Assembly (NCBI GenBank): GCA_963840255.1
Contig: CAWIYB010000005.1
Coordinates: forward strand, 997,843 to 1,061,842
DNA: 64,000 nt
Direction of reading: 5' to 3'
Source: an uncultured Chloroflexia bacterium
GTDB taxonomy: Bacteria; Chloroflexota; Anaerolineae; Anaerolineales; UBA4823
Below, one piece after another: positions 1 through 64,000 of the stretch (position 1 is the stretch's first letter; each line of letters begins with the position of its first letter). A program made the translations under genes and the position numbers. Below the pieces are notes generated by a model, which searched no databases, was not told the DNA's origin, and saw nothing but the letters and a program-made list of their open reading frames with translations.

Positions 1-288
1 AGCCAAAGGAACGATTTTATTCCGATGCAGATTGCACCCAACACTGTCGTGACCGATACTCTGGTCAATGGTGAGCCTGCTGCCTTAACAAACGGCGGAT
101 GGGATACTGAATTCGTAAAAGACAACCTGGCACCGGGCGGTGGGAAAATGGTATCCAGTTGGAGGAATGATTTACCGGTGAAAAACCTGTACTGGCAGGT
201 CGGAACAACGTACCTGGCCTTGATTACCGCTGACGGAAACGTGAGCCAGCAAGAATTAATGGATATGGCTGCCAGTATTGGCAAATGA
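1..288 (+). CDS. C-terminal fragment of a hypothetical protein (DUF4367-like tail), truncated by the window edge
   Basis: The frame is open from nt 1 with no upstream stop and ends at TGA 286-288. A hairpin terminator follows. The family call is a weak resemblance only. Confidence 0.45.
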   Translation, partial: SQRNDFIPMQIAPNTVVTDTLVNGEPAALTNGGWDTEFVKDNLAPGGGKMVSSWRNDLPVKNLYWQVGTTYLALITADGNVSQQELMDMAASIGK

Positions 289-322
289 TCCTGGCTTGAT
301 TTAATTTTCTAACTAACAAAAT

Positions 323-371
323 CTGCTGGAGGCCTCGGGAAAATAGTCTCCAGCAGAATGTTTATTTTATT
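323..371 (+). terminator. Rho-independent terminator-like hairpin
   Basis: Perfect 9-bp inverted repeat CTGCTGGAG (323-331) / CTCCAGCAG (348-356), followed by the T-rich tract aatgtttattttatt. It lies 35 nt after the stop at 288. Confidence 0.6.
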
Positions 372-547
372 ACGCACACCTAATAACATGGAATTTATAA
401 GAACATGCTTTACCCAAAACAGCTAACAAAAAAATAATATTCTGATGTTGTCAATGCCATCTATAAAATTATCATCAGACCGACTGGCAATGCTGCCAGC
501 TGAATGTCCTTCAGATGTTCCAATTCTCCTAAATAACCCTTTTCTCC

Positions 548-1027
548 TTACTTCAAGGCTTTCTTGAGTTCTTCTTCTATTTCACTATCAAAAGAAGATT
601 GATAGATCGTGCCGCTGTAAGGTTCCAGGGCAGCAACCAGCATACCTGCATTCTCATGTCCAACGATGAACAGGATTGCGGAATTCCCCGGCTTGATCGC
701 CTCTGTGACTTCCTTGACAAACTGTTTGTCGACGCCGTTACCCAGGGTTTTCCCAACCACAGCGCCACCGGCGGCACCAAGAGCGATCCCGGCGATTGGG
801 AACAGAATGCTGCCAACAGCCAGACCGATCAATCCACCGATCGCTGCTCCAGACTTCACATTGCTCTCGGTCATGTTTTTAATCTGCACTTTCCCTTCTT
901 TGTCCTTAACGATGACAGCAGCATCATCGAGTTTTAGCATGTCTTGATGCTGCAGATTTTTAAGCGATTTAAGCACAGCTAATGCCTGGTTCTCATCATC
1001 GAAAGTAATTACCAAAATATTAGACAT
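548..1027 (-). CDS. DUF1269-family membrane protein (glycine-zipper TM core)
   Basis: The N-terminus reads ILVITFDDENQA...DAAVIVKDKEGKV, followed by the Gly-rich TM segment GAAIGGLIGLAVGS...GAAGGAVVG. The ATG at 1027 is preceded by GGAGG with a 5-nt spacer. The TTG at 1039 given in the ORF track is less likely. Confidence 0.85.
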   Translation of the reverse strand: MSNILVITFDDENQALAVLKSLKNLQHQDMLKLDDAAVIVKDKEGKVQIKNMTESNVKSGAAIGGLIGLAVGSILFPIAGIALGAAGGAVVGKTLGNGVDKQFVKEVTEAIKPGNSAILFIVGHENAGMLVAALEPYSGTIYQSSFDSEIEEELKKALK

Positions 1028-1204
1028 GATTTCCTCCAATTGAAAATTGCTTACTCGCCTATTACTCCACCTCGCAGCATAATTATAACCAGTTGCTTTA
1101 TCTTCGAGGGTAAGTTGGTCTTGAACACTGTGTAATAGACCGGCTCGCGGAAATGTTAATTCAGTAGAAATGGATTGACTACATCAAATAAAGATACCGT
1201 ATTG

Positions 1205-1636
1205 TCAGGATCCCATTGAAGGATCGGGGGTCAAAGCGTCTTTTCGTGGAAAGAAAGATAAGATTATTTGCGACGGTGTAAAACCCAGGCTCCCCTTGAT
1301 AAGAAAGTAATCAGCTCCTGCGTGGTATGCCTCGGCTTGGTAGCCAGGGAACATCGTGTACACGATGACCTTGACCTCTGGCCATGTAGTTTTGATCTTC
1401 TGTGTGGCTGACAGTCCATCCATTAGCGGCATTTGGACATCCATGAGGACCAGGTCTGGTTTTATTTCACCAACCAATTTGACGGCCTCATTTCCATTTC
1501 CAGCTTCACCAACAACTACAATCCGGGGTTCAAATATGAATAAAGCCATTAAGGCGCGCCGGGTTGACGACTGGTCATCAGCAATAATAACTTTGATTTT
1601 ATCGTTTTCCACGTTTAGCTCCAGATTTTGAACCAA
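1205..1636 (-). CDS. Stand-alone response-regulator receiver domain (CheY-like)
   Basis: Motifs VIIADD, DLVLMDVQMP, VIVYT and FLIKG give an intact acidic pocket, phospho-Asp, Thr and Lys. There is no output domain. The start is uncertain: TTG at 1636, or GTG at 1612 after GGAG. Confidence 0.85.
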   Translation of the reverse strand: MVQNLELNVENDKIKVIIADDQSSTRRALMALFIFEPRIVVVGEAGNGNEAVKLVGEIKPDLVLMDVQMPLMDGLSATQKIKTTWPEVKVIVYTMFPGYQAEAYHAGADYFLIKGSLGFTPSQIILSFFPRKDALTPDPSMGS

Positions 1637-1700
1637 TCATCAGACTATCCCGGCCAAGCTCGGTCTTTCCGTTCTAATTGCCTTCACCCCTTCGTGTCCG

Positions 1701-2390
1701 TTACACACGATATCCATCAGATTCTATATCATAGGTATCATCGAGTGATACCAGTCCAGTTCGAATGCCATATAACGCTGCCTGTACCCGATTTTTTAAA
1801 CCCAGTTTTGTTAAAATCCGGCTGATGTGTGTTCGAATGGTCACCTCTGTGAGTACAAGTTGTTCTGCAATTTCCTTATCTGTTTTACCCATGGTAAGCA
1901 GACGCAGGACTTCTGTCTCCCGTTCAGAGAGCTCCTCTGCAGATCGTTTGGCAGGTTCAGCGCCCGACATTTTACGCAGGAATTTCCAGGCAATATTTGT
2001 ATTAACCGATGGCTCGCCAGCATATACATCTCGGATCGCTTGAACGAGTTCTTCTGGTTGAGCATCTTTTACCAGATATCCCATGGCTCCTGCTTTGATC
2101 GCCGGGATAAGCTTATCGTCTCCGGTATAACTGGTGAGCACAATGATACGTTGATCGGGCTGTATGGCGATAATCCGCTTAATAGCCTCAATACCTTCCA
2201 TAACAGGCATTGCCAGGTCGATCAAGACTACATCCGGTTTCAAACCCTCAACCATCTCGATTGCTTTTAAGCCATCCCCAGCTTCACCAATAACGCCGAT
2301 ATCATCGTATTCACTCAGCAAAGCTTTTATACCTTTGCGGACCATGACATGATCGTCTACGATGAGCACCTGTATCGGGTGATTACCCAT
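1701..2390 (-). CDS. NarL/LuxR-family two-component response regulator
   Basis: Receiver motifs are VLIVDDH, DVVLIDLAMP, LTSY and GYLVKD. The C-terminal LuxR HTH reads LSERETEVLRLLTMGKTDKEIAEQLVLTEVTIRTHISRIL. The ATG at 2390 is preceded by GAGGA. The ORF-track start at 2459 adds 23 unlikely residues. Confidence 0.9.
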   Translation of the reverse strand: MGNHPIQVLIVDDHVMVRKGIKALLSEYDDIGVIGEAGDGLKAIEMVEGLKPDVVLIDLAMPVMEGIEAIKRIIAIQPDQRIIVLTSYTGDDKLIPAIKAGAMGYLVKDAQPEELVQAIRDVYAGEPSVNTNIAWKFLRKMSGAEPAKRSAEELSERETEVLRLLTMGKTDKEIAEQLVLTEVTIRTHISRILTKLGLKNRVQAALYGIRTGLVSLDDTYDIESDGYRV

Positions 2391-2804
2391 CACATCCTCA
2401 ATTCTGGGGATTATCTGGTTACCAGAGGTTGAACCCAATTCTGTTTCATGAAGTATCACATTCCTATCAGGCTGCCAGCCAATCGGACTTCCGGCAGTTG
2501 TAAATCAATATTTAAAAATGTCAAGTTACTCCCCGGCAGGTTCACTGCAGTAAAACAAAATATATAAGTGGCAAGACAATTGCCCTTGTCCTCATTTATG
2601 CTCAAGCGAAATTTTCCACTGAACCATGCTTTCACGCGTATATCTCAACGGGTATGATGCGTTCATAATAATTTACCTGAAACCAGGCTGGATGTCATCG
2701 TTCACTTGTTGATATTGGAATCAACATAAGGAGTATAAACTATCACTCATTCAACGTAGTTGGATTACGAAGTCAACAAGTGTGTAATGGATCCCTTTAT
2801 GGAC

Positions 2805-3473
2805 CTATTCTTTTGTGTCCTCTATGGATGTAATACCTTCCCGCAAAGCATACAGAGTCGCCTGGACCCGGTTCGCCATGTGCAGCTTAGCCAGGAGGTG
2901 GCTGATATGTGTGCGTACGGTGACTTCTGTTATCACCAGCTGGGAAGCAATCTCGTCGTTTGAAAGACCTTTTGCCAAAAGCTGCAACACTTCAATCTCC
3001 CTGGCAGTCAATGGCTCGGAGGCGGGTTTGGTTGAGGGCTGATCCAGAATCTCTTTCATCATTTTCCGAGCAATTATCGGGTGCAGTGAAGGCTCACCCC
3101 GATAGACCTTATAAATCGCCTGGATTAATTCGGCGGGTTCTGAATCTTTAAGCAGGTAACCCATCGCACCGGCTTTTATAGCCGGAAAGATTTTTTCATC
3201 ACCCACAAAGCTTGTCAGAACAAGCACGCGTACTTTTGGTTGCCGGGTGGTGATCTGTCGGGTGGCATCGATGCCATCCATTTTAGGCATTAACAGGTCC
3301 ATTAATATGACGTCAGGCTCAAGCTGACTCGATAGACTGATGGCATCCAGCCCGTTATCGGCTTCTCCCACAATTTGTATATCGCTCTTTTCCGACAACA
3401 AGGCTTTGATACCTTTTCGGACAATCGTATGATCATCGACAATAAGAACGCGGATAACCTGTTCCTGGACCAT
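2805..3473 (-). CDS. NarL/LuxR-family two-component response regulator (paralog of 1701-2390)
   Basis: Receiver plus LuxR HTH (LTAREIEVLQLLAKGLSNDEIASQLVITEVTVRTHISHLL). Its ATG overlaps the stop of the upstream sensor gene (TAATG at 3471-3475). Confidence 0.92.
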   Translation of the reverse strand: MVQEQVIRVLIVDDHTIVRKGIKALLSEKSDIQIVGEADNGLDAISLSSQLEPDVILMDLLMPKMDGIDATRQITTRQPKVRVLVLTSFVGDEKIFPAIKAGAMGYLLKDSEPAELIQAIYKVYRGEPSLHPIIARKMMKEILDQPSTKPASEPLTAREIEVLQLLAKGLSNDEIASQLVITEVTVRTHISHLLAKLHMANRVQATLYALREGITSIEDTKE

Positions 3474-6400
3474 TATTGCTTCACCTCAATGTATATTTTG
3501 GTTCCATGGTTTGGAGCAGATACGATCTGGCAAGTTGCTCCCAGTTTATCCGCGCGTTCGTGGATGTTCCGAATACCCTGACCGCCGCTCTGTTCAGCCG
3601 TGTCCGGATCAAAGCCTACACCATCATCCTCGACCGTCAGATGTACGGCGCCGTCTTCTCCATTAAGTTCGACCTTCACTAATTTTGCGTGGGCGTGCTT
3701 GCTCACATTGTTCAAGGCTTCTTGAGCAATCCGGTAAAGCTCGCCTTGTTCATCAGGTGAAAGGTTTATCTCCCCTTCAGTTTTAAAGATAGCCTGAAAA
3801 CCTGCCCTGGCTTCAACCGAATCAAGTCGGCTTTGCAAGGCAGCTGCCAGTCCTTCACGCTCGATGATCGGAGGACGAAGCTCAAAGATCATCAAGCGCA
3901 TATCCGACATTGCTTCACGCGATAATTCAACCAGATCCTCCAGGTGATCATTGACCACATCGAGTTTGTTCATCTCAAGCGCTAGGCGAGTCGCATCGGT
4001 AAACAGGCTGATGCTGTATAACGCTTGAGCGACAAAGTCATGCAGCTCACGCGCCAGGCGGTTTCGTTCTTCCAATGCAGCAATGTCACGTGCCCGCTTG
4101 TATAACTGTGCATTTTGAATCGCAATGGCCACCTGATTGGCGTAAGCTTGTGATAGCGTCCTGGAAGGTTGCGGGTAATGATCGGGTTGAGAATGGGCTA
4201 ACACCAAAGCTCCAATCAAGCTATCTTTTACAATTAATGGCAATATCAACCAGGAGCGTAATAACTTTATTTGATCGTAAGCTAAATTTAACTTATCCTG
4301 CATGTATATCATCAGCTCTTGCTGATCCATAATGTCAGGGAAATAGAATGCTTCCTTGCCAGTAATAAATGGTGCGATCACTGCCTGTTCCTGTACCGAG
4401 AATTGATACTTCAGTAAGCTGTGGAAAATTTCCGGGCCTCTTATGACCTGGAACTTGAAGAAGTTCTGTTCGAGGATCAAGATCGCGGCGGCATCGTAAG
4501 GCATCACCTTTCCAAGCTGTTCGATGATCAGGTTGAGCAGGCGGTCGAGATCCAGGGTAGAAACGATAGATTGGGAGATCTGAAGCAGGGTGGATAGCTG
4601 GTCATGGGCTTTTTGAAGTTCTTCCTGGTCTTGTTTACGCTTGGTGATATCCTGGTTAACCACAATCGCCCCGATTAAGCCATCTCCATCCACAATGAGC
4701 GGCATGGCGGAATTGAGGATGAACCTGTGTGTCCCATCGAATGCTTCAATCTCCAGCTCTTCATTCAAAGTGACCTTACCTTCGGTTACCGCCAGTCCGC
4801 CCGCCCAATCTTCTGCCTTGATCTGTTCACCAGTATCCTGCTTCCAGGCTAAATATTCTCCATATTTCTGCATTTCCACATATTTTGCCCCTGCCCAGAT
4901 CCGCAGGCTCTCGGGATTTCCGGAGACGATTTTTGGGGTTTTATCCACTATCCACACACCGACGGGCAGAATCTCCAATACTTTCCTGAGTACTGCCTCA
5001 TTGTAGCGTACAGCCTCTTCAGCATATTTTCGCTGGCTGATATCGATCAAGGAAATTACGATCGATTTGGAGCTGGGGAGAATTGTTGCCGTGTTGATCA
5101 CATCTTTTTCGTGCCCCAAACGGTCAATCAATTTGAACTCAAAGCTGTTGGGCACTCCTGAAAGGTTTGTTTGCCGATCCTGCCTGAACTGCATAATCCT
5201 GGATCGATCTGTAGGAGCAACGATGTTTAAAGAGTTGAAATGATTTCCCAACTCCTCTTTTGAGTAACCAGTCAGCCGCACGAATTCATCATTCGTGAGC
5301 AGGACTTCTCCATTTTCATCAATAAGCGCCATTGCTGTACCGGTAGTGTCAAATACAGCTCGGTAGCGGGCTTCAGATAGACGCAACGCTTCTTCTGTTG
5401 TGGTCCGAGCATCGATCTCCTCAATAAGCTTTCTATTTGTCTCGGATAGCTCACGTGTGCGTTTTTCAACCAGTGTTTCCAGCTGTTCGTAAAGCCTGGC
5501 CTTCTCAATCGAAGCTGCAACCTGCCCGGAGATCAGATGCACAATTTCCAACCGGTCAGAAGCGAACGCACCAGAGATCAGGTTGTTTTCCAGGTAAATC
5601 ACCCCACGCAACACACCCTGGTTCATCAGGGGAGAACACAGGATTGATCTCGGCTGCCGGCTTTGGATGTAAGAATCCTGGCTGAACTGGCTTGATTTGG
5701 AGGCATCTTCGAGAACGAGGTCCACCTGGGAATTTATTACATAAAACACCAGTGAAGCGGGGATCGGGACCTCATCCCCGGGCGTAATTTGCGCATTCAA
5801 GGGGATGGATAACAAGGTATTTTCCTCGCCAGATTCATCAGAGCGCTGGACTTCCAGGTACCAACCCTCCTCCCGCCAGAGGATAAGGGATCCATTTTGT
5901 GCACCGGTATTCTCGATCAAAAAGGACATCAACCTGCACAGCAGCTCATCCAGGTTGGTTTGCTGTGCCAACTCCAATGAGGCTTTCAAGATGGTGTTCA
6001 GGTCGATAGATGAGGCAATCTCGTCTTTTAAGTGCCCTCCACTTTCAGCACCAAAGTCACTCTGAGTTTCTTCCTGTAGTCTCTGAGGAAGCCATTCGGG
6101 ATACCGCTTTTCCAGATCTTTTAACTTCGCCTTTGCTCCCCATGTTTGATAGGAAAAATACGCTATCAACAGGTGATCCTTAGCCATAGAGCAGTTTTCT
6201 TGTGCCAGGTAAAATTCGGCTGCCAGCTCGGCTGCCAGCGCACTCTCATGGACATAACCATTCCGTTTTGCCTGCTCTATCGTCCGCTCATAGATCTCGG
6301 CAGCCTCGGAGAAACGTCCGAGACAGCGAGCTTGTTCGGCCTCCACCAGCTCAAGAAGATGCTGGAAATTAACCGGGACGAGGCTGGCCCACAAGCGCAA

Positions 6401-9400
6401 TAACTTGAGGTTCTCTTCCACCTTCTCGAGACGATCGGGCAGGTCGCTTGAATCCAATTCAGCGGACAGAAGCGCCAGGGAATAGATAAAAAGATGGAGA
6501 GTATAGATCAGGTAATTTTTAGCACTGGCCTTATGTACCTCGGCTGCAGTGGAGTCTTCTAATGCCCTACCGGGTTGGCGAAAAAGGAAATTCAGGAAGG
6601 CATGGGCTGTATACAGGTAAAATATGTATTGATGATTTATCCTCTCATCGATGAGTTTTAGCCCTTCATCTTTTTTGAATAACTCTCCATTAATTTCCCA
6701 TGGGCGACTGGTTTCCTCACTCAAATTTATGACTACTTGCGACCACATCCTCAGCCTTTGGGTATAGCCCACATTATGGAGAAACTCTAACCGCTGCAAG
6801 GCTTCGACCTGCCTTGCCCGTACATCTTCGAGCTTATCCCCCACAAATAGGCTGATTTCAGCTGCCAGGTCTTGCATGCTGATTGAATACCACAGATTTC
6901 CAGACTTAACTGCAGGTTGAAAGCTTTTATACAGGGGATCGATACACTCCCTGGCTGGTCTCCACCAATGATGAACAAAACCATAGTAAACATACCGGAC
7001 AGCATAAAGAGTCCTGGAAGGCCCACCCTTTTCAGCCAGCTCAAGCGCCATCCTTCCCAATTGGCAGCCTTCCTTCATCTCAATGAATCGGCTGAGCATT
7101 AAAATAACCGCGTACGAAACATACATGTAGCTTGCTGTGGGAGGATTCCCAAACCGAGAAAATAAATCGATATAAAAAAGTACCACCTGGTCTAACCGGG
7201 GATCATTATTGGCATAACCAGCTGAGATCATTAATTCATCCAACCGCGACACCTCAAGGGCAAGCGAATCGGTCATCGCAGGCAGCTGCATCGCTCGCTC
7301 TGGGATAAAGCTGGTGGACGTTCTTACATCCAGGTCAAATCCCAACATCTTAATAATTTCAATCCCGAGCTCAAAAACCTCATCGATGCGGGTTTGGATC
7401 ATGTAGGAGTCCATGCGTATCCTCATGATCCTCGCTTTTTCTAACAAGGTGCCGGCATTCGGTTCAGCCGCAAGGCACAAGGCTTCAGCATTCTTGAGGT
7501 CACCATTTAGGAAAGCTACTTCTGCTGCCGAAGTAAACAGATTAAGCGAAAGTGTATATTGATCCGGATCCTGCCAGCTATTTTCCGATAACAGCTGCAT
7601 TCCCATGGCCAGGTAGCGGGATGCAACCCCATATGCCCCGGCTGCCCGGGCTTGGTTACTCACCACCAGGTTTAAATGTGCAGCTATTGCTGCTTCTGCA
7701 GGATCTTCGATCAGGGGACTACCCGTATTCAGGCGATCGACGATCACCAGGAGGTTATCAGTTACAATTTCCTCACCTCGCCAACTGGCTTTTTCAAGCA
7801 ATTGGCGTCCCATCTGCAGTGATGTCAGTATCATCTGCTTGTCATCCAGCATGGCTAAAGCTGCTTGCTGGACTCGGTCATGTTGAAATTCGAATTGAAT
7901 CTGCTCTTTTAATAGTATCGCCAGGCTCGGGAGCTGTTCACCGCTTTTCACTCTCACACCACTCGTGGTTCCACCCAGCAGGTAGCGATAATTCTCGTCC
8001 AAAGGATGAATCAAGCCTGCTTTCATTGCTACCCACAGGCTGTATGCCAATGAACTGGCCTTGTCTTGCCCAACTAAGGAAAGCAGTGTGGCCGCATCGA
8101 ATCGCGTGCCGATCAAGGCAGCATATTGAAGTGTTTTTTGAGTATCCTCGTCAAATTTACGGAGTTCGTTGACGAACAGATCAACTACATTGCTGGCAGC
8201 GAAGTATTTTTCGATGGTGGCGATATCCCAGCGCCATTTTTGATCAGTAATATTAAAGGTTATAAGCTGTCCTTTATTTAATGACTTGAGCAGCTCGGTA
8301 GTAAAGTAAGGATTTCCATTCGTTTTCTTGAAAACCACCGAGGAAAGATCGAAGACTTCATCCGGATCAAAATCTAATGCAGCGGCTATCAGCTTGTTGA
8401 CCATTGAAATTTCCATACATTGGAGTTGAAGCTGGGTAATCAAGCCACTTGCATTTTCTGCATCATGAATAAGCCCGCAAATCGGGTGCTCCGGTCCAAC
8501 CTCATTATCACGGTAAGCCCCGACGACCAACAGATTCTTAAGGGTCACGGTAGATAAGATGCTCTGCCATAAAAGGCATGAGTTTGGGCTGATCCATTGC
8601 ATATCATCGAGGAAGATCACCACCGGGTGTTCTGGCTGGCAGATAGCATCAAGGAAACGGATCACCACCTGGTGAAGCCTGGGGCGCACTTGTTCCTCAT
8701 CAACTGCTTCGACCGGCGGTTGCTGAGTAATGATCTTCTCGAACTGCGGGCAAAGCTCGATCAGTAGCTGACCGTATGGTGTCACTGCAGACTGAATGGC
8801 AGCGCGCCAGATTTCAAATGTATGTGAAGGCTCAGACAGGATCTGGCTGCAGAATTCATCCAAAACCTGGGTAAGTTCCTTGTAGACACTCAGCAAACGA
8901 ACCTGATCAAATTTCCCATATAGGAAAAGACCCATCCGCTCGCTCACCGGGCGGATGAGCTGGTTGACCAGGGTAGTCTTACCAATCCCTGCTTCTCCGC
9001 TGACGAGGACCAGATGCCTCGGCCCGTTGACCGTATTCTTAAAAGACTTCACTAGCGCATCCGTCTCCAGCTCACGCCCAACCACGAGCTGTGTAATATC
9101 AAGATATACAGATCGATCGGCCTGTCCGGGGACGAATGCCCGAGCATGTGTTCCTTTCTTGCGGGGTTCCTGAAGCACAGTCAGGCAGTGACGCAGATCG
9201 GCTTCCAGTGCAGCGGACGTCTGATAACGATCCTCAGGGTTTTTCGCCAGGAGTTTTAGCAGGATCAACGAAACGATCTGGAAGGCGCTCGGAGAAGTAT
9301 CCCAGGGTTCTATCCTTGCGTCTGGCGATTCAGGTAAAACGGCCAGGTGGGCATGGACCAGCTCCAGCGGAGTTGCTCCAAGAAAAGGTGGGAACCCGGT

Positions 9401-10051
9401 CAACAGCTCATATAAGGAAGCTCCGAGTGAATAATAATCCGTCCGGTAATCCACCGACCGGTTCATCCGCCCGGTCATCTCCGGCGAGATATACGCCAGG
9501 AATTGTGCCAGCTTATACGGATTCTGCAGTGGTGCTTTTTCTCTCGATACCAGGGAAGCATTCACGAAATTTGTCAGTCTCACCTGCCTTGTCGGAAAGT
9601 TGACAAATATATTTCCAGGTGAGATATTCTTATGAATTACCTGCCGGGAGTGGATTGCTGCAACAATTTCAACCAAATTAAGGGACAGGTTGATAAATTC
9701 TTCAGGTGGTATATGACCAGCGATACCCAAGGCATTGAGCGGCTGACCGTTAATATCTTCAAGGACGATCATCCACCATTGCTCATGATTCTCGAGTGCA
9801 TATGCTTTATCAACCCCTGGCAGGTCCAATCCTCGCAGGATCTCAAATTCCTGCCACAATGGAGCCAATAGTTTAAGCGTTGGGTACGGTCGATTGAGGA
9901 CTTTTAAAATGACGGGGGAATTATCCAGACAACGTTGAGCACGGAAAATCTTAAATCCTGCATCCTCAGATAGCCTTTCAATTATCTGATAGCCGGGGAC
10001 TTCAAAAAGTGCAGGTCCCGTCCTTTCGCTCGGGATGCCAGGGTTGCTCAC
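3473..10051 (-). CDS. Giant multidomain sensor: STK-like (predicted pseudokinase) - AAA/STAND ATPase - helical repeats - GAF - PAS x2 - GAF - HisKA_3/HATPase_c histidine kinase
   Basis: A single 2,192-codon ORF.
- Kinase fold: VILKV, HKNISPGN, TNF, SPE, DYYSLG.
- Walker A: GEAGIGKTTL. Walker B-like: VIFLDDMQW.
- GAF and PAS segments.
- HisKA_3 H-box: RLARELHDFVAQALY.
- HATPase_c: N-box EALNNVSKHA and G-boxes DDGVGF / GQGIRNI.
The start is GTG. Confidence 0.92.
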   Translation of the reverse strand: MSNPGIPSERTGPALFEVPGYQIIERLSEDAGFKIFRAQRCLDNSPVILKVLNRPYPTLKLLAPLWQEFEILRGLDLPGVDKAYALENHEQWWMIVLEDINGQPLNALGIAGHIPPEEFINLSLNLVEIVAAIHSRQVIHKNISPGNIFVNFPTRQVRLTNFVNASLVSREKAPLQNPYKLAQFLAYISPEMTGRMNRSVDYRTDYYSLGASLYELLTGFPPFLGATPLELVHAHLAVLPESPDARIEPWDTSPSAFQIVSLILLKLLAKNPEDRYQTSAALEADLRHCLTVLQEPRKKGTHARAFVPGQADRSVYLDITQLVVGRELETDALVKSFKNTVNGPRHLVLVSGEAGIGKTTLVNQLIRPVSERMGLFLYGKFDQVRLLSVYKELTQVLDEFCSQILSEPSHTFEIWRAAIQSAVTPYGQLLIELCPQFEKIITQQPPVEAVDEEQVRPRLHQVVIRFLDAICQPEHPVVIFLDDMQWISPNSCLLWQSILSTVTLKNLLVVGAYRDNEVGPEHPICGLIHDAENASGLITQLQLQCMEISMVNKLIAAALDFDPDEVFDLSSVVFKKTNGNPYFTTELLKSLNKGQLITFNITDQKWRWDIATIEKYFAASNVVDLFVNELRKFDEDTQKTLQYAALIGTRFDAATLLSLVGQDKASSLAYSLWVAMKAGLIHPLDENYRYLLGGTTSGVRVKSGEQLPSLAILLKEQIQFEFQHDRVQQAALAMLDDKQMILTSLQMGRQLLEKASWRGEEIVTDNLLVIVDRLNTGSPLIEDPAEAAIAAHLNLVVSNQARAAGAYGVASRYLAMGMQLLSENSWQDPDQYTLSLNLFTSAAEVAFLNGDLKNAEALCLAAEPNAGTLLEKARIMRIRMDSYMIQTRIDEVFELGIEIIKMLGFDLDVRTSTSFIPERAMQLPAMTDSLALEVSRLDELMISAGYANNDPRLDQVVLFYIDLFSRFGNPPTASYMYVSYAVILMLSRFIEMKEGCQLGRMALELAEKGGPSRTLYAVRYVYYGFVHHWWRPARECIDPLYKSFQPAVKSGNLWYSISMQDLAAEISLFVGDKLEDVRARQVEALQRLEFLHNVGYTQRLRMWSQVVINLSEETSRPWEINGELFKKDEGLKLIDERINHQYIFYLYTAHAFLNFLFRQPGRALEDSTAAEVHKASAKNYLIYTLHLFIYSLALLSAELDSSDLPDRLEKVEENLKLLRLWASLVPVNFQHLLELVEAEQARCLGRFSEAAEIYERTIEQAKRNGYVHESALAAELAAEFYLAQENCSMAKDHLLIAYFSYQTWGAKAKLKDLEKRYPEWLPQRLQEETQSDFGAESGGHLKDEIASSIDLNTILKASLELAQQTNLDELLCRLMSFLIENTGAQNGSLILWREEGWYLEVQRSDESGEENTLLSIPLNAQITPGDEVPIPASLVFYVINSQVDLVLEDASKSSQFSQDSYIQSRQPRSILCSPLMNQGVLRGVIYLENNLISGAFASDRLEIVHLISGQVAASIEKARLYEQLETLVEKRTRELSETNRKLIEEIDARTTTEEALRLSEARYRAVFDTTGTAMALIDENGEVLLTNDEFVRLTGYSKEELGNHFNSLNIVAPTDRSRIMQFRQDRQTNLSGVPNSFEFKLIDRLGHEKDVINTATILPSSKSIVISLIDISQRKYAEEAVRYNEAVLRKVLEILPVGVWIVDKTPKIVSGNPESLRIWAGAKYVEMQKYGEYLAWKQDTGEQIKAEDWAGGLAVTEGKVTLNEELEIEAFDGTHRFILNSAMPLIVDGDGLIGAIVVNQDITKRKQDQEELQKAHDQLSTLLQISQSIVSTLDLDRLLNLIIEQLGKVMPYDAAAILILEQNFFKFQVIRGPEIFHSLLKYQFSVQEQAVIAPFITGKEAFYFPDIMDQQELMIYMQDKLNLAYDQIKLLRSWLILPLIVKDSLIGALVLAHSQPDHYPQPSRTLSQAYANQVAIAIQNAQLYKRARDIAALEERNRLARELHDFVAQALYSISLFTDATRLALEMNKLDVVNDHLEDLVELSREAMSDMRLMIFELRPPIIEREGLAAALQSRLDSVEARAGFQAIFKTEGEINLSPDEQGELYRIAQEALNNVSKHAHAKLVKVELNGEDGAVHLTVEDDGVGFDPDTAEQSGGQGIRNIHERADKLGATCQIVSAPNHGTKIYIEVKQ

Positions 10052-10279
10052 GATACAGCTCTTATTCAGAGTACCAATAACATTATAACAAATAGCGCCA
10101 GTGAAATTGACCTAGCCTCATTGACCACAGTATTTGTTGAGCAGGCATGAACAATTGTTGATGTCTGGCAGCATGAAATCATTTATTGTTTTTTAGAAAA
10201 CCAACATATAATTGAAGACAGTTGTCGATCGACCTGATATCTTTATTGTGAGATCATTACCAAGATAGGGTGAAAAGGG

Positions 10280-11602
10280 ATGAAAACCATGAAAAAATGG
10301 AAATCGATCATATTAACCATTTGCTTGTTAATTACCGCTGCTTTGATATTCCCAACCACTGCCCTGGCTAGCGGAAAAAACCTCACAGATACGGTAAATC
10401 AAGGTGAAGTTCTGGATCAAAATGTGATCCTGAACGGTACGTCTGTAGTAATGGATGGCGTGATCAACGGTGATTTACTTGCCATCGGCAACGATATCAA
10501 TATCAACGGTGAAGTAAACGGCGACCTGGCTGTCATCGGTAAAAATGTGACCCTCAATGGTCCGGTGTCTGGCAATATTTATATCAGCGCCTTATTCCTG
10601 ATAGTGGGGCCGCAAGCGAGCGTTGGACAGGATGTTTATTTCGTCGGTAATAGTATTAATACCCATGCCGGCTCGACGATCAACCGCGATCTAAATGTGG
10701 TGGGTCTGGAAAGCGAGCTATCAGGCACGGTAAACCGGCGCGTGAATGCCCTGGTCGGTCCGTTAGTCCTGGTTGAAAAGCTTTATGACTTCCTGCTTAG
10801 CAAGGGTTGGCGGTCCGAATCTTTACAGATAAAACCGCGATCATTCCAGGTTGGACCCGGGCAGCAGCCTGCACCTGGGTTGGCATTCGGGGCAGCATCA
10901 ATACGGAACGTGATCCTGGTTTCATCCTCACCCGGAAACAAGCCGACATTAAACGCAGCAGCAAGTGCACAGGCGAAGGCAATTGATGTACAACGCCTGC
11001 AAGCATGGGCAGTCCCCTTTCTGCGCAACCTGGTCTCCCTGCTTATCCTCGGATTGCTGATTATCTGGCTGGCACCGGCGCAACTCAACATGGCAAGCGA
11101 GCAAACCCGGTTAAAACCTTGGCGAGCTCTATTAACCGGTTTGCTAGTTTTCGTCCTCGGTTGGATCGTGGCTCTGCTGATTTTTGTGCTGGTCCTGGCC
11201 CTCGCATTCTTCTTTTATTGGGTTTCGCTCCCAAATCTGGGCTTTTTCACCGGAGCCATTGGCTTGATGACGCTTGGATTCGCACTGTCCATTTTCTGGC
11301 TCTCGATTGCATACTTTAGCAAAATTGTTATTGCATTCCTGATTGGCACGCTTATTTTTAAGCGGTTTCTGCCTCAACGTTCTCAGGTCCGAATCTGGCC
11401 GTTCCTTACCGGAGTGTTCCTCTATGCACTACTTGCATCCATACCCTACCTGGGTTGGCTCATCGCAGTGATTACAACCTTGTTCGGATTAGGCGCTATC
11501 TGGATGTTATCAAATTCGCGCCGTCACCCGGAGATTCAACCTGATACACAAATGGAGAATATGGACGAAGGTCAGCAGTTGAGTGCCACTCCAATAGGAT
11601 AA
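10280..11602 (+). CDS. Membrane protein with an N-terminal signal peptide, bactofilin-like (polymer-forming, beta-helix) repeats and a polytopic C-terminal domain
   Basis: The signal-like N-terminus ends in ALASG. Repeats read GDLLAIGNDININGEVNGDLAVIGKNVTLNGPVSGN. The C-terminal half has at least 5 hydrophobic helices. Confidence 0.75.
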   Translation: MKTMKKWKSIILTICLLITAALIFPTTALASGKNLTDTVNQGEVLDQNVILNGTSVVMDGVINGDLLAIGNDININGEVNGDLAVIGKNVTLNGPVSGNIYISALFLIVGPQASVGQDVYFVGNSINTHAGSTINRDLNVVGLESELSGTVNRRVNALVGPLVLVEKLYDFLLSKGWRSESLQIKPRSFQVGPGQQPAPGLAFGAASIRNVILVSSSPGNKPTLNAAASAQAKAIDVQRLQAWAVPFLRNLVSLLILGLLIIWLAPAQLNMASEQTRLKPWRALLTGLLVFVLGWIVALLIFVLVLALAFFFYWVSLPNLGFFTGAIGLMTLGFALSIFWLSIAYFSKIVIAFLIGTLIFKRFLPQRSQVRIWPFLTGVFLYALLASIPYLGWLIAVITTLFGLGAIWMLSNSRRHPEIQPDTQMENMDEGQQLSATPIG

Positions 11603-11646
11603 TTAAATCACCTCTAAAGACAGGTCTGGCGAAAGGAAAATATACA

Positions 11647-13323
11647 ATGGAACCAAAACCTAAAAAGAGCAGAAGATACGCATTTCCTTACTTTTTCCTG
11701 GGACTATTGATCGCATTGATCCTGATCGCGATAGCATCTGTTCTTTTAGTCGTTTATCTTCAACAACCTGTTACGCTGGAAAACTTGATCCAGCTGCACC
11801 TGACGAGACTCATCATGATATGGATCGATATCATCTGCATCTATAGTGCCTTGATCTGGGGCTATGTTGGTTATCAGAAAGACCGGGCAGAGGATGCCCG
11901 TCGCGATGCAGATAAGCTGGTTCAGAATCAACAGCACGAGATGGTAGTGGCGCAGGAAAACCGTGAGGGCGTGGATAAAAAGTATCAGGCCGAAATTGTG
12001 CGCCTCAACGAGCTAATAACCAATCAGAAAGTGAAGTTCCAGGATCTGGAGGCCATCATCCAGCGCGGGAAGCAGCATTGGGAAGCCACTTTTGATGCTT
12101 TGGAAGATTTGATCGTTTTGACCGATGAAAAAGGAAATATCTTGCGCTGCAACCGGGCTACGGGCGAAGTTTTCCAGCTTGGCTTCAGCCAGATCATCGG
12201 ACGCGGAATCGATGAATTGTTCGTCAAAGATTCTGCCAGCCTGGTTGGGGCTACACCAGGAGGAATGAAGGAAATGAAGCTGCCGCTTACAGAGGATTGG
12301 TACGAAGTGTCTAAGAGCCATCTCCTGGTCGATGGCAGGCAGGAGGGATGGGTCTATATATTTCGAAATATTACTCTTCAAAAGCAGGTACTACGTGATC
12401 AACAGCACCTGACCCAATATTACGAAATTTTGGTAAAGAACAGCCCGGTAGCCATTGTAACCCTGAACCAGGAGGACCGGATCATCGACTGCAACCCTGC
12501 TTTTGAGAGCTTGTTCCTATACAACAGAAAAGAAGCCATTGGTTCAAAAGTCGATGAGTTAATAACACCGCCAGAGCTGGCTTATGAAGCTAATGGGATG
12601 GTGGATGCTGTCCGCAGAGGGATGAAAGTCCAGGGTTTTACCCAACGTAAACGCAAGGATGGCACTTCTTTAGATGTGGAGGTGTTTGGGATTCCAGTAA
12701 TCCTGGGCGGAAAACAAGTGGGAGCGCTGGGTTTATATCACGATATCTCGAATTTGGTTCGTTCCCAGGCAGCTGCGCCAAAACTGGTAGAACCATCTGT
12801 GGAAGTAGCTGAGCTCCAAGAATCATCCGCAGAACCCGAGCTCGAGGAGGAGCAGGTTCCGGCGCTTGAACCGGTTGCGGAAGAGGCTGCTCAACCTGAA
12901 AATCCTGTCCGCAGGCACTTAATTCCCATAGAGAAGATCGAAGGCATCGGCCCGGTCTATGCCCGAAAATTATTAGAGGTTGAGGTGAAGTATACTGATG
13001 ACCTGTTGAATCAAGGTAAAAGCCGGAAAGGGCGGGAGGACCTGGTCGAAAAAACCGGAATCTCTTCTTTATTGATCCTCAAGTGGGTGAACATGGCGGA
13101 TTTGATGCGCATACATGGGATCGGTGAAGAGTACAGCGAGCTGCTCGAGCATGCCGGTGTAGATACGGTCAAGGAACTCCGCAACCGCAACCCATTCAAC
13201 CTGTATGAGTCATTGGCACAGGCTAATGAGGCTCATAAACTGGTCAGAAGAATGCCAACTTTAGGTGAAGTTGAGGGCTGGGTAAAGGAAGCCAAGGAAT
13301 CTGAACCACTGATGACCTATTAG
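11647..13323 (+). CDS. Membrane-anchored coiled-coil / PAS x2 protein with a C-terminal DUF4332 (helix-hairpin-helix-like) domain
   Basis: Two N-terminal TM helices and two PAS-like blocks, followed by an acidic linker (PELEEEQVPALEPVAEE). The C-terminus reads IEGIGPVYARKL...IHGIGEEYSELLEHAGVDTVKELR. Confidence 0.8.
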   Translation: MEPKPKKSRRYAFPYFFLGLLIALILIAIASVLLVVYLQQPVTLENLIQLHLTRLIMIWIDIICIYSALIWGYVGYQKDRAEDARRDADKLVQNQQHEMVVAQENREGVDKKYQAEIVRLNELITNQKVKFQDLEAIIQRGKQHWEATFDALEDLIVLTDEKGNILRCNRATGEVFQLGFSQIIGRGIDELFVKDSASLVGATPGGMKEMKLPLTEDWYEVSKSHLLVDGRQEGWVYIFRNITLQKQVLRDQQHLTQYYEILVKNSPVAIVTLNQEDRIIDCNPAFESLFLYNRKEAIGSKVDELITPPELAYEANGMVDAVRRGMKVQGFTQRKRKDGTSLDVEVFGIPVILGGKQVGALGLYHDISNLVRSQAAAPKLVEPSVEVAELQESSAEPELEEEQVPALEPVAEEAAQPENPVRRHLIPIEKIEGIGPVYARKLLEVEVKYTDDLLNQGKSRKGREDLVEKTGISSLLILKWVNMADLMRIHGIGEEYSELLEHAGVDTVKELRNRNPFNLYESLAQANEAHKLVRRMPTLGEVEGWVKEAKESEPLMTY

Positions 13324-13657
13324 TATGGTCACCTAATAACAGGTCGGATTCGTCAGCTGCTTGGTCCTGTGATCAGTGATATTCACATGGATTTAATCAC
13401 TAACCCATCACGCCTGGTGATATGGGATTGTACAGGTATTGATTATAGGGGAAGGATTTCTAAAACGCTTATTTGTTTGCGCAATAGGAAATTTCTCTTG
13501 CTGATGACGTTCGCATACGTGTGTCTGACAGGCTGAACTGCCTAAGCGTGTATTCCCCAGGATGTCTTTCTGGAGCTTGTGCGATACGCTGTATGGATAG
13601 ACTGCCGCTGACTTCAAAATATACAGACCAGATCTTAGCAATGAGCGGAGATATAAA

Positions 13658-14155
13658 ATGAGCAGTTTTTTGGTTTTTGTTTTTAGCAATGAGGGGGGTG
13701 TCGACCGGATGGTTGATGAAATGCAGTCATTGCAAAAACAAAAGTATATTGCCATTGTGGATGCAGCCGCGGTCACCCGCAAGCTGGACGGTAAGATACG
13801 GGTCAGACAGGCGAATAGCCTGGTCGGTTCAGGCGATCTGGGTGGCCCATTCTGGGGGATGTTGATCGGTATCTTATTCTATATGCCCTGGATTGGCGTG
13901 AGTGTGAGTTCTATCACCCAGGCTTTGGTACAAAAATTGTCAAGCTACGGGATAAGTGACAGTTTTGTAAAAGAAACTGGTGCCACGATCATGCCCGGAT
14001 CATCAGCCTTATTCTTGATCATCACAAGCATGAACGAAGATAAGATTATCGAAGTGCTGTCCAGACACAAGGCAACCCTTTTGCGTAAAAACCTCAGCGT
14101 AGCTGATGAGGTCAAGCTACGTGAAGCCTTCGCAGCCAAGGACGGGGACAAATAA
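13658..14155 (+). CDS. DUF1269-family membrane protein (second paralog)
   Basis: Same architecture as 548-1027: FLVFVFSNEGG...IVDAAAVTRKLDGKIRV, a TM core, and the C-terminal tail FVKETGATIMPGSSALFLI. GGAG lies 7 nt upstream of the ATG. Confidence 0.85.
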   Translation: MSSFLVFVFSNEGGVDRMVDEMQSLQKQKYIAIVDAAAVTRKLDGKIRVRQANSLVGSGDLGGPFWGMLIGILFYMPWIGVSVSSITQALVQKLSSYGISDSFVKETGATIMPGSSALFLIITSMNEDKIIEVLSRHKATLLRKNLSVADEVKLREAFAAKDGDK

Positions 14156-14527
14156 TATTTTCCAAACCGACCCATGTATGACTGCCCATCCAACCCTGGC
14201 TCACGATGAAGAACAGCATGATTAGATTTTCTCGTAATGCGTGAATATTTAAAACAGGGCAATAATCCAGGAGCGATAGACGTTATAATGGACATTTCCT
14301 TCAACTTATGTTGAAAGAGGAGAAACACCAGCGATAATTTTGTTGATTGTGAGTTCCACAGGCAAATGACGACATACCGCCTTTTTGGAGTTATTGTATG
14401 GGTGCGAACTGTGAATTTCGATCGAGGATTGTTATTGTTTTGCATGGCTGATGTTGGTTTGGTCAATGTGGATCGTGGACTATTTCCACGAGTCATTTAT
14501 CTACAAATCTGATAAAGGAGGAATTCC

Positions 14528-14815
14528 ATGTGCTGTATTTTTACCTTGTTGGTTGTGTTAGGTCCCCGGGTTGCCGGAGTAATCTGGTGGCTCGTTAGAC
14601 CAGCCCTGTGGCAGTCAGCATTTAATACCATCATCTGGCCGATCCTTGGCTTGATTTTCCTGCCCTGGACGACATTGATGTATATGCTGGTGTTCCCTGG
14701 CGGTGTGGTGGGTTTTGAATGGGTTTGGCTCGGTCTGGGTGTCATCGCCGACATCGCCTCTTACGCTGGCGGTGGTTACGGAAACCGCAACCGCATCCCG
14801 GGGTATAGTTCATAG
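14528..14815 (+). CDS. Small hypothetical membrane protein (3 predicted TM helices, Trp-rich)
   Basis: Strong SD AAAGGAGG 5 nt upstream of the ATG, with a hydrophobic, Trp-rich sequence. No family recognised. Confidence 0.7.
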   Translation: MCCIFTLLVVLGPRVAGVIWWLVRPALWQSAFNTIIWPILGLIFLPWTTLMYMLVFPGGVVGFEWVWLGLGVIADIASYAGGGYGNRNRIPGYSS

Positions 14816-14858
14816 TAATTTCAATAGCTGAATAGAATTTAAAATTGGAGCAAATAGA

Positions 14859-15746
14859 ATGACTGCTGGAAAAACAACAAAACAAAGACGTGTATCAATC
14901 AGCAAGCGCAAGCTGGCTGAAACTGCAGATGCAATGGAAGGTGCCGCGATTGTTGCTGCGATTACCGGTGAACAAGAGGTCATCCATGGTGTGGATCAGA
15001 TGAAAGAGGCCAGGGAGATGGAAGCAGTCGGAACTGCATTCATTGCCAAGGGTGCCAGTGATCTCACCCGCGCGGTGGACGAAAAAGTGGTTTCACAACG
15101 AATGGCAGTTCTTAGCGATGTGGTCGCCACTGCAGGCGTAATAGATGTGGCTGAAGGCGCCGAAATGCTGGCCGCATCGGAAGATGTGGGTGTGATGAGT
15201 GCCCTGGTGGGGATGATGAGCCGTGCTGATCTCGAGCACGGGCTGGAACTCGCACGCTTGTCTGGCGAGCTGCTTACTGCAAGTGAAATGATGGATGCGC
15301 TTAAGATGCCCGTCATGGCAGTCTTCCTGTCTGAAAGGTCTTCTCGCTTGCATGAGATGTCGGTGGAACAAATCCGCATCGCCATCAGCACCGATGGGGT
15401 CTCTCAGATCCTGTCTACTGCCGGGCAACGGATAAATACCCTGGGTGAAAATGAGGTCGAGGAAGGGATGGTGCGCCTGGCCACATCTGAAGCGGTTTCA
15501 GCCGAAAGTGTTGCAAGGTCGAAGGCCAGTGAAGATCTCGCCGTCCAGGGGATCGAAGAAATGGTCGTCGGCGGAGCGATCGCTGATGCTGCCCAGGCAG
15601 AAGCTATTGAAGGTGCGTCCGAAATCTCATCCGGATCAGCAGTTATCGGTGCAGCGCTCGTCATGGATGACATGGCAGCAGCCCTTAAAGAGAAGAGTGA
15701 GCAGGGGCAGAAAGAATTACCGAAGACAGCTTCCAAAAAAAAGTGA
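14859..15746 (+). CDS. Hypothetical Ala/Glu/Met-rich acidic protein with basic termini
   Basis: A 295-codon ORF with an SD (TGGAG). It sits 43 nt after the previous gene and 18 nt before the next one. No family recognised. Confidence 0.65.
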   Translation: MTAGKTTKQRRVSISKRKLAETADAMEGAAIVAAITGEQEVIHGVDQMKEAREMEAVGTAFIAKGASDLTRAVDEKVVSQRMAVLSDVVATAGVIDVAEGAEMLAASEDVGVMSALVGMMSRADLEHGLELARLSGELLTASEMMDALKMPVMAVFLSERSSRLHEMSVEQIRIAISTDGVSQILSTAGQRINTLGENEVEEGMVRLATSEAVSAESVARSKASEDLAVQGIEEMVVGGAIADAAQAEAIEGASEISSGSAVIGAALVMDDMAAALKEKSEQGQKELPKTASKKK

Positions 15747-15764
15747 ATGAGGTAGAGAGATAAC

Positions 15765-16196
15765 GTGGCGAAAACAAATCAAGCTAACAAAAGTAAGCAA
15801 CAAGCAAAATCAAATTCGAAATCGAAAAGTTCGGCGAAAAAGGAAGTAAAAAAGCGAAGAGGTGGCTTGCTGTCCGCCCTAATCATTTTGATTGGTGTGC
15901 ATGCTATCTTTGCGACCTACCTGGGCTACACCTCTCTGAAAGATTATTACGTAGGTCAAAGATCCTGGATTCTAGGATTGTTTATACTTTTATCTCTGGT
16001 AGATATCGTTGCAGCTGTAGGAATCTGGCTCTGGAAACAGTGGGCAATTTACCTATATACCATCTCTACCGTAATCCTGACTGCTATGTCCATCGTCCTG
16101 ACCGGATCCATCTGGGTTAGCTTGTATCAAATGCTCCCCGTGGCGATCCTGGGGTATGTGATCAATTTGCAGAACAAACAGAAACTGTTCGCATAG
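15765..16196 (+). CDS. Hypothetical membrane protein with a Lys-rich N-terminal tail and 4 TM helices
   Basis: GTG start after GAGGTAGAGAG. The N-terminus reads KSKQQAKSNSKSKSSAKKEVKKRR and is followed by 4 hydrophobic helices. Confidence 0.65.
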   Translation: MAKTNQANKSKQQAKSNSKSKSSAKKEVKKRRGGLLSALIILIGVHAIFATYLGYTSLKDYYVGQRSWILGLFILLSLVDIVAAVGIWLWKQWAIYLYTISTVILTAMSIVLTGSIWVSLYQMLPVAILGYVINLQNKQKLFA

Positions 16197-16298
16197 CTTC
16201 ATCAGGATAGGGCAATAAGTAGAATAAATCGGTTACAATCTAGAATTCTGCTTGAAAACGTAGTAAATTTTCTTGATAAGGAAAGTTAGGAGATAATA

Positions 16299-17723
16299 AT
16301 GAGGATAAAAATGAATTACGCTAAACTAGGAGTGATGGTTCTTATAATCGCCGTCATCCTTGCTGGGTGTGGTCCGGCAGCTACCACGGTGGCACCGACC
16401 TCAATCCCGCCTACTGCGGTCCCAGCGACAGCCGTCCCAGCGACCGCCGTCCCAGCGACTGCTGTCCCTCCGACCACGGTCCCGCCAACAGCAGCACCCG
16501 ACCCGATGTATTATTCAGACGAACCGGTTGCAGTTGTGCCTGCCGGAGTAGCTGGTCAGCCCCTGGTGGAAGCAGCGATTAATACTGTCATTATGGGCGG
16601 TCCTGGCACCAATTACGTGGTTTATGGTGCTTTCCTGGGCGGCAAGACTGCCATCGCCACCGGTTTAAGCGCAGATAGCCAGTGGTATGCTATCAGCGTG
16701 CCGGTAGCTCCGGATGGCAATGGTTGGGTGTCTGCACTATATGTCATTGCTCGCGATACATCCGGCTTACCCGTCCTACCAACACCTCCAGTACCCCCAA
16801 CGGTTGAGCTCGTGCCACCCGCCGAAGGTGACCCGCAGGCTATCGCTCTAACCCAAGTGTACGTGCGCAATGGTCCTGGTGACACTTATCCGGCTTACGG
16901 TATCGCCCAGACCAACGCTAAGGCCCGCGTAATTGGTAAGAGCCAGGATGGAACATGGCTGACCGTGCGCATCAACCCGCAAGTCGTTGGACTCGGCTAC
17001 GGTTGGGTAGCGACAGCATATACTCAGCCGTCAAACATCGAGTCAGTCCCCGTTGTTAGCGCTCCCAATCAACCACCACCAGTTACAACCACACCACCGG
17101 CATCAGGTGCACCTTCTGCTACAGCAATAGACTATATAAACGTTCGTAGTGGTCCGGGAACTGAATATCTGCTTTTAGGAACCGCTGCTCCGGGTGCTAC
17201 CGCTGAGGTGACCGGGAAGAGCCAGGACGGATTGTGGTGGGAGATTAAAATACCCACCAGTTATTATGCCCCCGGACTAGCCTGGGTGTCAGCAGACTGG
17301 GTAACCACCGCCAATACAGACAGTGTTCCGGTGGTCGCTGCACCTCCACCTCCTTCGACTGAGGTGCCAACCACTCCACCGCCTAGCAACATGTGTATTC
17401 TGGTCTCACAGGAGCCTGCAGACGGCACGACGTTCGCTCTCAGTACTGGTTTTGGTGTGAAGTGGGAGCTGATGAACACCGGCACCCTGGCGTGGAATCA
17501 AGACTCCACTGACTTAGTCTTTTTAGGAGCAATCAATGGACAGCGCCTCCACCAGAACTATGACTTATATGACATCACCACCACCGTTGAACCAGGCGAG
17601 GACTATACCGTTAGTGGTAGTTTGATCACCCCTGCGACGCCAGGCCAATATGGTGAAGCCTGGTCACTCGTTTCAAATGGCACAACCGTGTGCACCTTCT
17701 GGATAACTATAAACGTCCAATAG
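16299..17723 (+). CDS. Secreted lipoprotein with a Pro/Thr/Ala/Val repeat linker, bacterial SH3 domains and a C-terminal Ig/NBR1-like domain
   Basis: Lipobox LAGC. PTAVP-type repeats. SH3b-like blocks read YVRNGPGDTYPAYG...GKSQDGTWLTVRI and INVRSGPGTEYLLLG...GKSQDGLWWEIKI. The SD is AGGAG. Confidence 0.85.
   Translation: MRIKMNYAKLGVMVLIIAVILAGCGPAATTVAPTSIPPTAVPATAVPATAVPATAVPPTTVPPTAAPDPMYYSDEPVAVVPAGVAGQPLVEAAINTVIMGGPGTNYVVYGAFLGGKTAIATGLSADSQWYAISVPVAPDGNGWVSALYVIARDTSGLPVLPTPPVPPTVELVPPAEGDPQAIALTQVYVRNGPGDTYPAYGIAQTNAKARVIGKSQDGTWLTVRINPQVVGLGYGWVATAYTQPSNIESVPVVSAPNQPPPVTTTPPASGAPSATAIDYINVRSGPGTEYLLLGTAAPGATAEVTGKSQDGLWWEIKIPTSYYAPGLAWVSADWVTTANTDSVPVVAAPPPPSTEVPTTPPPSNMCILVSQEPADGTTFALSTGFGVKWELMNTGTLAWNQDSTDLVFLGAINGQRLHQNYDLYDITTTVEPGEDYTVSGSLITPATPGQYGEAWSLVSNGTTVCTFWITINVQ
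16410..16499 (+). repeat. In-frame 15-bp tandem repeat (about 6 units) encoding (P/A)T(A/T)VP
   Basis: The units are cctactgcggtccca, gcgacagccgtccca, gcgaccgccgtccca, gcgactgctgtccct, ccgaccacggtcccg and ccaacagcagcaccc. Confidence 0.9.
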
Positions 17724-17753
17724 CTTTAGTATCAACTCAGGGGATATAACAGA

Positions 17754-17790
17754 GATCGGCCGGTTTACAATCAATCCGGCCGGTCTTTTG
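17754..17790 (+). terminator. Rho-independent terminator
   Basis: GC-rich stem GATCGGCCGG (17754-17763) / CCGGCCGGTC (17776-17785) with a 12-nt loop, then TTTT. It lies 31 nt after the stop at 17723. Confidence 0.75.
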
Positions 17791-18051
17791 GATTAAATAG
17801 TGGATATTTACCGGGTTAAGAGATTCCATCCGGGAGTGTCAGATAACTGGTCGAATTCTGCCGATATCCTGAATTTCAGTCAACGGATGTGGAAGTTTAT
17901 CCCAGCGTCGATACATTTTGTTGATGGGAAAATCAACAAGAAAAGGATTACAGTTTGGTCGCTTGATTGTATGGTATGGTTGATTATGGAAAGCTTATTG
18001 CAATCCATCTTCGGTTTAATTCAAGTTTTTAAAGATAAGGATTAATATAAA

Positions 18052-20781
18052 ATGGACGATAAATCAGTTGGTAAGCTGCCCGATACATTCATGGTTACCC
18101 TTGGGTCATCAGAATATTCGGTAACCGCTGGTTCCAGTATTGAGATTGTTGTAACGCTTTCCAACCAGGGAGCAGCCGGTGATTACTTTAAAGTTAACCT
18201 GCTGGGCATCCCACCGAGCTGGATAGCCGTTTCGGGTCCACCAGCGGTTTGGATTCCAGCAGGCGGACAGGAAAAAGTGACTATCACCATCTCTCCATCA
18301 ACAGTTGATGAAGGCATCACGGGTAATTATCTCTCCCGCCTGCAAGTATTCGGGCAGACTGCCCCGGAAAAGGTGAAAAAGCTTGAAATCCTTCTTAAAA
18401 TCCTTCCTGCTGCAAAAACGAAAGGGAAAATTGGGCTGCATGTCGATTCAAGTGAGCTCAAAGCCAATCCTGGCAGCGAAGTTAAGATCCAACTGACAAT
18501 CAGCAATCCATCACCAGAAGCAGAATCCTTGCGAATTTCCGTTCAGGGGGTTCCCAATAGCTGGGTCTCCTTACCCTCGCCCGTGGTCAGCGTACCTGGA
18601 GGTGTGGAGAAAAAGATTGAAGTAATCCTGCAGGTTCCTGCTGCCCCAGAAATCCATGCTGGCAATATTCCATTGAAAATCTCCGTCACCAGCCAGACAC
18701 ATCTCCAGATCAAGGAAGAAGTAGAGATCACCCTGGCCATTGCTGCATTCGAGTCACAAGGGCGAGTTGGAGTAAAGTTGGGGTCAGTCCAGTTTTCCAC
18801 TCCACCCGGAGAAATCTTGACCATTCCCATCAGTGTATTGAACCGCGGCTTGAACAGCGATACCTTCCGCCTGGGGGTCGAGGGGATCCCAGTTAACTGG
18901 GTTTCTACCACCACTCCGCTCATTCCGTTAGGAGCGGGAGAAAACAAGGAGATTTCCCTCCTGATTCGCCCGACCCTCTCGCCATCCAGTCAGGCTGGAC
19001 GTTACAAATTCTACATTACGATGACCAGCCAGGCTGCACCAGACCAGGTTGTTAGAGTCGACTGCATATTGACCGTAGCCGCGTACAGCCAGTTCACTAC
19101 AGACCTGGAACCCAAGACTGCCAACTCAGGGCAGCCTATCTCGTTGACCATAAAGAACGAAGGAAATATTCCACAGGTGTTTTCCCTCAGCTGTACGAGT
19201 GAGAGTGACAAGCTGGTCTTTGAATTTCTACCTCCTGAAGTGACAAAACAAGCGGAAATACCAGCTGAAACCCAGCGCTCCCCAGGCAAGGCGACCTCAA
19301 CAGGTTCTGCTGTTGACAATTCAAACCTCACCATCCCTGCGGGAGGGTCAGCAGCCTTTAGATTTTCCGCCCATCCCCAGCAGCGCCCATTGCTTGGTGG
19401 AGCGATTACCTATCTCTATACTGCCAGGGTGAAATCCCCGCAAAAACAGTTTCCTCCTCTCCAGGGACGGGTGATCAGCCAGGCATTGATTCCTATCTGG
19501 TTAATACCGCTTGCCTTGTTCGTGTGCATATTGGTCTTCCTGGGTGCCATCATCCTTGGGCGTCAGAGTGGAGCCAAAGCCGGCAGCGCTACCCAGACTT
19601 ATTTAGCATCAACTGCGCAGGGAACCGGGATAAGCCAGACATCTGCAGCAGGTACGGCGCGGGCACTTGAAGCCACTCAGACCTTCGCCGCAGAGCTGGG
19701 ACAGGCAATAAGCTCCACTCAGACCGCGGCTGCCAGCACAGCTCTGGCTGCTGCTGCCACCCAATCGGCCACTGCGGAGACTGCGCAGGCAGTTGGTGCT
19801 ACCCAGACCGCCGCCATCGGTACCTTACAGGCAGTGGCTGCAACGGAGACTTTCGCTGCCCTGCAAACATCGGTAGCCACTCAACAAACTGCAACCTTAA
19901 CTCCAACCCTCATGCCAAGCATAACGACTACGATACAGGCTACTGCCTCACCAACCCAGGTGCAGCTCCCCCGATTCGGTGGCGTGATACTTTTCGTATC
20001 TGACCGGGATGGAAATCAGGAAATCTATAACCTGGATGATGCCGGTCACATCGGCCGCCTCACCGATAACCCGGCGGTGGATATGCAGCCTGCCTGGTCA
20101 ACGAATATGCAGCAGGTGGTATTCACCACGAACCGCGATGGGCAGAATGATATCTACCTGATGAATGCGGATGGTACGAACCAGGTAAACCTGACCAATA
20201 ACTCGGCCGATGACCAGTATCCAACATGGTCTGTGGATGGTCAGTGGATCGCATTTTCCAGCAACCGCGATGGAAACTATGAGATCTATGTTCTCAGGGT
20301 GAGTGACCTTGAATTACACAACCTGACCAACAATCCGGCAAATGATACCCAGCCGAATTGGGTACGTAGCACAACTTTCGATCCAGCAGGCGAATCGATC
20401 GTCTTCACTTCCAACCGCGATGGGAACCCGGAAATCTACCGGATGAAGACTGACGGAACGGACCAGGTCAACCTGACCCAAAGCCCCGCTAATGATACAC
20501 AGGCAAAAGGATCACCGGATGGATCCCTGATCGTATTCGCGACTGACCGGGACGGAAACCAGGAAATTTATTCCATGAGGGTCGATGGAGCCAATCCGAC
20601 AAACATAACCAACAACCCAGCCATTGATTTTGGACCTTGTTGGGCACCCAACCAGGCCTGGGTTGCTTTTACTTCAGAACGTGACGGCAACCGCGAAGTC
20701 TATATCACGAAACCAAACGCCACAGACGTTTATAACCTGACGGTGAACCCCAGCCAGGATGTCGTCTCAGATTGGCGTTGA
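18052..20781 (+). CDS. Large bitopic protein: N-terminal Ig-like (CARDB/NEW3-type) repeats - single TM - Ala/Thr/Gln low-complexity linker - TolB-like PD40 beta-propeller
   Basis: Four or five repeats share the pattern ..SN.G.....F.....G+P..W. The TM segment is LIPIWLIPLALFVCILVFLGAIILG. An ATQTAA-type linker follows. There are at least 7 PD40 blades (DRDGN.EIY....DG.....LT.N...D..P.WS). Confidence 0.88.
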   Translation: MDDKSVGKLPDTFMVTLGSSEYSVTAGSSIEIVVTLSNQGAAGDYFKVNLLGIPPSWIAVSGPPAVWIPAGGQEKVTITISPSTVDEGITGNYLSRLQVFGQTAPEKVKKLEILLKILPAAKTKGKIGLHVDSSELKANPGSEVKIQLTISNPSPEAESLRISVQGVPNSWVSLPSPVVSVPGGVEKKIEVILQVPAAPEIHAGNIPLKISVTSQTHLQIKEEVEITLAIAAFESQGRVGVKLGSVQFSTPPGEILTIPISVLNRGLNSDTFRLGVEGIPVNWVSTTTPLIPLGAGENKEISLLIRPTLSPSSQAGRYKFYITMTSQAAPDQVVRVDCILTVAAYSQFTTDLEPKTANSGQPISLTIKNEGNIPQVFSLSCTSESDKLVFEFLPPEVTKQAEIPAETQRSPGKATSTGSAVDNSNLTIPAGGSAAFRFSAHPQQRPLLGGAITYLYTARVKSPQKQFPPLQGRVISQALIPIWLIPLALFVCILVFLGAIILGRQSGAKAGSATQTYLASTAQGTGISQTSAAGTARALEATQTFAAELGQAISSTQTAAASTALAAAATQSATAETAQAVGATQTAAIGTLQAVAATETFAALQTSVATQQTATLTPTLMPSITTTIQATASPTQVQLPRFGGVILFVSDRDGNQEIYNLDDAGHIGRLTDNPAVDMQPAWSTNMQQVVFTTNRDGQNDIYLMNADGTNQVNLTNNSADDQYPTWSVDGQWIAFSSNRDGNYEIYVLRVSDLELHNLTNNPANDTQPNWVRSTTFDPAGESIVFTSNRDGNPEIYRMKTDGTDQVNLTQSPANDTQAKGSPDGSLIVFATDRDGNQEIYSMRVDGANPTNITNNPAIDFGPCWAPNQAWVAFTSERDGNREVYITKPNATDVYNLTVNPSQDVVSDWR

Positions 20782-20903
20782 CGTTTCTGAGAATCAAGAC
20801 AGAATAAGGGTAATGAATGGCACTAATTCAGGCATAATTACTATCGGACTTTTTTTTTAAAATTCGCTATAATAACAGCGGTGGTAACCTGAGAGACTAT
20901 AGA

Positions 20904-21830
20904 ATGTCAAACAATAATACTGTCGAGAAACAAGTCCCTCTCACCCGATATGCCTGGTTATCAATTGCTGCAGCTGTAGTAACCATCACCCTGAAGGCGA
21001 GTGCTTATTTCCTGACCGGCTCGGTCGGATTGTTATCAGATGCGCTGGAGTCAATGGTTAATCTGGCTTCAGCTATAGTGGCACTCTTGGTGTTGAGTCT
21101 GATCACGCGTCCAGCCAACGACGAGTTTACCTTCGGTTATTCCAAGGCAGAATATTTCTCCAGCGGTTTTGAAGGTGGGATGATCCTGCTGGCAGCAGCA
21201 GCGATCATCATTACTGCAGTTCCCCGGTTGATTAACCCGGTCCCATTGGAACAGCTTGGACTGGGTCTGGCTATATCGATAATTGCATCTCTAATTAACC
21301 TTGGAGTATCCCTGATCTTGATGCGGGCTGCCAAGCGATATAACTCGATCACATTGGAAGCTGATGCCAAACACCTGATGACGGATGTGTGGACTACAGC
21401 CGGGGTCTTGGTGGGCATTGGGCTGGTGTGGGTGACTGGTTATATTCGCCTGGACCCGATCATCGCCATCCTGGTTGCGATAAATATCTTATTCACTGGT
21501 TACCGTTTACTCGTACGCTCGGGACGCGGCTTGCTGGATGTCGCCGTCCCCACGGAAGAGATTTCCTCGGTGAAATCGATCCTGGATTCCTATAGAGAAC
21601 AGGGTGTTAGCTACCATGCCTTGCGATCAAGACAGGCTGCTGCGCGTAAATTCATGGTGGTACACCTGCTCGTACCAGGAAACTGGAGTGTCCGTAAGAG
21701 CCACGCACTGGCTGAGCAGGTTGAAAATCGCGTCGTCGAAACCATCACCAATGCCAACATAGTAACCCATATCGAGCCGATCGATGATCCTATTTCAATG
21801 AAGGATGCCACCATTGATCGAGAGCAATAA
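20904..21830 (+). CDS. Cation diffusion facilitator (CDF) family divalent-metal efflux transporter
   Basis: Six TM helices with metal-site motifs SDALESMVN and HLMTDVWT, plus a C-terminal cytoplasmic domain. Confidence 0.88.
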   Translation: MSNNNTVEKQVPLTRYAWLSIAAAVVTITLKASAYFLTGSVGLLSDALESMVNLASAIVALLVLSLITRPANDEFTFGYSKAEYFSSGFEGGMILLAAAAIIITAVPRLINPVPLEQLGLGLAISIIASLINLGVSLILMRAAKRYNSITLEADAKHLMTDVWTTAGVLVGIGLVWVTGYIRLDPIIAILVAINILFTGYRLLVRSGRGLLDVAVPTEEISSVKSILDSYREQGVSYHALRSRQAAARKFMVVHLLVPGNWSVRKSHALAEQVENRVVETITNANIVTHIEPIDDPISMKDATIDREQ

Positions 21831-21884
21831 ATCAGGTCAAATCGGGACTTTAAAATATCAGCTTGAGTAAAAATAGGAGAAAAT

Positions 21885-22769
21885 ATGGGAAAAACCGGTC
21901 GCAGAATCTGGTATGGAATAGCAATTGTATTGTCCTGCCTGGTAGTGTTGCTGAGTGTAGCAGGTATTGCAGGTGTCTGGGTCACCCAACGCGCCGTATC
22001 CAACACAGTAGTCCAGCTATTCGACTCAGTTAGTAATGTCACAGGTAGCTTGCGCCAGACAGCTCAAACCGTAGATCAGAAATTAGCGAGCATGCAGGAT
22101 ATTACCAGCTCAATTTCTACGGCTTCTGTATCATTAAGCCAGCAAGTGGCGGATCAAGGACTGATCAATCTCCTGCTTCCTGAAGAGCAAACTCAGAAAC
22201 TATCCGAATTATCAACATCTGTAAAAGAAGCCATCAACACCTTGCGTGATATGCTTACATCCATCAGAGGTATCTATCAGACAATTGATTCAATCCCATT
22301 TGTTAACCTACCGGCGCCTAGCCAGGATCAGATTGATAAACTTGGGGAATCGATCACCGCTATTCAATCAGCTGTTGATGAAGTGACCAATGCGATCACG
22401 GCGTTCCGCGCAGGTGCCAGCGAAAAGATCAGCATCGTTACCCAGGCAGTGGATCAAATTACTGGCCGTCTGAGCGATGCCAGGAGCCGCCTGGCTGATC
22501 TGGACACTCGCCTGGCAAACGTACAGGACAGACTGGCTCAATTAAAACAAGTCGCAGTGGCGGCACTATTCCTGATAGCTGTACTGGGCAGCCTGTTCCT
22601 GGCCTGGGTGGTCTACACTCAGATCGAGGTAATTCGATTATTCACCCTTCGTTGGAGAGCTTCAGGGGCAGCCGTTATGATCGAACCTACAACTGAGCCA
22701 TCGGTTAGCCCAAAGGATGAGCCAGTATCTGACGCTGCTACGGCAGCGCCGGAAAATCAAGAAAAATAA
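21885..22769 (+). CDS. Hypothetical bitopic membrane protein with a long helical/coiled-coil loop between two TM helices
   Basis: SD AGGAG. TM helices lie at about aa 10-33 and about aa 222-245. The region between them is Gln/Ser/Ala-rich and helical. Confidence 0.7.
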   Translation: MGKTGRRIWYGIAIVLSCLVVLLSVAGIAGVWVTQRAVSNTVVQLFDSVSNVTGSLRQTAQTVDQKLASMQDITSSISTASVSLSQQVADQGLINLLLPEEQTQKLSELSTSVKEAINTLRDMLTSIRGIYQTIDSIPFVNLPAPSQDQIDKLGESITAIQSAVDEVTNAITAFRAGASEKISIVTQAVDQITGRLSDARSRLADLDTRLANVQDRLAQLKQVAVAALFLIAVLGSLFLAWVVYTQIEVIRLFTLRWRASGAAVMIEPTTEPSVSPKDEPVSDAATAAPENQEK

Positions 22770-22811
22770 TAAATCTGCAAGAGTATCAATTGCACTTCGT
22801 CAATTCAATCT

Positions 22812-22846
22812 CCAACCCCCCAAAAGACATGTTTTTGGGGGGTTGG
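22812..22846. terminator. Bidirectional terminator hairpin between convergent genes
   Basis: Perfect 14-bp stem CCAACCCCCCAAAA / TTTTGGGGGGTTGG with a 7-nt loop. A/T runs sit on both sides, between the stops at 22769 (+) and 22897 (-). Confidence 0.85.
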
Positions 22847-22896
22847 CAGTACATGTATTGATATTTATCTGGCCACGGATGACGACCTTAATATAA

Positions 22897-23889
22897 TCAC
22901 TCAGCGAACGTGTCCACCAGAAGTTTTACATCTCCACATACTGGATATAAAATGGGGCAGGTACACCCGTGCTTGAAGTACTCATTCACGCATACCCGTG
23001 CTTCTGCCGGAGTGCCTGAAGCAGTGATGCGATCGATCAGCTCATCGGTGACGAAATGCTTGGCTTTGTCGATCTGCTCCTCGGTGGCGGGCCAGCCCAA
23101 AATGGATTGGATTTCACGGACTACCTCGTCACTTACACCGGATGCTTTCGCAATATGCGGCTGCTGCGCCAGGTACTGGCACAACAGTCCGCGGGCAGAA
23201 TCATATGCCATGTCATGATCGTTATCCACCGAGCAGACGATCAGCTGGGGGCGGTCAATTTCATCCAGGCTGCGACCACTCCTCCTGGCACCTTTCTCGA
23301 GCAGCTCCAGGATGTGGTCATTATGCTCTGGCGGTGCGCAGTAGTTCAAGACGACACCATCCGCGATTTCACCTGCCAGCTCCATCATCTGGTCACCGGT
23401 AGCGCCGATCATGATCGGAACATTTCTCGGCTCGCGACGACCATGGACCACATCCAGCTCGATACCATTCACGTGGATAAACTCTCCATCGAATGAAACC
23501 CGCTCCATGTTCAATAAGCGGCGCAGCACATCGACCGTCTCCTTCATGGCGGTCAGCGGTTTCTTGCGATCGATCCCCACATTTTTTGCCAGCGGGTCCC
23601 ACCACGCACCGATGCCACAGATGATCCGATCAGGTGCCAGGTCATCCAGTGTGAGGAATGTGGCTGCCAATAAACCGATGTTGCGCGTCCAGTTGTTAAT
23701 CACCCCCGAGCCAATTTTGATGCGTTCCGTCACAGCTGCATAGGCGGCCATCGGTACAATAGCATCTCTGACCAATCGGCTCTCCGCCTGCCAGACAGCC
23801 TCGAAACCTTTACTCTCAGCGTATCTGACGTAATCAAGCCCATCCCGCAGATCGTGCGCATCCTGCAGGTATAAAGCCACACGGTCCAT
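22897..23889 (-). CDS. LLM-class (luciferase-like) flavin/F420-dependent oxidoreductase
   Basis: The sequence reads ...[42 protein letters not shown]....[14 protein letters not shown]...GIGA... The ATG at 23889 is preceded by GGAAGGA. The longer ORF-track start would overlap the upstream gene. Confidence 0.8.
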
Positions 23890-23942
23890 AATTATCCTTC
23901 CCATCTCCCCCGACCCCAGTGTATGTTGTTGGATTTGGTCGG

Positions 23943-25277
23943 TTAAAGCTCGTTCAGCCGTTCCCACATCCGTGGAGCCAGCTCGCGTGAGCGGGCAGTG
24001 ATTCGCTCCTCATCCATGCTTAGTATTTGCTTGCCCAGCATTAATATTTTGCCCTTACAGACTGTCGTGTCAATGGTGGCGTCAACCAGACCAAAAATGA
24101 GATGCCCAAGAAAATTCGCTTCATTGAGAGGCGTTGGAGGTCGGTAATCCATGATGGCAAGATCAGCCGGATGACCCACAGTTATCTCCCCAAACCTTAT
24201 GCCAAATTGTCGTTCAGCGATGGTGGCATTGTTTTGCAGCAGGAGCTGGGGAGCTTCGAGGAACGCAACCCGCGGGTCATGGTTAGCCAGCCTGTGCAGC
24301 AGGTAGGCGCAACGCATTTGGACCAGCATATCTGAACCCATCCCGTCCGTTCCCAACCCAACCAACACTCCCTTATTCAACAACTTCAACAATGGTGTCA
24401 CCCCAACAGCATTATTCATATTCGATTCGGGGTTGTGGACCACGCTCGTGCCGGTGGCAGCCAGGATATCCATCTCCGCCTCGTCAATGTGGACGCAATG
24501 GACAAAAATTGAATTGTTTCCGGTCACCCCCAGGTTGTCCAACCTGTTTACGGTCGGCATCCTGTATTTGGCAATCGAATCTTCCCGGTCTGCGGCATCT
24601 TCGGCGACGTGGATATGACAGCCTACTCCTGCTTGACGTGCGAAACTTGCACATTCTTCAATAGTCGCATCAGACAAAGTGAACGAGGCGTGCATACCCA
24701 TCATGGCGGCTATCTGACCATCACCATTTCCTACTTTCTTGATGAAGCGTTTGTTTTCCTCCACGCCTCCACCGGCAGCATTACGGTCGGAAACCTCATA
24801 ACACAACGATGCGCGGATGCCCGCCTGTCGGACAGCATTTTCGATCATATCGAGCGACCCTTCACGCAGGGACGGAGATGCATGATGGTCAATGACCGTG
24901 GTCGTACCGTTGCGGATGCACTCAATCAGGGGCACCTGGGCAGATAGGGTGATGTCTTCCTCATCCAGAGCCCGATCCACCTTCCACCACAGCCGTTCGA
25001 GGATCTCCACAAAATTCGCCGCTGGTTCACCTGGGATGCTCATCCCCCGCGCCATGGTTGAGTAAAAATGGTGGTGGGTGCAAATGAACCCTGGGAGAAT
25101 GATTTTCCCCGTGCAGTCAATGGCACCTGCGGTGGGGTAGCCCTGCTTCATCTCACTCGAGCTGCCCACAGCAATAATTTGCTCACCCTCGGTGACGACG
25201 CTGCCATTCCATAGGACCTGGTCCTTGTCTCCAAGCGTGACAACGATACCGTTTTCGAATCGAGTAGCCATAACCAT
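23943..25277 (-). CDS. Amidohydrolase-superfamily aminohydrolase, SsnA/chlorohydrolase (ATZ/TRZ)-like
   Basis: Metal ligands are [19 protein letters not shown] and GLGTDG. The start is ATG 25277 or 25271, after GAAAGGA and 11-17 nt downstream of the upstream stop. Confidence 0.82.
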
Positions 25278-25287
25278 CCTTTCGTTT

Positions 25288-27786
25288 CTAGTTCTCTCTG
25301 AGCACTGCCAGCTCTTCGGGTGTGCGTTCACGCATCGAGATGGCGCCAACAAAACATTTCTTGGCACAGATTGAGCAGCCTATGCACAGGGCAGGGTCGG
25401 TATGTGGAAAACCGTCTTCGTCCAGTTGAATCGCCAAATATGGGCAGCGTGCACAGTTGCCGCACGAGACGCAGTAATCAGGATTGGCTTCTGAAATCTT
25501 TTTAACCGGTGTTAGAGCCATAAAGTCAGTGATAGGATTGGGTTGAGCGATACCGATCAATTCATTCATCGATCCAATCCCCCGCTGCTGCATCAGAAAA
25601 GAAACGCCCGATTCTAGCTCATGGATAATACCGTAACCATGCTTCATCACGATGGTGCAGAACTGCACGGTTTTTACACCCAGGGCCAAGAAATCCATGG
25701 CAGCCTTGTAATCCATCGGACCGCCGTTGCCAGATATTTCAATACCTTCAGGTACCGCCTGCGCCAAGGTAAGGTAGGAGATGGGGGTGACACCCTCACC
25801 ACTCATCCCCACGATGACCCCTTCCTCCCAGATCCGTCCCATAGACGGGCGGAATGCCAGGGTGGGGAAGGAGTTCGCCAGGGTGATGCCGGCTTTCTTA
25901 GTGGGGTAATGGTCCAATACTTTACGGATAGCCCTCAGGATGGGTGCGATGGATGTGACTGCTGCGGTCAATTTAAACAGCTTCGGGATGTTTGGATCGC
26001 CAACCTGCATGATCCAGTCGATTATCCTGGCAGTGAGGGCTGCATTTTGCGAGACGATGGCGCCTTCTGTACCATCGCCCCCCTGCGGGCAAGACAGTGA
26101 ATATTCAATCCCCATCACCCCGGCTGCTTCCAATTTTCTGGTATTGGATTGCCAACCGACCGCATCGGCCTCGTCATTCCCCGTCACCGGACCACCAGTA
26201 GATGCCATAGTCAGACGATCCGGCCACTGCCTGACGAGCTGCTCAACCTCCCGGCACACCCTTTCAAGCGTGTGACCAGAGACGTTATCTGCATTGGCGT
26301 AAGTGTATTGGTTATACGTGAACATATACTCGCCCGGGATGTGGATGGGGACGTTATCAAAGGCAGTTTTCATCACCCCGCCAGCCCAACCGGCCTCATA
26401 CGCCCGAGTCATCTGTTCCAAACCATCGGTGGAAGGAGAGGCCGAAATCAGGAATGGGGATCGGATCGAACGGCTGAAGAACTCGGCCTCCAACGGTACT
26501 GGCACAGGATCATAACCGGGTAAAGCAAAATAAGACTTTGTTGGTTGTTCGATCTCCGGATTAGGCTTGCCTTTTATATAGGCATCGATTTCAAGGGCTG
26601 CATTTTTACCCGAAGCCACCGCCTGGACGACTGTTTTAGGTCCGGTCAAGATATCACCAGCGTAAAAAAGGCCAGCTCCGATCTGCCGGGAAATCTCTGC
26701 CCGCATACCGATTGCCACGATAACTGCCGAAAAGTCGGTACGCATTCCTTCGCTTCCGGTGATGTTCCGGATGTTTGCAGGGCTAAATTTTTTATCGTCG
26801 GGAAGCTCGACTTTAATGGTTTCCAAACCGGCGACTTTCTTGCCACGCCTGGTGATCTTACTCACCCGGATGCGTCCATTTACCTCGATATCAAAATCCA
26901 GCAGCTCCTTCCGTTCCTTGGCAGTCAAGGGCATTTCGGACAGTTTCTCCAGCATGAAAAGCTCGACGTGAGTGGCACCATTTTGCTTAGCTGTGATGGC
27001 ACAGTCGATCGCCGTCGCTCCACCGCCGATCACTGCCACTCGCCCGTCAAACTTGTAGGCATACGGTTTAGCTAACAGGTCTGCCATCTTTATCGCCAGG
27101 TCTTCATTCTCGATGCCCAGTTCGATTGGCTTCCATAGTCCGGCAGTGACACATATTGCCTGGTAATCGTTATTCAATAATTCCTCGGGGTGCTCAATTT
27201 TTAACCCCGTTTTTGCATTGATGTCTCCCAGCGATAGGAGAAACCGAATATCAGTTTCGATCACCTTCCGGTCCAGGCGGTGTTCAGGGATCAGGTTCAT
27301 CATTCCACCCAGGCGGTTGCGTCCTTCAAAGATGTCCACTGTGTAACCCAGCTGTCCCAAAACCGCTGCCGCACCCAATCCAGCTGGTCCACCGCCGATC
27401 ACTGCCACTTTATTCCCATTCAATTGAGGCCTGGAGAATTCCGGGATACCGCCCAGTTGCTTAGCCATTTCGATGATGGTTGCCTGGACGAGCGGGATAT
27501 TGATTGCGCCGTCAAATTTCTTGCGCGTGCAGGCTGCCATACAAAGTGTATCCGGGCAGACCATTCCGCACACCCCACCTAGTGGGTTGGCGTGCATGAT
27601 CTCAGCTGCTGACCGCCTGACGTCGGATGGGTTTCCCAGGCGAGCAGCCATGATGAAATCTGCTGGAGAGCAATTAGCCGGGCAGGCTTCTCTGCATGGT
27701 TTCTCTTCGCAGTATTCGCACCGCAGCAGCTCCGCCTGAAGTTGTGCGGCGGTCATGATAAGCGAACTGGTCCGTTCATTTTCCAT
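25288..27786 (-). CDS. Fused dihydropyrimidine-dehydrogenase-like Fe-S flavoprotein (GltD/PreT-like N-half plus PreA/DHOD-like TIM barrel plus 2x[4Fe-4S] ferredoxin tail)
   Basis: - Cys clusters: CEYCEEKPCREACPANC and CGMVCPDTLCMAAC.
- Two dinucleotide folds: VAVIGGGPAGLGAA and VAVIGGGATAIDCA.
- DHOD-like barrel: GIEYSLSCPQGG.
- C-terminal ferredoxin motifs: CVSCGNCARCP and CIGCSICAKKC.
The ATG at 27786 is preceded by GGAGAGG. Confidence 0.85.
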   Translation of the reverse strand: MENERTSSLIMTAAQLQAELLRCEYCEEKPCREACPANCSPADFIMAARLGNPSDVRRSAAEIMHANPLGGVCGMVCPDTLCMAACTRKKFDGAINIPLVQATIIEMAKQLGGIPEFSRPQLNGNKVAVIGGGPAGLGAAAVLGQLGYTVDIFEGRNRLGGMMNLIPEHRLDRKVIETDIRFLLSLGDINAKTGLKIEHPEELLNNDYQAICVTAGLWKPIELGIENEDLAIKMADLLAKPYAYKFDGRVAVIGGGATAIDCAITAKQNGATHVELFMLEKLSEMPLTAKERKELLDFDIEVNGRIRVSKITRRGKKVAGLETIKVELPDDKKFSPANIRNITGSEGMRTDFSAVIVAIGMRAEISRQIGAGLFYAGDILTGPKTVVQAVASGKNAALEIDAYIKGKPNPEIEQPTKSYFALPGYDPVPVPLEAEFFSRSIRSPFLISASPSTDGLEQMTRAYEAGWAGGVMKTAFDNVPIHIPGEYMFTYNQYTYANADNVSGHTLERVCREVEQLVRQWPDRLTMASTGGPVTGNDEADAVGWQSNTRKLEAAGVMGIEYSLSCPQGGDGTEGAIVSQNAALTARIIDWIMQVGDPNIPKLFKLTAAVTSIAPILRAIRKVLDHYPTKKAGITLANSFPTLAFRPSMGRIWEEGVIVGMSGEGVTPISYLTLAQAVPEGIEISGNGGPMDYKAAMDFLALGVKTVQFCTIVMKHGYGIIHELESGVSFLMQQRGIGSMNELIGIAQPNPITDFMALTPVKKISEANPDYCVSCGNCARCPYLAIQLDEDGFPHTDPALCIGCSICAKKCFVGAISMRERTPEELAVLREN

Positions 27787-27858
27787 GATATACCTCTCCA
27801 ATTACGTTCAATAAGTTGAAAGTATTATACTCTGTCTGACATTTGCTTCAATCCTCGC

Positions 27859-28267
27859 TCATGATCCAGACAGCCTGCATCGCAGCAGCGGTTGGATGTA
27901 CCCACCTTCATCCTCCGGATCATGGGGGGTGACTTGCCTAATCATGATAGAGGTGGAGTAAACAACATCCTGGACCCATTTAAAGGAAATATCAATCAAG
28001 TGGAATTTACCCGAAATAAAGAATCCAAAGGGTATCGTCCCGATAACCAAATCCTTCTTAGATATTCTCAATAGTTTGTTCCAGGTCTTTACTGACCTGT
28101 TGTCGTAAATTAATCAGCCTGACAAAGAGTGCCAAAACGACCAATCCACATATGTTAATCACCACAGTACCTATTACGTTTGCGCCTAATCCACTCCGTA
28201 TCAATAACGGACCAATCAACGCGCCTAGCGCATCACCTAAAGACAAAAAAGCCAATGTAGCCGCCAT
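27859..28267 (-). pseudogene. Remnant of an MFS-type transporter (C-terminal TM helices in two different frames)
   Basis: ORF 28058-28267 (LAFLSLGDALGALIGPLLI...VVLALFV) and ORF 27859-28071 (LVIGTIPFGFFISG) are TM-like fragments in different frames. There is no N-terminal part. They sit in an AT-rich region of about 1 kb with no intact gene. Confidence 0.4.
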
Positions 28268-28791
28268 AAATACACCGCGTGCCTGAGTGGATGAAAATGA
28301 AGCCCTTCATGCCTATACTGTTGGTCCTTCTTTTGCGGCGGGATTGGATAACAAATTGGGGAGGTTGGTACCTGGCTATTTGGCAGATTTATTGGTTTTA
28401 AACCAGGATATGTTTTCCGTCAACCTCATGGGGAAAGCATAAACAAAGCCACTGTCAGTGATGATTGGTGGAAATTAGATAGCGAATAATCTATACTTGA
28501 AGGCTAATGTATAACAAACAGGATGGAGAAATATCCGCGAGTACCGGTATCATTCTAACGTGATTTTCCAGGTAAATTGATTCTTAATCTTATATAAAAA
28601 TACCTCATTTGAAATCTTCCAACCGAGAACTCGAATCCCGTACCAACTGATTAAGGTCGTGGTCGCCGATGTCCAACCAGTAAATGGGCGCTCTGATCTT
28701 TTCTATGTCTTATATCTGGTAAGCAGGCCTGTCCAGAGGGGATAAAGTAGCAATGATATTTGTATTGAACACCAAAATCCCCTTTTCTCTT

Positions 28792-30240
28792 TCATCCTCT
28801 TCTATCGCTAAGGATTTCTCTTTCCGCCCTTCGCAAGATCTGATCCAGTTCCTCGCAGACCGCACCAGGTAGTGGGTCAACAACCGCTTCCTCAAGGATA
28901 CCTGTTACGATTTCCCGTGCTTTGGCGTACATGGATGGCTTGCCAAGTTCGATCCAGGCTTCATATGAATTATGACCTATCAGCTGCGGTGTGTATATCT
29001 CCGTACTCCTGGCTGCTTTGCGTGTGCTCCTGGTACCCAAAAAATGCCCGCCGGGTCCAACATGGGCGATATCTTCAAACAAGTCTTTCTCTGCAGAACA
29101 ATCCACACCTTCTGCCAGGCGCTGACAAAGATGGGCAATCTCGTTATCCACCACGATCTGTTCCAGGATAAGAAGCTGGTCACTTTCAATCTCGCCGAAA
29201 CCCACCAGGAGATCTATACCTACCAACACAGCTGGCAAAGTGGTGATCAGCTTCTCAAGTACTGCTTCAGGACCAGCTTGCCTGGCATCGGAGGTGAACC
29301 CAGCGCCTCCGGTGGGAAAACCGTAGTATTTCCCCATCACCGACAGCGCGGCGGATTGCAGCCCCATCTCGGGCACACCCGCCAAATAAGCTCCGCTGCG
29401 AAAGTCCACCGTGCCGGTGGCGCTGGAATAAATAATCGGCCTGCCAGGGTGGGCCAGCTGGAAGATCACCAGGGAGGATAGCATCTCAGCATTCGCCAGA
29501 GCAATATTCGAGTACAGGCTGGCGGGACCGGTGGTGCCATTGACCGGCATCGGCATGCACATCACCGGCAGCCCAACCTGACCCAGCTCAAGGTAGGCGT
29601 CCAGCATCGGCCCATCATGGGTGAGGGGAGCCACTGGGCAGTAGATGAGGGAATAGGCATTGCTCCTGCGTAACGAATCTTCGCTGCCCAGAATGGCAGA
29701 CAGGCCTTCGACGAGGTAAGGCACCTGCTTCACTGTATGCAGCTCATGCTCGCCGTGTTTGGAGCTATAGCGCGCCATGCAGAAGAACTCATACAAGGCG
29801 CGGATATTCGCCGGCTGATCTTCAGCACATGTGGGTGCCCATGCCATCACCCCCATATCCATCTGCTGAAAGATACGCAAGGCATTCTCGATATCCTTAC
29901 TTGTCCCATAACGCCTCTCGCCGGTATGGAAATCAAGAGCGAAAGCGGCCGTCCCATCGATGCAATAACGGGTATGGGGAGAGGGTAGAGGAAAGTTATA
30001 TTGGGGGTTGCGGGCGCCTAACACGAATGACCGGGGTGCGGTCTTAAGTGCCTGCTTGAGCAGCTCTGGAGGAATTTTGGCAATCCCATCTTCGGGGTTA
30101 ATTTTTACCCCATTTTCTCGTAGGATTTTTGGTGCCTGGTCACCATGAAAGCGGATACCCACTTCTTGTAGGATGCGCAGGCTCATCTTATGAATGCGGT
30201 GTTGCTCATCTTCAGTCAGGATTTGAGCGGTTAATTCCAT
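28792..30240 (-). CDS. MttB-superfamily (trimethylamine methyltransferase-like) protein, non-pyrrolysine, paralog 1
   Basis: Full-length 482 aa with no in-frame TAG. The N-terminus reads IH..SL.IL.EVGI.F and the central region reads PLTHDGP...LELGQVGLPV...PVNGTTGPASL. It is the most divergent of the four. Confidence 0.88.
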   Translation of the reverse strand: MELTAQILTEDEQHRIHKMSLRILQEVGIRFHGDQAPKILRENGVKINPEDGIAKIPPELLKQALKTAPRSFVLGARNPQYNFPLPSPHTRYCIDGTAAFALDFHTGERRYGTSKDIENALRIFQQMDMGVMAWAPTCAEDQPANIRALYEFFCMARYSSKHGEHELHTVKQVPYLVEGLSAILGSEDSLRRSNAYSLIYCPVAPLTHDGPMLDAYLELGQVGLPVMCMPMPVNGTTGPASLYSNIALANAEMLSSLVIFQLAHPGRPIIYSSATGTVDFRSGAYLAGVPEMGLQSAALSVMGKYYGFPTGGAGFTSDARQAGPEAVLEKLITTLPAVLVGIDLLVGFGEIESDQLLILEQIVVDNEIAHLCQRLAEGVDCSAEKDLFEDIAHVGPGGHFLGTRSTRKAARSTEIYTPQLIGHNSYEAWIELGKPSMYAKAREIVTGILEEAVVDPLPGAVCEELDQILRRAEREILSDRRG

Positions 30241-30286
30241 ACTTCCTCCAGGTCATCATGCCGCGGGGATTGATTACTCGGTGACC

Positions 30287-31753
30287 TTATGGGGTAGATT
30301 TCGATTTAGCTTCACTATCCGCAACCGCCAGGATGCGAGTCAGCTCAGATTTTTGGACCTCGTCCAGGGGTGTGGGGTGATGGTTCGCCAGGATCCAGTC
30401 AACCTTCTCACGCGCCACTTCTTGCGGGTCTCGAAAACCACCGGTGGGATTCGGCTGACCGGTCAGGCCTGAGTACTGCCGCTGGCGCAGATGAGTACGG
30501 GTGTGCTTCTGAGCCAAGAAATTACCCCGCGGACCAACTTCCTTTATTACATCCAATGCCAGAGCCTCAGGACTGGTATCCAGGCGGGAGGCTTCAATAC
30601 GTACGCGGTGGTACACATCGGCATCCAGCAAGATCGACTCGGGGTAGAGCAAGGTGCAGGATTCAACCAGACCCAGTCCGCTGCCGGTCTCTGCGCCGGT
30701 GAGCGCACACAACAACAAAGATGATTCGGCCTCAGCAGCCGACTGCCACCCTGGCACCTGGGCGTCGGTACCAAAGATACCAGCCAAGCTGGGCACGCCC
30801 CAGCGATGAGCCATCTCAACTCCGATGGGGTATAGCTGGGAGCCTTCCAGGGTCGAGCTAAGGTAAGCTCCAGTATGGGGATGCATGCTGCCGGGCAGCA
30901 GTGAATGGAAAACCGGCGCCCCCGGATGAGCCATCTGCATCAACACCAGAGCGGAGACAATCTCTGCGTCTCCAATTACCAGAGCGCCTGAGATGGTCGC
31001 CGGACCAGTGGAAGCGATATTGACCATCGACATGAAGCCAACCGGGAGCCCTGCTTCCGCAAAGCACAGGGCAGACTCCAAACCGTCCCGGTCTTGCGCC
31101 AAAGGTGCAATGGTGCAAACCAGCAATGAGAGCGGTGGGCGAGCCCGTCTCACCTGCGTATTGCCAGCGACCACATCCGCCATTTCGATGGCATAGCGAG
31201 CAGTCCACTCACCCATAATCGTCTCGGACTGTACATGTTTCACCGTGTTATTGAAGGAGGCATCCAATTCATGCAGGGGCGCCGTGGCAGGGAAATCCTG
31301 GGCGCTGACAATGGGCCAGTAGAAGCTGAGGGCGCTGAGATAGTCTGAAACACGCGCCATGGTTGCCACATCATCCTTTTTGGACTGCCGCCTTTGACGG
31401 GTGGTGAAATCGATGGTTTCCACCCCACAGCCATCGGTGGCACAGAACATGGTTTTTCCATCCAGTTGCAAATCGAAGGAGAGGAGGCGCGCTCCCATGG
31501 TGTAAAAACGGGGTGCATGGCTCATCGCCTCCAGCACAACCTCACGAGGTAGTTTCACCAACATACGGGTAAAATCGACGGTTGCGCCATGCTCGTTATA
31601 TACCTGCAGGGCTTTTTCCGACGGGCAATGGATACCCACTTGCTCCAATATCTCCATAGTGGCAGTTTGCAGTGTATCCAGCTGGGCATCCTCCAGGATT
31701 TGAGTGTGATAGGCTGGAGTGATCGGTTGAAGGGCAGGGGTATCACTATTCAT
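30287..31753 (-). CDS. MttB-superfamily protein, non-pyrrolysine, paralog 2
   Basis: About 65% identical by eye to paralog 3 (DGCGVETIDF.TRQRR...VKHVQSET.MG...APGAPVFHSL). The ATG at 31753 is preceded by GAGGTGA. The GTG at 31771 in the ORF track would overlap the upstream stop. Confidence 0.9.
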   Translation of the reverse strand: MNSDTPALQPITPAYHTQILEDAQLDTLQTATMEILEQVGIHCPSEKALQVYNEHGATVDFTRMLVKLPREVVLEAMSHAPRFYTMGARLLSFDLQLDGKTMFCATDGCGVETIDFTTRQRRQSKKDDVATMARVSDYLSALSFYWPIVSAQDFPATAPLHELDASFNNTVKHVQSETIMGEWTARYAIEMADVVAGNTQVRRARPPLSLLVCTIAPLAQDRDGLESALCFAEAGLPVGFMSMVNIASTGPATISGALVIGDAEIVSALVLMQMAHPGAPVFHSLLPGSMHPHTGAYLSSTLEGSQLYPIGVEMAHRWGVPSLAGIFGTDAQVPGWQSAAEAESSLLLCALTGAETGSGLGLVESCTLLYPESILLDADVYHRVRIEASRLDTSPEALALDVIKEVGPRGNFLAQKHTRTHLRQRQYSGLTGQPNPTGGFRDPQEVAREKVDWILANHHPTPLDEVQKSELTRILAVADSEAKSKSTP

Positions 31754-31764
31754 GCTAATCACCT

Positions 31765-33231
31765 CTAGCACAATTCTTTATCAGCAGAGGCAAGGATGCG
31801 CACGAGCTCGGCTCGCTTTTCAGGTTCCAACGGCTCTGGCTGGTGGTTCTTGCGGATCCAATCCACTCTTTCGATGGCCACCTGGCGCGGGTCGCGATAT
31901 TTACCATCGTCACCGAGCTGGTGGGTGATGCCTCTCACCAGCGATTCACGTAGGTGGTTACGTGTATGCCTCTGTCCCAGATAGTGACCACCTGGCCCGA
32001 CGGCGTGCACGGTATCAAGGGCAAGCGTGTCTTCATTCACATCCAGGTTCATCAGCTGGTAGCGGGCGCGCTGGTAGAGGTCATCATCCATGATGACCTG
32101 CTCGGGGTAAAGCAGGGTGTAGGTTTCGGAAAGGCCCATGCCGGTGACGATATCCGCACCCGACAGCCCCGCCAAGAATGGGTCTAGCGCCACTTCGCCG
32201 GCCCCCTGCCAGGAGCCCGGTTCATGGGCATCTGTACCATAACAAGCCCCGAGGGAGGCCATACCCCAATGGTGGGCCATCTCCACGGGGGCATAGTGTG
32301 TGCGGCTGTCGAGGGAATAGCTAATGTAGCCGCCCGTACGGGGGTCCACCCATGCCTGCATCAGCGAGTGGAATACCGGTGCTCCAGGGGCGTGCAGCTG
32401 CATCAACACAGCAGCACTGATGATCTCAGCATCACCCATGGCGAATGCTCCAGCCAGAGTGGCAGGGGCTGTGGTACCCAGGGTGGGCATAGCAAGGAAG
32501 CCAACCGGTAAACCAGCTTCGGCCAATACCAAAGCACCTTCGATGCCCGCTGTATCCTGCATCAGGGGGGCGATGGTGCACACCACCAGCGAAAAAGTTG
32601 GCCTTCGGCGCATTTCTTCTTTGCTACCGGCAATTACTTCAGCCATCTCCACTGCGTAGCGGCAAGGGATGGCGCCCATAACCGTCTCACTCTGGACGTG
32701 CTTAACCGAATTGTTCCAGGCGGCATCAATCTCGTGCAGTGGGGCTGTCTCACCATGATCCTGTGCACTGACCATCGGCCAAATAAATCCGATCGAGGGC
32801 AGGTAGTCGGAGATGCGCGCCATGGTGGCTACGTCCGCCTTGCATGATGGGCGTCGTTGGCGGGTTTCAAAGTCAATTGTTTCAACACCACAGCCATCAG
32901 TGGTGAAGTAAGTTACCCCTTCTTCCAGCTGCAGGTCATACGCAGGCTGGCGTGCTCCCAGCTTAAAATACCTGGGGATGGTCGACAGTGCCTTCAGAAC
33001 GAAACCAGGCTGCATTCTGACGATTTGAGATTGCCAATCCACCTGCGCACCGTGTTCGGCGAAGATGGTAAGCGCCTGTTTGGAAGGGAAACGCACCCCG
33101 GTTTTTTCCAATATCTGCAAGGTAGCCTGCTGTAAACTTTCCAGTTGCTCTTTGCTGAGAAACCTCAGGCGATAAGAAGTTCTCAACGGCTCAAGGGGGG
33201 GGTATTGGGTTGGCAAGGATTCATCCTCCAC
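31765..33231 (-). CDS. MttB-superfamily protein, non-pyrrolysine, paralog 3
   Basis: Full length with no internal stop. The start is ambiguous: GTG at 33231, or TTG at 33216 preceded by GGAGGA. Confidence 0.9.
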   Translation of the reverse strand: MEDESLPTQYPPLEPLRTSYRLRFLSKEQLESLQQATLQILEKTGVRFPSKQALTIFAEHGAQVDWQSQIVRMQPGFVLKALSTIPRYFKLGARQPAYDLQLEEGVTYFTTDGCGVETIDFETRQRRPSCKADVATMARISDYLPSIGFIWPMVSAQDHGETAPLHEIDAAWNNSVKHVQSETVMGAIPCRYAVEMAEVIAGSKEEMRRRPTFSLVVCTIAPLMQDTAGIEGALVLAEAGLPVGFLAMPTLGTTAPATLAGAFAMGDAEIISAAVLMQLHAPGAPVFHSLMQAWVDPRTGGYISYSLDSRTHYAPVEMAHHWGMASLGACYGTDAHEPGSWQGAGEVALDPFLAGLSGADIVTGMGLSETYTLLYPEQVIMDDDLYQRARYQLMNLDVNEDTLALDTVHAVGPGGHYLGQRHTRNHLRESLVRGITHQLGDDGKYRDPRQVAIERVDWIRKNHQPEPLEPEKRAELVRILASADKELC

Positions 33232-33292
33232 AAAATGTATTCTTTTCTAGGTTTAGGGTTTACGGTTATTTACTCACGACAATTCTTCATGG

Positions 33293-34723
33293 CTATTCGC
33301 TGATTCGGGCTCGCCTTTCCAGTGTGACCAACTCACGCTCGACATCGTCGGGTAGTGACAAGGGGTGATGATTTGCCAGCTTGTCTAGAACATCCTGATG
33401 AATTTCCTCTAATAAACCGGGGGATCCGGAGCTGATCCACTGCTCATAGCTGCCATGCAACCCGAGATGGCTGTGATACACCTCCCCTGAATGCACAGCC
33501 TGGCGAGTGGATTTGTGTGCCAGGTAATTCCCGCCGTGTCCCACTGCAGCGATCACCTCGACCAACCAGCTATCCGTATGGCTGAGAATCCCCACGCTAA
33601 GGCGTTTACAGCGCTGGATGACTTCAACATCGATCAATAGCTGCTCGGGGCTGAATATGGTGGAGCCTCCGAGCAGACCCGGAGCAACAAGCAGGTCTGG
33701 CCGCGCCAGGATGGGCAGAGAATAGTTCAAAGCGCGCTCATACTCGGCCTGGAGGCAGGGGATATAATGATCAGATCCACCCACGCTAGATTCGACCGGG
33801 AGCTTGTACATCCTTGCGATTTGAGTGACCGCCGCACCCAGGAGAGAATGCTCTACTTCACCGCTTCCGAACCTACCCGAGCGCATGTCTGCAATGACTG
33901 GAGCAGCTGCGTAAATAAATGGCGTGCCCGGCGAAGCCGACTCTGCGAGGCACAGCATGGCGAGGGTCTCGCAATTGGCCAATACCAGTTCAGAAATCAA
34001 GGTAGCAGGGCCAGATATGCCCAATAGCGGCATGGTCATCACCGCCAATGGGATGCCCCAACCGAGAGTCTCCAGGTAGGCATCGGTGTAAGCACCTTCG
34101 ATGATCAATGGGGAGGCCGGGCATACGATGAACGAAATAGGTAGGGTTTGCTTGAACCCCTCCCGACCGCCAAACACCACCTGAAACACCTCCAGCATCC
34201 AGCGGCTTTCTTCAGGAGTCACAGTGGCATCCTGCACGTGCTTGGAGAAATTCTGGAAAACCGCTTTCCAGTAGGCAACGATGTCTCCTGGAGTATGCCC
34301 CCAACATCCTTCGATCACGCTCCAATACACATCGATTTCATCCAGGCAGTCACCCAAACGAGTGGCCAGATACCAATCTTCTAAAGTCGCCTGTCGGCGG
34401 GATTCGTTTTGCGCGTCATAGGTGTAGATAGCGCCGCCATCCAGAACCACACCACAATCCCCGCGGTTCATTGTAAGTGACTTACCCTGGCGACGAGAGC
34501 CCAGGTTGAATTCTTTGGGAGCCTGGTTGAGACATTTTTCTACCAGACCGCGCGGAAAGCGAACGATATGTGCAGTTCCATCAACGATTGCACCGGCCTG
34601 CTGTAGGTAAGCTCGACCGCGCCCGCTGTCCACCCGCACACCCGTTTCAGACAGGATCTTCAAAGTTTCTTCATGAATGCGGCTGCATTCGTCAGCTGAC
34701 AATACTTGCAACAAGGTCTCCAT
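33293..34723 (-). CDS. MttB-superfamily protein, non-pyrrolysine, paralog 4
   Basis: Full-length 476 aa. Its ATG overlaps the stop of the upstream permease gene (TAATG, 34721-34725). Confidence 0.9.
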   Translation of the reverse strand: METLLQVLSADECSRIHEETLKILSETGVRVDSGRGRAYLQQAGAIVDGTAHIVRFPRGLVEKCLNQAPKEFNLGSRRQGKSLTMNRGDCGVVLDGGAIYTYDAQNESRRQATLEDWYLATRLGDCLDEIDVYWSVIEGCWGHTPGDIVAYWKAVFQNFSKHVQDATVTPEESRWMLEVFQVVFGGREGFKQTLPISFIVCPASPLIIEGAYTDAYLETLGWGIPLAVMTMPLLGISGPATLISELVLANCETLAMLCLAESASPGTPFIYAAAPVIADMRSGRFGSGEVEHSLLGAAVTQIARMYKLPVESSVGGSDHYIPCLQAEYERALNYSLPILARPDLLVAPGLLGGSTIFSPEQLLIDVEVIQRCKRLSVGILSHTDSWLVEVIAAVGHGGNYLAHKSTRQAVHSGEVYHSHLGLHGSYEQWISSGSPGLLEEIHQDVLDKLANHHPLSLPDDVERELVTLERRARISE

Positions 34724-35637
34724 TAGACCTCCCCGATTTTTTGTAATACTTTATACGGATCAAATGCATCACGCAGTCCGTCGCCAATGTAATTAATGGA
34801 AATAACCGATAGGAAGATCATCATGCCGGGGAAAATCGCCAGCCAGGGATATTTAATCATATGATCCTGCGCCCCACTGAGCAAGTTGCCCCAGGAAGGG
34901 GTGGGTGGTTGAATGCCAAACCCCAGATAACTCAACCCCGACTCTTCCAGAATGGCATAAGCCACTTCCAGGGTGGCTTCCACGATGACCGGTCCGATGG
35001 CGTTGGGAAAAATGTGTACGGCGATGATGCGAAAACTGTTCGCCCCCAAAGCGCGCGTCGCAGTGACGAAATCCATCTCACGGATCGCCAGATAAGATGC
35101 GCGCACCAGGCGGGCGACAAACATCCATGATAATAAACCGATGACTGCTGCAATGGTCAGCACCGGGTTGCTTTTTAAAAACGGCGCATCCACCTCACGC
35201 AATATGGCACTTAATAAGATCAACACCAACAGTGAAGGCAGAGCCAAAGCTGCGTCGGTGATGCGCATCAGGATGTTATCCAACCGCCCACCGAAATAAC
35301 CGGCAATCGCCCCTACGGGCACGCCAATCACCAATGTGATTACCATGACCGAGAAGCCTACTGCAAGGGAAACCCTGCCACCATACAATACGCGAGTCAG
35401 CAGATCTCGCCCCAGGGCATCCGTCCCCATTGGATGAGAGAAGGAAGGCGGCTGGTACCGTTCAGTCATATCCCGCTTCTCTGGATCGTAAGGCGAAAGA
35501 CCAGCAAAGGTCACTGCCAGGATGATGCAGCTCAACACAATTGTACCCATGATTGCGCCTGGATGCTTGCGGAAGCGCCTCCAGATGAGACTGCGCATAG
35601 TTTCTGGCTTTGATAATCGAATCGCGATCTCAGTCAT
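34723..35637 (-). CDS. ABC transporter permease, OppC/DppC-like
   Basis: N-terminal OppC-type region plus a BPD_transp_1 core (EAA-loop region ATRALGANSFRII). The ATG at 35637 overlaps the upstream permease stop by 8 nt. Confidence 0.9.
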   Translation of the reverse strand: MTEIAIRLSKPETMRSLIWRRFRKHPGAIMGTIVLSCIILAVTFAGLSPYDPEKRDMTERYQPPSFSHPMGTDALGRDLLTRVLYGGRVSLAVGFSVMVITLVIGVPVGAIAGYFGGRLDNILMRITDAALALPSLLVLILLSAILREVDAPFLKSNPVLTIAAVIGLLSWMFVARLVRASYLAIREMDFVTATRALGANSFRIIAVHIFPNAIGPVIVEATLEVAYAILEESGLSYLGFGIQPPTPSWGNLLSGAQDHMIKYPWLAIFPGMMIFLSVISINYIGDGLRDAFDPYKVLQKIGEV

Positions 35638-36727
35638 AATGTATGCGCGGGTCCAATCTGGCATACACAACGTCAGCCAGCAAGTTAGAAATGATCACGA
35701 CAACCGTCCCAAGGGTTAAGATCGCCATCAGCAGTGGATAATCTCGATCTAGCGCAGCCTGGTAATATAACCGGCCCATCCCGGGCCAGGAGAAGAGGAT
35801 CTCCACGTACAGGGAGCCGGCAAATATATATGGCAGGTCCAGGGCAAATATCGTCACCAGGGGAAGAAGAGCATTACGCAGGGCATGTTTGAATAATACA
35901 TTCCGTTCTTGTAAACCTTTGGCGCGGGCGGTTCGGATATAATCCTGGTGAATTACATCCAACATACTGGAACGTAGAAACCTTGAATACCAGGTGACCC
36001 AGCCTACCACGCCCATGGTGACCGGCAAGATCAGATGCTTGGTCCAGTCGATGAGCGAAAAGCCCATCCCCAAAGAGTACATACCCCCGCCGGGCAACAG
36101 TGGTTCTCCGTTCAGCGGGTTTTTCAGCAATCCATAAAAAACCAAGATCAATATCAGACCCAGCCAGAACTCTGGGATTGCCTGTCCAATAAATGATAAT
36201 GTAGTGACTGTGATATCGAAAATCGAGTACTGCTTCACCGCTGAAAGAACTCCAACAGGTATGGCGATGATTGCCACAACGATCAGGGTCACCGACATCA
36301 GGTAAACGGTATTTTTTAGATAACTACCGATCGTATCAGTGACTGGTTTACGGGTGCGGAAAGAAATCCCAAAATCGCCGCGTAAGATGCCTTTCGCCTG
36401 CCCAGGACTATCAGAATTCAAGTAAGTACGAGGATCTAAACATTGAATTATTGGAGTAAAAATTCCCGCTTTTGGCGCGGCAATTTGTTCCACCGGGCGG
36501 GTCCAATCATTTCCTATCAGCCAATACACATATTGAACGCAGATGGGTCTATCCAATCCAAATTGGTGCTTAAGCATCGCGGCTTGTTCAGGACGCATTG
36601 TGCGTGATAACCCCCTACCTGCCAGTGGGCCACCAGGTGCCAGATTGACTAGTGCAAACAAGACGATGCTGACGATGAACATCAGCGGAATTGCCTGCAA
36701 GAGCCTTCTGATTACATAGTAGCCCAC
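35630..36727 (-). CDS. ABC transporter permease, OppB/DppB-like
   Basis: N-terminus MGYYVIRRLLQAIPLMFIVSIVLFAL and EAA-loop region YIRTARAKGLQERNVLFKHALRNAL. Confidence 0.92.
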   Translation of the reverse strand: MGYYVIRRLLQAIPLMFIVSIVLFALVNLAPGGPLAGRGLSRTMRPEQAAMLKHQFGLDRPICVQYVYWLIGNDWTRPVEQIAAPKAGIFTPIIQCLDPRTYLNSDSPGQAKGILRGDFGISFRTRKPVTDTIGSYLKNTVYLMSVTLIVVAIIAIPVGVLSAVKQYSIFDITVTTLSFIGQAIPEFWLGLILILVFYGLLKNPLNGEPLLPGGGMYSLGMGFSLIDWTKHLILPVTMGVVGWVTWYSRFLRSSMLDVIHQDYIRTARAKGLQERNVLFKHALRNALLPLVTIFALDLPYIFAGSLYVEILFSWPGMGRLYYQAALDRDYPLLMAILTLGTVVVIISNLLADVVYARLDPRIHYD

Positions 36728-36770
36728 TAATCCTCCATCTTACCCGAATTCAAAACCATTAAACTTACAA

Positions 36771-38546
36771 TTACTTCAAAGTCCAATCCGCTGCATTCCA
36801 GGTTACAAGGTCATTGGGGTTCGATTGAACACCTTGTAGACGTGTGGTATGGGTATTGGCATCGATAGTGGTGAAGAGTAACAGCTCGGGTACCTCTTGA
36901 TCCAGAATCTTAGCCATTTGGCAGAATACATCCTGGCGTGTAGCTTCATCCAGTGTATATGCCTGGCTGATCAGATCATCGACCTGTGTGTTCATGTAAC
37001 GCCCATAGTTATAACCTGTGTCAGGAACAGCTGCTTCGCTGGAATAATAGCTCCACAAGAAATCAGTCGGATCGCTTCCACCATATCCATCGTCCCAGAT
37101 ATCGATATCAAAATTGCCATTCTGTTCAATCCCGCCGTCGGTTGAGGCAGCCCAAAGCACACTGCCTTCCACCACGCTGAGGTCGAGACTGATCCCAATA
37201 TTTGCCAGATCCTCGGCGATGAACTGCTGGGTCAACTCCAATGACTCGCCATACTCGCCATAAGTAATGAATTCCATCTCCATCTTATAGCCTTCGGGAG
37301 CTCCGGTGGTACAACCGTGGCATTCACGTATACTATCTCCGTCCTGATCAATCCAGCCGGCTTCTTCCAGTAATGTAGCTGCGGCTATTGGATCGTAAAC
37401 CGGTCCCGGGATATCACAGGTATTGTACGGAGGTCGGAAGAATTCAGTCCAGGTGGGGACGACATAACCGAGGAAGAATTCCTTCGAAATGGTTTCCACG
37501 TCGATCGCCATGCGTACAGCCTGGCGTACGCGCACATCCGAGAACACCGGATGAGGTGTGGCTGCCGGATCGGTTGTGCCTTTAGCTGCCAGATTAAAGA
37601 AGATACGCATGACCCATCGGTTGTAGGGGCTCATGCTCACCTCAACATCAGGCTGATTTTGTAACTCAGCAATGATCGGCTCAGTCGTCCACATATCCAG
37701 GTCAGCATCACCTTTTAGCAGCATTTGTTTGCGCACGGTCTCGTCAGGGATGACGCGCACAATTATCTCATCGATGACAGGTTTGCCCGGCTCGAAGTAA
37801 TTGGGGTTTCGTGCAAAGGTCATGTGGTCACCGAGAACCCATTCCGTTAGCGTATATGGACCATCGCTCAAAGGATTGGAAGCACAGTCCCATTGGGTGA
37901 ACCCTTGCGATGCATCACAATAATGAGCCGGCCAGATGGCCATCTGCTCACCGCCAAATTGGGTCAGATAACCCGGGTAGATGGTGTTGTAATGCACCAC
38001 CACCGTGGTGCCATCGATTTTTTCAACCCCATCGATATAATCAATCCCCTGGATCCAGGCACCTTTCTCCGGGTCTACCAAGGCGTCATAGGTGAAGACT
38101 ACATCATCGACAGTGACTGGCGTACCATCCGACCATAGAATATCGCTCCTCAGTTTCCAGGTTACATCCATGGTCCCATTGACATCATCAACAACAACTC
38201 CACCATTGTCTATAGTTGGAAGCTCGGCAGCTAATTCAGGATAGGGATTCCCGTTCGCATCCAGGTCCGCCAATCCTAATAGCACCAGTTTCATGACCAG
38301 TGAGTCATAACCTGTATCGGTAATGGTGGGGTTAAACGATGGCGGATCTTCAGCGATGACGATCACGATCTGGCTTTTCGCTGGGAGAGGTGTGGGAGCG
38401 ACCGTGTCTGTTGGTGCTGCTATTGTCTCTCCCGTCACCGGTTGATCTACGGCAGGCACACCTGTACTTTTTGCACACGCAGAAACTAGTATCGCAAATA
38501 TAAGTAAAATAGTTAATCTTGGTAAACACATTGATTTCATATTCAT
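36771..38546 (-). CDS. ABC transporter substrate-binding lipoprotein, family 5 (peptide/nickel/opine type)
   Basis: Lipobox VSAC with a Pro/Thr linker. The length of about 590 aa and the overall pattern are typical of family-5 SBPs. Confidence 0.88.
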   Translation of the reverse strand: MNMKSMCLPRLTILLIFAILVSACAKSTGVPAVDQPVTGETIAAPTDTVAPTPLPAKSQIVIVIAEDPPSFNPTITDTGYDSLVMKLVLLGLADLDANGNPYPELAAELPTIDNGGVVVDDVNGTMDVTWKLRSDILWSDGTPVTVDDVVFTYDALVDPEKGAWIQGIDYIDGVEKIDGTTVVVHYNTIYPGYLTQFGGEQMAIWPAHYCDASQGFTQWDCASNPLSDGPYTLTEWVLGDHMTFARNPNYFEPGKPVIDEIIVRVIPDETVRKQMLLKGDADLDMWTTEPIIAELQNQPDVEVSMSPYNRWVMRIFFNLAAKGTTDPAATPHPVFSDVRVRQAVRMAIDVETISKEFFLGYVVPTWTEFFRPPYNTCDIPGPVYDPIAAATLLEEAGWIDQDGDSIRECHGCTTGAPEGYKMEMEFITYGEYGESLELTQQFIAEDLANIGISLDLSVVEGSVLWAASTDGGIEQNGNFDIDIWDDGYGGSDPTDFLWSYYSSEAAVPDTGYNYGRYMNTQVDDLISQAYTLDEATRQDVFCQMAKILDQEVPELLLFTTIDANTHTTRLQGVQSNPNDLVTWNAADWTLK

Positions 38547-38598
38547 TTCTCGCGCCTCCTTTCACAAATCTACATATGGTTAGTACGCCCCTGTGAAG

Positions 38599-39795
38599 CT
38601 AGCTAGCCTGAGAGTATTCACTTTTCTCTTCACGTATATCATAAGGGAAGTGATATTCCAACATCTTGTTCAGGAAGGGTCGCGGGTCAAATGCCTCTGG
38701 TCCATGCACCCCGCTCCCTTTCCATAACCCCTGCGCTAGCAGCTCCATGGTGATCACCGGCCCGGTGCCGGTCTGCAAGGAGACTGCCTGGCAGCCGAAA
38801 TTTCTCATGCTTTCCTCGTTATCGGTTGCCTGGTAAATATAGACCTCACGCTTTTTGCCATCTTTCACCCCAGTCACCCAGGTGCCTACACAGGTCTTTC
38901 CACTCATCCTGTCGCCGAGTGTCGCCGGGTCTGGCAAGCAAGCTGCCACCACCTCGATGGGGGATACCATAACCCCTTTCACATTTACAGGCTTTTTCTG
39001 GTGCATCCCAAGCATTTTGATCACCCGAATGACATTGATGAACTTCTCACCTAACCCATATTTAAACGTCACCCGATTACATTTGATGTAGCGCGGGATA
39101 AGCACTACCTCTTCGTGCTCAATATCCACCACCTCAAGTGGACCAATCCCTTGCGGGAAGTTAAACAATTCGATGCTTTCGAATGCTGGGATGGTGTACC
39201 ATCCACGCCCAGCCTCCCACACCAGCGGTGGGTCGGTACATTCTTCGATGGTATCCAGAATCGAGAAAGCCGGGGCAAACTCATAACCGCTCACTTCCAG
39301 GGCTGCTCCATCGCGGATGCCGATTTCGTCTATGGTATCGAACAGCTCGAGGGCGGCAAATTTGGCGAAGATGTCACTTACGCCCGGGTCCATGCCGTTC
39401 CCTAGGATAGCAAGCAAACCCTTTTCCTTCCATTTTTCAGCCAGAGCCCATTGATGGCTGCCCATATTCGCCCCATAATCCGACATGGCCATATCAAGAT
39501 AATCACAGCCTGCTTCGAATGCAGCATCGAATATCGTATCATTATAGAAATTACTCACCGCGTTCATGACAAGATCAATGTCATATCGGCGCGCGACTTG
39601 AATGATGTGGGAAATCTCGCGTGCGTCTACTTTTTCGATGGGAAATTTATCTGGGCTGCCTAGCCGACTTTGAACTGCCTGGAGACGCTCAAGGTTGTAA
39701 TCTGCCAGCACCATTTTCTCCAGCCAGGGCTGATATTGAGCTACAATTGCGATCGCTTCACCCACTCCCCCTACGCCGACAAGTAAAATCTTCAT
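38599..39795 (-). CDS. Saccharopine-dehydrogenase-family NAD(P)-dependent oxidoreductase
   Basis: N-terminal Rossmann fold MKILLVGVGGVGEAIA. The length of about 400 aa and the central and C-terminal regions resemble saccharopine DH / carboxynorspermidine DH / homospermidine-synthase-type enzymes. Confidence 0.8.
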   Translation of the reverse strand: MKILLVGVGGVGEAIAIVAQYQPWLEKMVLADYNLERLQAVQSRLGSPDKFPIEKVDAREISHIIQVARRYDIDLVMNAVSNFYNDTIFDAAFEAGCDYLDMAMSDYGANMGSHQWALAEKWKEKGLLAILGNGMDPGVSDIFAKFAALELFDTIDEIGIRDGAALEVSGYEFAPAFSILDTIEECTDPPLVWEAGRGWYTIPAFESIELFNFPQGIGPLEVVDIEHEEVVLIPRYIKCNRVTFKYGLGEKFINVIRVIKMLGMHQKKPVNVKGVMVSPIEVVAACLPDPATLGDRMSGKTCVGTWVTGVKDGKKREVYIYQATDNEESMRNFGCQAVSLQTGTGPVITMELLAQGLWKGSGVHGPEAFDPRPFLNKMLEYHFPYDIREEKSEYSQAS

Positions 39796-40142
39796 AATTC
39801 TCCTCCCATCCTGAAATACTATCCAAAAATATCCACTGGTGGATCGTTGGAAGAAGCCGGTACACTTTGTGGATTTATCTAAGCAATGTTAGGGCATTGA
39901 AATGTCATCGACAACTTGCTTATTGGTTAATTTTTTTCAAAATATCGGGTTAGTTCAATGATTACTATAGCAGAATATTTACCTAAGGTCAATAATTCCG
40001 GGTTGGGTAATCAATTCCCGGTTTTATGAGAGTTTAGGTAAAGATATCGACATTTCTGTTCAGAAACTTTATAAAACCTTAAGGTTGACTCTTTCACTAC
40101 TCAAAAATGCTCTCCGAGCTGTGTAAGGAACATTTCGTCGAA

Positions 40143-41138
40143 CTATTCCACAGCCCAGCAAGCTACTAGATGATCTTTGTTAACCTCGCGGAATGTTGGT
40201 TCAGTTATACTACACACATCCAGCGCAACCGGGCAGCGAGGGTGAAAACGGCAGCCACTAGGTGGGTTTAATGGACTGGGTACATCTCCTTTCAGGACAA
40301 TGCGGTTGCGGTTAAGCGTAGGATCAGGGATGGGGATCGCAGACATTAATGCCTGTGTATACGGATGCAACGGATTGCGAAATAGCTCTTCGCGTGTGGT
40401 CATCTCGACCAGTTTTCCCAGGTACATCACTGCCACCCGATCAGAGATATTTTCGACGACGCTCAAATTATGTGCAATGAAGAGGTATGTGAGATTAAAT
40501 TCATGCTGCATCTCCTTCAGTAGGTTGAGCACCTGTGACTGAATAGAGACATCTAATGCAGAAACGGGTTCATCAGCGATAATAAATTTCGGACGTAATG
40601 CCAGCGCACGAGCGATGCCGATGCGTTGTCGCTGACCGCCAGAGAATTCGTGTGGATAACGGCGGGCATGGCTAGCGTCCATCCCTACCATTTGCAGCAT
40701 TTCGGTCACGGCCTCAAAACGCTGCTGCGCGGTTCCAATGTTGTGAATCCTTAATCCTTCACCAATCGATTCACCAATCGGCATGCGCGGATCTAAAGAA
40801 GCGTATGGGTCCTGGAAAATAATTTGCATATTACGGCGCATACCTTTAAGGTCCTTGCCTTTTAATCGGGCAACATCTACCCCATTAAAGATCACCGAAC
40901 CACTTGTCGGCTCGATCAATCTCAGCAGAGTGCGCCCAACCGTGGTCTTACCGCAACCCGATTCACCCACAAGACCAACTGTCTCGCCCTCGCGGATATT
41001 AAAACTAATATTATCTACCGCTTGCACCCAAGCGACTACATGCTGAAATAAACCCCCCTTTACCGGAAAATATTTAACTAACTGCCTGATCTCTAGCAGG
41101 TTTTTCCCGTAATCAATGTTTGAAGGAAGATCCGTCAA
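40143..41138 (-). CDS. ABC transporter ATP-binding protein, OppF/DppF-like
   Basis: Walker [10 protein letters not shown], signature FSGGQRQR, Walker B IIADEP and the Opp C-terminal motif [11 protein letters not shown]. Confidence 0.93.
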
Positions 41139-41173
41139 GATTGATATCTCCAGGTTGATAGGATCAAGAAACC

Positions 41174-42190
41174 TTATTGCCGAAGCTCTTTAGCTTCAGG
41201 ATCCTGATAGAGCCAGCAACGTGAGAAATGATTAGGCTCAAAAGGCAGTAACTCTGGTTCTTCTTCGGTGCAGATTAATAATTGATTTTCAATGCGTGCC
41301 CGACAGCGAGGCGCAAATCGGCAGCCCGGGGGAAGGTTTAGAAGGTTCGGCACAGAACCAGGGATTACTTCCAGTATTTCCTTTACTTTGCCTAGTATGG
41401 GGATAGAGGCTAGCAATCCTTGAGTGTAAGGATGCAATGGGTTTTTAAATAAGGATAAAACCTCAGCATGTTCTACAATTCTACCGGCGTACATAACCGC
41501 TACCCGATCTGCCATCTCGGCGATCACACCCAGGTCGTGGGTGATTAAAATGACCGCGGTATTCATGTGAGTACGTAAGTCTCGGAGGAGGTCGAGAATT
41601 TGCGCTTGGATCGTTACATCCAACGCTGTGGTGGGTTCATCAGCGATCAGTAGCTGCGGGTTTAACGCCAATGCCATGGCAATCATTACACGCTGTGCTT
41701 GTCCACCTGACAATTCGTGCGGGTACGAATGAGCTTTACTGCCAGGATCGGGAATCCCAACTAGGTGTAACAACTCGACTGCTTTATTCCAGGATTCTCC
41801 TTTACCCATGCCCTGGTGAATTTGAAAGACCTCCGCCACTTGGTTTCCAATCTTAAAGACTGGATTTAAACTTGACTGTGGCTGTTGAAAGACCATTGAG
41901 ATGCGGTTACCTCGCATTTCTACCATTTGTGACTCTGAAAGCTCCAGCAGGTTAACGCTATCAAAGATGATCTTCCCTTCTACTATCTTGCCCGGAACAT
42001 CGATTAGCCGCATAATGGAAAGAGAGGTCACGCTTTTACCACAGCCAGATTCCCCCACGATCCCCAGGACCTCACCCCGCCCGACCGTAAAATCCACTCC
42101 ATCCACAGCTTTAACTACACCATCTTCAGTGAAAAAGTAAGTTTTTAGATCACTGACTATTAATAATGGACTATCACCAGAGGTAATCAC
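41174..42190 (-). CDS. ABC transporter ATP-binding protein, OppD/DppD-like
   Basis: Walker [10 protein letters not shown], signature LSGGQAQR, Walker B LIADEP and the C-terminal motif [11 protein letters not shown]. Confidence 0.93.
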
Positions 42191-42308
42191 AGGGCTATCA
42201 CCAATTTAATAACTAATAGGATAGACTGAATAAAGGGTAGGTGAATTATTATAATCCGAAAATAGTCGCGTGGTGGTATTTACGTTTTCGTAGTGAATTA
42301 ACCGATTT

Positions 42309-44744
42309 TCAATCCGGCAGCAAGCTTTCCCGTTCAGCTTCAATAGCCAAAGTCTTTTCTGCCTGACCAGCCAATTGATAAGCCTGGCTTAGCTGTTTGT
42401 ACAAATCACTTAAATCCGCCTTATCTGGTATGAATGATGGTGCAGCCTCCTGCACGAATTGGTAAGCGTGCTCAAAGTGGGCTATGGCCTCACTCACCGC
42501 TGAGAGACATAATGCTTCTCGCCCAGCCGCCAGGCTGTAGCGGAAAGCCTCTTGTGACAACCCGGCAGCCAGTGCGTGATGGGTGAGAATTGCAGCGGAC
42601 TCCCCACCCTTTTCGAGGACTTCCAATGCCCGGCGGTGAAAAAGCCGCCGCCGCGCATCTCCAGCTTCGGTATACACCACATCGCGAAGCATATCGTTGG
42701 TAAAAGCGTATTCACCGACCACACCCGCCTGCGTTGCTTCCAATAACAGCCGCCCGCTGATCAATTCATCCAGGGCGGGTAAAGCCAGGTCTTCGCTCAA
42801 GTTGGAGATGGCACACATGCGCTCGAACGTGATGCGATGTTCAAGCACGGCAGCACCTGCCAATATGCTGAAAGCATTCGGGCTGAGACGGTTTAATCGC
42901 GAGCGGATGACCGCATGCACGGTAGACGGGACGCGCACCGCTTTCCCCAGATCGTGATCAGAGTCCACTGAGAAGGTCCATAGATTCTCACTCCGCCGTT
43001 TTGGGTGTAACACACTCCGTTCGAGTAAATCCTTGAGCGTCTCAATCAGATAGAAAGGCTGCCCACGCGTTTCATCGTACAACCATTGGGCAAAGTCAGT
43101 ATCGGGTGGAGAAAGGATGGACAGCATCATCTTCACTGTCTCATTTTCATCGAGGGGCTCCAGCTCGATATGAACCGGGGTCACCTCGCGCACTATGCGC
43201 TCTAACCATATACTCAAGCCTTGCGGGCTGCCTGCTGGGAGAGGTTGAGTCATTGGGTGCAAAGCATCTGACCGCAGGCAGGCCAAAAATAGAATCCGTG
43301 CAGCGTTATCCTTCCAGCGCCGTATGGCATATTGCAATAGGTCTAATGTGGCGCTGTCCGCCCATTGCAAATCGTCGATGAACAGTACCAGGGGCGCTTG
43401 TTTAGCCAGGGCCAACATACTTTGCACCAGGGGTTCGTACAGCTGCGCCTGGTTGTCCTCTGCTTGCATATGATGAGATTCCACAGGAGGGTGGGATATA
43501 TGGGGATGGTATTGGCGCAATTCCGGGAGCAGCTGGCTTAGCGGCGACAACCAGACCTCATCTATTTTGTCTGTTAACGAGTTTTCAATCGCCAGTCGCA
43601 TTCGGAGTGCCTCCACCAGCGGTTGAAACGCTAAATGGATGCCACTCTCAAAGGCACTTCCTTGCAGCAATTCAGCTCCCTGGGCACTGACCCAATGGAT
43701 GAATTTCCTGGCCAGGCGGGTCTTGCCAATCCCAACCTCGCCGCGCAGCACTACGAGCTGAGGCTGGCCTTCAGTAGCGCGTCCATATGATTTGATGATC
43801 GCCTGGTATTCTTTATTGCGCCCGGTAAACAGGCGTCCCAGGAAATTGATCGAAGTGTCTGGTTGCCGTGGATGAGGAGGAGTTTTACTGACATTAGGAT
43901 GAGCGAGGGGAGCTTGTAAGCGAATGGTCTGATCTAATGCTACTGTATCTGGTTCCGGTTCAATACCCAATTCGGCCGCTAGAATGGCGCGACATCCCTC
44001 ATACGTCTCCAGTGCTTGCCCGCGCTCGCCGGCCGCGAAGTGCGCCCGCATCTTACGGCGATACGCCACTTCGTTCAGCGCATCCAGGGCAATCCAACGC
44101 GAAGCTGTCTCTGTAGCACCGGCAAACTCGCCATGTGCAAATTGGATTTCGGATAAGCGGTCGAGGATCAGGCCCAACCGGCGATTCCAGACTTCGCGTT
44201 GAATGGCAGCCCAATCATCAAAATCAGGTGCATCACCTAGTGAAAATCCGGCCAGAAAATCACCACGCTGGCAGGCTACCGCTGATTGTAATAATGGCAG
44301 GCTGGCTGAGCCCTCCAGCACCGTCCTGCTTGAACGATCGGCACGTGCTTGAGCATACGCACGTTCTACGGTTTGCAAGTCTAAATCGGTATTTGCGTCT
44401 GGATTCAGGCTCAGCGTATTATGGGTGACGAGAAGATAGGAGGTTTGAGCCTGTCCACTCGCCTGGCGTAAGGCTGTTTGCAAGTGATCGAGTGTGTTGC
44501 GCAGCGATCCGTGGCTGCGCTCAGGGCTGGCTTCCGGCCACAGCAGGGCAGCCAGAGACTCGCGCGGTTGTGGGTCTGACGCTATCGCCAGGTAAATTAG
44601 TAGGGCTAGCGTCTTGCGAGTGGGAAAGCTCACCAAGTGTTCACCCAGGTGGACTTCGGGTGGTCCCAATGCAAAGAGACGTAATGGTATTGCCTGGTCA
44701 GCTATCGCAAAACCCCTTGTGACGATTTTGAGACTCTCCATCAT
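42309..44744 (-). CDS. SARP/AfsR-like regulator: winged-helix DNA-binding domain + BTAD + AAA/STAND ATPase + C-terminal helical (TPR-like) repeats
   Basis: N-terminal wHTH reads RKTLALLIYLA...RESLAALLWPE. BTAD reads ...ALNEVAYRRKMRAHFAAGERGQALETYEGCRAILAAELGIEPEPDT. Walker A is GEVGIGKTRL and Walker B is LFIDDLQWAD. Confidence 0.88.
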   Translation of the reverse strand: MMESLKIVTRGFAIADQAIPLRLFALGPPEVHLGEHLVSFPTRKTLALLIYLAIASDPQPRESLAALLWPEASPERSHGSLRNTLDHLQTALRQASGQAQTSYLLVTHNTLSLNPDANTDLDLQTVERAYAQARADRSSRTVLEGSASLPLLQSAVACQRGDFLAGFSLGDAPDFDDWAAIQREVWNRRLGLILDRLSEIQFAHGEFAGATETASRWIALDALNEVAYRRKMRAHFAAGERGQALETYEGCRAILAAELGIEPEPDTVALDQTIRLQAPLAHPNVSKTPPHPRQPDTSINFLGRLFTGRNKEYQAIIKSYGRATEGQPQLVVLRGEVGIGKTRLARKFIHWVSAQGAELLQGSAFESGIHLAFQPLVEALRMRLAIENSLTDKIDEVWLSPLSQLLPELRQYHPHISHPPVESHHMQAEDNQAQLYEPLVQSMLALAKQAPLVLFIDDLQWADSATLDLLQYAIRRWKDNAARILFLACLRSDALHPMTQPLPAGSPQGLSIWLERIVREVTPVHIELEPLDENETVKMMLSILSPPDTDFAQWLYDETRGQPFYLIETLKDLLERSVLHPKRRSENLWTFSVDSDHDLGKAVRVPSTVHAVIRSRLNRLSPNAFSILAGAAVLEHRITFERMCAISNLSEDLALPALDELISGRLLLEATQAGVVGEYAFTNDMLRDVVYTEAGDARRRLFHRRALEVLEKGGESAAILTHHALAAGLSQEAFRYSLAAGREALCLSAVSEAIAHFEHAYQFVQEAAPSFIPDKADLSDLYKQLSQAYQLAGQAEKTLAIEAERESLLPD

Positions 44745-44827
44745 TATACTCAGGCTAATGATTAATAGATAGATTTAGATTCCGCATATTATATTTAAGA
44801 AAGAGGTATCCTGGAAGAAGGCCAATA

Positions 44828-45217
44828 ATGTCTGGTATTGTTCTAACTTTTCCCATTCTGGACGGTAAGGTGGAAGCCTGGCGGCGATTTTGCCAGGAGT
44901 TATGCGGTTTTCGACGCATGCCCTACGAAACCTCGCGCCAGCGGTTGGGCATTACACGCGAACGATTAGCGCTGGTCGAAACCACTTTTGGGTCGACAGC
45001 GGTAACCACCTTGGAAGCTCCCGATGTGGCCCAGGCCCTGGGGCAGATTGTCACCTCAGATCTCCCCTTTGACGTTTGGTATCGGGAGAAACTACAGGAA
45101 CTGCACGGCGTCAACCTGGCTGGCTATGAGCAATACGCCAAGTCGATACCGCTTCCTCCCAACCAGGAGCTGCTCTTCGAGTGGACGTTAAATAACAGCA
45201 ACACCAAGAAGAAATAA
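44828..45217 (+). CDS. Hypothetical small cytoplasmic protein (possibly a dimeric alpha/beta-barrel, ABM-like fold)
   Basis: A 129-codon ORF divergent from the SARP regulator gene with an 83-bp spacer. The fold guess is from sequence pattern only. Confidence 0.6.
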   Translation: MSGIVLTFPILDGKVEAWRRFCQELCGFRRMPYETSRQRLGITRERLALVETTFGSTAVTTLEAPDVAQALGQIVTSDLPFDVWYREKLQELHGVNLAGYEQYAKSIPLPPNQELLFEWTLNNSNTKKK

Positions 45218-45307
45218 GTCTTCTTGTCGAATTGGTCAGGCGTATGGGTTCATCCCATCGGATGACATCAAATAAAGATATCAAAAATAAAAGAAACGGA
45301 GTAAAGA

Positions 45308-45559
45308 ATGACAATATTATCCTGGATTGTGGTTGGTTTGATCGCTGGTTTTTTGGCCGGAGTGGTCGTTAAAGGCGGAGGCTTCGGGTTGATTGGCGAT
45401 ATCATCGTAGGCGTAATTGGTGGATTGTTGGGAGGCTGGATTTCTGTCAATTTGCTGAATTTCGGCAGTATGACGGGGATCAATCTGGAGTCGATCCTGA
45501 TTGCGTTCGTCGGATCAGTTATTTTGCTTCTGGTATTGCGCCTGATAAGAAGAAGATAA
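45308..45559 (+). CDS. GlsB/YeaQ/YmgE-family (transglycosylase-associated) stress membrane protein
   Basis: The sequence reads ILSWIVVGLIAGFLAGVVVKGGGFGLIGDIIVGVIGGLLGGW. An SD is present. Confidence 0.9.
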   Translation: MTILSWIVVGLIAGFLAGVVVKGGGFGLIGDIIVGVIGGLLGGWISVNLLNFGSMTGINLESILIAFVGSVILLLVLRLIRRR

Positions 45560-45607
45560 AACGGACATAAGAGAAAGGCAATTATATAAAGGAAAAAGGA
45601 GCACAAA

Positions 45608-45826
45608 ATGAACAAGGACATTGTTGAAGGCAAGTATAAGGAATTGCACGGTCAGATGAAAGAATGGTGGGGCAAGCTCACTGACGATGAGCTGCAACAG
45701 GCAGGCGGCAATGCCGAACAAATCGTTGGCTTACTACAGCAGAAGTATGGCTACACCCGCGAGGCTGCCGAAACGGAATTCAATCGGCGGATAAAAGATG
45801 TTGAGAAGAAAGTTAAGAGCGCTTGA
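45608..45826 (+). CDS. CsbD-family general stress protein
   Basis: The sequence reads GKYKELHGQMKEWWGKLTDDELQQAGGNAEQIVGLLQQKYGYTREAAE. The SD is AAGGAG. Confidence 0.9.
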   Translation: MNKDIVEGKYKELHGQMKEWWGKLTDDELQQAGGNAEQIVGLLQQKYGYTREAAETEFNRRIKDVEKKVKSA

Positions 45827-46031
45827 GGCACTTTGATCAGACCCATGGCGAAATCCAGAAAGAAAATAGGTCACAACTCGATCGCCCGTTGACGCCATTC
45901 AAACGACTGTCACCGAAAGTACGAATACCCAAACACCCGGGACCCTTTAGTCGGTAGGTAGGTACACAGGAATGGTTTTGTTATGCGACTATGAAAAACC
46001 GGGGTTGTGAAACACTCTGAAAGGAGAAAAA

Positions 46032-46169
46032 ATGGAACTGATTAAATTCATTTTATGGCTCAGTGCTGGAGCTGTTATAGGCTGGTTTGCCAGCCGGATC
46101 GTAACGACAGAAAACGGATGGACCCACAAACCGGTACATGTCGAGGATTCCAGCTCTGAGCAAAGTTAA
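46032..46169 (+). CDS. Small (45-aa) membrane protein resembling the N-terminal helix of GlsB/YeaQ proteins
   Basis: SD AAAGGAG 6 nt upstream. The sequence is MELIKFILWLSAGAVIGWFASRIV... It falls below the ORF-track length cutoff. Confidence 0.45.
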   Translation: MELIKFILWLSAGAVIGWFASRIVTTENGWTHKPVHVEDSSSEQS

Positions 46170-46186
46170 GCGGCCATGTTGACACA

Positions 46187-46221
46187 GTCATGCGAAGGGT
46201 GTATGCCTCCCTTCGCATGAC
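46187..46221 (+). other. Strong 13-bp perfect hairpin without a U-tract
   Basis: GTCATGCGAAGGG (46187-46199) / CCCTTCGCATGAC (46209-46221) with a 9-nt loop. It lies between the small ORF and the next GlsB gene. Confidence 0.7.
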
Positions 46222-46260
46222 AACAATCGATAAACCTGATAAAAAAGTAGGGAGATTAAA

Positions 46261-46527
46261 ATGGGAATACTATCCTGGATTGTGGTTGGCTTGATCGCTG
46301 GTTTTTTTGCCGGATTGGTCGTAAAAGGGGGCGGTTATGGTTGTATTGGTGACGTCATCGTTGGCGTGGTAGGTGGGTTGTTGGGAGGCTTCGTTGCTTC
46401 CTATTTCTTCCATATGGGTGACCCGATGTCTGGGATAAACCTGCCGTCGATCTTGATTGCATTCGCCGGGGCGGTGGTATTGCTCCTTGTCATTCGATTA
46501 TTTGTTGGGAGAAGAAGGAGAACCTAA
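46261..46527 (+). CDS. GlsB/YeaQ/YmgE-family stress membrane protein (paralog)
   Basis: The sequence reads ILSWIVVGLIAGFFAGLVVKGGGYGCIGDVIVGVVGGLLGGF. The SD is GGGAG. Confidence 0.9.
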   Translation: MGILSWIVVGLIAGFFAGLVVKGGGYGCIGDVIVGVVGGLLGGFVASYFFHMGDPMSGINLPSILIAFAGAVVLLLVIRLFVGRRRRT

Positions 46528-46657
46528 CACGAAACGAACCAATTGCTACTATCAAGACTGTTCACAAACCAACAAGACCATTGTTAGTGTTTGCACTAAA
46601 GTTGAAGGATGAATAAAACGACGGCATTCTAAAACCATATATAAAGAGGACAATTTC

Positions 46658-46816
46658 ATGAAAAGATTCACGAAAAACATCGGCATGCTCTTGCTGGCCA
46701 TCTGGCTCATCCTGTACGGGCTAATTGCATTGTTCGGCTTGGGCTTTAAAGGCAGTGATGTGGTCATGGGGCTGCTCGCCATTGCGGCCGGTATCTTCAT
46801 TTTGATAGGGCGTTAA
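46658..46816 (+). CDS. Small (52-aa) two-helix membrane protein
   Basis: SD AAAGAGGA 7 nt upstream of the ATG. The sequence is MKRFTKNIGMLLLAIWLILYGLIALFGLGFKGSDVVMGLLAIAAGIFILIGR. The 82-aa antisense ORF 46552-46800 is less plausible. Confidence 0.55.
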   Translation: MKRFTKNIGMLLLAIWLILYGLIALFGLGFKGSDVVMGLLAIAAGIFILIGR

Positions 46817-46902
46817 TGACCTTTAGGTCAACTGTCCCCTGGTCAACTGCGACCAGGTGGCAGCCAATAAAATCATAGATTTCTAAAACAAGGAGAGATT
46901 TC

Positions 46903-47070
46903 ATGGGCACACTATTATGAATTGTTATCATCGTTCTGGTAGTTCTATGGTTAGCAGGCTTTTTCGGTCGGAATGTAAGTTCAAGGGTCCCAAAGACCGG
47001 CAATTGGATCCACACCCTGATTGTCATTGCCATCATCCTCATTATATTGCGCCTACTCGGGGTGTTGTAA
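46903..47070 (+). pseudogene. lmo0937-like small membrane protein gene with an in-frame TGA at codon 6
   Basis: SD AAGGAGAG 5 nt upstream of ATG 46903. The frame reads MGTLL*IVIIVLVVLWLAGFFGRNVSSRVPKTGNWIHTLIVIAIILIILRLLGVL, with the TGA at 46918-46920. Confidence 0.5.
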
Positions 47071-47214
47071 AGCCCTCGCACAGCCAGCCTGTGCTTTGCA
47101 GGACCGCGCCTCTTCTCACTGGGGATGAGGCACTGCGATATGCTATGAGCACTAACTGCTTTGCATATAGAGTTGGGGTAGTGTATCTAAATATTTATAA
47201 AAAGTAGCGAAAGC

Positions 47215-48390
47215 ATGGAACTCAATTCTCCTCCACAAATGTATCAATGGACTTTTCGGCGCGTCATGGGGGCGACCCTCGTCCTGGTATTTGTTGCCCT
47301 TGGGTTTTATCTTCTTTACCGGTTTAACAATGTTGTTTTTATCCTGTTTATCGCCATTGTAATGGGCACGGTGATCAGACCAGCCGTAACCTGGCTGCAC
47401 CGGCGGGGACTACCCCGGATAGCGGGGGTTATTCTTGTTTACCTCCTGCTGCTTGCCCTGATCATCAGCTTCATCCTATTATTATTCCCGTTGATCGTTG
47501 AGCAAGGTACAACAATCGCTGCCGAGGTGCCTGGTTACTACCAAAGCATGCGTGCGGCGATGGTTAATAATTCCAATCAATTGATTGTGCGCTTAAGTGA
47601 GTTCCTACCGGCGACGCTACCCGGTCTGGTGCCGATAACACAAACAGTCCAGCAGATGCTGGCTTCAGCGGTACAGGCGTTGAGTTATGCAGCATCAGCA
47701 GCAAAAGCCATCTTTATACTCACAGCTATTCTGCTGTTGGCCTTTCATTGGGCATTAGATGGACCCCGAACCATCCAATCCTTGGTACAGCTGATCCCGA
47801 AGGAGCACCGCGAGAGTAGTCGCGAACTGATCACTTCGATGGAAATCAAGGTCGGTTTCTACATTGCCGGGCAAGGTTTCCTTTGCCTGGTTATTGGCGT
47901 CATGGCGCTGGTTGCCTATGTACTCATCGGATTGCCCAATTTCCTGGTCCTGGCCCTCTTTGCAGGTGTAATGGAAGCCGTACCAATGATTGGACCGCTG
48001 CTGGGTGCCATTCCTGCGGCGCTAATTGCCTTATCCATAGCGCCTTCCAAGCTGATCTGGGTGATCGTCGCCACGATAGTTATTCAGCAGATAGAAAACA
48101 GCTTACTGGTGCCACGTGTCATGCATAAGGCGGTGGGGATCAATCCGTTCGTCTCCTTACTATCTCTATTTGCCTTTAGCTCATTATTCGGCATTGCCGG
48201 CGCACTCATGGCGATTCCCATGGCAGCGATTATTCAACTCTTACTCGATCGTTTCGTTTTTCATCCAGCGACAATCGAGGCGGAGATCTCGACCGGTCGC
48301 GATTATGCCAGCCGGCTACGTTATGAAGCGCAGGACCTGGCTCAAGACTTGCGCAGGCAGACCCGGCTTAAAAGGGGGGCTCGGATCTGA
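47215..48390 (+). CDS. AI-2E family transporter (PerM/UPF0118)
   Basis: Polytopic protein with the conserved motif QQIENSLLVPRVM. The C-terminus may be truncated by a homopolymer indel (see findings). Confidence 0.88.
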   Translation: MELNSPPQMYQWTFRRVMGATLVLVFVALGFYLLYRFNNVVFILFIAIVMGTVIRPAVTWLHRRGLPRIAGVILVYLLLLALIISFILLLFPLIVEQGTTIAAEVPGYYQSMRAAMVNNSNQLIVRLSEFLPATLPGLVPITQTVQQMLASAVQALSYAASAAKAIFILTAILLLAFHWALDGPRTIQSLVQLIPKEHRESSRELITSMEIKVGFYIAGQGFLCLVIGVMALVAYVLIGLPNFLVLALFAGVMEAVPMIGPLLGAIPAALIALSIAPSKLIWVIVATIVIQQIENSLLVPRVMHKAVGINPFVSLLSLFAFSSLFGIAGALMAIPMAAIIQLLLDRFVFHPATIEAEISTGRDYASRLRYEAQDLAQDLRRQTRLKRGARI

Positions 48391-48488
48391 TGGTCAAGCA
48401 GATCGATCAAGTGCTGGATGAGATCGAGACCATAACCACCGACCTGGATTCTCTGCTGGCTGAAGTCCAACCACCAGGTACCTCATGA
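48390..48488 (+). CDS. 32-codon bridging ORF, either the displaced C-terminus of the upstream AI-2E gene or a coupling ORF
   Basis: Its start overlaps the upstream stop (TGATG) and its stop overlaps the downstream start (ATGA). The sequence is MVKQIDQVLDEIETITTDLDSLLAEVQPPGTS. Confidence 0.3.
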   Translation: MVKQIDQVLDEIETITTDLDSLLAEVQPPGTS

Positions 48489-49762
48489 CAAAGCGACTGG
48501 TTTTATACGCCTTGGCGGTTATGATCACATTAACGGCGTTGGTGGTGCTTTGGCAGCTCCGGATTGCCGTCATTTACGTGCTGATATCACTAACACTCGC
48601 CGCAGTCCTTCGACCATTGTTCAGCCGCTTGCAAGGAAAAGGACTGGTGGTGCGTATCGCTTGGGTATTACTATACCTGGTGGCGGTGGGGAGTTTCGTC
48701 TTCTTCCTCTTCGTAATTGGCAATACCGCCATACATGAGATACAACTGATGGCTCATAGTGTGTCGGTGCAGGATAAGTGGGTGCTGCCGGTATGGTTGG
48801 AGGGCAGCTCATTCCAACAGGTTCTTTTAGAACGGTTACCTCCGCCGAGTAAGCTTTTCGATGCAATTATTGGCAGCCAGGGACAGCTCGTCCTGCCGGC
48901 CATCCTCGGGTTCACGCAGGGTATTGGCAGCGTCGTGACCGCTTCAATCGTGATCCTGTTCTTGAGCCTCTATTGGAGCATCAATCAAATTCATTTTGAA
49001 CGACTCTGGCTTTCACTGCTTCCATCTGATCAACGCAAACAAGCGCGTGGTGTTTGGCGAACGATCGAGCCTGAAATCGGCTCTTACACACGCGCACAGG
49101 TAATCCAAAGTCTCCTGGCCGGGCTGCTATTAGGCCTTGGTTACTGGGCGCTCGGGTCTCCTTACCCGGCACTCTTGGGGCTGGCTGGTGCCCTGGCTTG
49201 CCTGATGCCCGTGGTTGGAGCAGCCTTGGTGATTATTCCAGTGTTTTTGGTCGGGCTACTGACCGGCATACAGCTTAGCCTGTTTACGACTCTTTATGCT
49301 GTTGTCATATTGACTGCCCTGGGAATATGGGTCAAGCCAAGGCTTTTCAGCCGCAGATGGGATAACCCCATTCTCACTGTGGTCCTGCTCATTTTTATGG
49401 CAACTGCTTTTGGACTTATCGGCATCATCATCGCACCGCTTTTATCCATTGTGTGCCAAATCCTGTGGAGCTGCCTGGTCAGCCGGCGTGCTGTTTCAGG
49501 GGCTGCGGCGCAGATATCAGACCTGAAGGAGCGGCAAACACAAGTGTGGGCTGCAATAGAGGTGATGGATGGACCACCGCTGCCATTGGTGATCAGCAGC
49601 ATGGAGCGGCTCACCCAGCTGATGGAGAAAGCTGAACCAATTCTGCAAGCCAGTTTACCGGCTGAATCTTCCGAGCCAATCCCCTCGCCCCTACCGGTCA
49701 CCGCTGAAGGTGAACCGCCTGTATCCATCAAACCTTCCAAAAAAGACAATGACCTCATTTAG
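48485..49762 (+). CDS. AI-2E family transporter (second paralog)
   Basis: Polytopic protein with UPF0118-like topology and a hydrophilic C-terminal tail. Confidence 0.85.
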   Translation: MTKRLVLYALAVMITLTALVVLWQLRIAVIYVLISLTLAAVLRPLFSRLQGKGLVVRIAWVLLYLVAVGSFVFFLFVIGNTAIHEIQLMAHSVSVQDKWVLPVWLEGSSFQQVLLERLPPPSKLFDAIIGSQGQLVLPAILGFTQGIGSVVTASIVILFLSLYWSINQIHFERLWLSLLPSDQRKQARGVWRTIEPEIGSYTRAQVIQSLLAGLLLGLGYWALGSPYPALLGLAGALACLMPVVGAALVIIPVFLVGLLTGIQLSLFTTLYAVVILTALGIWVKPRLFSRRWDNPILTVVLLIFMATAFGLIGIIIAPLLSIVCQILWSCLVSRRAVSGAAAQISDLKERQTQVWAAIEVMDGPPLPLVISSMERLTQLMEKAEPILQASLPAESSEPIPSPLPVTAEGEPPVSIKPSKKDNDLI

Positions 49763-49982
49763 AACAGATAGAGGCATGGCGGGCTTGAAAACGAACGTAT
49801 CCAGCACATCCACGTACGCAGGGTGGATATTGACAACACCCAGCTATGTTGTTTAAGGCTGATCGCCTTGCATTAGGAGAAGGATTGTTACACATCAGTG
49901 TGCAACGGTGCACTTTGGTTGTCATGGTCAATGAGCCAACGTCTGGATTTGCATCACAATCCGTTATAAAGGAGTTACACCA

Positions 49983-50096
49983 ATGATAGACAAAACTATA
50001 AAAATAAAGAAGAAAAAACGACTCTCCAAGGGGCAGCGTACACACGTGCGGCGGCAGAAGCAAGAAGCACGCAATACAGGTCCGATTCACAAGTAG
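49983..50096 (+). CDS. Candidate 37-aa highly basic small protein
   Basis: SD AAAGGAG 8 nt upstream. The sequence is MIDKTIKIKKKKRLSKGQRTHVRRQKQEARNTGPIHK. It lies in an otherwise empty intergenic region of about 800 bp. Confidence 0.2.
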   Translation: MIDKTIKIKKKKRLSKGQRTHVRRQKQEARNTGPIHK

Positions 50097-50556
50097 CAGA
50101 GCTGTATCTCACCCATACATTCAAGGTTGTCATAGCATCGGCCTGGTTGCTAAAAATCGCTACCAGGACGTGGTTTCGTACCGCGCAGCCTGTTCGTTTC
50201 ATTGCTGATACAATAGAGACTGGACGATTTGATTTTTCTCTTCTCTGTGATCGCTTCGTCCCTGGTGTGGATAGCTGGCTTGCACCTGGATTTTAGGGGC
50301 TTGTTGCGCATTGACCTTCGTGGTTAAAGCGATGTTACCAAAATCATATACAACCTCTTAGCTCCATCACCGACCTCTGGATTTTCATAGCCAGCTTCGT
50401 CATATGTATTGCTTGGGTGACTATCTATAGAGTGGTATTGCTTATCACCCAGGTTAAGCGAGGTCGAGACAATACTTATTGATGAGCTAAGTGCAGCGTT
50501 AATCAAGCCATTACAGCTCTCTCTTTAGATTTTCTTGGTAGAAAGGAGTAAATCCT

Positions 50557-51585
50557 ATGTTTACCCGAATCCTGGTGCCATTAGATGGGTCGCCGCTCGC
50601 TGAAGCAGTGCTTCCTCATGCTGAGCTGTTTGCTCGAATCTTTGGGGCAAGCATACATCTATTACGGGTTCTTGAACCCATTTCTTATCATGAAAATCCT
50701 GAGGCTATTGATCCATTGCGCTGGCAAATTCACAAAGCTGAAGCTGAGGCATATCTGCAAGGGATCGCAAGTAGAGTTCGTGAAAATCTGGGTGAAAAAT
50801 CCATCTTTGGCGAAGATGAAAAAAAGAGCCGGGTCGATTATTCTGTCAGAGAAGGAAAAGCTGCAGAAAACATCGTCGACTTTGCACATACCGAGAAGAT
50901 TGACCTGCTGGTTATCAGTACACATGGTTCAAGTGGCCTGAGTCGTTGGAATATCAGCAGTATTACCCAAAAAGTGATTAATTTAATATATCTGCCTGTT
51001 CTAATCGTACGCGCCTATGATCTATCCATCATCGATGAAAACAGAAAACATTATCGCCGAATACTACTCCCCATTGACAGCTCACGCCGCGCTGAATGCT
51101 CCCTCTCTGCCGCGATTGAGCTGGCGCGAGGTGAAATGTCTGCCGATAGCTCACCAGAAGCCATCGGTGATAAATCGATACTCGTCTTGGCAGCAGTAAT
51201 TCGACCACCCGAAGTGCCTATACCGGAACCTTTCCCGATCGAGATTAGCCAGCTTACCGAAAAGTTGTTACGACTAAGCCACCAGGCTGTTGAACGATAC
51301 CTTTACGAGATGAAAGAACGTTTGCCGGTAAAATGTGATACCTGTGTAGTCGAAAGCACGAGTGTGCCTTCCGCAATTCAGGAATTAGCCGAGCAGGAAG
51401 ATATTGACATAGTAATCCTTTGTGCCCATGGTTATTCCGGACAGGTCACCTGGCCTTACGGCACCGTTACATGGAATTACATAGAGCAAGGCACCAAACC
51501 CCTCCTGATTATTCAGGATGTACCGCTCTCTCAAGTAAGACCGACCGCAGCGGAGGTTGCATCAGAAAAATCCGGGAGACGTTAA
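50557..51585 (+). CDS. Tandem universal stress protein (two UspA domains)
   Basis: The N-terminus reads ILVPLDGSPLAE..L, followed by DLLVISTHGSSGLSRW. The second domain reads ILLPIDSSRRAE...DIVILCAHGYSG. The SD is AAAGGAG. Confidence 0.9.
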   Translation: MFTRILVPLDGSPLAEAVLPHAELFARIFGASIHLLRVLEPISYHENPEAIDPLRWQIHKAEAEAYLQGIASRVRENLGEKSIFGEDEKKSRVDYSVREGKAAENIVDFAHTEKIDLLVISTHGSSGLSRWNISSITQKVINLIYLPVLIVRAYDLSIIDENRKHYRRILLPIDSSRRAECSLSAAIELARGEMSADSSPEAIGDKSILVLAAVIRPPEVPIPEPFPIEISQLTEKLLRLSHQAVERYLYEMKERLPVKCDTCVVESTSVPSAIQELAEQEDIDIVILCAHGYSGQVTWPYGTVTWNYIEQGTKPLLIIQDVPLSQVRPTAAEVASEKSGRR

Positions 51586-51587
51586 GT

Positions 51588-54500
51588 ATGCCGGAAGACC
51601 CTGAAAATAAAATCCGAGAACCAGACTTTCCTATCTCGGGAGATTCATTTTCTTCTAAAACTGAACAAATGCAGGAATTAGCCAATCTTCTGGTAAGTAA
51701 TTATCAGGAAATTAGCTTGTCACTCACGGAGCCTGGGAAGAGAACCGTAATAGGGGGACGCGAGCTCAAGGTGTATGAAGACTGGTTGGAAAAGGCACAT
51801 GCCTATTTCCAGCAGGCTTCGAATAAGGATCTAACGCTTACCCTTGCCTCAGAATGGGTGCTGGATAATTACTACATCATCCGGCAAGCACTCCGGCAAA
51901 TCGGTGAGGATTTACCCGTTGGTTATTATAAGCAACTGCCTAAATTAGCAGGCGGACCATTGAAAAGCCTGCCACGTATTTATGCAGTTGGTCGGGGTGT
52001 GCTTTTCTTCCAAAACTATTTATTGAATGTGATGGACCTTCAAGCCGTCCTGATCCAGGTTCAGGAACATGTTCCCCTGACAATGGGTGAATTATGGGCT
52101 TTACCGATTTTCCTGCGCTACAGCCTTATAGAAAAGCTGGCGAGCACACTCGAATGGATAATTCATCCCCTGCCCGCACCAAAGTTACCCGTCTTTCCTC
52201 CACAACTCATTGGCTCTGGTAATACGTTTTCAGGAAACCACGATGCAGCTGGCGAAACTTTAGCCAGCGGAATCGTGGCGAATATAATCCTCAGCTTACG
52301 TACGATTTCTGAACAAAACTGGAACGACTTTTTTGAAGCAGTAAGCAGTCTGGAACGGACCCTGCGTGAAGACCCGGCTGGAATTTACCCTGTGATGGAT
52401 TTTAAGACCCGCGACATGTATCGAAAAGAAATCGAGTTGCTATCGTTTGCGAGCAAACACGAAGAAAATGAACTGGCTAAAATCACACTCGACCTGGCCC
52501 GGGAAAATGGCACAGGTGAAAACGATCCTACTGGAAAGATCTCAATAACAATCGGGGGAGAAAGCTCTCCCGAATACCCCGTTTCGCACGTGGGCGAATA
52601 TCTACTCGGGAAAAGCCGACTGTTATTAGAGAAAAAGATTGGCTTCAAACCGGATGCTAAAACAATATTTAAACGCTGGGTGTTACGGCATTCAAGTGCC
52701 TTATACCTTGTAGGCATCTTTTTCCTTAGCTTGTTGTTCATGGTGCTCATCTTTATTGAAATCAGTCTGAGGGAGATATTTTGGTCAGGTTCTCCATGGC
52801 AATGGATCTCCGCCCTTGTACTGGCTTTGGCATTGTTGGTTCCCGTATTGATCGTTGCCGCCAGCCTGGTTAATTGGTTGATCACATTGATGATAAAACC
52901 GCGTATCCTCCCTAAGCTTAGTTTCGGGGAGGGGATACCTGACCCGTTCAAGACACTGGTGGTTATCCCAGCCTTGATCACCAGCCATAGTGAAATTGAC
53001 AACCTGGCTCGCCAGCTCGAAATGACTTATCTACGCAACTCGGACCCAGGTCTGCTATTTGCTCTAGTGACAGATTTCGCTGACGCGGACAGTGAAACCT
53101 TACCTGAAGACGAAGAAATGATAAGGTACGCCACCACCGCAATTGAGAAATTGAACACCAAGTACAGCCAACCGAGCCTAGATTGTGATACACCTGTAGA
53201 CAGTATTCAGGCTCCATTGTTAGAGGTTGCAAATCTTGTGCAAGAAGAAGAAATACCACAGCCCATCGCGGACTGCGCAAAACTGTTTTATCTGCTCCAC
53301 CGCAAACGCTTATGGAACCAATCGGAAGGCAGGTGGATGGGGTGGGAACGCAAACGTGGAAAACTGCATGAGCTGAACAAGTTATTGCGGGGCAGAACGG
53401 ATACGTCGTTTTCTACACTCGCAGGCGAGGCGACGGATAGTGCAGAATTACAATCCATCCGTTTCGTGATCACCCTGGATGCAGATACAATTCTTCCACG
53501 CGGCGCGGCCAGACGTTTGGCTGGTACACTGGCCCATCCATTGAACCACGCAAGGTTCAATGACACCACCGGCCAAGTGTTTTCTGGGTACACCGTACTG
53601 CAACCTCGCATGGAGATCCATCCCCGCAGCGCGAATTATTCATGGTTTACCCGAATTTTTGCTGGAGATACTGGGCTTGATTTGTACACCAGGGCAGTAT
53701 CCGACGCATACCAGGACCTGTTCGGTGAAGGTAGCTACGTCGGTAAAGGTATTTACGATGTAGACGCTTTTGAGCGCAGTGTAGATAGACATATCCCCGA
53801 AAACTCTGTGCTCAGTCACGACCTGCTCGAAGGCATTTTAGGCCGCGCCGGGCTGGTCACGGATATCACGATGGTGGAGGATTACCCACCGAACTATATT
53901 GTCCAGGTCAAGCGCCAACAGCGTTGGATCCGCGGAGATTGGCAGCTTTTACCTTCGCTAATTCAGCCAGGAAAATTCAGGATTAAATTCACCGGTATCG
54001 ATCGTTGGAAAATGATTGATAATCTGCTGCGGGCAATGCTTGCTCCTTCCCTCCTGTTTATCTTCTTTTTTGGCATAATTTCCATGCCGGATCTCGTTGG
54101 ACTTTGGATGTTAATTCTCCTGCTTTCCTTGGGCATCCCGGTTCTGACAAGTATCGCTAGGAGTGCTATACAAACCCTGGATGGCGAAAGTATCGGCGCA
54201 GCATTTCATCCAATGAGATGGTCTTTCGTGCGCTGGGCATTAGCGATAGCCTTCCTACCCTATGAAGCATATAACGCTCTGGATGCCGTTCTCACCACCC
54301 TTTACCGCTTATTTATCAGTCACCGCAACCTGTTACAGTGGACTACCGCAGCCCAAACTGCCCGCTTGTTTGGCTTGCAGGTCTATCGCAACACAGCCTG
54401 GCTAAGGTTTATCGCATCAACGTTGGTTGTGATAATCTTAGCCGCCGCAATCCAGCTTGATCACACTCTTACCGGAAGTGGATTATCCCCCGCTTTGGCC

Positions 54501-57500
54501 TTCTCCATTCCATTGCTGCTATTATGGGTGTTTTCGCCGTTAATCGCCCAATGGATCGACCAGCCCATCAAACAGCGCGCGAAACCGTTGAGTACGGATC
54601 AAATAATTCTCTTTCGACAGGTTGCCCGCCGTACGTGGGGCTTCTTTGAGCGTTTCGTTGGCCCGGAAGATCACTGGCTGCCGCCCGATCACTACCAGGA
54701 GGCCCCGGTTGGGATAATTGCCCACCACACCTCACCTTCCAACATCGGCCTGCTACTTACCTCCACACTGGCTGCTTATGACTTGGGTTACCTGGATCAG
54801 CTCGGACTGGCGACCCGCCTCTCAATAACGATTGATACCTTAGAGCAGCTGGAACGTTTCCGAGGCCACTTCTTGAATTGGTATGATACGCTGACCCTGC
54901 AGCCGCTCAAACCACGTTACATTTCTACCGTTGACAGCGGTAACCTGGCTGCCAGCCTGATCGTAACTGCTCAGGCGTGTAAGAGTATGCCGAAAGAACG
55001 AATTTTTCGTTGGGATCTATGGCAGGGTTACCTGGATACGCTTTCCAATCTGACCGAGATATTATCAGAAATGCAGAAAGCTGAGTATAACAGCCTGGTA
55101 CAAGAAATCAGCCACAAGATTGCCAAGATGAACGAAGAAATCCTGGCAGTACGGATTGAACCTAATCGTTGGTTTGCCCTCTTTCAGACAGTAAATGGAC
55201 TGTTTTGGCCAGATCTCTCAAAACGCCTGATTGAGCTAATAGAGGCAGGTAGTGTAGCTTTCGATTTAGAAGCCTTACGCAAGCTACAAGAAGTCGCCGG
55301 CCAGGTTGAACGCCATCACTTAGCTATACAGCGAACGCTCGCCGAAATGGTGCCCTGGATTCATTTGCTGGAGCAGGTTCCCATGCTTTTCAATGAGATG
55401 CCATTTGTGCAAGGGTTGAACGCATTGAGAGATAATTTACCTTACAATCCACACCTCGGCCAGATTAGGAACTATGCCACTGCTGGCCTAACCAGTAACG
55501 CCGAACTACGAAATCTTCTGAACCAAAATCAACTCATTGCCATACGAAATTCTGATCAGGAAAGCAAAGCGAAAGAATGGTTGGATGCTATGGACCAGGC
55601 TTTGACCCAAGCTACAACTAATGCTGATGCCTTGCTGAATAGATACTCTCAAAGCGCGCTGCGCACTGAGCGGTTTGTGATGGAGATGGATTTCCAATTT
55701 CTTTATTCCCCACAGCGACGCGTATTTCACCTTGGGTTTAACCTTGATACTGGACAGCTCGACGATAACTATTACGATCTACTGGCCTCTGAAGCGCGGA
55801 TTGCTTCCATCATTGCCCTGGCAAAGGGAGATGTTCCTCAATCCCACTGGCTACAGCTTAGTCGACCGTTGACCCGGGTAGAAGGCACATATGTTCTGCT
55901 TTCCTGGAGTGCGACCATGTTTGAATACCTGATGCCGACGCTTTTCTTGCGCTCCTACTCAGGTACATTATTGGCAGAAAGCGCACTGGGAGCAGTCATC
56001 CATCAAATCGCCTATGGAAAAATGAAAGGCGTTCCGTGGGGTATCTCGGAATCTGGTTTTAACCTGCTTGACGCCAATCAAAATTATCAATATCGTGCCT
56101 TTGGGGTTCCAGGGCTGGGCTTTAAACGTGGATTGGGAGACGATTTGGTTGTTGCACCTTACGCCTCGCTCATGGCAATTAATTACAACCCTCACGCGGT
56201 AGCCCAAAACCTGACCGGCTTGATGGAGCATAACAGCTTTGGATTATATGGCCTGTATGAGTCGATTGATTTCACAGCTGACCGACTGCTGGTGGGCGAC
56301 ACCTCATCTGTGGTACGTGAGTATATGGCCCATCACCAGGGCATGATCTTAATGGCTTTGGTAAATTATTTCTATAAAAACAAAATGGTGCGCCGAATGC
56401 ACAACGATCCGCGCATCCAGAGTGTCGAACTGCTTTTACAAGAGCAAATCCCACTGGCAGCTCCTCTGCAAAATCCATATGCTGAAGATGTTAAAGGGAC
56501 CATGCGGTTTTCAGTAGCCCCCATTGAAATAAATCCCTGGAGTGTGCCAGTTGAGACCGCTATTCCCCAGGTTAATCTCCTCTCCAATGGCAATTATGGT
56601 GTACTGGTTAGCAACATGGGGGGTGGGTACAGCACCTGGCGAGACATAGACCTTACGCGTTGGCAGGCTGATGGAGTACTCGACCCATGGGGAACCTGGA
56701 TCTACATCCAGGATATGAATTTGACAAAGGATGAGAAAGCTTCCACAGGAAAGCTTTGGTCAACAGGGCACTTACCCATCCCTACCAATGCACAAAATAT
56801 TCAGGTGACATACTTCGCCCATATGGCGGTTTTCCACCGCACAGAGAATGATATTGCATCCACAATGGAAGTCACTGTGTGTCCTGATGACCCGGTTGAG
56901 ATTCGGCGGGTTCACTTGCACAATACAGACAGCCAGCTGCACCACCTGCGCCTGACATCCTACGGGGAAGTAATCCTCACCCAACAATCTGCAGACAAGC
57001 GCCATCCAGCATACAACAAGCTATTCATCGAAAGTGAATTTGAGCCTGAGCTAAATTTACAAATTTTCTCACGACGCCTCCGTTCCAGTGAGGAAAAGCC
57101 CGTCTTCATGGGACACATGCTGGTAGTCGATCATAAAAGGGATTTTCAGTATAACCATCCATCAGCCCGTCATGAAGCAGATCGCAATCGATTTATCGGC
57201 CGAGGCGGCACTCTCGGTAACCCAGCTGCACTCATTTCTGAACAATACCTCACAGGAACGACTGGCGCCACCCTTGACCCAATCTTTGCACTTGGAATGG
57301 AGGTCGACGTTAACCCACACGAAAGTGCTGAGCTGGCATTTCTGACCTTCGCTGGAGAAAGCAGGGAAGCGATCCTGGCATTAGCCAGGCGATATTCTAG
57401 CTGGACTCTGGTGGAGCGTTCCTATCATCAATCTAATATTTCCGTCCAGGCCTGGCTGGGGAAGCAAAACTATAATTCTCTGGCATATAAAAATACTTTA

Positions 57501-59315
57501 AAGGTGCTCTCAGCACTCCTGTATCCTTTCAAGTTATTGCGTGCTTCACCTGAAACGATTGCCGCAAATCGCCTTGGTCAGGCCGGGTTATGGCGCTTTG
57601 GTATTTCAGGCGATTATCCCATCCTGCTGGTCGAGATCGAGGAATCTCAGCAGATTGACCTGATCCGTGAGGTTTTGCAGGTTCATGAATTTTTGCGTAG
57701 CCGCCGCTTTATGGTGGATCTTGTCATTCTCAATCATCAACAGACCGATTACGGCGCCGAGTTGAATGGGATGCTCTACCGTCTGATAAATCGTTTAAAT
57801 AGCGAGCAGTGGTTGACCAAGCGTGGGGGGATCTTCATCCTTTATACAGACCAGATCAGCCCTGAGGAAGACATTTTGCTGCAAACGTCAGGCTGCATCC
57901 TTTTTAGGGGAGATCACGGATCCTTGGATGATCAAATTCCGGAATACACAATACAGGCTGCTCATCTGCCTGAATTTATTCCAACCAGGTCTCCCGAAGG
58001 CATTGTCTCACCTGGTCAGGATGATCCCCTCCCCTCAACAGGAGCTTTGCAGTTTAATAACGGATATGGCGGTTTTAGCGCAGACGGGCGCGAATATATT
58101 ATCGAGCTTCCACACGGCAGGCCCACTCCTGCCCCGTGGGTCAACGTTATCGGTTATCCATATTTTGGTTTTATGGTTAGCGAAACTGGCAGCCAGTGCA
58201 CCTGGGCGGTGAATAGCGGAGAAAACCGCCTGACACCATGGTCCAACGACCCTGTACGCGATCCAACGGGTGAGGCACTCTACCTGCGAGATGAAGAAAC
58301 CGGCGATGTTTGGACACCCACACCTCTTCCTGCGGGTGCAGACCAACCCTATCGCGTTAAACATGGCGCCGGCTACACCATCTTCGAGCATAATTCTCAC
58401 GGTCTTCGCCAGCGCCTGACGTTATTCGCCAGTCCAGAAGATCCGGTTAAAATAATCCACTTGAGGGTAGAAAACACGTGGAATCATAACCGCCGGATTA
58501 CTGCTACCCAATATATCGAATGGGTCTTAGGTACTACTCATGCCGCCTCACTACCATATATCATTCCAGAGTATGACGCGGCAGAGTACTGCCTGCTGGC
58601 TACCAACCCCTACAACGATGAATTCGGTGAGAGAACCGCCTTCCTAATCGCCAATAAACCAGTCCATGGATTGACGACCGACCGTACTGAGTTCTTGGGG
58701 CGAGGTGGAACACTCACCTATCCGGCTGCTTTGCATCGTATCGGGCTGGAAACCCGACTTTCCCCTAGTGAGGATTTATGCGCTGTCCTCCAGCTGCACC
58801 TCGATCTGCTTCCTGGCGGAGTTGAAGAGGTTTACTTTGTGCTGGGGCAAGGGAGTAATAAGGGACATGCCCTCGAGCTGGCAAAGAAATATCATGACTC
58901 CGCATACGTCGGGGCTGCTCTGGAACGCACCCGCGTGTTCTGGGACCATCTGCTCCATACCATTCAGGTGCACACTCCTGAGCCAGCTTCTGATTTAATC
59001 CTTAACCATTGGATGCTCTACCAGAGCCTCTCCTGCCGGATCTGGGGGCGGTCAGCTTTCTATCAACCCAGCGGGGCATTTGGTTTTCGTGACCAGCTCC
59101 AGGATGTTCTGGCCTTGCTTGCGGTCGATCCGGCTATTTCCCGCGGCCAGATACTCAATGCTGCTCAATTCCAGTTCACTGAAGGTGATGTAATGCATTG
59201 GTGGCACACACCTTCCGGTCGCGGAGTACGAACGCGCATCTCAGACGACTTGCTATGGCTTCCCTATGTCACTGCCCTTGTATATCGAATCAACAGGCGA
59301 CATGAGTATTCTTGA
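51588..59315 (+). CDS. Cyclic beta-1,2-glucan synthase-like protein, fragment 1 of 3 (TM regions, GT84 glycosyltransferase, central alpha-helical glucan-processing domain, start of GH94 module)
   Basis: The ATG at 51588 lies 2 nt after the USP stop, so the ORF-track start at 51420 is inside the USP gene. GT84 motifs are ITLDADTILPRG, LSHDLLEG and QRWIRGDWQ. The protein is very large and has multiple TM helices. Confidence 0.88.
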   Translation: MPEDPENKIREPDFPISGDSFSSKTEQMQELANLLVSNYQEISLSLTEPGKRTVIGGRELKVYEDWLEKAHAYFQQASNKDLTLTLASEWVLDNYYIIRQALRQIGEDLPVGYYKQLPKLAGGPLKSLPRIYAVGRGVLFFQNYLLNVMDLQAVLIQVQEHVPLTMGELWALPIFLRYSLIEKLASTLEWIIHPLPAPKLPVFPPQLIGSGNTFSGNHDAAGETLASGIVANIILSLRTISEQNWNDFFEAVSSLERTLREDPAGIYPVMDFKTRDMYRKEIELLSFASKHEENELAKITLDLARENGTGENDPTGKISITIGGESSPEYPVSHVGEYLLGKSRLLLEKKIGFKPDAKTIFKRWVLRHSSALYLVGIFFLSLLFMVLIFIEISLREIFWSGSPWQWISALVLALALLVPVLIVAASLVNWLITLMIKPRILPKLSFGEGIPDPFKTLVVIPALITSHSEIDNLARQLEMTYLRNSDPGLLFALVTDFADADSETLPEDEEMIRYATTAIEKLNTKYSQPSLDCDTPVDSIQAPLLEVANLVQEEEIPQPIADCAKLFYLLHRKRLWNQSEGRWMGWERKRGKLHELNKLLRGRTDTSFSTLAGEATDSAELQSIRFVITLDADTILPRGAARRLAGTLAHPLNHARFNDTTGQVFSGYTVLQPRMEIHPRSANYSWFTRIFAGDTGLDLYTRAVSDAYQDLFGEGSYVGKGIYDVDAFERSVDRHIPENSVLSHDLLEGILGRAGLVTDITMVEDYPPNYIVQVKRQQRWIRGDWQLLPSLIQPGKFRIKFTGIDRWKMIDNLLRAMLAPSLLFIFFFGIISMPDLVGLWMLILLLSLGIPVLTSIARSAIQTLDGESIGAAFHPMRWSFVRWALAIAFLPYEAYNALDAVLTTLYRLFISHRNLLQWTTAAQTARLFGLQVYRNTAWLRFIASTLVVIILAAAIQLDHTLTGSGLSPALAFSIPLLLLWVFSPLIAQWIDQPIKQRAKPLSTDQIILFRQVARRTWGFFERFVGPEDHWLPPDHYQEAPVGIIAHHTSPSNIGLLLTSTLAAYDLGYLDQLGLATRLSITIDTLEQLERFRGHFLNWYDTLTLQPLKPRYISTVDSGNLAASLIVTAQACKSMPKERIFRWDLWQGYLDTLSNLTEILSEMQKAEYNSLVQEISHKIAKMNEEILAVRIEPNRWFALFQTVNGLFWPDLSKRLIELIEAGSVAFDLEALRKLQEVAGQVERHHLAIQRTLAEMVPWIHLLEQVPMLFNEMPFVQGLNALRDNLPYNPHLGQIRNYATAGLTSNAELRNLLNQNQLIAIRNSDQESKAKEWLDAMDQALTQATTNADALLNRYSQSALRTERFVMEMDFQFLYSPQRRVFHLGFNLDTGQLDDNYYDLLASEARIASIIALAKGDVPQSHWLQLSRPLTRVEGTYVLLSWSATMFEYLMPTLFLRSYSGTLLAESALGAVIHQIAYGKMKGVPWGISESGFNLLDANQNYQYRAFGVPGLGFKRGLGDDLVVAPYASLMAINYNPHAVAQNLTGLMEHNSFGLYGLYESIDFTADRLLVGDTSSVVREYMAHHQGMILMALVNYFYKNKMVRRMHNDPRIQSVELLLQEQIPLAAPLQNPYAEDVKGTMRFSVAPIEINPWSVPVETAIPQVNLLSNGNYGVLVSNMGGGYSTWRDIDLTRWQADGVLDPWGTWIYIQDMNLTKDEKASTGKLWSTGHLPIPTNAQNIQVTYFAHMAVFHRTENDIASTMEVTVCPDDPVEIRRVHLHNTDSQLHHLRLTSYGEVILTQQSADKRHPAYNKLFIESEFEPELNLQIFSRRLRSSEEKPVFMGHMLVVDHKRDFQYNHPSARHEADRNRFIGRGGTLGNPAALISEQYLTGTTGATLDPIFALGMEVDVNPHESAELAFLTFAGESREAILALARRYSSWTLVERSYHQSNISVQAWLGKQNYNSLAYKNTLKVLSALLYPFKLLRASPETIAANRLGQAGLWRFGISGDYPILLVEIEESQQIDLIREVLQVHEFLRSRRFMVDLVILNHQQTDYGAELNGMLYRLINRLNSEQWLTKRGGIFILYTDQISPEEDILLQTSGCILFRGDHGSLDDQIPEYTIQAAHLPEFIPTRSPEGIVSPGQDDPLPSTGALQFNNGYGGFSADGREYIIELPHGRPTPAPWVNVIGYPYFGFMVSETGSQCTWAVNSGENRLTPWSNDPVRDPTGEALYLRDEETGDVWTPTPLPAGADQPYRVKHGAGYTIFEHNSHGLRQRLTLFASPEDPVKIIHLRVENTWNHNRRITATQYIEWVLGTTHAASLPYIIPEYDAAEYCLLATNPYNDEFGERTAFLIANKPVHGLTTDRTEFLGRGGTLTYPAALHRIGLETRLSPSEDLCAVLQLHLDLLPGGVEEVYFVLGQGSNKGHALELAKKYHDSAYVGAALERTRVFWDHLLHTIQVHTPEPASDLILNHWMLYQSLSCRIWGRSAFYQPSGAFGFRDQLQDVLALLAVDPAISRGQILNAAQFQFTEGDVMHWWHTPSGRGVRTRISDDLLWLPYVTALVYRINRRHEYS

Positions 59316-60024
59316 AGAAAAAATTCCATTCCTTGAGGCACCACCTTTGAATAAGGATGAACACGAACGCTACAATGAATATCCGCAAACGAACGAAGCA
59401 TTTCCTCTGATGGAACATTGCCACAGAGCGATCAAAAAAGGTGCCACCAGTGGAATACATGGCTTACCTTTGATCGGTACTGGCGATTGGAATGACGCCC
59501 TGAACAGGGTTGGGGAGGAAGGAAAAGGTGAAAGTGTTTGGCTGGCATGGTTCCTGTGCGATGTTCTTGAGCGTTTTGCGAAAATATGTGACGAACAGGG
59601 AGATGACGAAACCGCTAATTATTACCGGTCTCGCTCCAAGGAATATGCTGCCGCAGTTGAACAAACAGCCTGGGACGGTGCCTGGTATCGTCGTGCATAT
59701 TATGATGATGGCTTCCCGCTTGGCTCGATCCAGGATACTGAATGCCAGATCGACGGAATTGCCCAGTCGTGGGCGGTATTGAGTGGAGCTGGCGATCCTA
59801 TTCGCAGCCAGAAGGCGATGCAATCAGTGCTGGAACGGTTGGTTCTCACGCAGGACCGGTTGTCTTTGCTCTTCACCCCACCGTTTGACACAACTGAACA
59901 TGATCCAGGTTATATTAAAGGGTTATTTTCCAGGTATTCGCGAGAACGGCGGACAGTACACCCACGCTGCCATCTGGACGGCCTGGGCTTTCGCGCAACT
60001 TGGCGATGGGAAGCAGGCTGGTGA
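59266..60024 (+). CDS. Cyclic beta-1,2-glucan synthase-like protein, fragment 2 of 3 (GH94 catalytic region), +1 frame relative to fragment 1
   Basis: It continues the GH94 alignment (YIESTGDMSILEE...LPLIGTGDWNDALN...) from about nt 59281. The first 5 codons of the ORF are out-of-frame overlap. Confidence 0.8.
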   Translation: MSLPLYIESTGDMSILEEKIPFLEAPPLNKDEHERYNEYPQTNEAFPLMEHCHRAIKKGATSGIHGLPLIGTGDWNDALNRVGEEGKGESVWLAWFLCDVLERFAKICDEQGDDETANYYRSRSKEYAAAVEQTAWDGAWYRRAYYDDGFPLGSIQDTECQIDGIAQSWAVLSGAGDPIRSQKAMQSVLERLVLTQDRLSLLFTPPFDTTEHDPGYIKGLFSRYSRERRTVHPRCHLDGLGFRATWRWEAGW

Positions 60025-60484
60025 ACTTTTCGATATGCTTAATCCAATCTCCCATTCCGATTCGGAGGAGAAGGCGGCTGAATATCGCGTCGAGCCATAC
60101 GTGATATGTGCGGATATCTACAGCAAACCGCCTCATTTGCACCGCGGTGGCTGGACCTGGTATACCGGTTCAGCCGCATGGACGTACCGGCTTGGACTGA
60201 CGGCTCTACTAGGCTTCAAGAAGACTGGCGACACCTTGCACATCGACCCGGTCATACCACCAACCTGGGACGGGTTTGAGATTACCTATCAGTTCGGAGC
60301 CACAAGCTATCAAATAAAGGTGAACAATCCCACGCATATTGCTCATAGCGTCCAGCGCGTGAAATTGGATGGAAAAGTACTGGACCTAAAAACCATTCCT
60401 CTGGTTAACGATGGGCAGGAACACGCTATTGAGGTGATGATGGGAGACCGAGGAGAGAGTCGAACAAAGCTCATAGAATTATAG
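59783..60484 (+). CDS. Cyclic beta-1,2-glucan synthase-like protein, fragment 3 of 3 (GH94 C-terminal part), +1 frame relative to fragment 2
   Basis: It continues from about nt 59924 (YFPGIRENGGQYTHAAIWTAWAF...GGWTWYTGSAAW...) to the stop at 60484. Confidence 0.8.
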   Translation: MELAILFAARRRCNQCWNGWFSRRTGCLCSSPHRLTQLNMIQVILKGYFPGIRENGGQYTHAAIWTAWAFAQLGDGKQAGELFDMLNPISHSDSEEKAAEYRVEPYVICADIYSKPPHLHRGGWTWYTGSAAWTYRLGLTALLGFKKTGDTLHIDPVIPPTWDGFEITYQFGATSYQIKVNNPTHIAHSVQRVKLDGKVLDLKTIPLVNDGQEHAIEVMMGDRGESRTKLIEL

Positions 60485-60886
60485 CCAAACAACACTTGAA
60501 CTTAACCCGTAATCGTGGAATGATGCCATTTAATCTTCCAATTCATTAGCCTTCTTGATACAACCGCTTTTCGAAGGAAATCTGCCAAGTCTTTATGGCT
60601 CGACATCACTACAAAAAAAGATGACCATTCTCAAAGTCCATATCCTGGGCATCTGCTCACTTAGGAACAACGAAGAATGCCTGCTCACTGAAGAAACCTG
60701 GTATTACATACATAAAAAATTTACCCACTATACTTACTGTCACCGTTAATAAGGTAACAATATTCATCTTCGCTGGGTCAGCTTAGAAGATTCATCCCAT
60801 CTTACAGGAAAAGCCGTTGAAATATTAGGCAGGTTGGTCGTTCGGTTGCAGTAAGGTTGAATTAAACCGTAACCAGGTTAATAAAC

Positions 60887-60924
60887 AATACCCCCATGTA
60901 TGTCAATATGGGGGTATTTTTATT
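60887..60924 (+). terminator. Rho-independent terminator-like hairpin
   Basis: ATACCCCCAT (60888-60897) / ATGGGGGTAT (60908-60917) with a 10-nt loop, followed by TTTTTATT. Confidence 0.6.
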
Positions 60925-60944
60925 GAATTTTCCAGTATATTAGA

Positions 60945-60969
60945 TGACCCGCGATGGACTTGAACCCAT
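60945..60969 (-). other. tRNA 3'-end-like fragment (T-loop plus acceptor strand), a possible att-site remnant
   Basis: The minus strand reads ATGGGTTCAAGTCCATCGCGGGTCA. It contains the T-loop consensus GGTTCAAGTCC followed by a 7-nt acceptor-like strand and a discriminator A. No matching 5' acceptor strand or D-arm lies upstream. Confidence 0.35.
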
Positions 60970-61070
60970 TACCTCATAAACCAACTGATTAAGAGCCGTA
61001 GAACGGGTGTTCTATACCGTACATATGGTGCTATAGAAGTCTTCTATGTCCTATATGTGGTGGTTAAATT

Positions 61071-61179
61071 ATCCAACATATCCATATTTTCCATGCAGTG
61101 TTACCTGAATTACACCAGTATTGCACCACTGCATGAAGCGAGGAGATGTGGTTGGCAACCCTGTCCATAGGGGGAAATA
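61071..61179. repeat. Direct repeat copy 1 (approximately 108 nt) with an internal 9-bp hairpin
   Basis: About 93% identical to 62799-62905. The stem is CATGCAGTG (61092-61100) / CACTGCATG (61127-61135). Confidence 0.9.
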
Positions 61180-61462
61180 ATAATATGATGTTTAATATTA
61201 AGTTGTGATACCCTGTGAAAATAAAATATCATAATTTCATAATTTTCTTGTTTTTCTGTCAAGGTATGCAGAATAGTGATCTTGGTCTTGTCTCTTAAAA
61301 ATATTTACAATTCTCCCATAAAACGTCTTAATGCAGTAATCATCTCATTTTTTGCGAGTTTTTGGAAGATTTTGATAGTTCAAGGAGGTATGAACCCAGT
61401 AGAATTTACTCATTAGAACAGGAGCAGCCATTTCCATCTTCCTCCACTTCTTCTCCGGCTTT

Positions 61463-61879
61463 GTGACTATGCTTCCTGCTACAGTATTATGCATGCTCAT
61501 CTCCATATCAGCAGGTAGTGAGTATTTTTGGAAGTCATACTTCGTCGTTAGTGGCATATTCCTGGTAGTCAGTTTTGCACTTGGATTTTTTATTCCCGTT
61601 CTCGCCCCAACGCATTGGAAACGTCACTCCATATTTTGGTTTTTCGGCCAGGGTTTGCTGGCCTGGCTAGTGGCGACATTGGCTTTGGGGCTGGTAAATC
61701 TCACCCCGCTGTGTGTTGGTCAGGATAATGGTGATGGGAACAATGACTTGGTGCTTTGTATGGTACAAACTGTGATGGTTCCCATCCTCTTTTCACCTTT
61801 GGAATTCATTCTGCTCTGTCTTTCCGCTTTCTCCGGCGGCTGGCTGATCAAAACGTTGGTTAAACGCGAAGAAACATGA
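61463..61879 (+). CDS. Hypothetical polytopic membrane protein
   Basis: Four hydrophobic helices. The start is GTG 61463 or ATG 61469. Its stop overlaps the next start (ATGA at 61876-61879). Confidence 0.6.
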   Translation: MTMLPATVLCMLISISAGSEYFWKSYFVVSGIFLVVSFALGFFIPVLAPTHWKRHSIFWFFGQGLLAWLVATLALGLVNLTPLCVGQDNGDGNNDLVLCMVQTVMVPILFSPLEFILLCLSAFSGGWLIKTLVKREET

Positions 61880-62268
61880 TCCGTTTCCGTATCATTTTTT
61901 GCGTCATGACCGTCCTCACCCTCCTATTCATTCTGGCACCGCTTATTTTGGGATTGGCATCTGCCGTCTTTACCTACCACGGGAAATGTTACGGCTTTAC
62001 CGATGGGTCCTGGGCTTGTTCCTGGCAGGAATACGCTTCTGACCAGGTCTTTTGGTCTGCACTACTGGATATTCCTATCAGTATGTATTTAATTCCCTGC
62101 TGGCTTGTTGCCGTGGGTCTCTGGCTCTTCAGACGTCGCATCGCTGCTCCGAATGGATTCCCACTCTCTCTGGTTATCCTGATACCATTGAGTGGCTGTC
62201 TTGGAGGCACCTGCCTTATTTCGATTCTACCGGTCTTTATTAGACTTTACTACGGGTTCTATCCATAA
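61876..62268 (+). CDS. Hypothetical polytopic membrane protein (Cys/Trp-rich loop)
   Basis: Translationally coupled to the previous ORF. It has 4 hydrophobic helices and the loop GKCYGFTDGSWACSWQEY. Confidence 0.6.
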   Translation: MIRFRIIFCVMTVLTLLFILAPLILGLASAVFTYHGKCYGFTDGSWACSWQEYASDQVFWSALLDIPISMYLIPCWLVAVGLWLFRRRIAAPNGFPLSLVILIPLSGCLGGTCLISILPVFIRLYYGFYP

Positions 62269-62319
62269 TGATGGCTTGAGAGTTGCATAATTATTAATCT
62301 TACTTGCCTCGGAGTTCAT

Positions 62320-62496
62320 ATGGCAGAACCAATCATCGTTCAGAATGATCACCGTGAGTACCTGTTCGGGCATTACCTTCAATTCCAATTGGAAATGTAC
62401 CCAATCAGATCTCTCGATGCTGGAAGGCAAGTATATTCGCTGTCAAAAGCTCTGCCCCCTACACATGTTATCATCTCCAGAGGTTTGGCTTACTAA
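62320..62496 (+). CDS. Candidate 58-aa hypothetical protein
   Basis: GGAG 5 nt upstream of ATG 62320. The sequence begins MAEPIIVQNDHREYLFGHYLQFQLEMYPIRSLDAGRQVYSLSK... It falls below the ORF-track cutoff. Confidence 0.25.
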   Translation: MAEPIIVQNDHREYLFGHYLQFQLEMYPIRSLDAGRQVYSLSKALPPTHVIISRGLAY

Positions 62497-62798
62497 GAAT
62501 ATATTGGCAGCTTCCGATTGCCAGTATATACCGCCAGGCAGTTGGAGTATCGGATTACATGCCCGGATATGAATTGTAGATAGGAGAATTCTCAAATTAT
62601 CAAAAGAACAAGATAGAAATAATGTATTTCACCACCTCCTCTCACACTCAAGGGAGAGGAAATATTTTTATTTTTCCAGGGTCTGGTCAGGAAGCGGATT
62701 ACAGAATTGATTTATCCAAAAGTGAGCCGAACCCCTTAACATATACCCCGTACATATCGAATATCATTATCCAATATACCCCCATATCGGGGAATTTC

Positions 62799-62905
62799 AT
62801 CCAACATGATCATATATTCCATGCAGTGTTACCTGAATTACACGTATTGCACCACTACATGAAGCGAGGAGATGTGGTTGGCAGCCCTGTCCATAGGGGG
62901 AAATA
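62799..62905. repeat. Direct repeat copy 2 (approximately 108 nt)
   Basis: It matches 61071-61179. The differences are a 2-nt indel inside the hairpin loop, one change in the 3' stem arm (CACTACATG) and a few flanking substitutions. Confidence 0.9.
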
Positions 62906-63182
62906 CGAAGGAGGTGAAAGGCGAGTTGATTTCGTTGTACTCCTAGATTTTGCGACACTATATATAAAGCCTATAGAGTATATCAAACCCAATACCCCAT
63001 TTCAATTTATTAACTTTAATTACTTTACCAATAGCCTCGCTATCATAAGCCCTGTTTACATCTTGTAAGCACCTTGCTTCTCCACCCCTCCTCAAATTCA
63101 TTCAGATACTGTAAAATCGATGTCTATGGGTAGTCAATCGTAATTAGAGTTGAAAAATGACCACTCAGATGTCGGAGGGTTT

Positions 63183-63543
63183 ATGGCAAACCGTGAAAAA
63201 GAATACCTCGAACAAAACGCGAACAGTTTTGGGAAAGATTTAGGTTGTATAACGAGAATGAGCGTATCAGAAAAATCAAAAGAGATCCATCGTTGGGCCG
63301 CCATATATACTCGTTATAAGCTGACAAGGAGCGAGTGGCAAGCTTATGTTTGATAAACAACATGGCTGCTGTGCCATTTGCGGAGTGTCTCAAGAGAATC
63401 TAAATCATCCATTAGAAATAGACCGTGACCAGGTTACAGGCAGGATAAGAGGACTTCTGTGTAGGAAATGTAACAGTGGAATTGGAAACCTTGGTGAAGA
63501 TATTGAAAGAATGAAAAGGGTTATTAGGTATCTTGAAACCTAG
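63183..63543 (+). pseudogene. Endonuclease VII (phage T4 gp49-type, HNH/His-Me finger) homolog, frame-split and with a degenerate active site
   Basis: The N-part (63183-63353) ends in ...YKLTRSEWQAYV*. The C-part (63346-63543) reads MFDKQHGCCAICG...LEIDRDQVTGRIRGLLCRKCNSGIGN. Deleting one T of TTT 63349-63351 fuses them into EWQAYVDKQHGCCAICG. Confidence 0.65.
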
Positions 63544-63714
63544 GTTCTTATTCTGATAATATGTATTACAAGACATATTCATAGGCAAGAAGCCACTTGG
63601 CTCAGAATATCTGAGCAATTGGGGAAACAAATGGGTACAAAATTTAGTGGAAATAAATAATCGTCTATTTATTATAAGGTTTGCAACAATCTGTTCGACA
63701 AGGGAGTATATACA

Positions 63715-63789
63715 ATGGACTTCTTTATCGCACTGATCCTGCTAATCCTCATGGTTTTTGTCTCAATGTCAACAACGGTTGAAAAGTAG
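63715..63789 (+). CDS. Candidate 24-aa hydrophobic peptide
   Basis: SD AAGGGAG 8 nt upstream. The sequence is MDFFIALILLILMVFVSMSTTVEK. Confidence 0.2.
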   Translation: MDFFIALILLILMVFVSMSTTVEK

Positions 63790-64000
63790 AATCTGTAATC
63801 CATGATAATTCTATGAAATAGTTATAACCAATCAAAAATTGTAACCGTAGTCAGGTCACCATAGACAGCTAAAATACTACTCTTAGAATGCCCCCATATT
63901 TCAAAAAGAAAAAGTGAGGACACCATATTAGTGGGGAGCACTAGACACAAAGTGAGCGCGGGGGTAATTACAATTGAATATCTATCCAAGTGTCGATAGC

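Follow-up and report, generated by a model that had tools for sequence, protein, structure and literature searches.

A conserved Opp-type importer and four-gene MttB module in an Anaerolineales genome, probably for corrinoid-dependent demethylation with partners in trans

The closest described systems are MtgB/MtgC/MtgA of Desulfitobacterium hafniense and MtpB/MtcB/MtyB/MthB of Eubacterium limosum, in which an MT1 enzyme of family PF06253 is part of a three-component layout with a corrinoid protein and a Pterin_bind methyltransferase (MT2). These components are not always encoded together. For instance, MtpB, MtcB and MtyB all use MtqC/MtqA, shared partners that are encoded elsewhere (PMC12155760), and in Ruegeria pomeroyi, where MtgBCD supports aerobic glycine betaine demethylation and shares split-MetH components, the mtgB, mtgC, mtgD and ramA genes are scattered in the genome (PMC12478193).

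The window analysed here, 64 kb of DNA from an uncultured Anaerolineales bacterium, encodes enzymes of the same MT1 fold and family in a conserved module of ~11 kb (28792-39806, minus strand). The module reads in the order SDH-family oxidoreductase, lipoprotein SBP, OppB, OppC, M4, M3, M2 and M1, with all eight ORFs intact, and its features and surroundings are as follows.

27802-28791, no strand: 990-nt non-coding scar downstream of M1, with short ORF fragments only
28792-30240, minus: M1, non-Pyl MttB-superfamily methyltransferase, 482 aa, last module gene (PF06253 E=3.5e-80, residues 5-475)
30287-31771, minus: M2, non-Pyl MttB paralogue, longest ORF 494 aa, ATG probably at 31753 (PF06253 E=8e-59)
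31765-33231, minus: M3, non-Pyl MttB paralogue, 488 aa (PF06253 E=3.7e-53)
33293-34723, minus: M4, non-Pyl MttB paralogue, 476 aa (PF06253 E=1.7e-60)
34723-35670, minus: OppC-type ABC permease, probable start ATG 35637 (OppC_N and BPD_transp_1)
35630-36727, minus: OppB-type ABC permease (BPD_transp_1_N and BPD_transp_1)
36771-38546, minus: family-5 substrate-binding lipoprotein (SBP), 591 aa (SBP_bac_5 E=9e-70)
38599-39795, minus: saccharopine-DH / carboxy(nor)spermidine-DH-family NAD(P) oxidoreductase (SDH), 398 aa, first module gene (Sacchrp_dh_NADP and Sacchrp_dh_C)
39964-39992, minus: best sigma-70-like promoter match of the region (TTGACC-17-TATAGT, TG extension, 10/12 matches)
40143-41138, minus: OppF-type ABC ATPase, outside the conserved module (ABC_tran and oligo_HPY)
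41174-42190, minus: OppD-type ABC ATPase (ABC_tran and oligo_HPY)
42309-44744, minus: BTAD and AAA_16/STAND NTPase regulator, 811 aa (Pfam)

The ORF coordinates given in an earlier note on this DNA were reproduced, as were its four minus-strand MttB-like ORFs of 476-494 aa without internal TAG, each with a near-full-length PF06253 match (E 4e-53 to 4e-80). The M3 and M4 stops are themselves TAG, with a second in-frame stop one codon further in both. With ATG 31753 taken as the start of M2, the intergenic gaps come out at 11-61 nt as stated; its longest ORF, by contrast, overlaps M3 by 7 nt. Inspection of the sequence confirmed the TAATG junction at which the M4 ATG overlaps the OppC stop, and the 8-nt overlap of the permease genes is true with OppC ATG 35637, a start that agrees with the gene calls of relatives. 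The family-5 SBP and saccharopine-DH-family genes lie upstream as described, and Pfam identifies ABC_tran and oligo_HPY in both of the claimed Opp-type ATPases. In the case of the paralogues, M2 and M3 were said to be about 65% identical, whereas the measured value is 52%; all other pairs share 27-31%. The D. hafniense and E. limosum systems differ in having no such set of four divergent paralogues in one operon, in using BCCT, OpuA or EamA carriers rather than an Opp/Dpp-type ABC importer with a family-5 SBP, in lacking the EC 1.5-type oxidoreductase, and in their hosts.

The module is probably a discrete, vertically conserved catabolic unit, in which an importer and four MT1 enzymes serve corrinoid-dependent demethylation of one or more methylated ammonium compounds, with the partner proteins acting in trans. 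The Opp-type ABC system, an importer of the peptide type, would take up one such compound, or a small family of them, that is none of the known acidic betaines. Each MttB protein would then be a substrate-specific MT1 that moves a methyl group from nitrogen onto a small corrinoid protein in its Co(I) state, from which a Pterin_bind MT2 would pass the methyl group on to tetrahydrofolate. The SDH-family enzyme may cleave a remaining C-N bond of the demethylated skeleton; other lineages have a DMGDH-like flavoenzyme in its place. In this genome the corrinoid protein, MT2 enzyme and activase would be encoded away from the locus.

The MttB/Opp-type neighbourhood noticed earlier is conserved. Among 45 species-level orthologous clusters from Anaerolineales, the permeases are present in all 45 and the SBP in 44, and the SBP-OppBC-MttB order is kept in 44-45 over 47-92% protein identity. 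Four MttB genes are found in 32 clusters and three in 12, with M2 missing in 8. With 45 species-level genomes sharing it, the array is far beyond chance. Across 68 SBP-anchored loci, OppC identity is 56-93%, and at least 120 SBP homologues at 64-87% identity occur in Anaerolineales MAGs. The SBP carries a lipobox (..LVSAC) followed by a Pro/Thr-rich linker, and its distance from solved structures (best PDB match E=1e-23) is too great for them to indicate a ligand. The adjacent OppD and OppF are probably the cognate ATPases of the importer, and just two of the 45 relatives have such genes beside the module: clearly in L061, where the OppD orthologue (79% identity) adjoins the cluster and a convergent OppF orthologue (82%) directly follows M1, and in L068, where a single OppF-like gene (47%) adjoins it.

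It could be argued that the MttB proteins demethylate glycine betaine, another known betaine or TMA while the Opp system imports plain peptides, the adjacency being incidental. The family-5 SBP and OppBCDF do score best against generic oligopeptide/nickel models, and at 11 loci an orthologue of SBP-OppBC (57-66% identity) stands without any MttB gene. However, the overlap of the OppC stop with the M4 start and the near-constant gene order make this quite unlikely, and the residues of the MttB proteins also speak against it. Pyrrolysine and the Pyl-activating Tyr364 are absent from M1-M4, which have Thr, Gly, Gly and Gly at the Pyl position and V/S/T/V at that of Tyr364. In the alignment, the glycine-betaine-binding residues Y97, R312 and H348 of MtgB occur in none of the four, R312 being an arginine common to all characterised members (PMC13080624, PMC9842639), and at F356 an aromatic side chain is kept by M3 alone, as Tyr. 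Against TIGR02369 the paralogues score 302-348 bits, short of the cut-off of 525, and identity to MtgB/MttB is just 24-29%. Thus, with the MtgB binding residues, Pyl and Tyr364 all absent, an undescribed N-methylated substrate, as the earlier note proposed, is the best reading; by binding residues and Pyl position none of the four falls in a characterised substrate class, and on this sequence evidence their substrate looks new.

M1-M4 form four separate, strongly constrained orthogroups, each with its own invariant pocket residues. In the M1 orthogroup (39 sequences) the residue matching MtgB F356 is always Asp, and Thr occupies the Pyl position in 37 of 39; in the M2 orthogroup (30 sequences) R312 is invariably replaced by Leu, and F356 by Cys (29/30); the M3 orthogroup (44 sequences) has Leu or Met at R312 and an invariant Tyr at F356; and the M4 orthogroup (39 sequences) has an invariant Glu at R312. 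Against relatives at dS ~0.6-1.7, dN/dS is 0.04-0.11 for all eight module genes (0.05-0.06 for M1, 0.04 for M3), values that average over both compared lineages. In a PDB comparison of M1, M2 and M4, the best or joint-best match is the Pyl MttB of Methanosarcina barkeri (7xcl; E 1e-46 to 3e-58), whose Gly110 is common to the window paralogues and whose Thr111 is also kept by M1, whereas its pyrrolysine, and any in-frame UAG, is lacking.

The claim that the 64-kb window holds no corrinoid partner, partner methyltransferase, RamA-type activase or betaine carrier withstood tblastn, motif and Pfam searches. Pterin_bind and corrinoid-protein queries from relatives gave nothing significant by tblastn, the B12 motif DxHxxG..SxL..GG is in no frame, and Pfam found no B12-binding, Pterin_bind/MtrH, RamA-type or BCCT/OpuA domain in 43 ORFs, essentially all the long ORFs of the window. 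In relatives, a corrinoid protein of 214-217 aa (B12-binding_2 and B12-binding, E=3e-28) adjoins the array in 10 clusters and fragment L078, after M1 in most and at the head of the cluster in L119 and L136, and a Pterin_bind methyltransferase (E=2e-31), a type of enzyme that demethylates methyl-corrinoid in these systems, follows M1 in 13 clusters and L078. One or both are found in 20 of the 45 clusters, plus L078, and together with the MttB array they constitute the canonical three-component layout; an activase gene was identified in no locus. At least 12 species have paralogous operons arranged as corrinoid protein-MttB-MttB-SBP-OppBCDF, so that the combination of MttB, Opp-type importer and corrinoid protein is a general theme in Anaerolineae. 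In the ~13 closest genomes (Class A), Pterin_bind adjoins the module but a corrinoid protein never does; none was seen within 10 kb downstream, and none from these genomes is among the loci, at most 80, listed by either of two genome-wide scans. The closest relatives of the window do encode a B12-dependent methylmalonyl-CoA mutase.

The missing partner genes in the window, the lack of an adjacent corrinoid protein in Class A, and the replacement of all known substrate-binding residues might be taken to suggest that the MttB fold works without a corrinoid protein, for instance by handing the methyl group straight to THF or to a different acceptor. Corrinoid-independent chemistry, a possibility raised in the earlier note, is highly improbable and unprecedented among members of the family (PMC12155760, PMC13080624). 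In the 20 clusters above, these four proteins have orthologues that adjoin corrinoid-protein and/or Pterin_bind genes, and Class A retains Pterin_bind. Moreover, Anaerolineae MttB groups that are paralogous to these and likewise without R312 adjoin corrinoid proteins, and loss of R312 is therefore no sign of lost corrinoid coupling. The proposal fails, too, because synteny breaks exactly where the partner genes would lie and because trans-acting partners have precedents (PMC12155760, PMC12478193).

Nucleotide synteny with the closest relatives (L006, L007 and L010) spans 39806-28830 and ends at 28830/28814, ~38 nt before the M1 stop, where they carry Pterin_bind. The scar occupies the position of the relatives' corrinoid-protein and/or Pterin_bind genes, and no remnant of Pterin_bind or C17 was found in it. 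Because synteny breaks at this point, we infer that the partners act in trans, much as MT1 genes are separable from shared partners in E. limosum (PMC12155760), and as an MttB-family gene of R. pomeroyi, although there the substrate, glycine betaine, enters through a BCCT carrier, works with a distant corrinoid protein, pterin-binding subunit and RamA. The break, the gene fragments directly after M1, and the fact that no Pterin_bind homologue on the window's own 1.1-Mb contig is among the best 120 (at least 66% identity) might instead mean that a rearrangement removed Pterin_bind and any corrinoid gene, leaving a non-functional module heading to decay. Such a fate has a low probability. The eight ORFs are intact and under purifying selection, although the dN/dS average over both lineages would accommodate a very recent loss. 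Several other species without adjacent partners have corrinoid, MttB and Pterin_bind sets on another contig, as in Betzabe_MAG055 (L030/L116) and W58_115 (L054/L108). In addition, cognate-type ATPases are retained, as is the promoter-like site, which lies in the 347 nt preceding the SDH gene and is a consensus match only; overall site counts equal the shuffled expectation.

The regulator had been described as a SARP/BTAD-AAA-TPR protein at the head of the block. BTAD and AAA_16 were found, but Pfam detected neither TPR nor an N-terminal winged-helix domain at E<=0.1. No orthologue lies near any of the 45 related clusters; the SARP-type gene is not conserved with the module, and its association is specific to this genome.

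An EC 1.5-type oxidoreductase, either SDH-family or, alternatively, DMGDH-like, is recurrently attached to the module. The two are mutually exclusive among the 45 clusters, and in most clusters having either, the gene immediately precedes that of the SBP, in the same orientation. The linkage to the saccharopine-DH gene noted earlier recurs in 16 of the 45, at three different positions. The DMGDH-like gene, which we take to encode an enzyme that demethylates tertiary and secondary amines, is enriched at loci without M2 (5/8 versus 2/37 loci; Fisher p=8e-4, uncorrected for phylogeny). This enrichment would suit a scheme in which the four paralogues, instead of each handling a different compound, work one after another or as heteromers on a single molecule and strip successive methyls until demethylation is complete, including those of tertiary or secondary amines. 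Orthologous and paralogous operons alike combine two deep MttB lineages (M2/M3-type and M1/M4-type), and the invariant acidic pocket residues, Asp in M1 and Glu in M4, could bind protonated amines. Sequential demethylation is nevertheless unlikely: the DMGDH/M2 correlation comes from few, probably related lineages, and the scheme has no precedent among characterised non-Pyl members, all of which stop after taking the first methyl from a quaternary amine (PMC12155760).

The embedding of the SDH gene in an importer/methyltransferase operon suggests a catabolic role in C-N cleavage. The protein has both domains (PF03435 and PF16653) of carboxy(nor)spermidine dehydrogenase / saccharopine reductase and an N-terminal GxGxxG, but it is far below the NCBIfam equivalog cut-off (NF043000, 217 bits versus 800) and is not accompanied by a carboxyspermidine decarboxylase partner. 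Its PDB matches are 4ina (E=7e-65) and 8deb, a carboxyspermidine DH (E=2e-53).

A minus-strand gene block at 28792-44744 was described in the earlier note, and ORF calls combined with profile searches return the gene content described there. The downstream end of the block is formed by four MttB-superfamily genes, M1-M4, with M4 lying nearest the OppC-type permease gene and M1 last:

28792-30240, minus strand: M1, near-full-length match to PF06253
30287-31771, minus strand: M2, near-full-length match to PF06253 (an ATG start at 31753 gives the gap quoted in the earlier note)
31765-33231, minus strand: M3, near-full-length match to PF06253
33293-34723, minus strand: M4, near-full-length match to PF06253

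The four proteins score 181-270 bits against PF06253 (cut-off 25), which places them in the MttB superfamily, and the matches span about positions 28-498 of the 500-position profile for M1, M2 and M4 and 26-437 for M3; the fold assignment is unambiguous. As had been stated, none of the four genes contains an internal TAG, and read-through of the TAG stops of M3 and M4 is excluded because a second stop comes one codon later. The overlap of the OppC stop with the M4 initiation codon (TAATG) was recovered, as were the gaps of 11-61 nt between the MttB genes and the 8-nt overlap of the permease genes when ATG starts at 31753 and 35637 are used. The identity of M2 and M3, however, had been put at about 65% and is 52%, with the remaining pairs at 27-31%.

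Upstream of M4 lie, in order, genes for the OppC-type and OppB-type permeases, a 591-aa family-5 substrate-binding lipoprotein (SBP) and an enzyme with Sacchrp_dh_NADP and Sacchrp_dh_C domains (SDH, 38599-39795), followed after a 347-nt gap by OppF and OppD ATPases and an 811-aa BTAD+AAA_16 protein. The assignment of the importer to the Opp/Dpp/Nik type (PepT family) holds, given a family-5 SBP bearing a lipoprotein signal, two BPD_transp_1 permeases (OppC_N, BPD_transp_1_N) and two ABC_tran/oligo_HPY ATPases. All importer scores against equivalog models fall under their cut-offs, leaving the specificity undefined, and the best match of the SBP among PDB sequences (E=1e-23) is too remote for ligand inference. 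Similarly, the SDH gene product scores 217 bits against NF043000 (carboxynorspermidine synthase; cut-off 800) and, as judged from its two Pfam domains, appears to be a fold-family member without an assigned specificity. The regulator had been read as a SARP-AAA-TPR protein; the BTAD (E=2e-19) and AAA_16 (E=2e-21) parts of this description stand, but the TPR part finds no Pfam match at E<=0.1, and neither does an N-terminal winged helix (Trans_reg_C). Rfam searches of the window and of the block (E<=1) returned no riboswitch and no other RNA. In a promoter and terminator scan the site counts equalled chance, the sole good promoter-like site being that upstream of SDH.

At least 120 proteins are homologous to the SBP at 64-87% identity, and nearly all of them come from MAGs of Anaerolineales/Chloroflexota; a scan of species-representative genomes yielded 68 loci, all from the same lineages. 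At the nucleotide level, the three closest relatives are syntenic with the window from position 39806, a little before the start of SDH, to 28830 or 28814, about 38 nt short of the M1 stop (22 nt for locus L010), and not beyond on either side. These limits define the conserved unit as an 11-kb module, SDH-SBP-OppB-OppC-M4-M3-M2-M1. The flank with OppD, OppF and the regulator is specific to this genome; nevertheless, OppD and OppF are probably the cognate ATPases, because their orthologues (79-82% identity) adjoin the module, arranged otherwise, in one related locus (L061). The downstream flank, a 990-nt scar with gene fragments and then a dihydropyrimidine-dehydrogenase (DPD)-like fusion gene, is not common to the relatives. 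The gap at 27802-28791 is a rearrangement scar that sits where relatives carry corrinoid and/or Pterin_bind genes, and it contains short ORF fragments only:

28287-28442, plus strand: fragment resembling an amidohydrolase C-terminus
28058-28267, minus strand: fragment resembling part of a membrane protein
25288-27801, minus strand (that of the module), beyond the gap: 837-aa DPD-like fusion with Fer4_20, Pyr_redox_2, weak DHO_dh and Fer4_21 domains

The DPD-like gene and a luciferase-like gene were rejected as members of the system, being absent from all 68 related loci.

For a wider survey, 148 fetched loci of related genomes (given L-numbers here) were annotated by tblastn with the window proteins and with proteins found in relatives, and 45 unique species-level clusters were defined as having MttB genes at least 45% identical to those of the window. 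The MttB/Opp neighbourhood proposed from the single sequence is conserved across genomes, with the permeases in all 45 clusters and the SBP in 44.

Gene content of the 45 species-level clusters
Four MttB genes: 32 of 45
Three MttB genes: 12 of 45, some cut by contig ends
SDH-family gene: 16 of 45
DMGDH-like gene: 7 of 45
Corrinoid protein by the MttB array: 10 of 45, plus fragment L078
Pterin_bind by the MttB array: 13 of 45, plus fragment L078
Corrinoid protein or Pterin_bind: 20 of 45
OppD or OppF by the array: 2 of 45

The SDH gene occupies three different positions, namely upstream of the SBP, between M2 and M4 (L044, L068) and beside the corrinoid gene (L136), which argues for a functional linkage. 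The DMGDH-like gene encodes the full DAO-FAO_M-GCV_T-GCV_T_C architecture, immediately precedes the SBP gene in the same orientation and is never found together with SDH. It is commoner where M2 is missing (5/8 loci versus 2/37; Fisher p=8e-4, phylogeny ignored), an enrichment that is only suggestive. Same-strand ORFs after M1 in clusters of the DMGDH type were considered as partners and rejected, since by sequence reading they encode a histidine kinase, an OmpR-type regulator and a membrane protein. Eleven further loci have an SBP-OppBC orthologue (57-66% identity) without MttB genes.

Several of the surveyed loci show additional arrangements. L136 (4207-20100) has the unusual order SDH ... 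corrinoid protein, SDH, M3, M2, SBP, OppB, OppC, M4; of its two SDH copies, one (54% identical to that of the window) precedes the corrinoid gene by about 5 kb and the other (62%) comes immediately behind it. In L024, L034, L052, L056, L057 and other loci outside the group closest to the window (Class B/C), the methyl-transfer module has genes of the activated methyl cycle and of methionine salvage beside it. This conserved set encodes S-adenosylhomocysteine hydrolase, an adenosine-kinase-like kinase of the PfkB family and an isomerase of the IF-2B/MtnA family; it lies upstream of the SBP gene on the opposite strand and in most cases comes nearest to it. In Class A, the approximately 13 genomes closest to the window, a conserved set of genes convergent with the module follows it (L233 10907-13182; L234 11279-12761; L004 19813-21370). 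The set encodes a protein of about 252 aa with an ADI/DDAH-like amidinotransferase fold, a SAM methyltransferase (seen in L233 and L004) and a 229-aa protein without a Pfam match (L233, L234). DDAH-type enzymes release methylamines from methylarginines, and the position of a DDAH-like gene beside a methylamine module may or may not be a coincidence.

The earlier note reported no gene for a corrinoid protein, a methylcorrinoid:THF methyltransferase (MT2), a reductive activase or a betaine carrier in the window, and tblastn, motif and Pfam searches bear this out. The Pterin_bind and corrinoid proteins of relatives gave nothing significant as tblastn queries against the window, the B12 motif (DxHxxG..SxL..GG) occurs in no frame of it, and no B12-binding, Pterin_bind, RamA-type or betaine-carrier domain was matched by Pfam in essentially all of its long ORFs. 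By general domain annotation, no RamA/RamQ-type domain appears in the scanned window ORFs or among the annotated genes of loci L001-L004, L233 and L234; reductive activases are commonly encoded elsewhere in the genome. Among the best 120 matches, no close Pterin_bind orthologue lies on a contig of 1,108,358 bp, the length listed for the contig that bears the SBP of the window.

The orthologous loci present a different picture. In 13-14 related species, M1 or a corrinoid gene is directly followed by a gene for a Pterin_bind protein (PF00809, E=2e-31; about 283 aa), and a corrinoid protein of 214-217 aa with B12-binding_2 and B12-binding domains (motifs GDIHEIGK...SALLTTT...GGAP) is encoded next to the array in 10-11 of the related species, mostly after M1 and before any Pterin_bind gene, although it heads the cluster in L119 and L136. 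This is the canonical layout of substrate:corrinoid methyltransferase (MT1), corrinoid protein and MT2 known from MtgBCA/MtqCA-type systems. Class A genomes have Pterin_bind without an adjoining corrinoid gene, and encode a B12-dependent methylmalonyl-CoA mutase close by. In two of these genomes, no corrinoid gene was found within 10 kb downstream of Pterin_bind, and the first 80 loci listed in each of two scans of the genome collection, with the corrinoid proteins of L024 and L136, all came from genomes outside Class A. In some genomes, for example the Class B genomes Betzabe_MAG055 (L030/L116) and W58_115 (L054/L108), the genome's own SBP-MttB cluster has no adjacent corrinoid gene, and sets of corrinoid, MttB and Pterin_bind genes are found on another contig.

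Such scattering has precedents, for instance in R. pomeroyi, where the mtgB, mtgC, mtgD and ramA genes are dispersed (PMC12478193), and in E. limosum, where 42 MttB paralogues are encoded and MtpB, MtcB and MtyB use one common corrinoid protein and one MT2 (PMC12155760). Because orthologous loci carry the partners and published systems scatter them, their lack in a 64-kb window is weak evidence, and we infer that a corrinoid protein, MT2 and activase in this genome would act in trans. The earlier suggestion that the MttB fold might here be used for corrinoid-independent chemistry started from that lack; with corrinoid and Pterin_bind genes in orthologous loci, partner sets on other contigs and scattered systems in the literature, it is disfavoured and now looks very improbable. 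That the module is an orphaned remnant in this genome is also improbable, though less so: its ORFs are intact, and dN/dS values of 0.04-0.11 in all eight module genes indicate strong purifying selection, a signal with which only a very recent loss would be compatible.

Comparison with characterised enzymes sets M1-M4 apart. Their identity to MtgB and MttB is only 24-29%, and M1, M2 and M4 match the structure of Pyl-MttB (7xcl) as well as or better than that of MtgB (9yce/2qne). The scores of 302-348 bits against the trimethylamine (TMA) enzyme MttB (TIGR02369) remain under the 525-bit equivalog cut-off and, unlike Pyl-MttB, the four proteins have no in-frame UAG or pyrrolysine at Pyl334, while keeping Gly110. 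Residues were read from two alignments, one of M1-M4 with 129 orthologues and one with 263 Anaerolineae MttB proteins. An aromatic pair, Y97/F356, provides cation-pi binding in MtgB-type enzymes, and only M3 keeps an aromatic residue at F356. The residues shown to bind glycine betaine in MtgB (PMC13080624) are lacking in M1-M4, among them R312, which forms a salt bridge to the acidic group and is shared by every characterised member; Tyr364, the Pyl-activating residue of MttB (PMC9842639), is also absent.

Residues of M1-M4 at pocket columns (Y97, R312, H348 and F356 in MtgB numbering; Pyl334 and Tyr364 of MttB). The R312 column covers 152 sequences in four orthogroups, window copies included. 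At H348, del is a one-residue deletion in the 129-orthologue alignment and the letter is the residue in the 263-protein alignment, where the MtgB-H348 and MttB-Tyr364 columns coincide.
Y97: M1 G; M2 G; M3 G; M4 G
R312: M1 G/S/T/C; M2 L; M3 L/M; M4 E
H348: M1 del or V; M2 del or S; M3 del or T; M4 del or V
F356: M1 D; M2 C; M3 Y; M4 S/A
Pyl334: M1 T; M2 G/A; M3 G; M4 G/S/N (window copies T/G/G/G)
Tyr364: M1 V; M2 S; M3 T; M4 V

M1-M4 form four separate orthogroups, each with its own invariant or near-invariant pocket residues (Asp and Thr in M1, Leu and Cys in M2, Tyr in M3, Glu in M4), and the three reference sequences compared, MtgB (9yce), MttB (7xcl) and 4yyc of S. meliloti, lie apart from all the Anaerolineae groups. 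By residues and scores the paralogues belong neither with the TMA enzyme nor with the MtgB-type enzymes for acidic betaines, in agreement with the undescribed substrate proposed in the earlier note. A known substrate combined with an incidental peptide transporter is accordingly a poor prospect, as the pocket residues, the start/stop overlap and the conserved synteny all speak against it.

The family of the 214-217-aa corrinoid protein is found, too, at the head of paralogous operons, corrinoid protein-MttB-MttB-SBP-OppBCDF, in 12 or more further species of Anaerolineae, and of corrinoid protein-MttB(x2-3)-Pterin_bind sets in many more. The MttB groups that adjoin corrinoid genes in these paralogous loci also lack R312; loss of the Arg therefore signals different substrates rather than lost corrinoid coupling. 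The paralogous operons (L080, L083, L087, L090, L091, L093, L095, L096, L098, L102, L109, L110) have the order corrinoid protein, MttB (about 40% identical to M2/M3), MttB (about 26% to M4), SBP (about 27% to that of the window), OppB, OppC, OppD and OppF, and their MttB groups have invariant pocket residues of their own, with Ser and His at the R312 position.

Taken at the level of sequence, the module belongs to the MttB superfamily and would work like the corrinoid-dependent methyltransferase systems already known for quaternary amines. One or several related methylated ammonium compounds would enter through the importer formed by the lipoprotein SBP, OppBC and OppDF, M1-M4 would act as substrate-specific MT1 enzymes methylating a Co(I) corrinoid protein, and a Pterin_bind MT2 would hand the methyl group on to THF. 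A secondary or tertiary C-N bond left in the demethylated skeleton would then be cut by the NAD(P) enzyme of the SDH family, a role that the DMGDH-like flavoenzyme may take over in other clusters. Either enzyme is of the EC 1.5 type, which acts on CH-NH bonds. As a whole, and with the partners in trans, this mechanism is the one that we favour, with somewhat better than even confidence.

The lack of the Arg, together with the acidic positions of M1 and M4, hints at substrates other than simple acidic betaines, and the importer type suggests a larger or peptide-, opine- or polyamine-like substrate. A new MttB substrate class is a tentative proposal, with rather less than an even chance of being right: non-acidic or peptide-, polyamine- or opine-like methylated amines, imported by the Opp system, would be handled by paralogues that share a compound family or demethylate successively, with an EC 1.5-type finish. 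In the successive option, non-Pyl enzymes whose pockets carry acidic residues would also demethylate tertiary or secondary amines. Sequential demethylation or heteromers, in place of four parallel specificities, has no precedent and is unlikely, and it refines the main model rather than replacing it.

Substrates are known for only six of the many thousands of MttB-superfamily proteins, and in each case the substrate is an acidic quaternary amine (PMC12155760). The module breaks the known rules in three ways, having no carboxylate-binding Arg, four distinct pockets per operon and a peptide/opine-type importer. Literature searches for MttB with Opp-type or peptide ABC importers, with saccharopine-DH-family enzymes or in Anaerolineae/Chloroflexota found no description of such an arrangement. 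Uncharacterised MttB paralogues are very numerous, and this module is unusually well delimited, conserved and removed from all known binding motifs. Its presence in 45 or more species of Anaerolineales, with soil, sediment, groundwater and wastewater as their sources, together with the frequency of related corrinoid-MttB-Opp operons in Anaerolineae, suggests an unrecognised route for methylated-nitrogen turnover and B12 demand in a very abundant, poorly understood group. The comparative map shows which corrinoid protein and THF methyltransferase to pair with M1-M4 in vitro.

Elsewhere in the window, what looks like a cyclic beta-1,2-glucan-synthase-like gene is split by a frameshift or assembly error near 59266-59315, and a large sensor gene is followed by two LuxR-type response regulators and a receiver-only protein:

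51420-60024, plus strand, both ORFs together: first a 2631-aa ORF with GT2, a glucoamylase-like domain, the GH94 supersandwich and, of the GH94 catalytic domain, positions 1-110 only
59266-60024, within that span: overlapping 252-aa ORF with GH94 catalytic positions 135-327
1205-10051, minus strand, sensor and regulator genes together: 2192-aa sensor with Ser/Thr protein kinase, AAA_16 NTPase, GAF, PAS, GAF, HisKA_3 and HATPase_c domains
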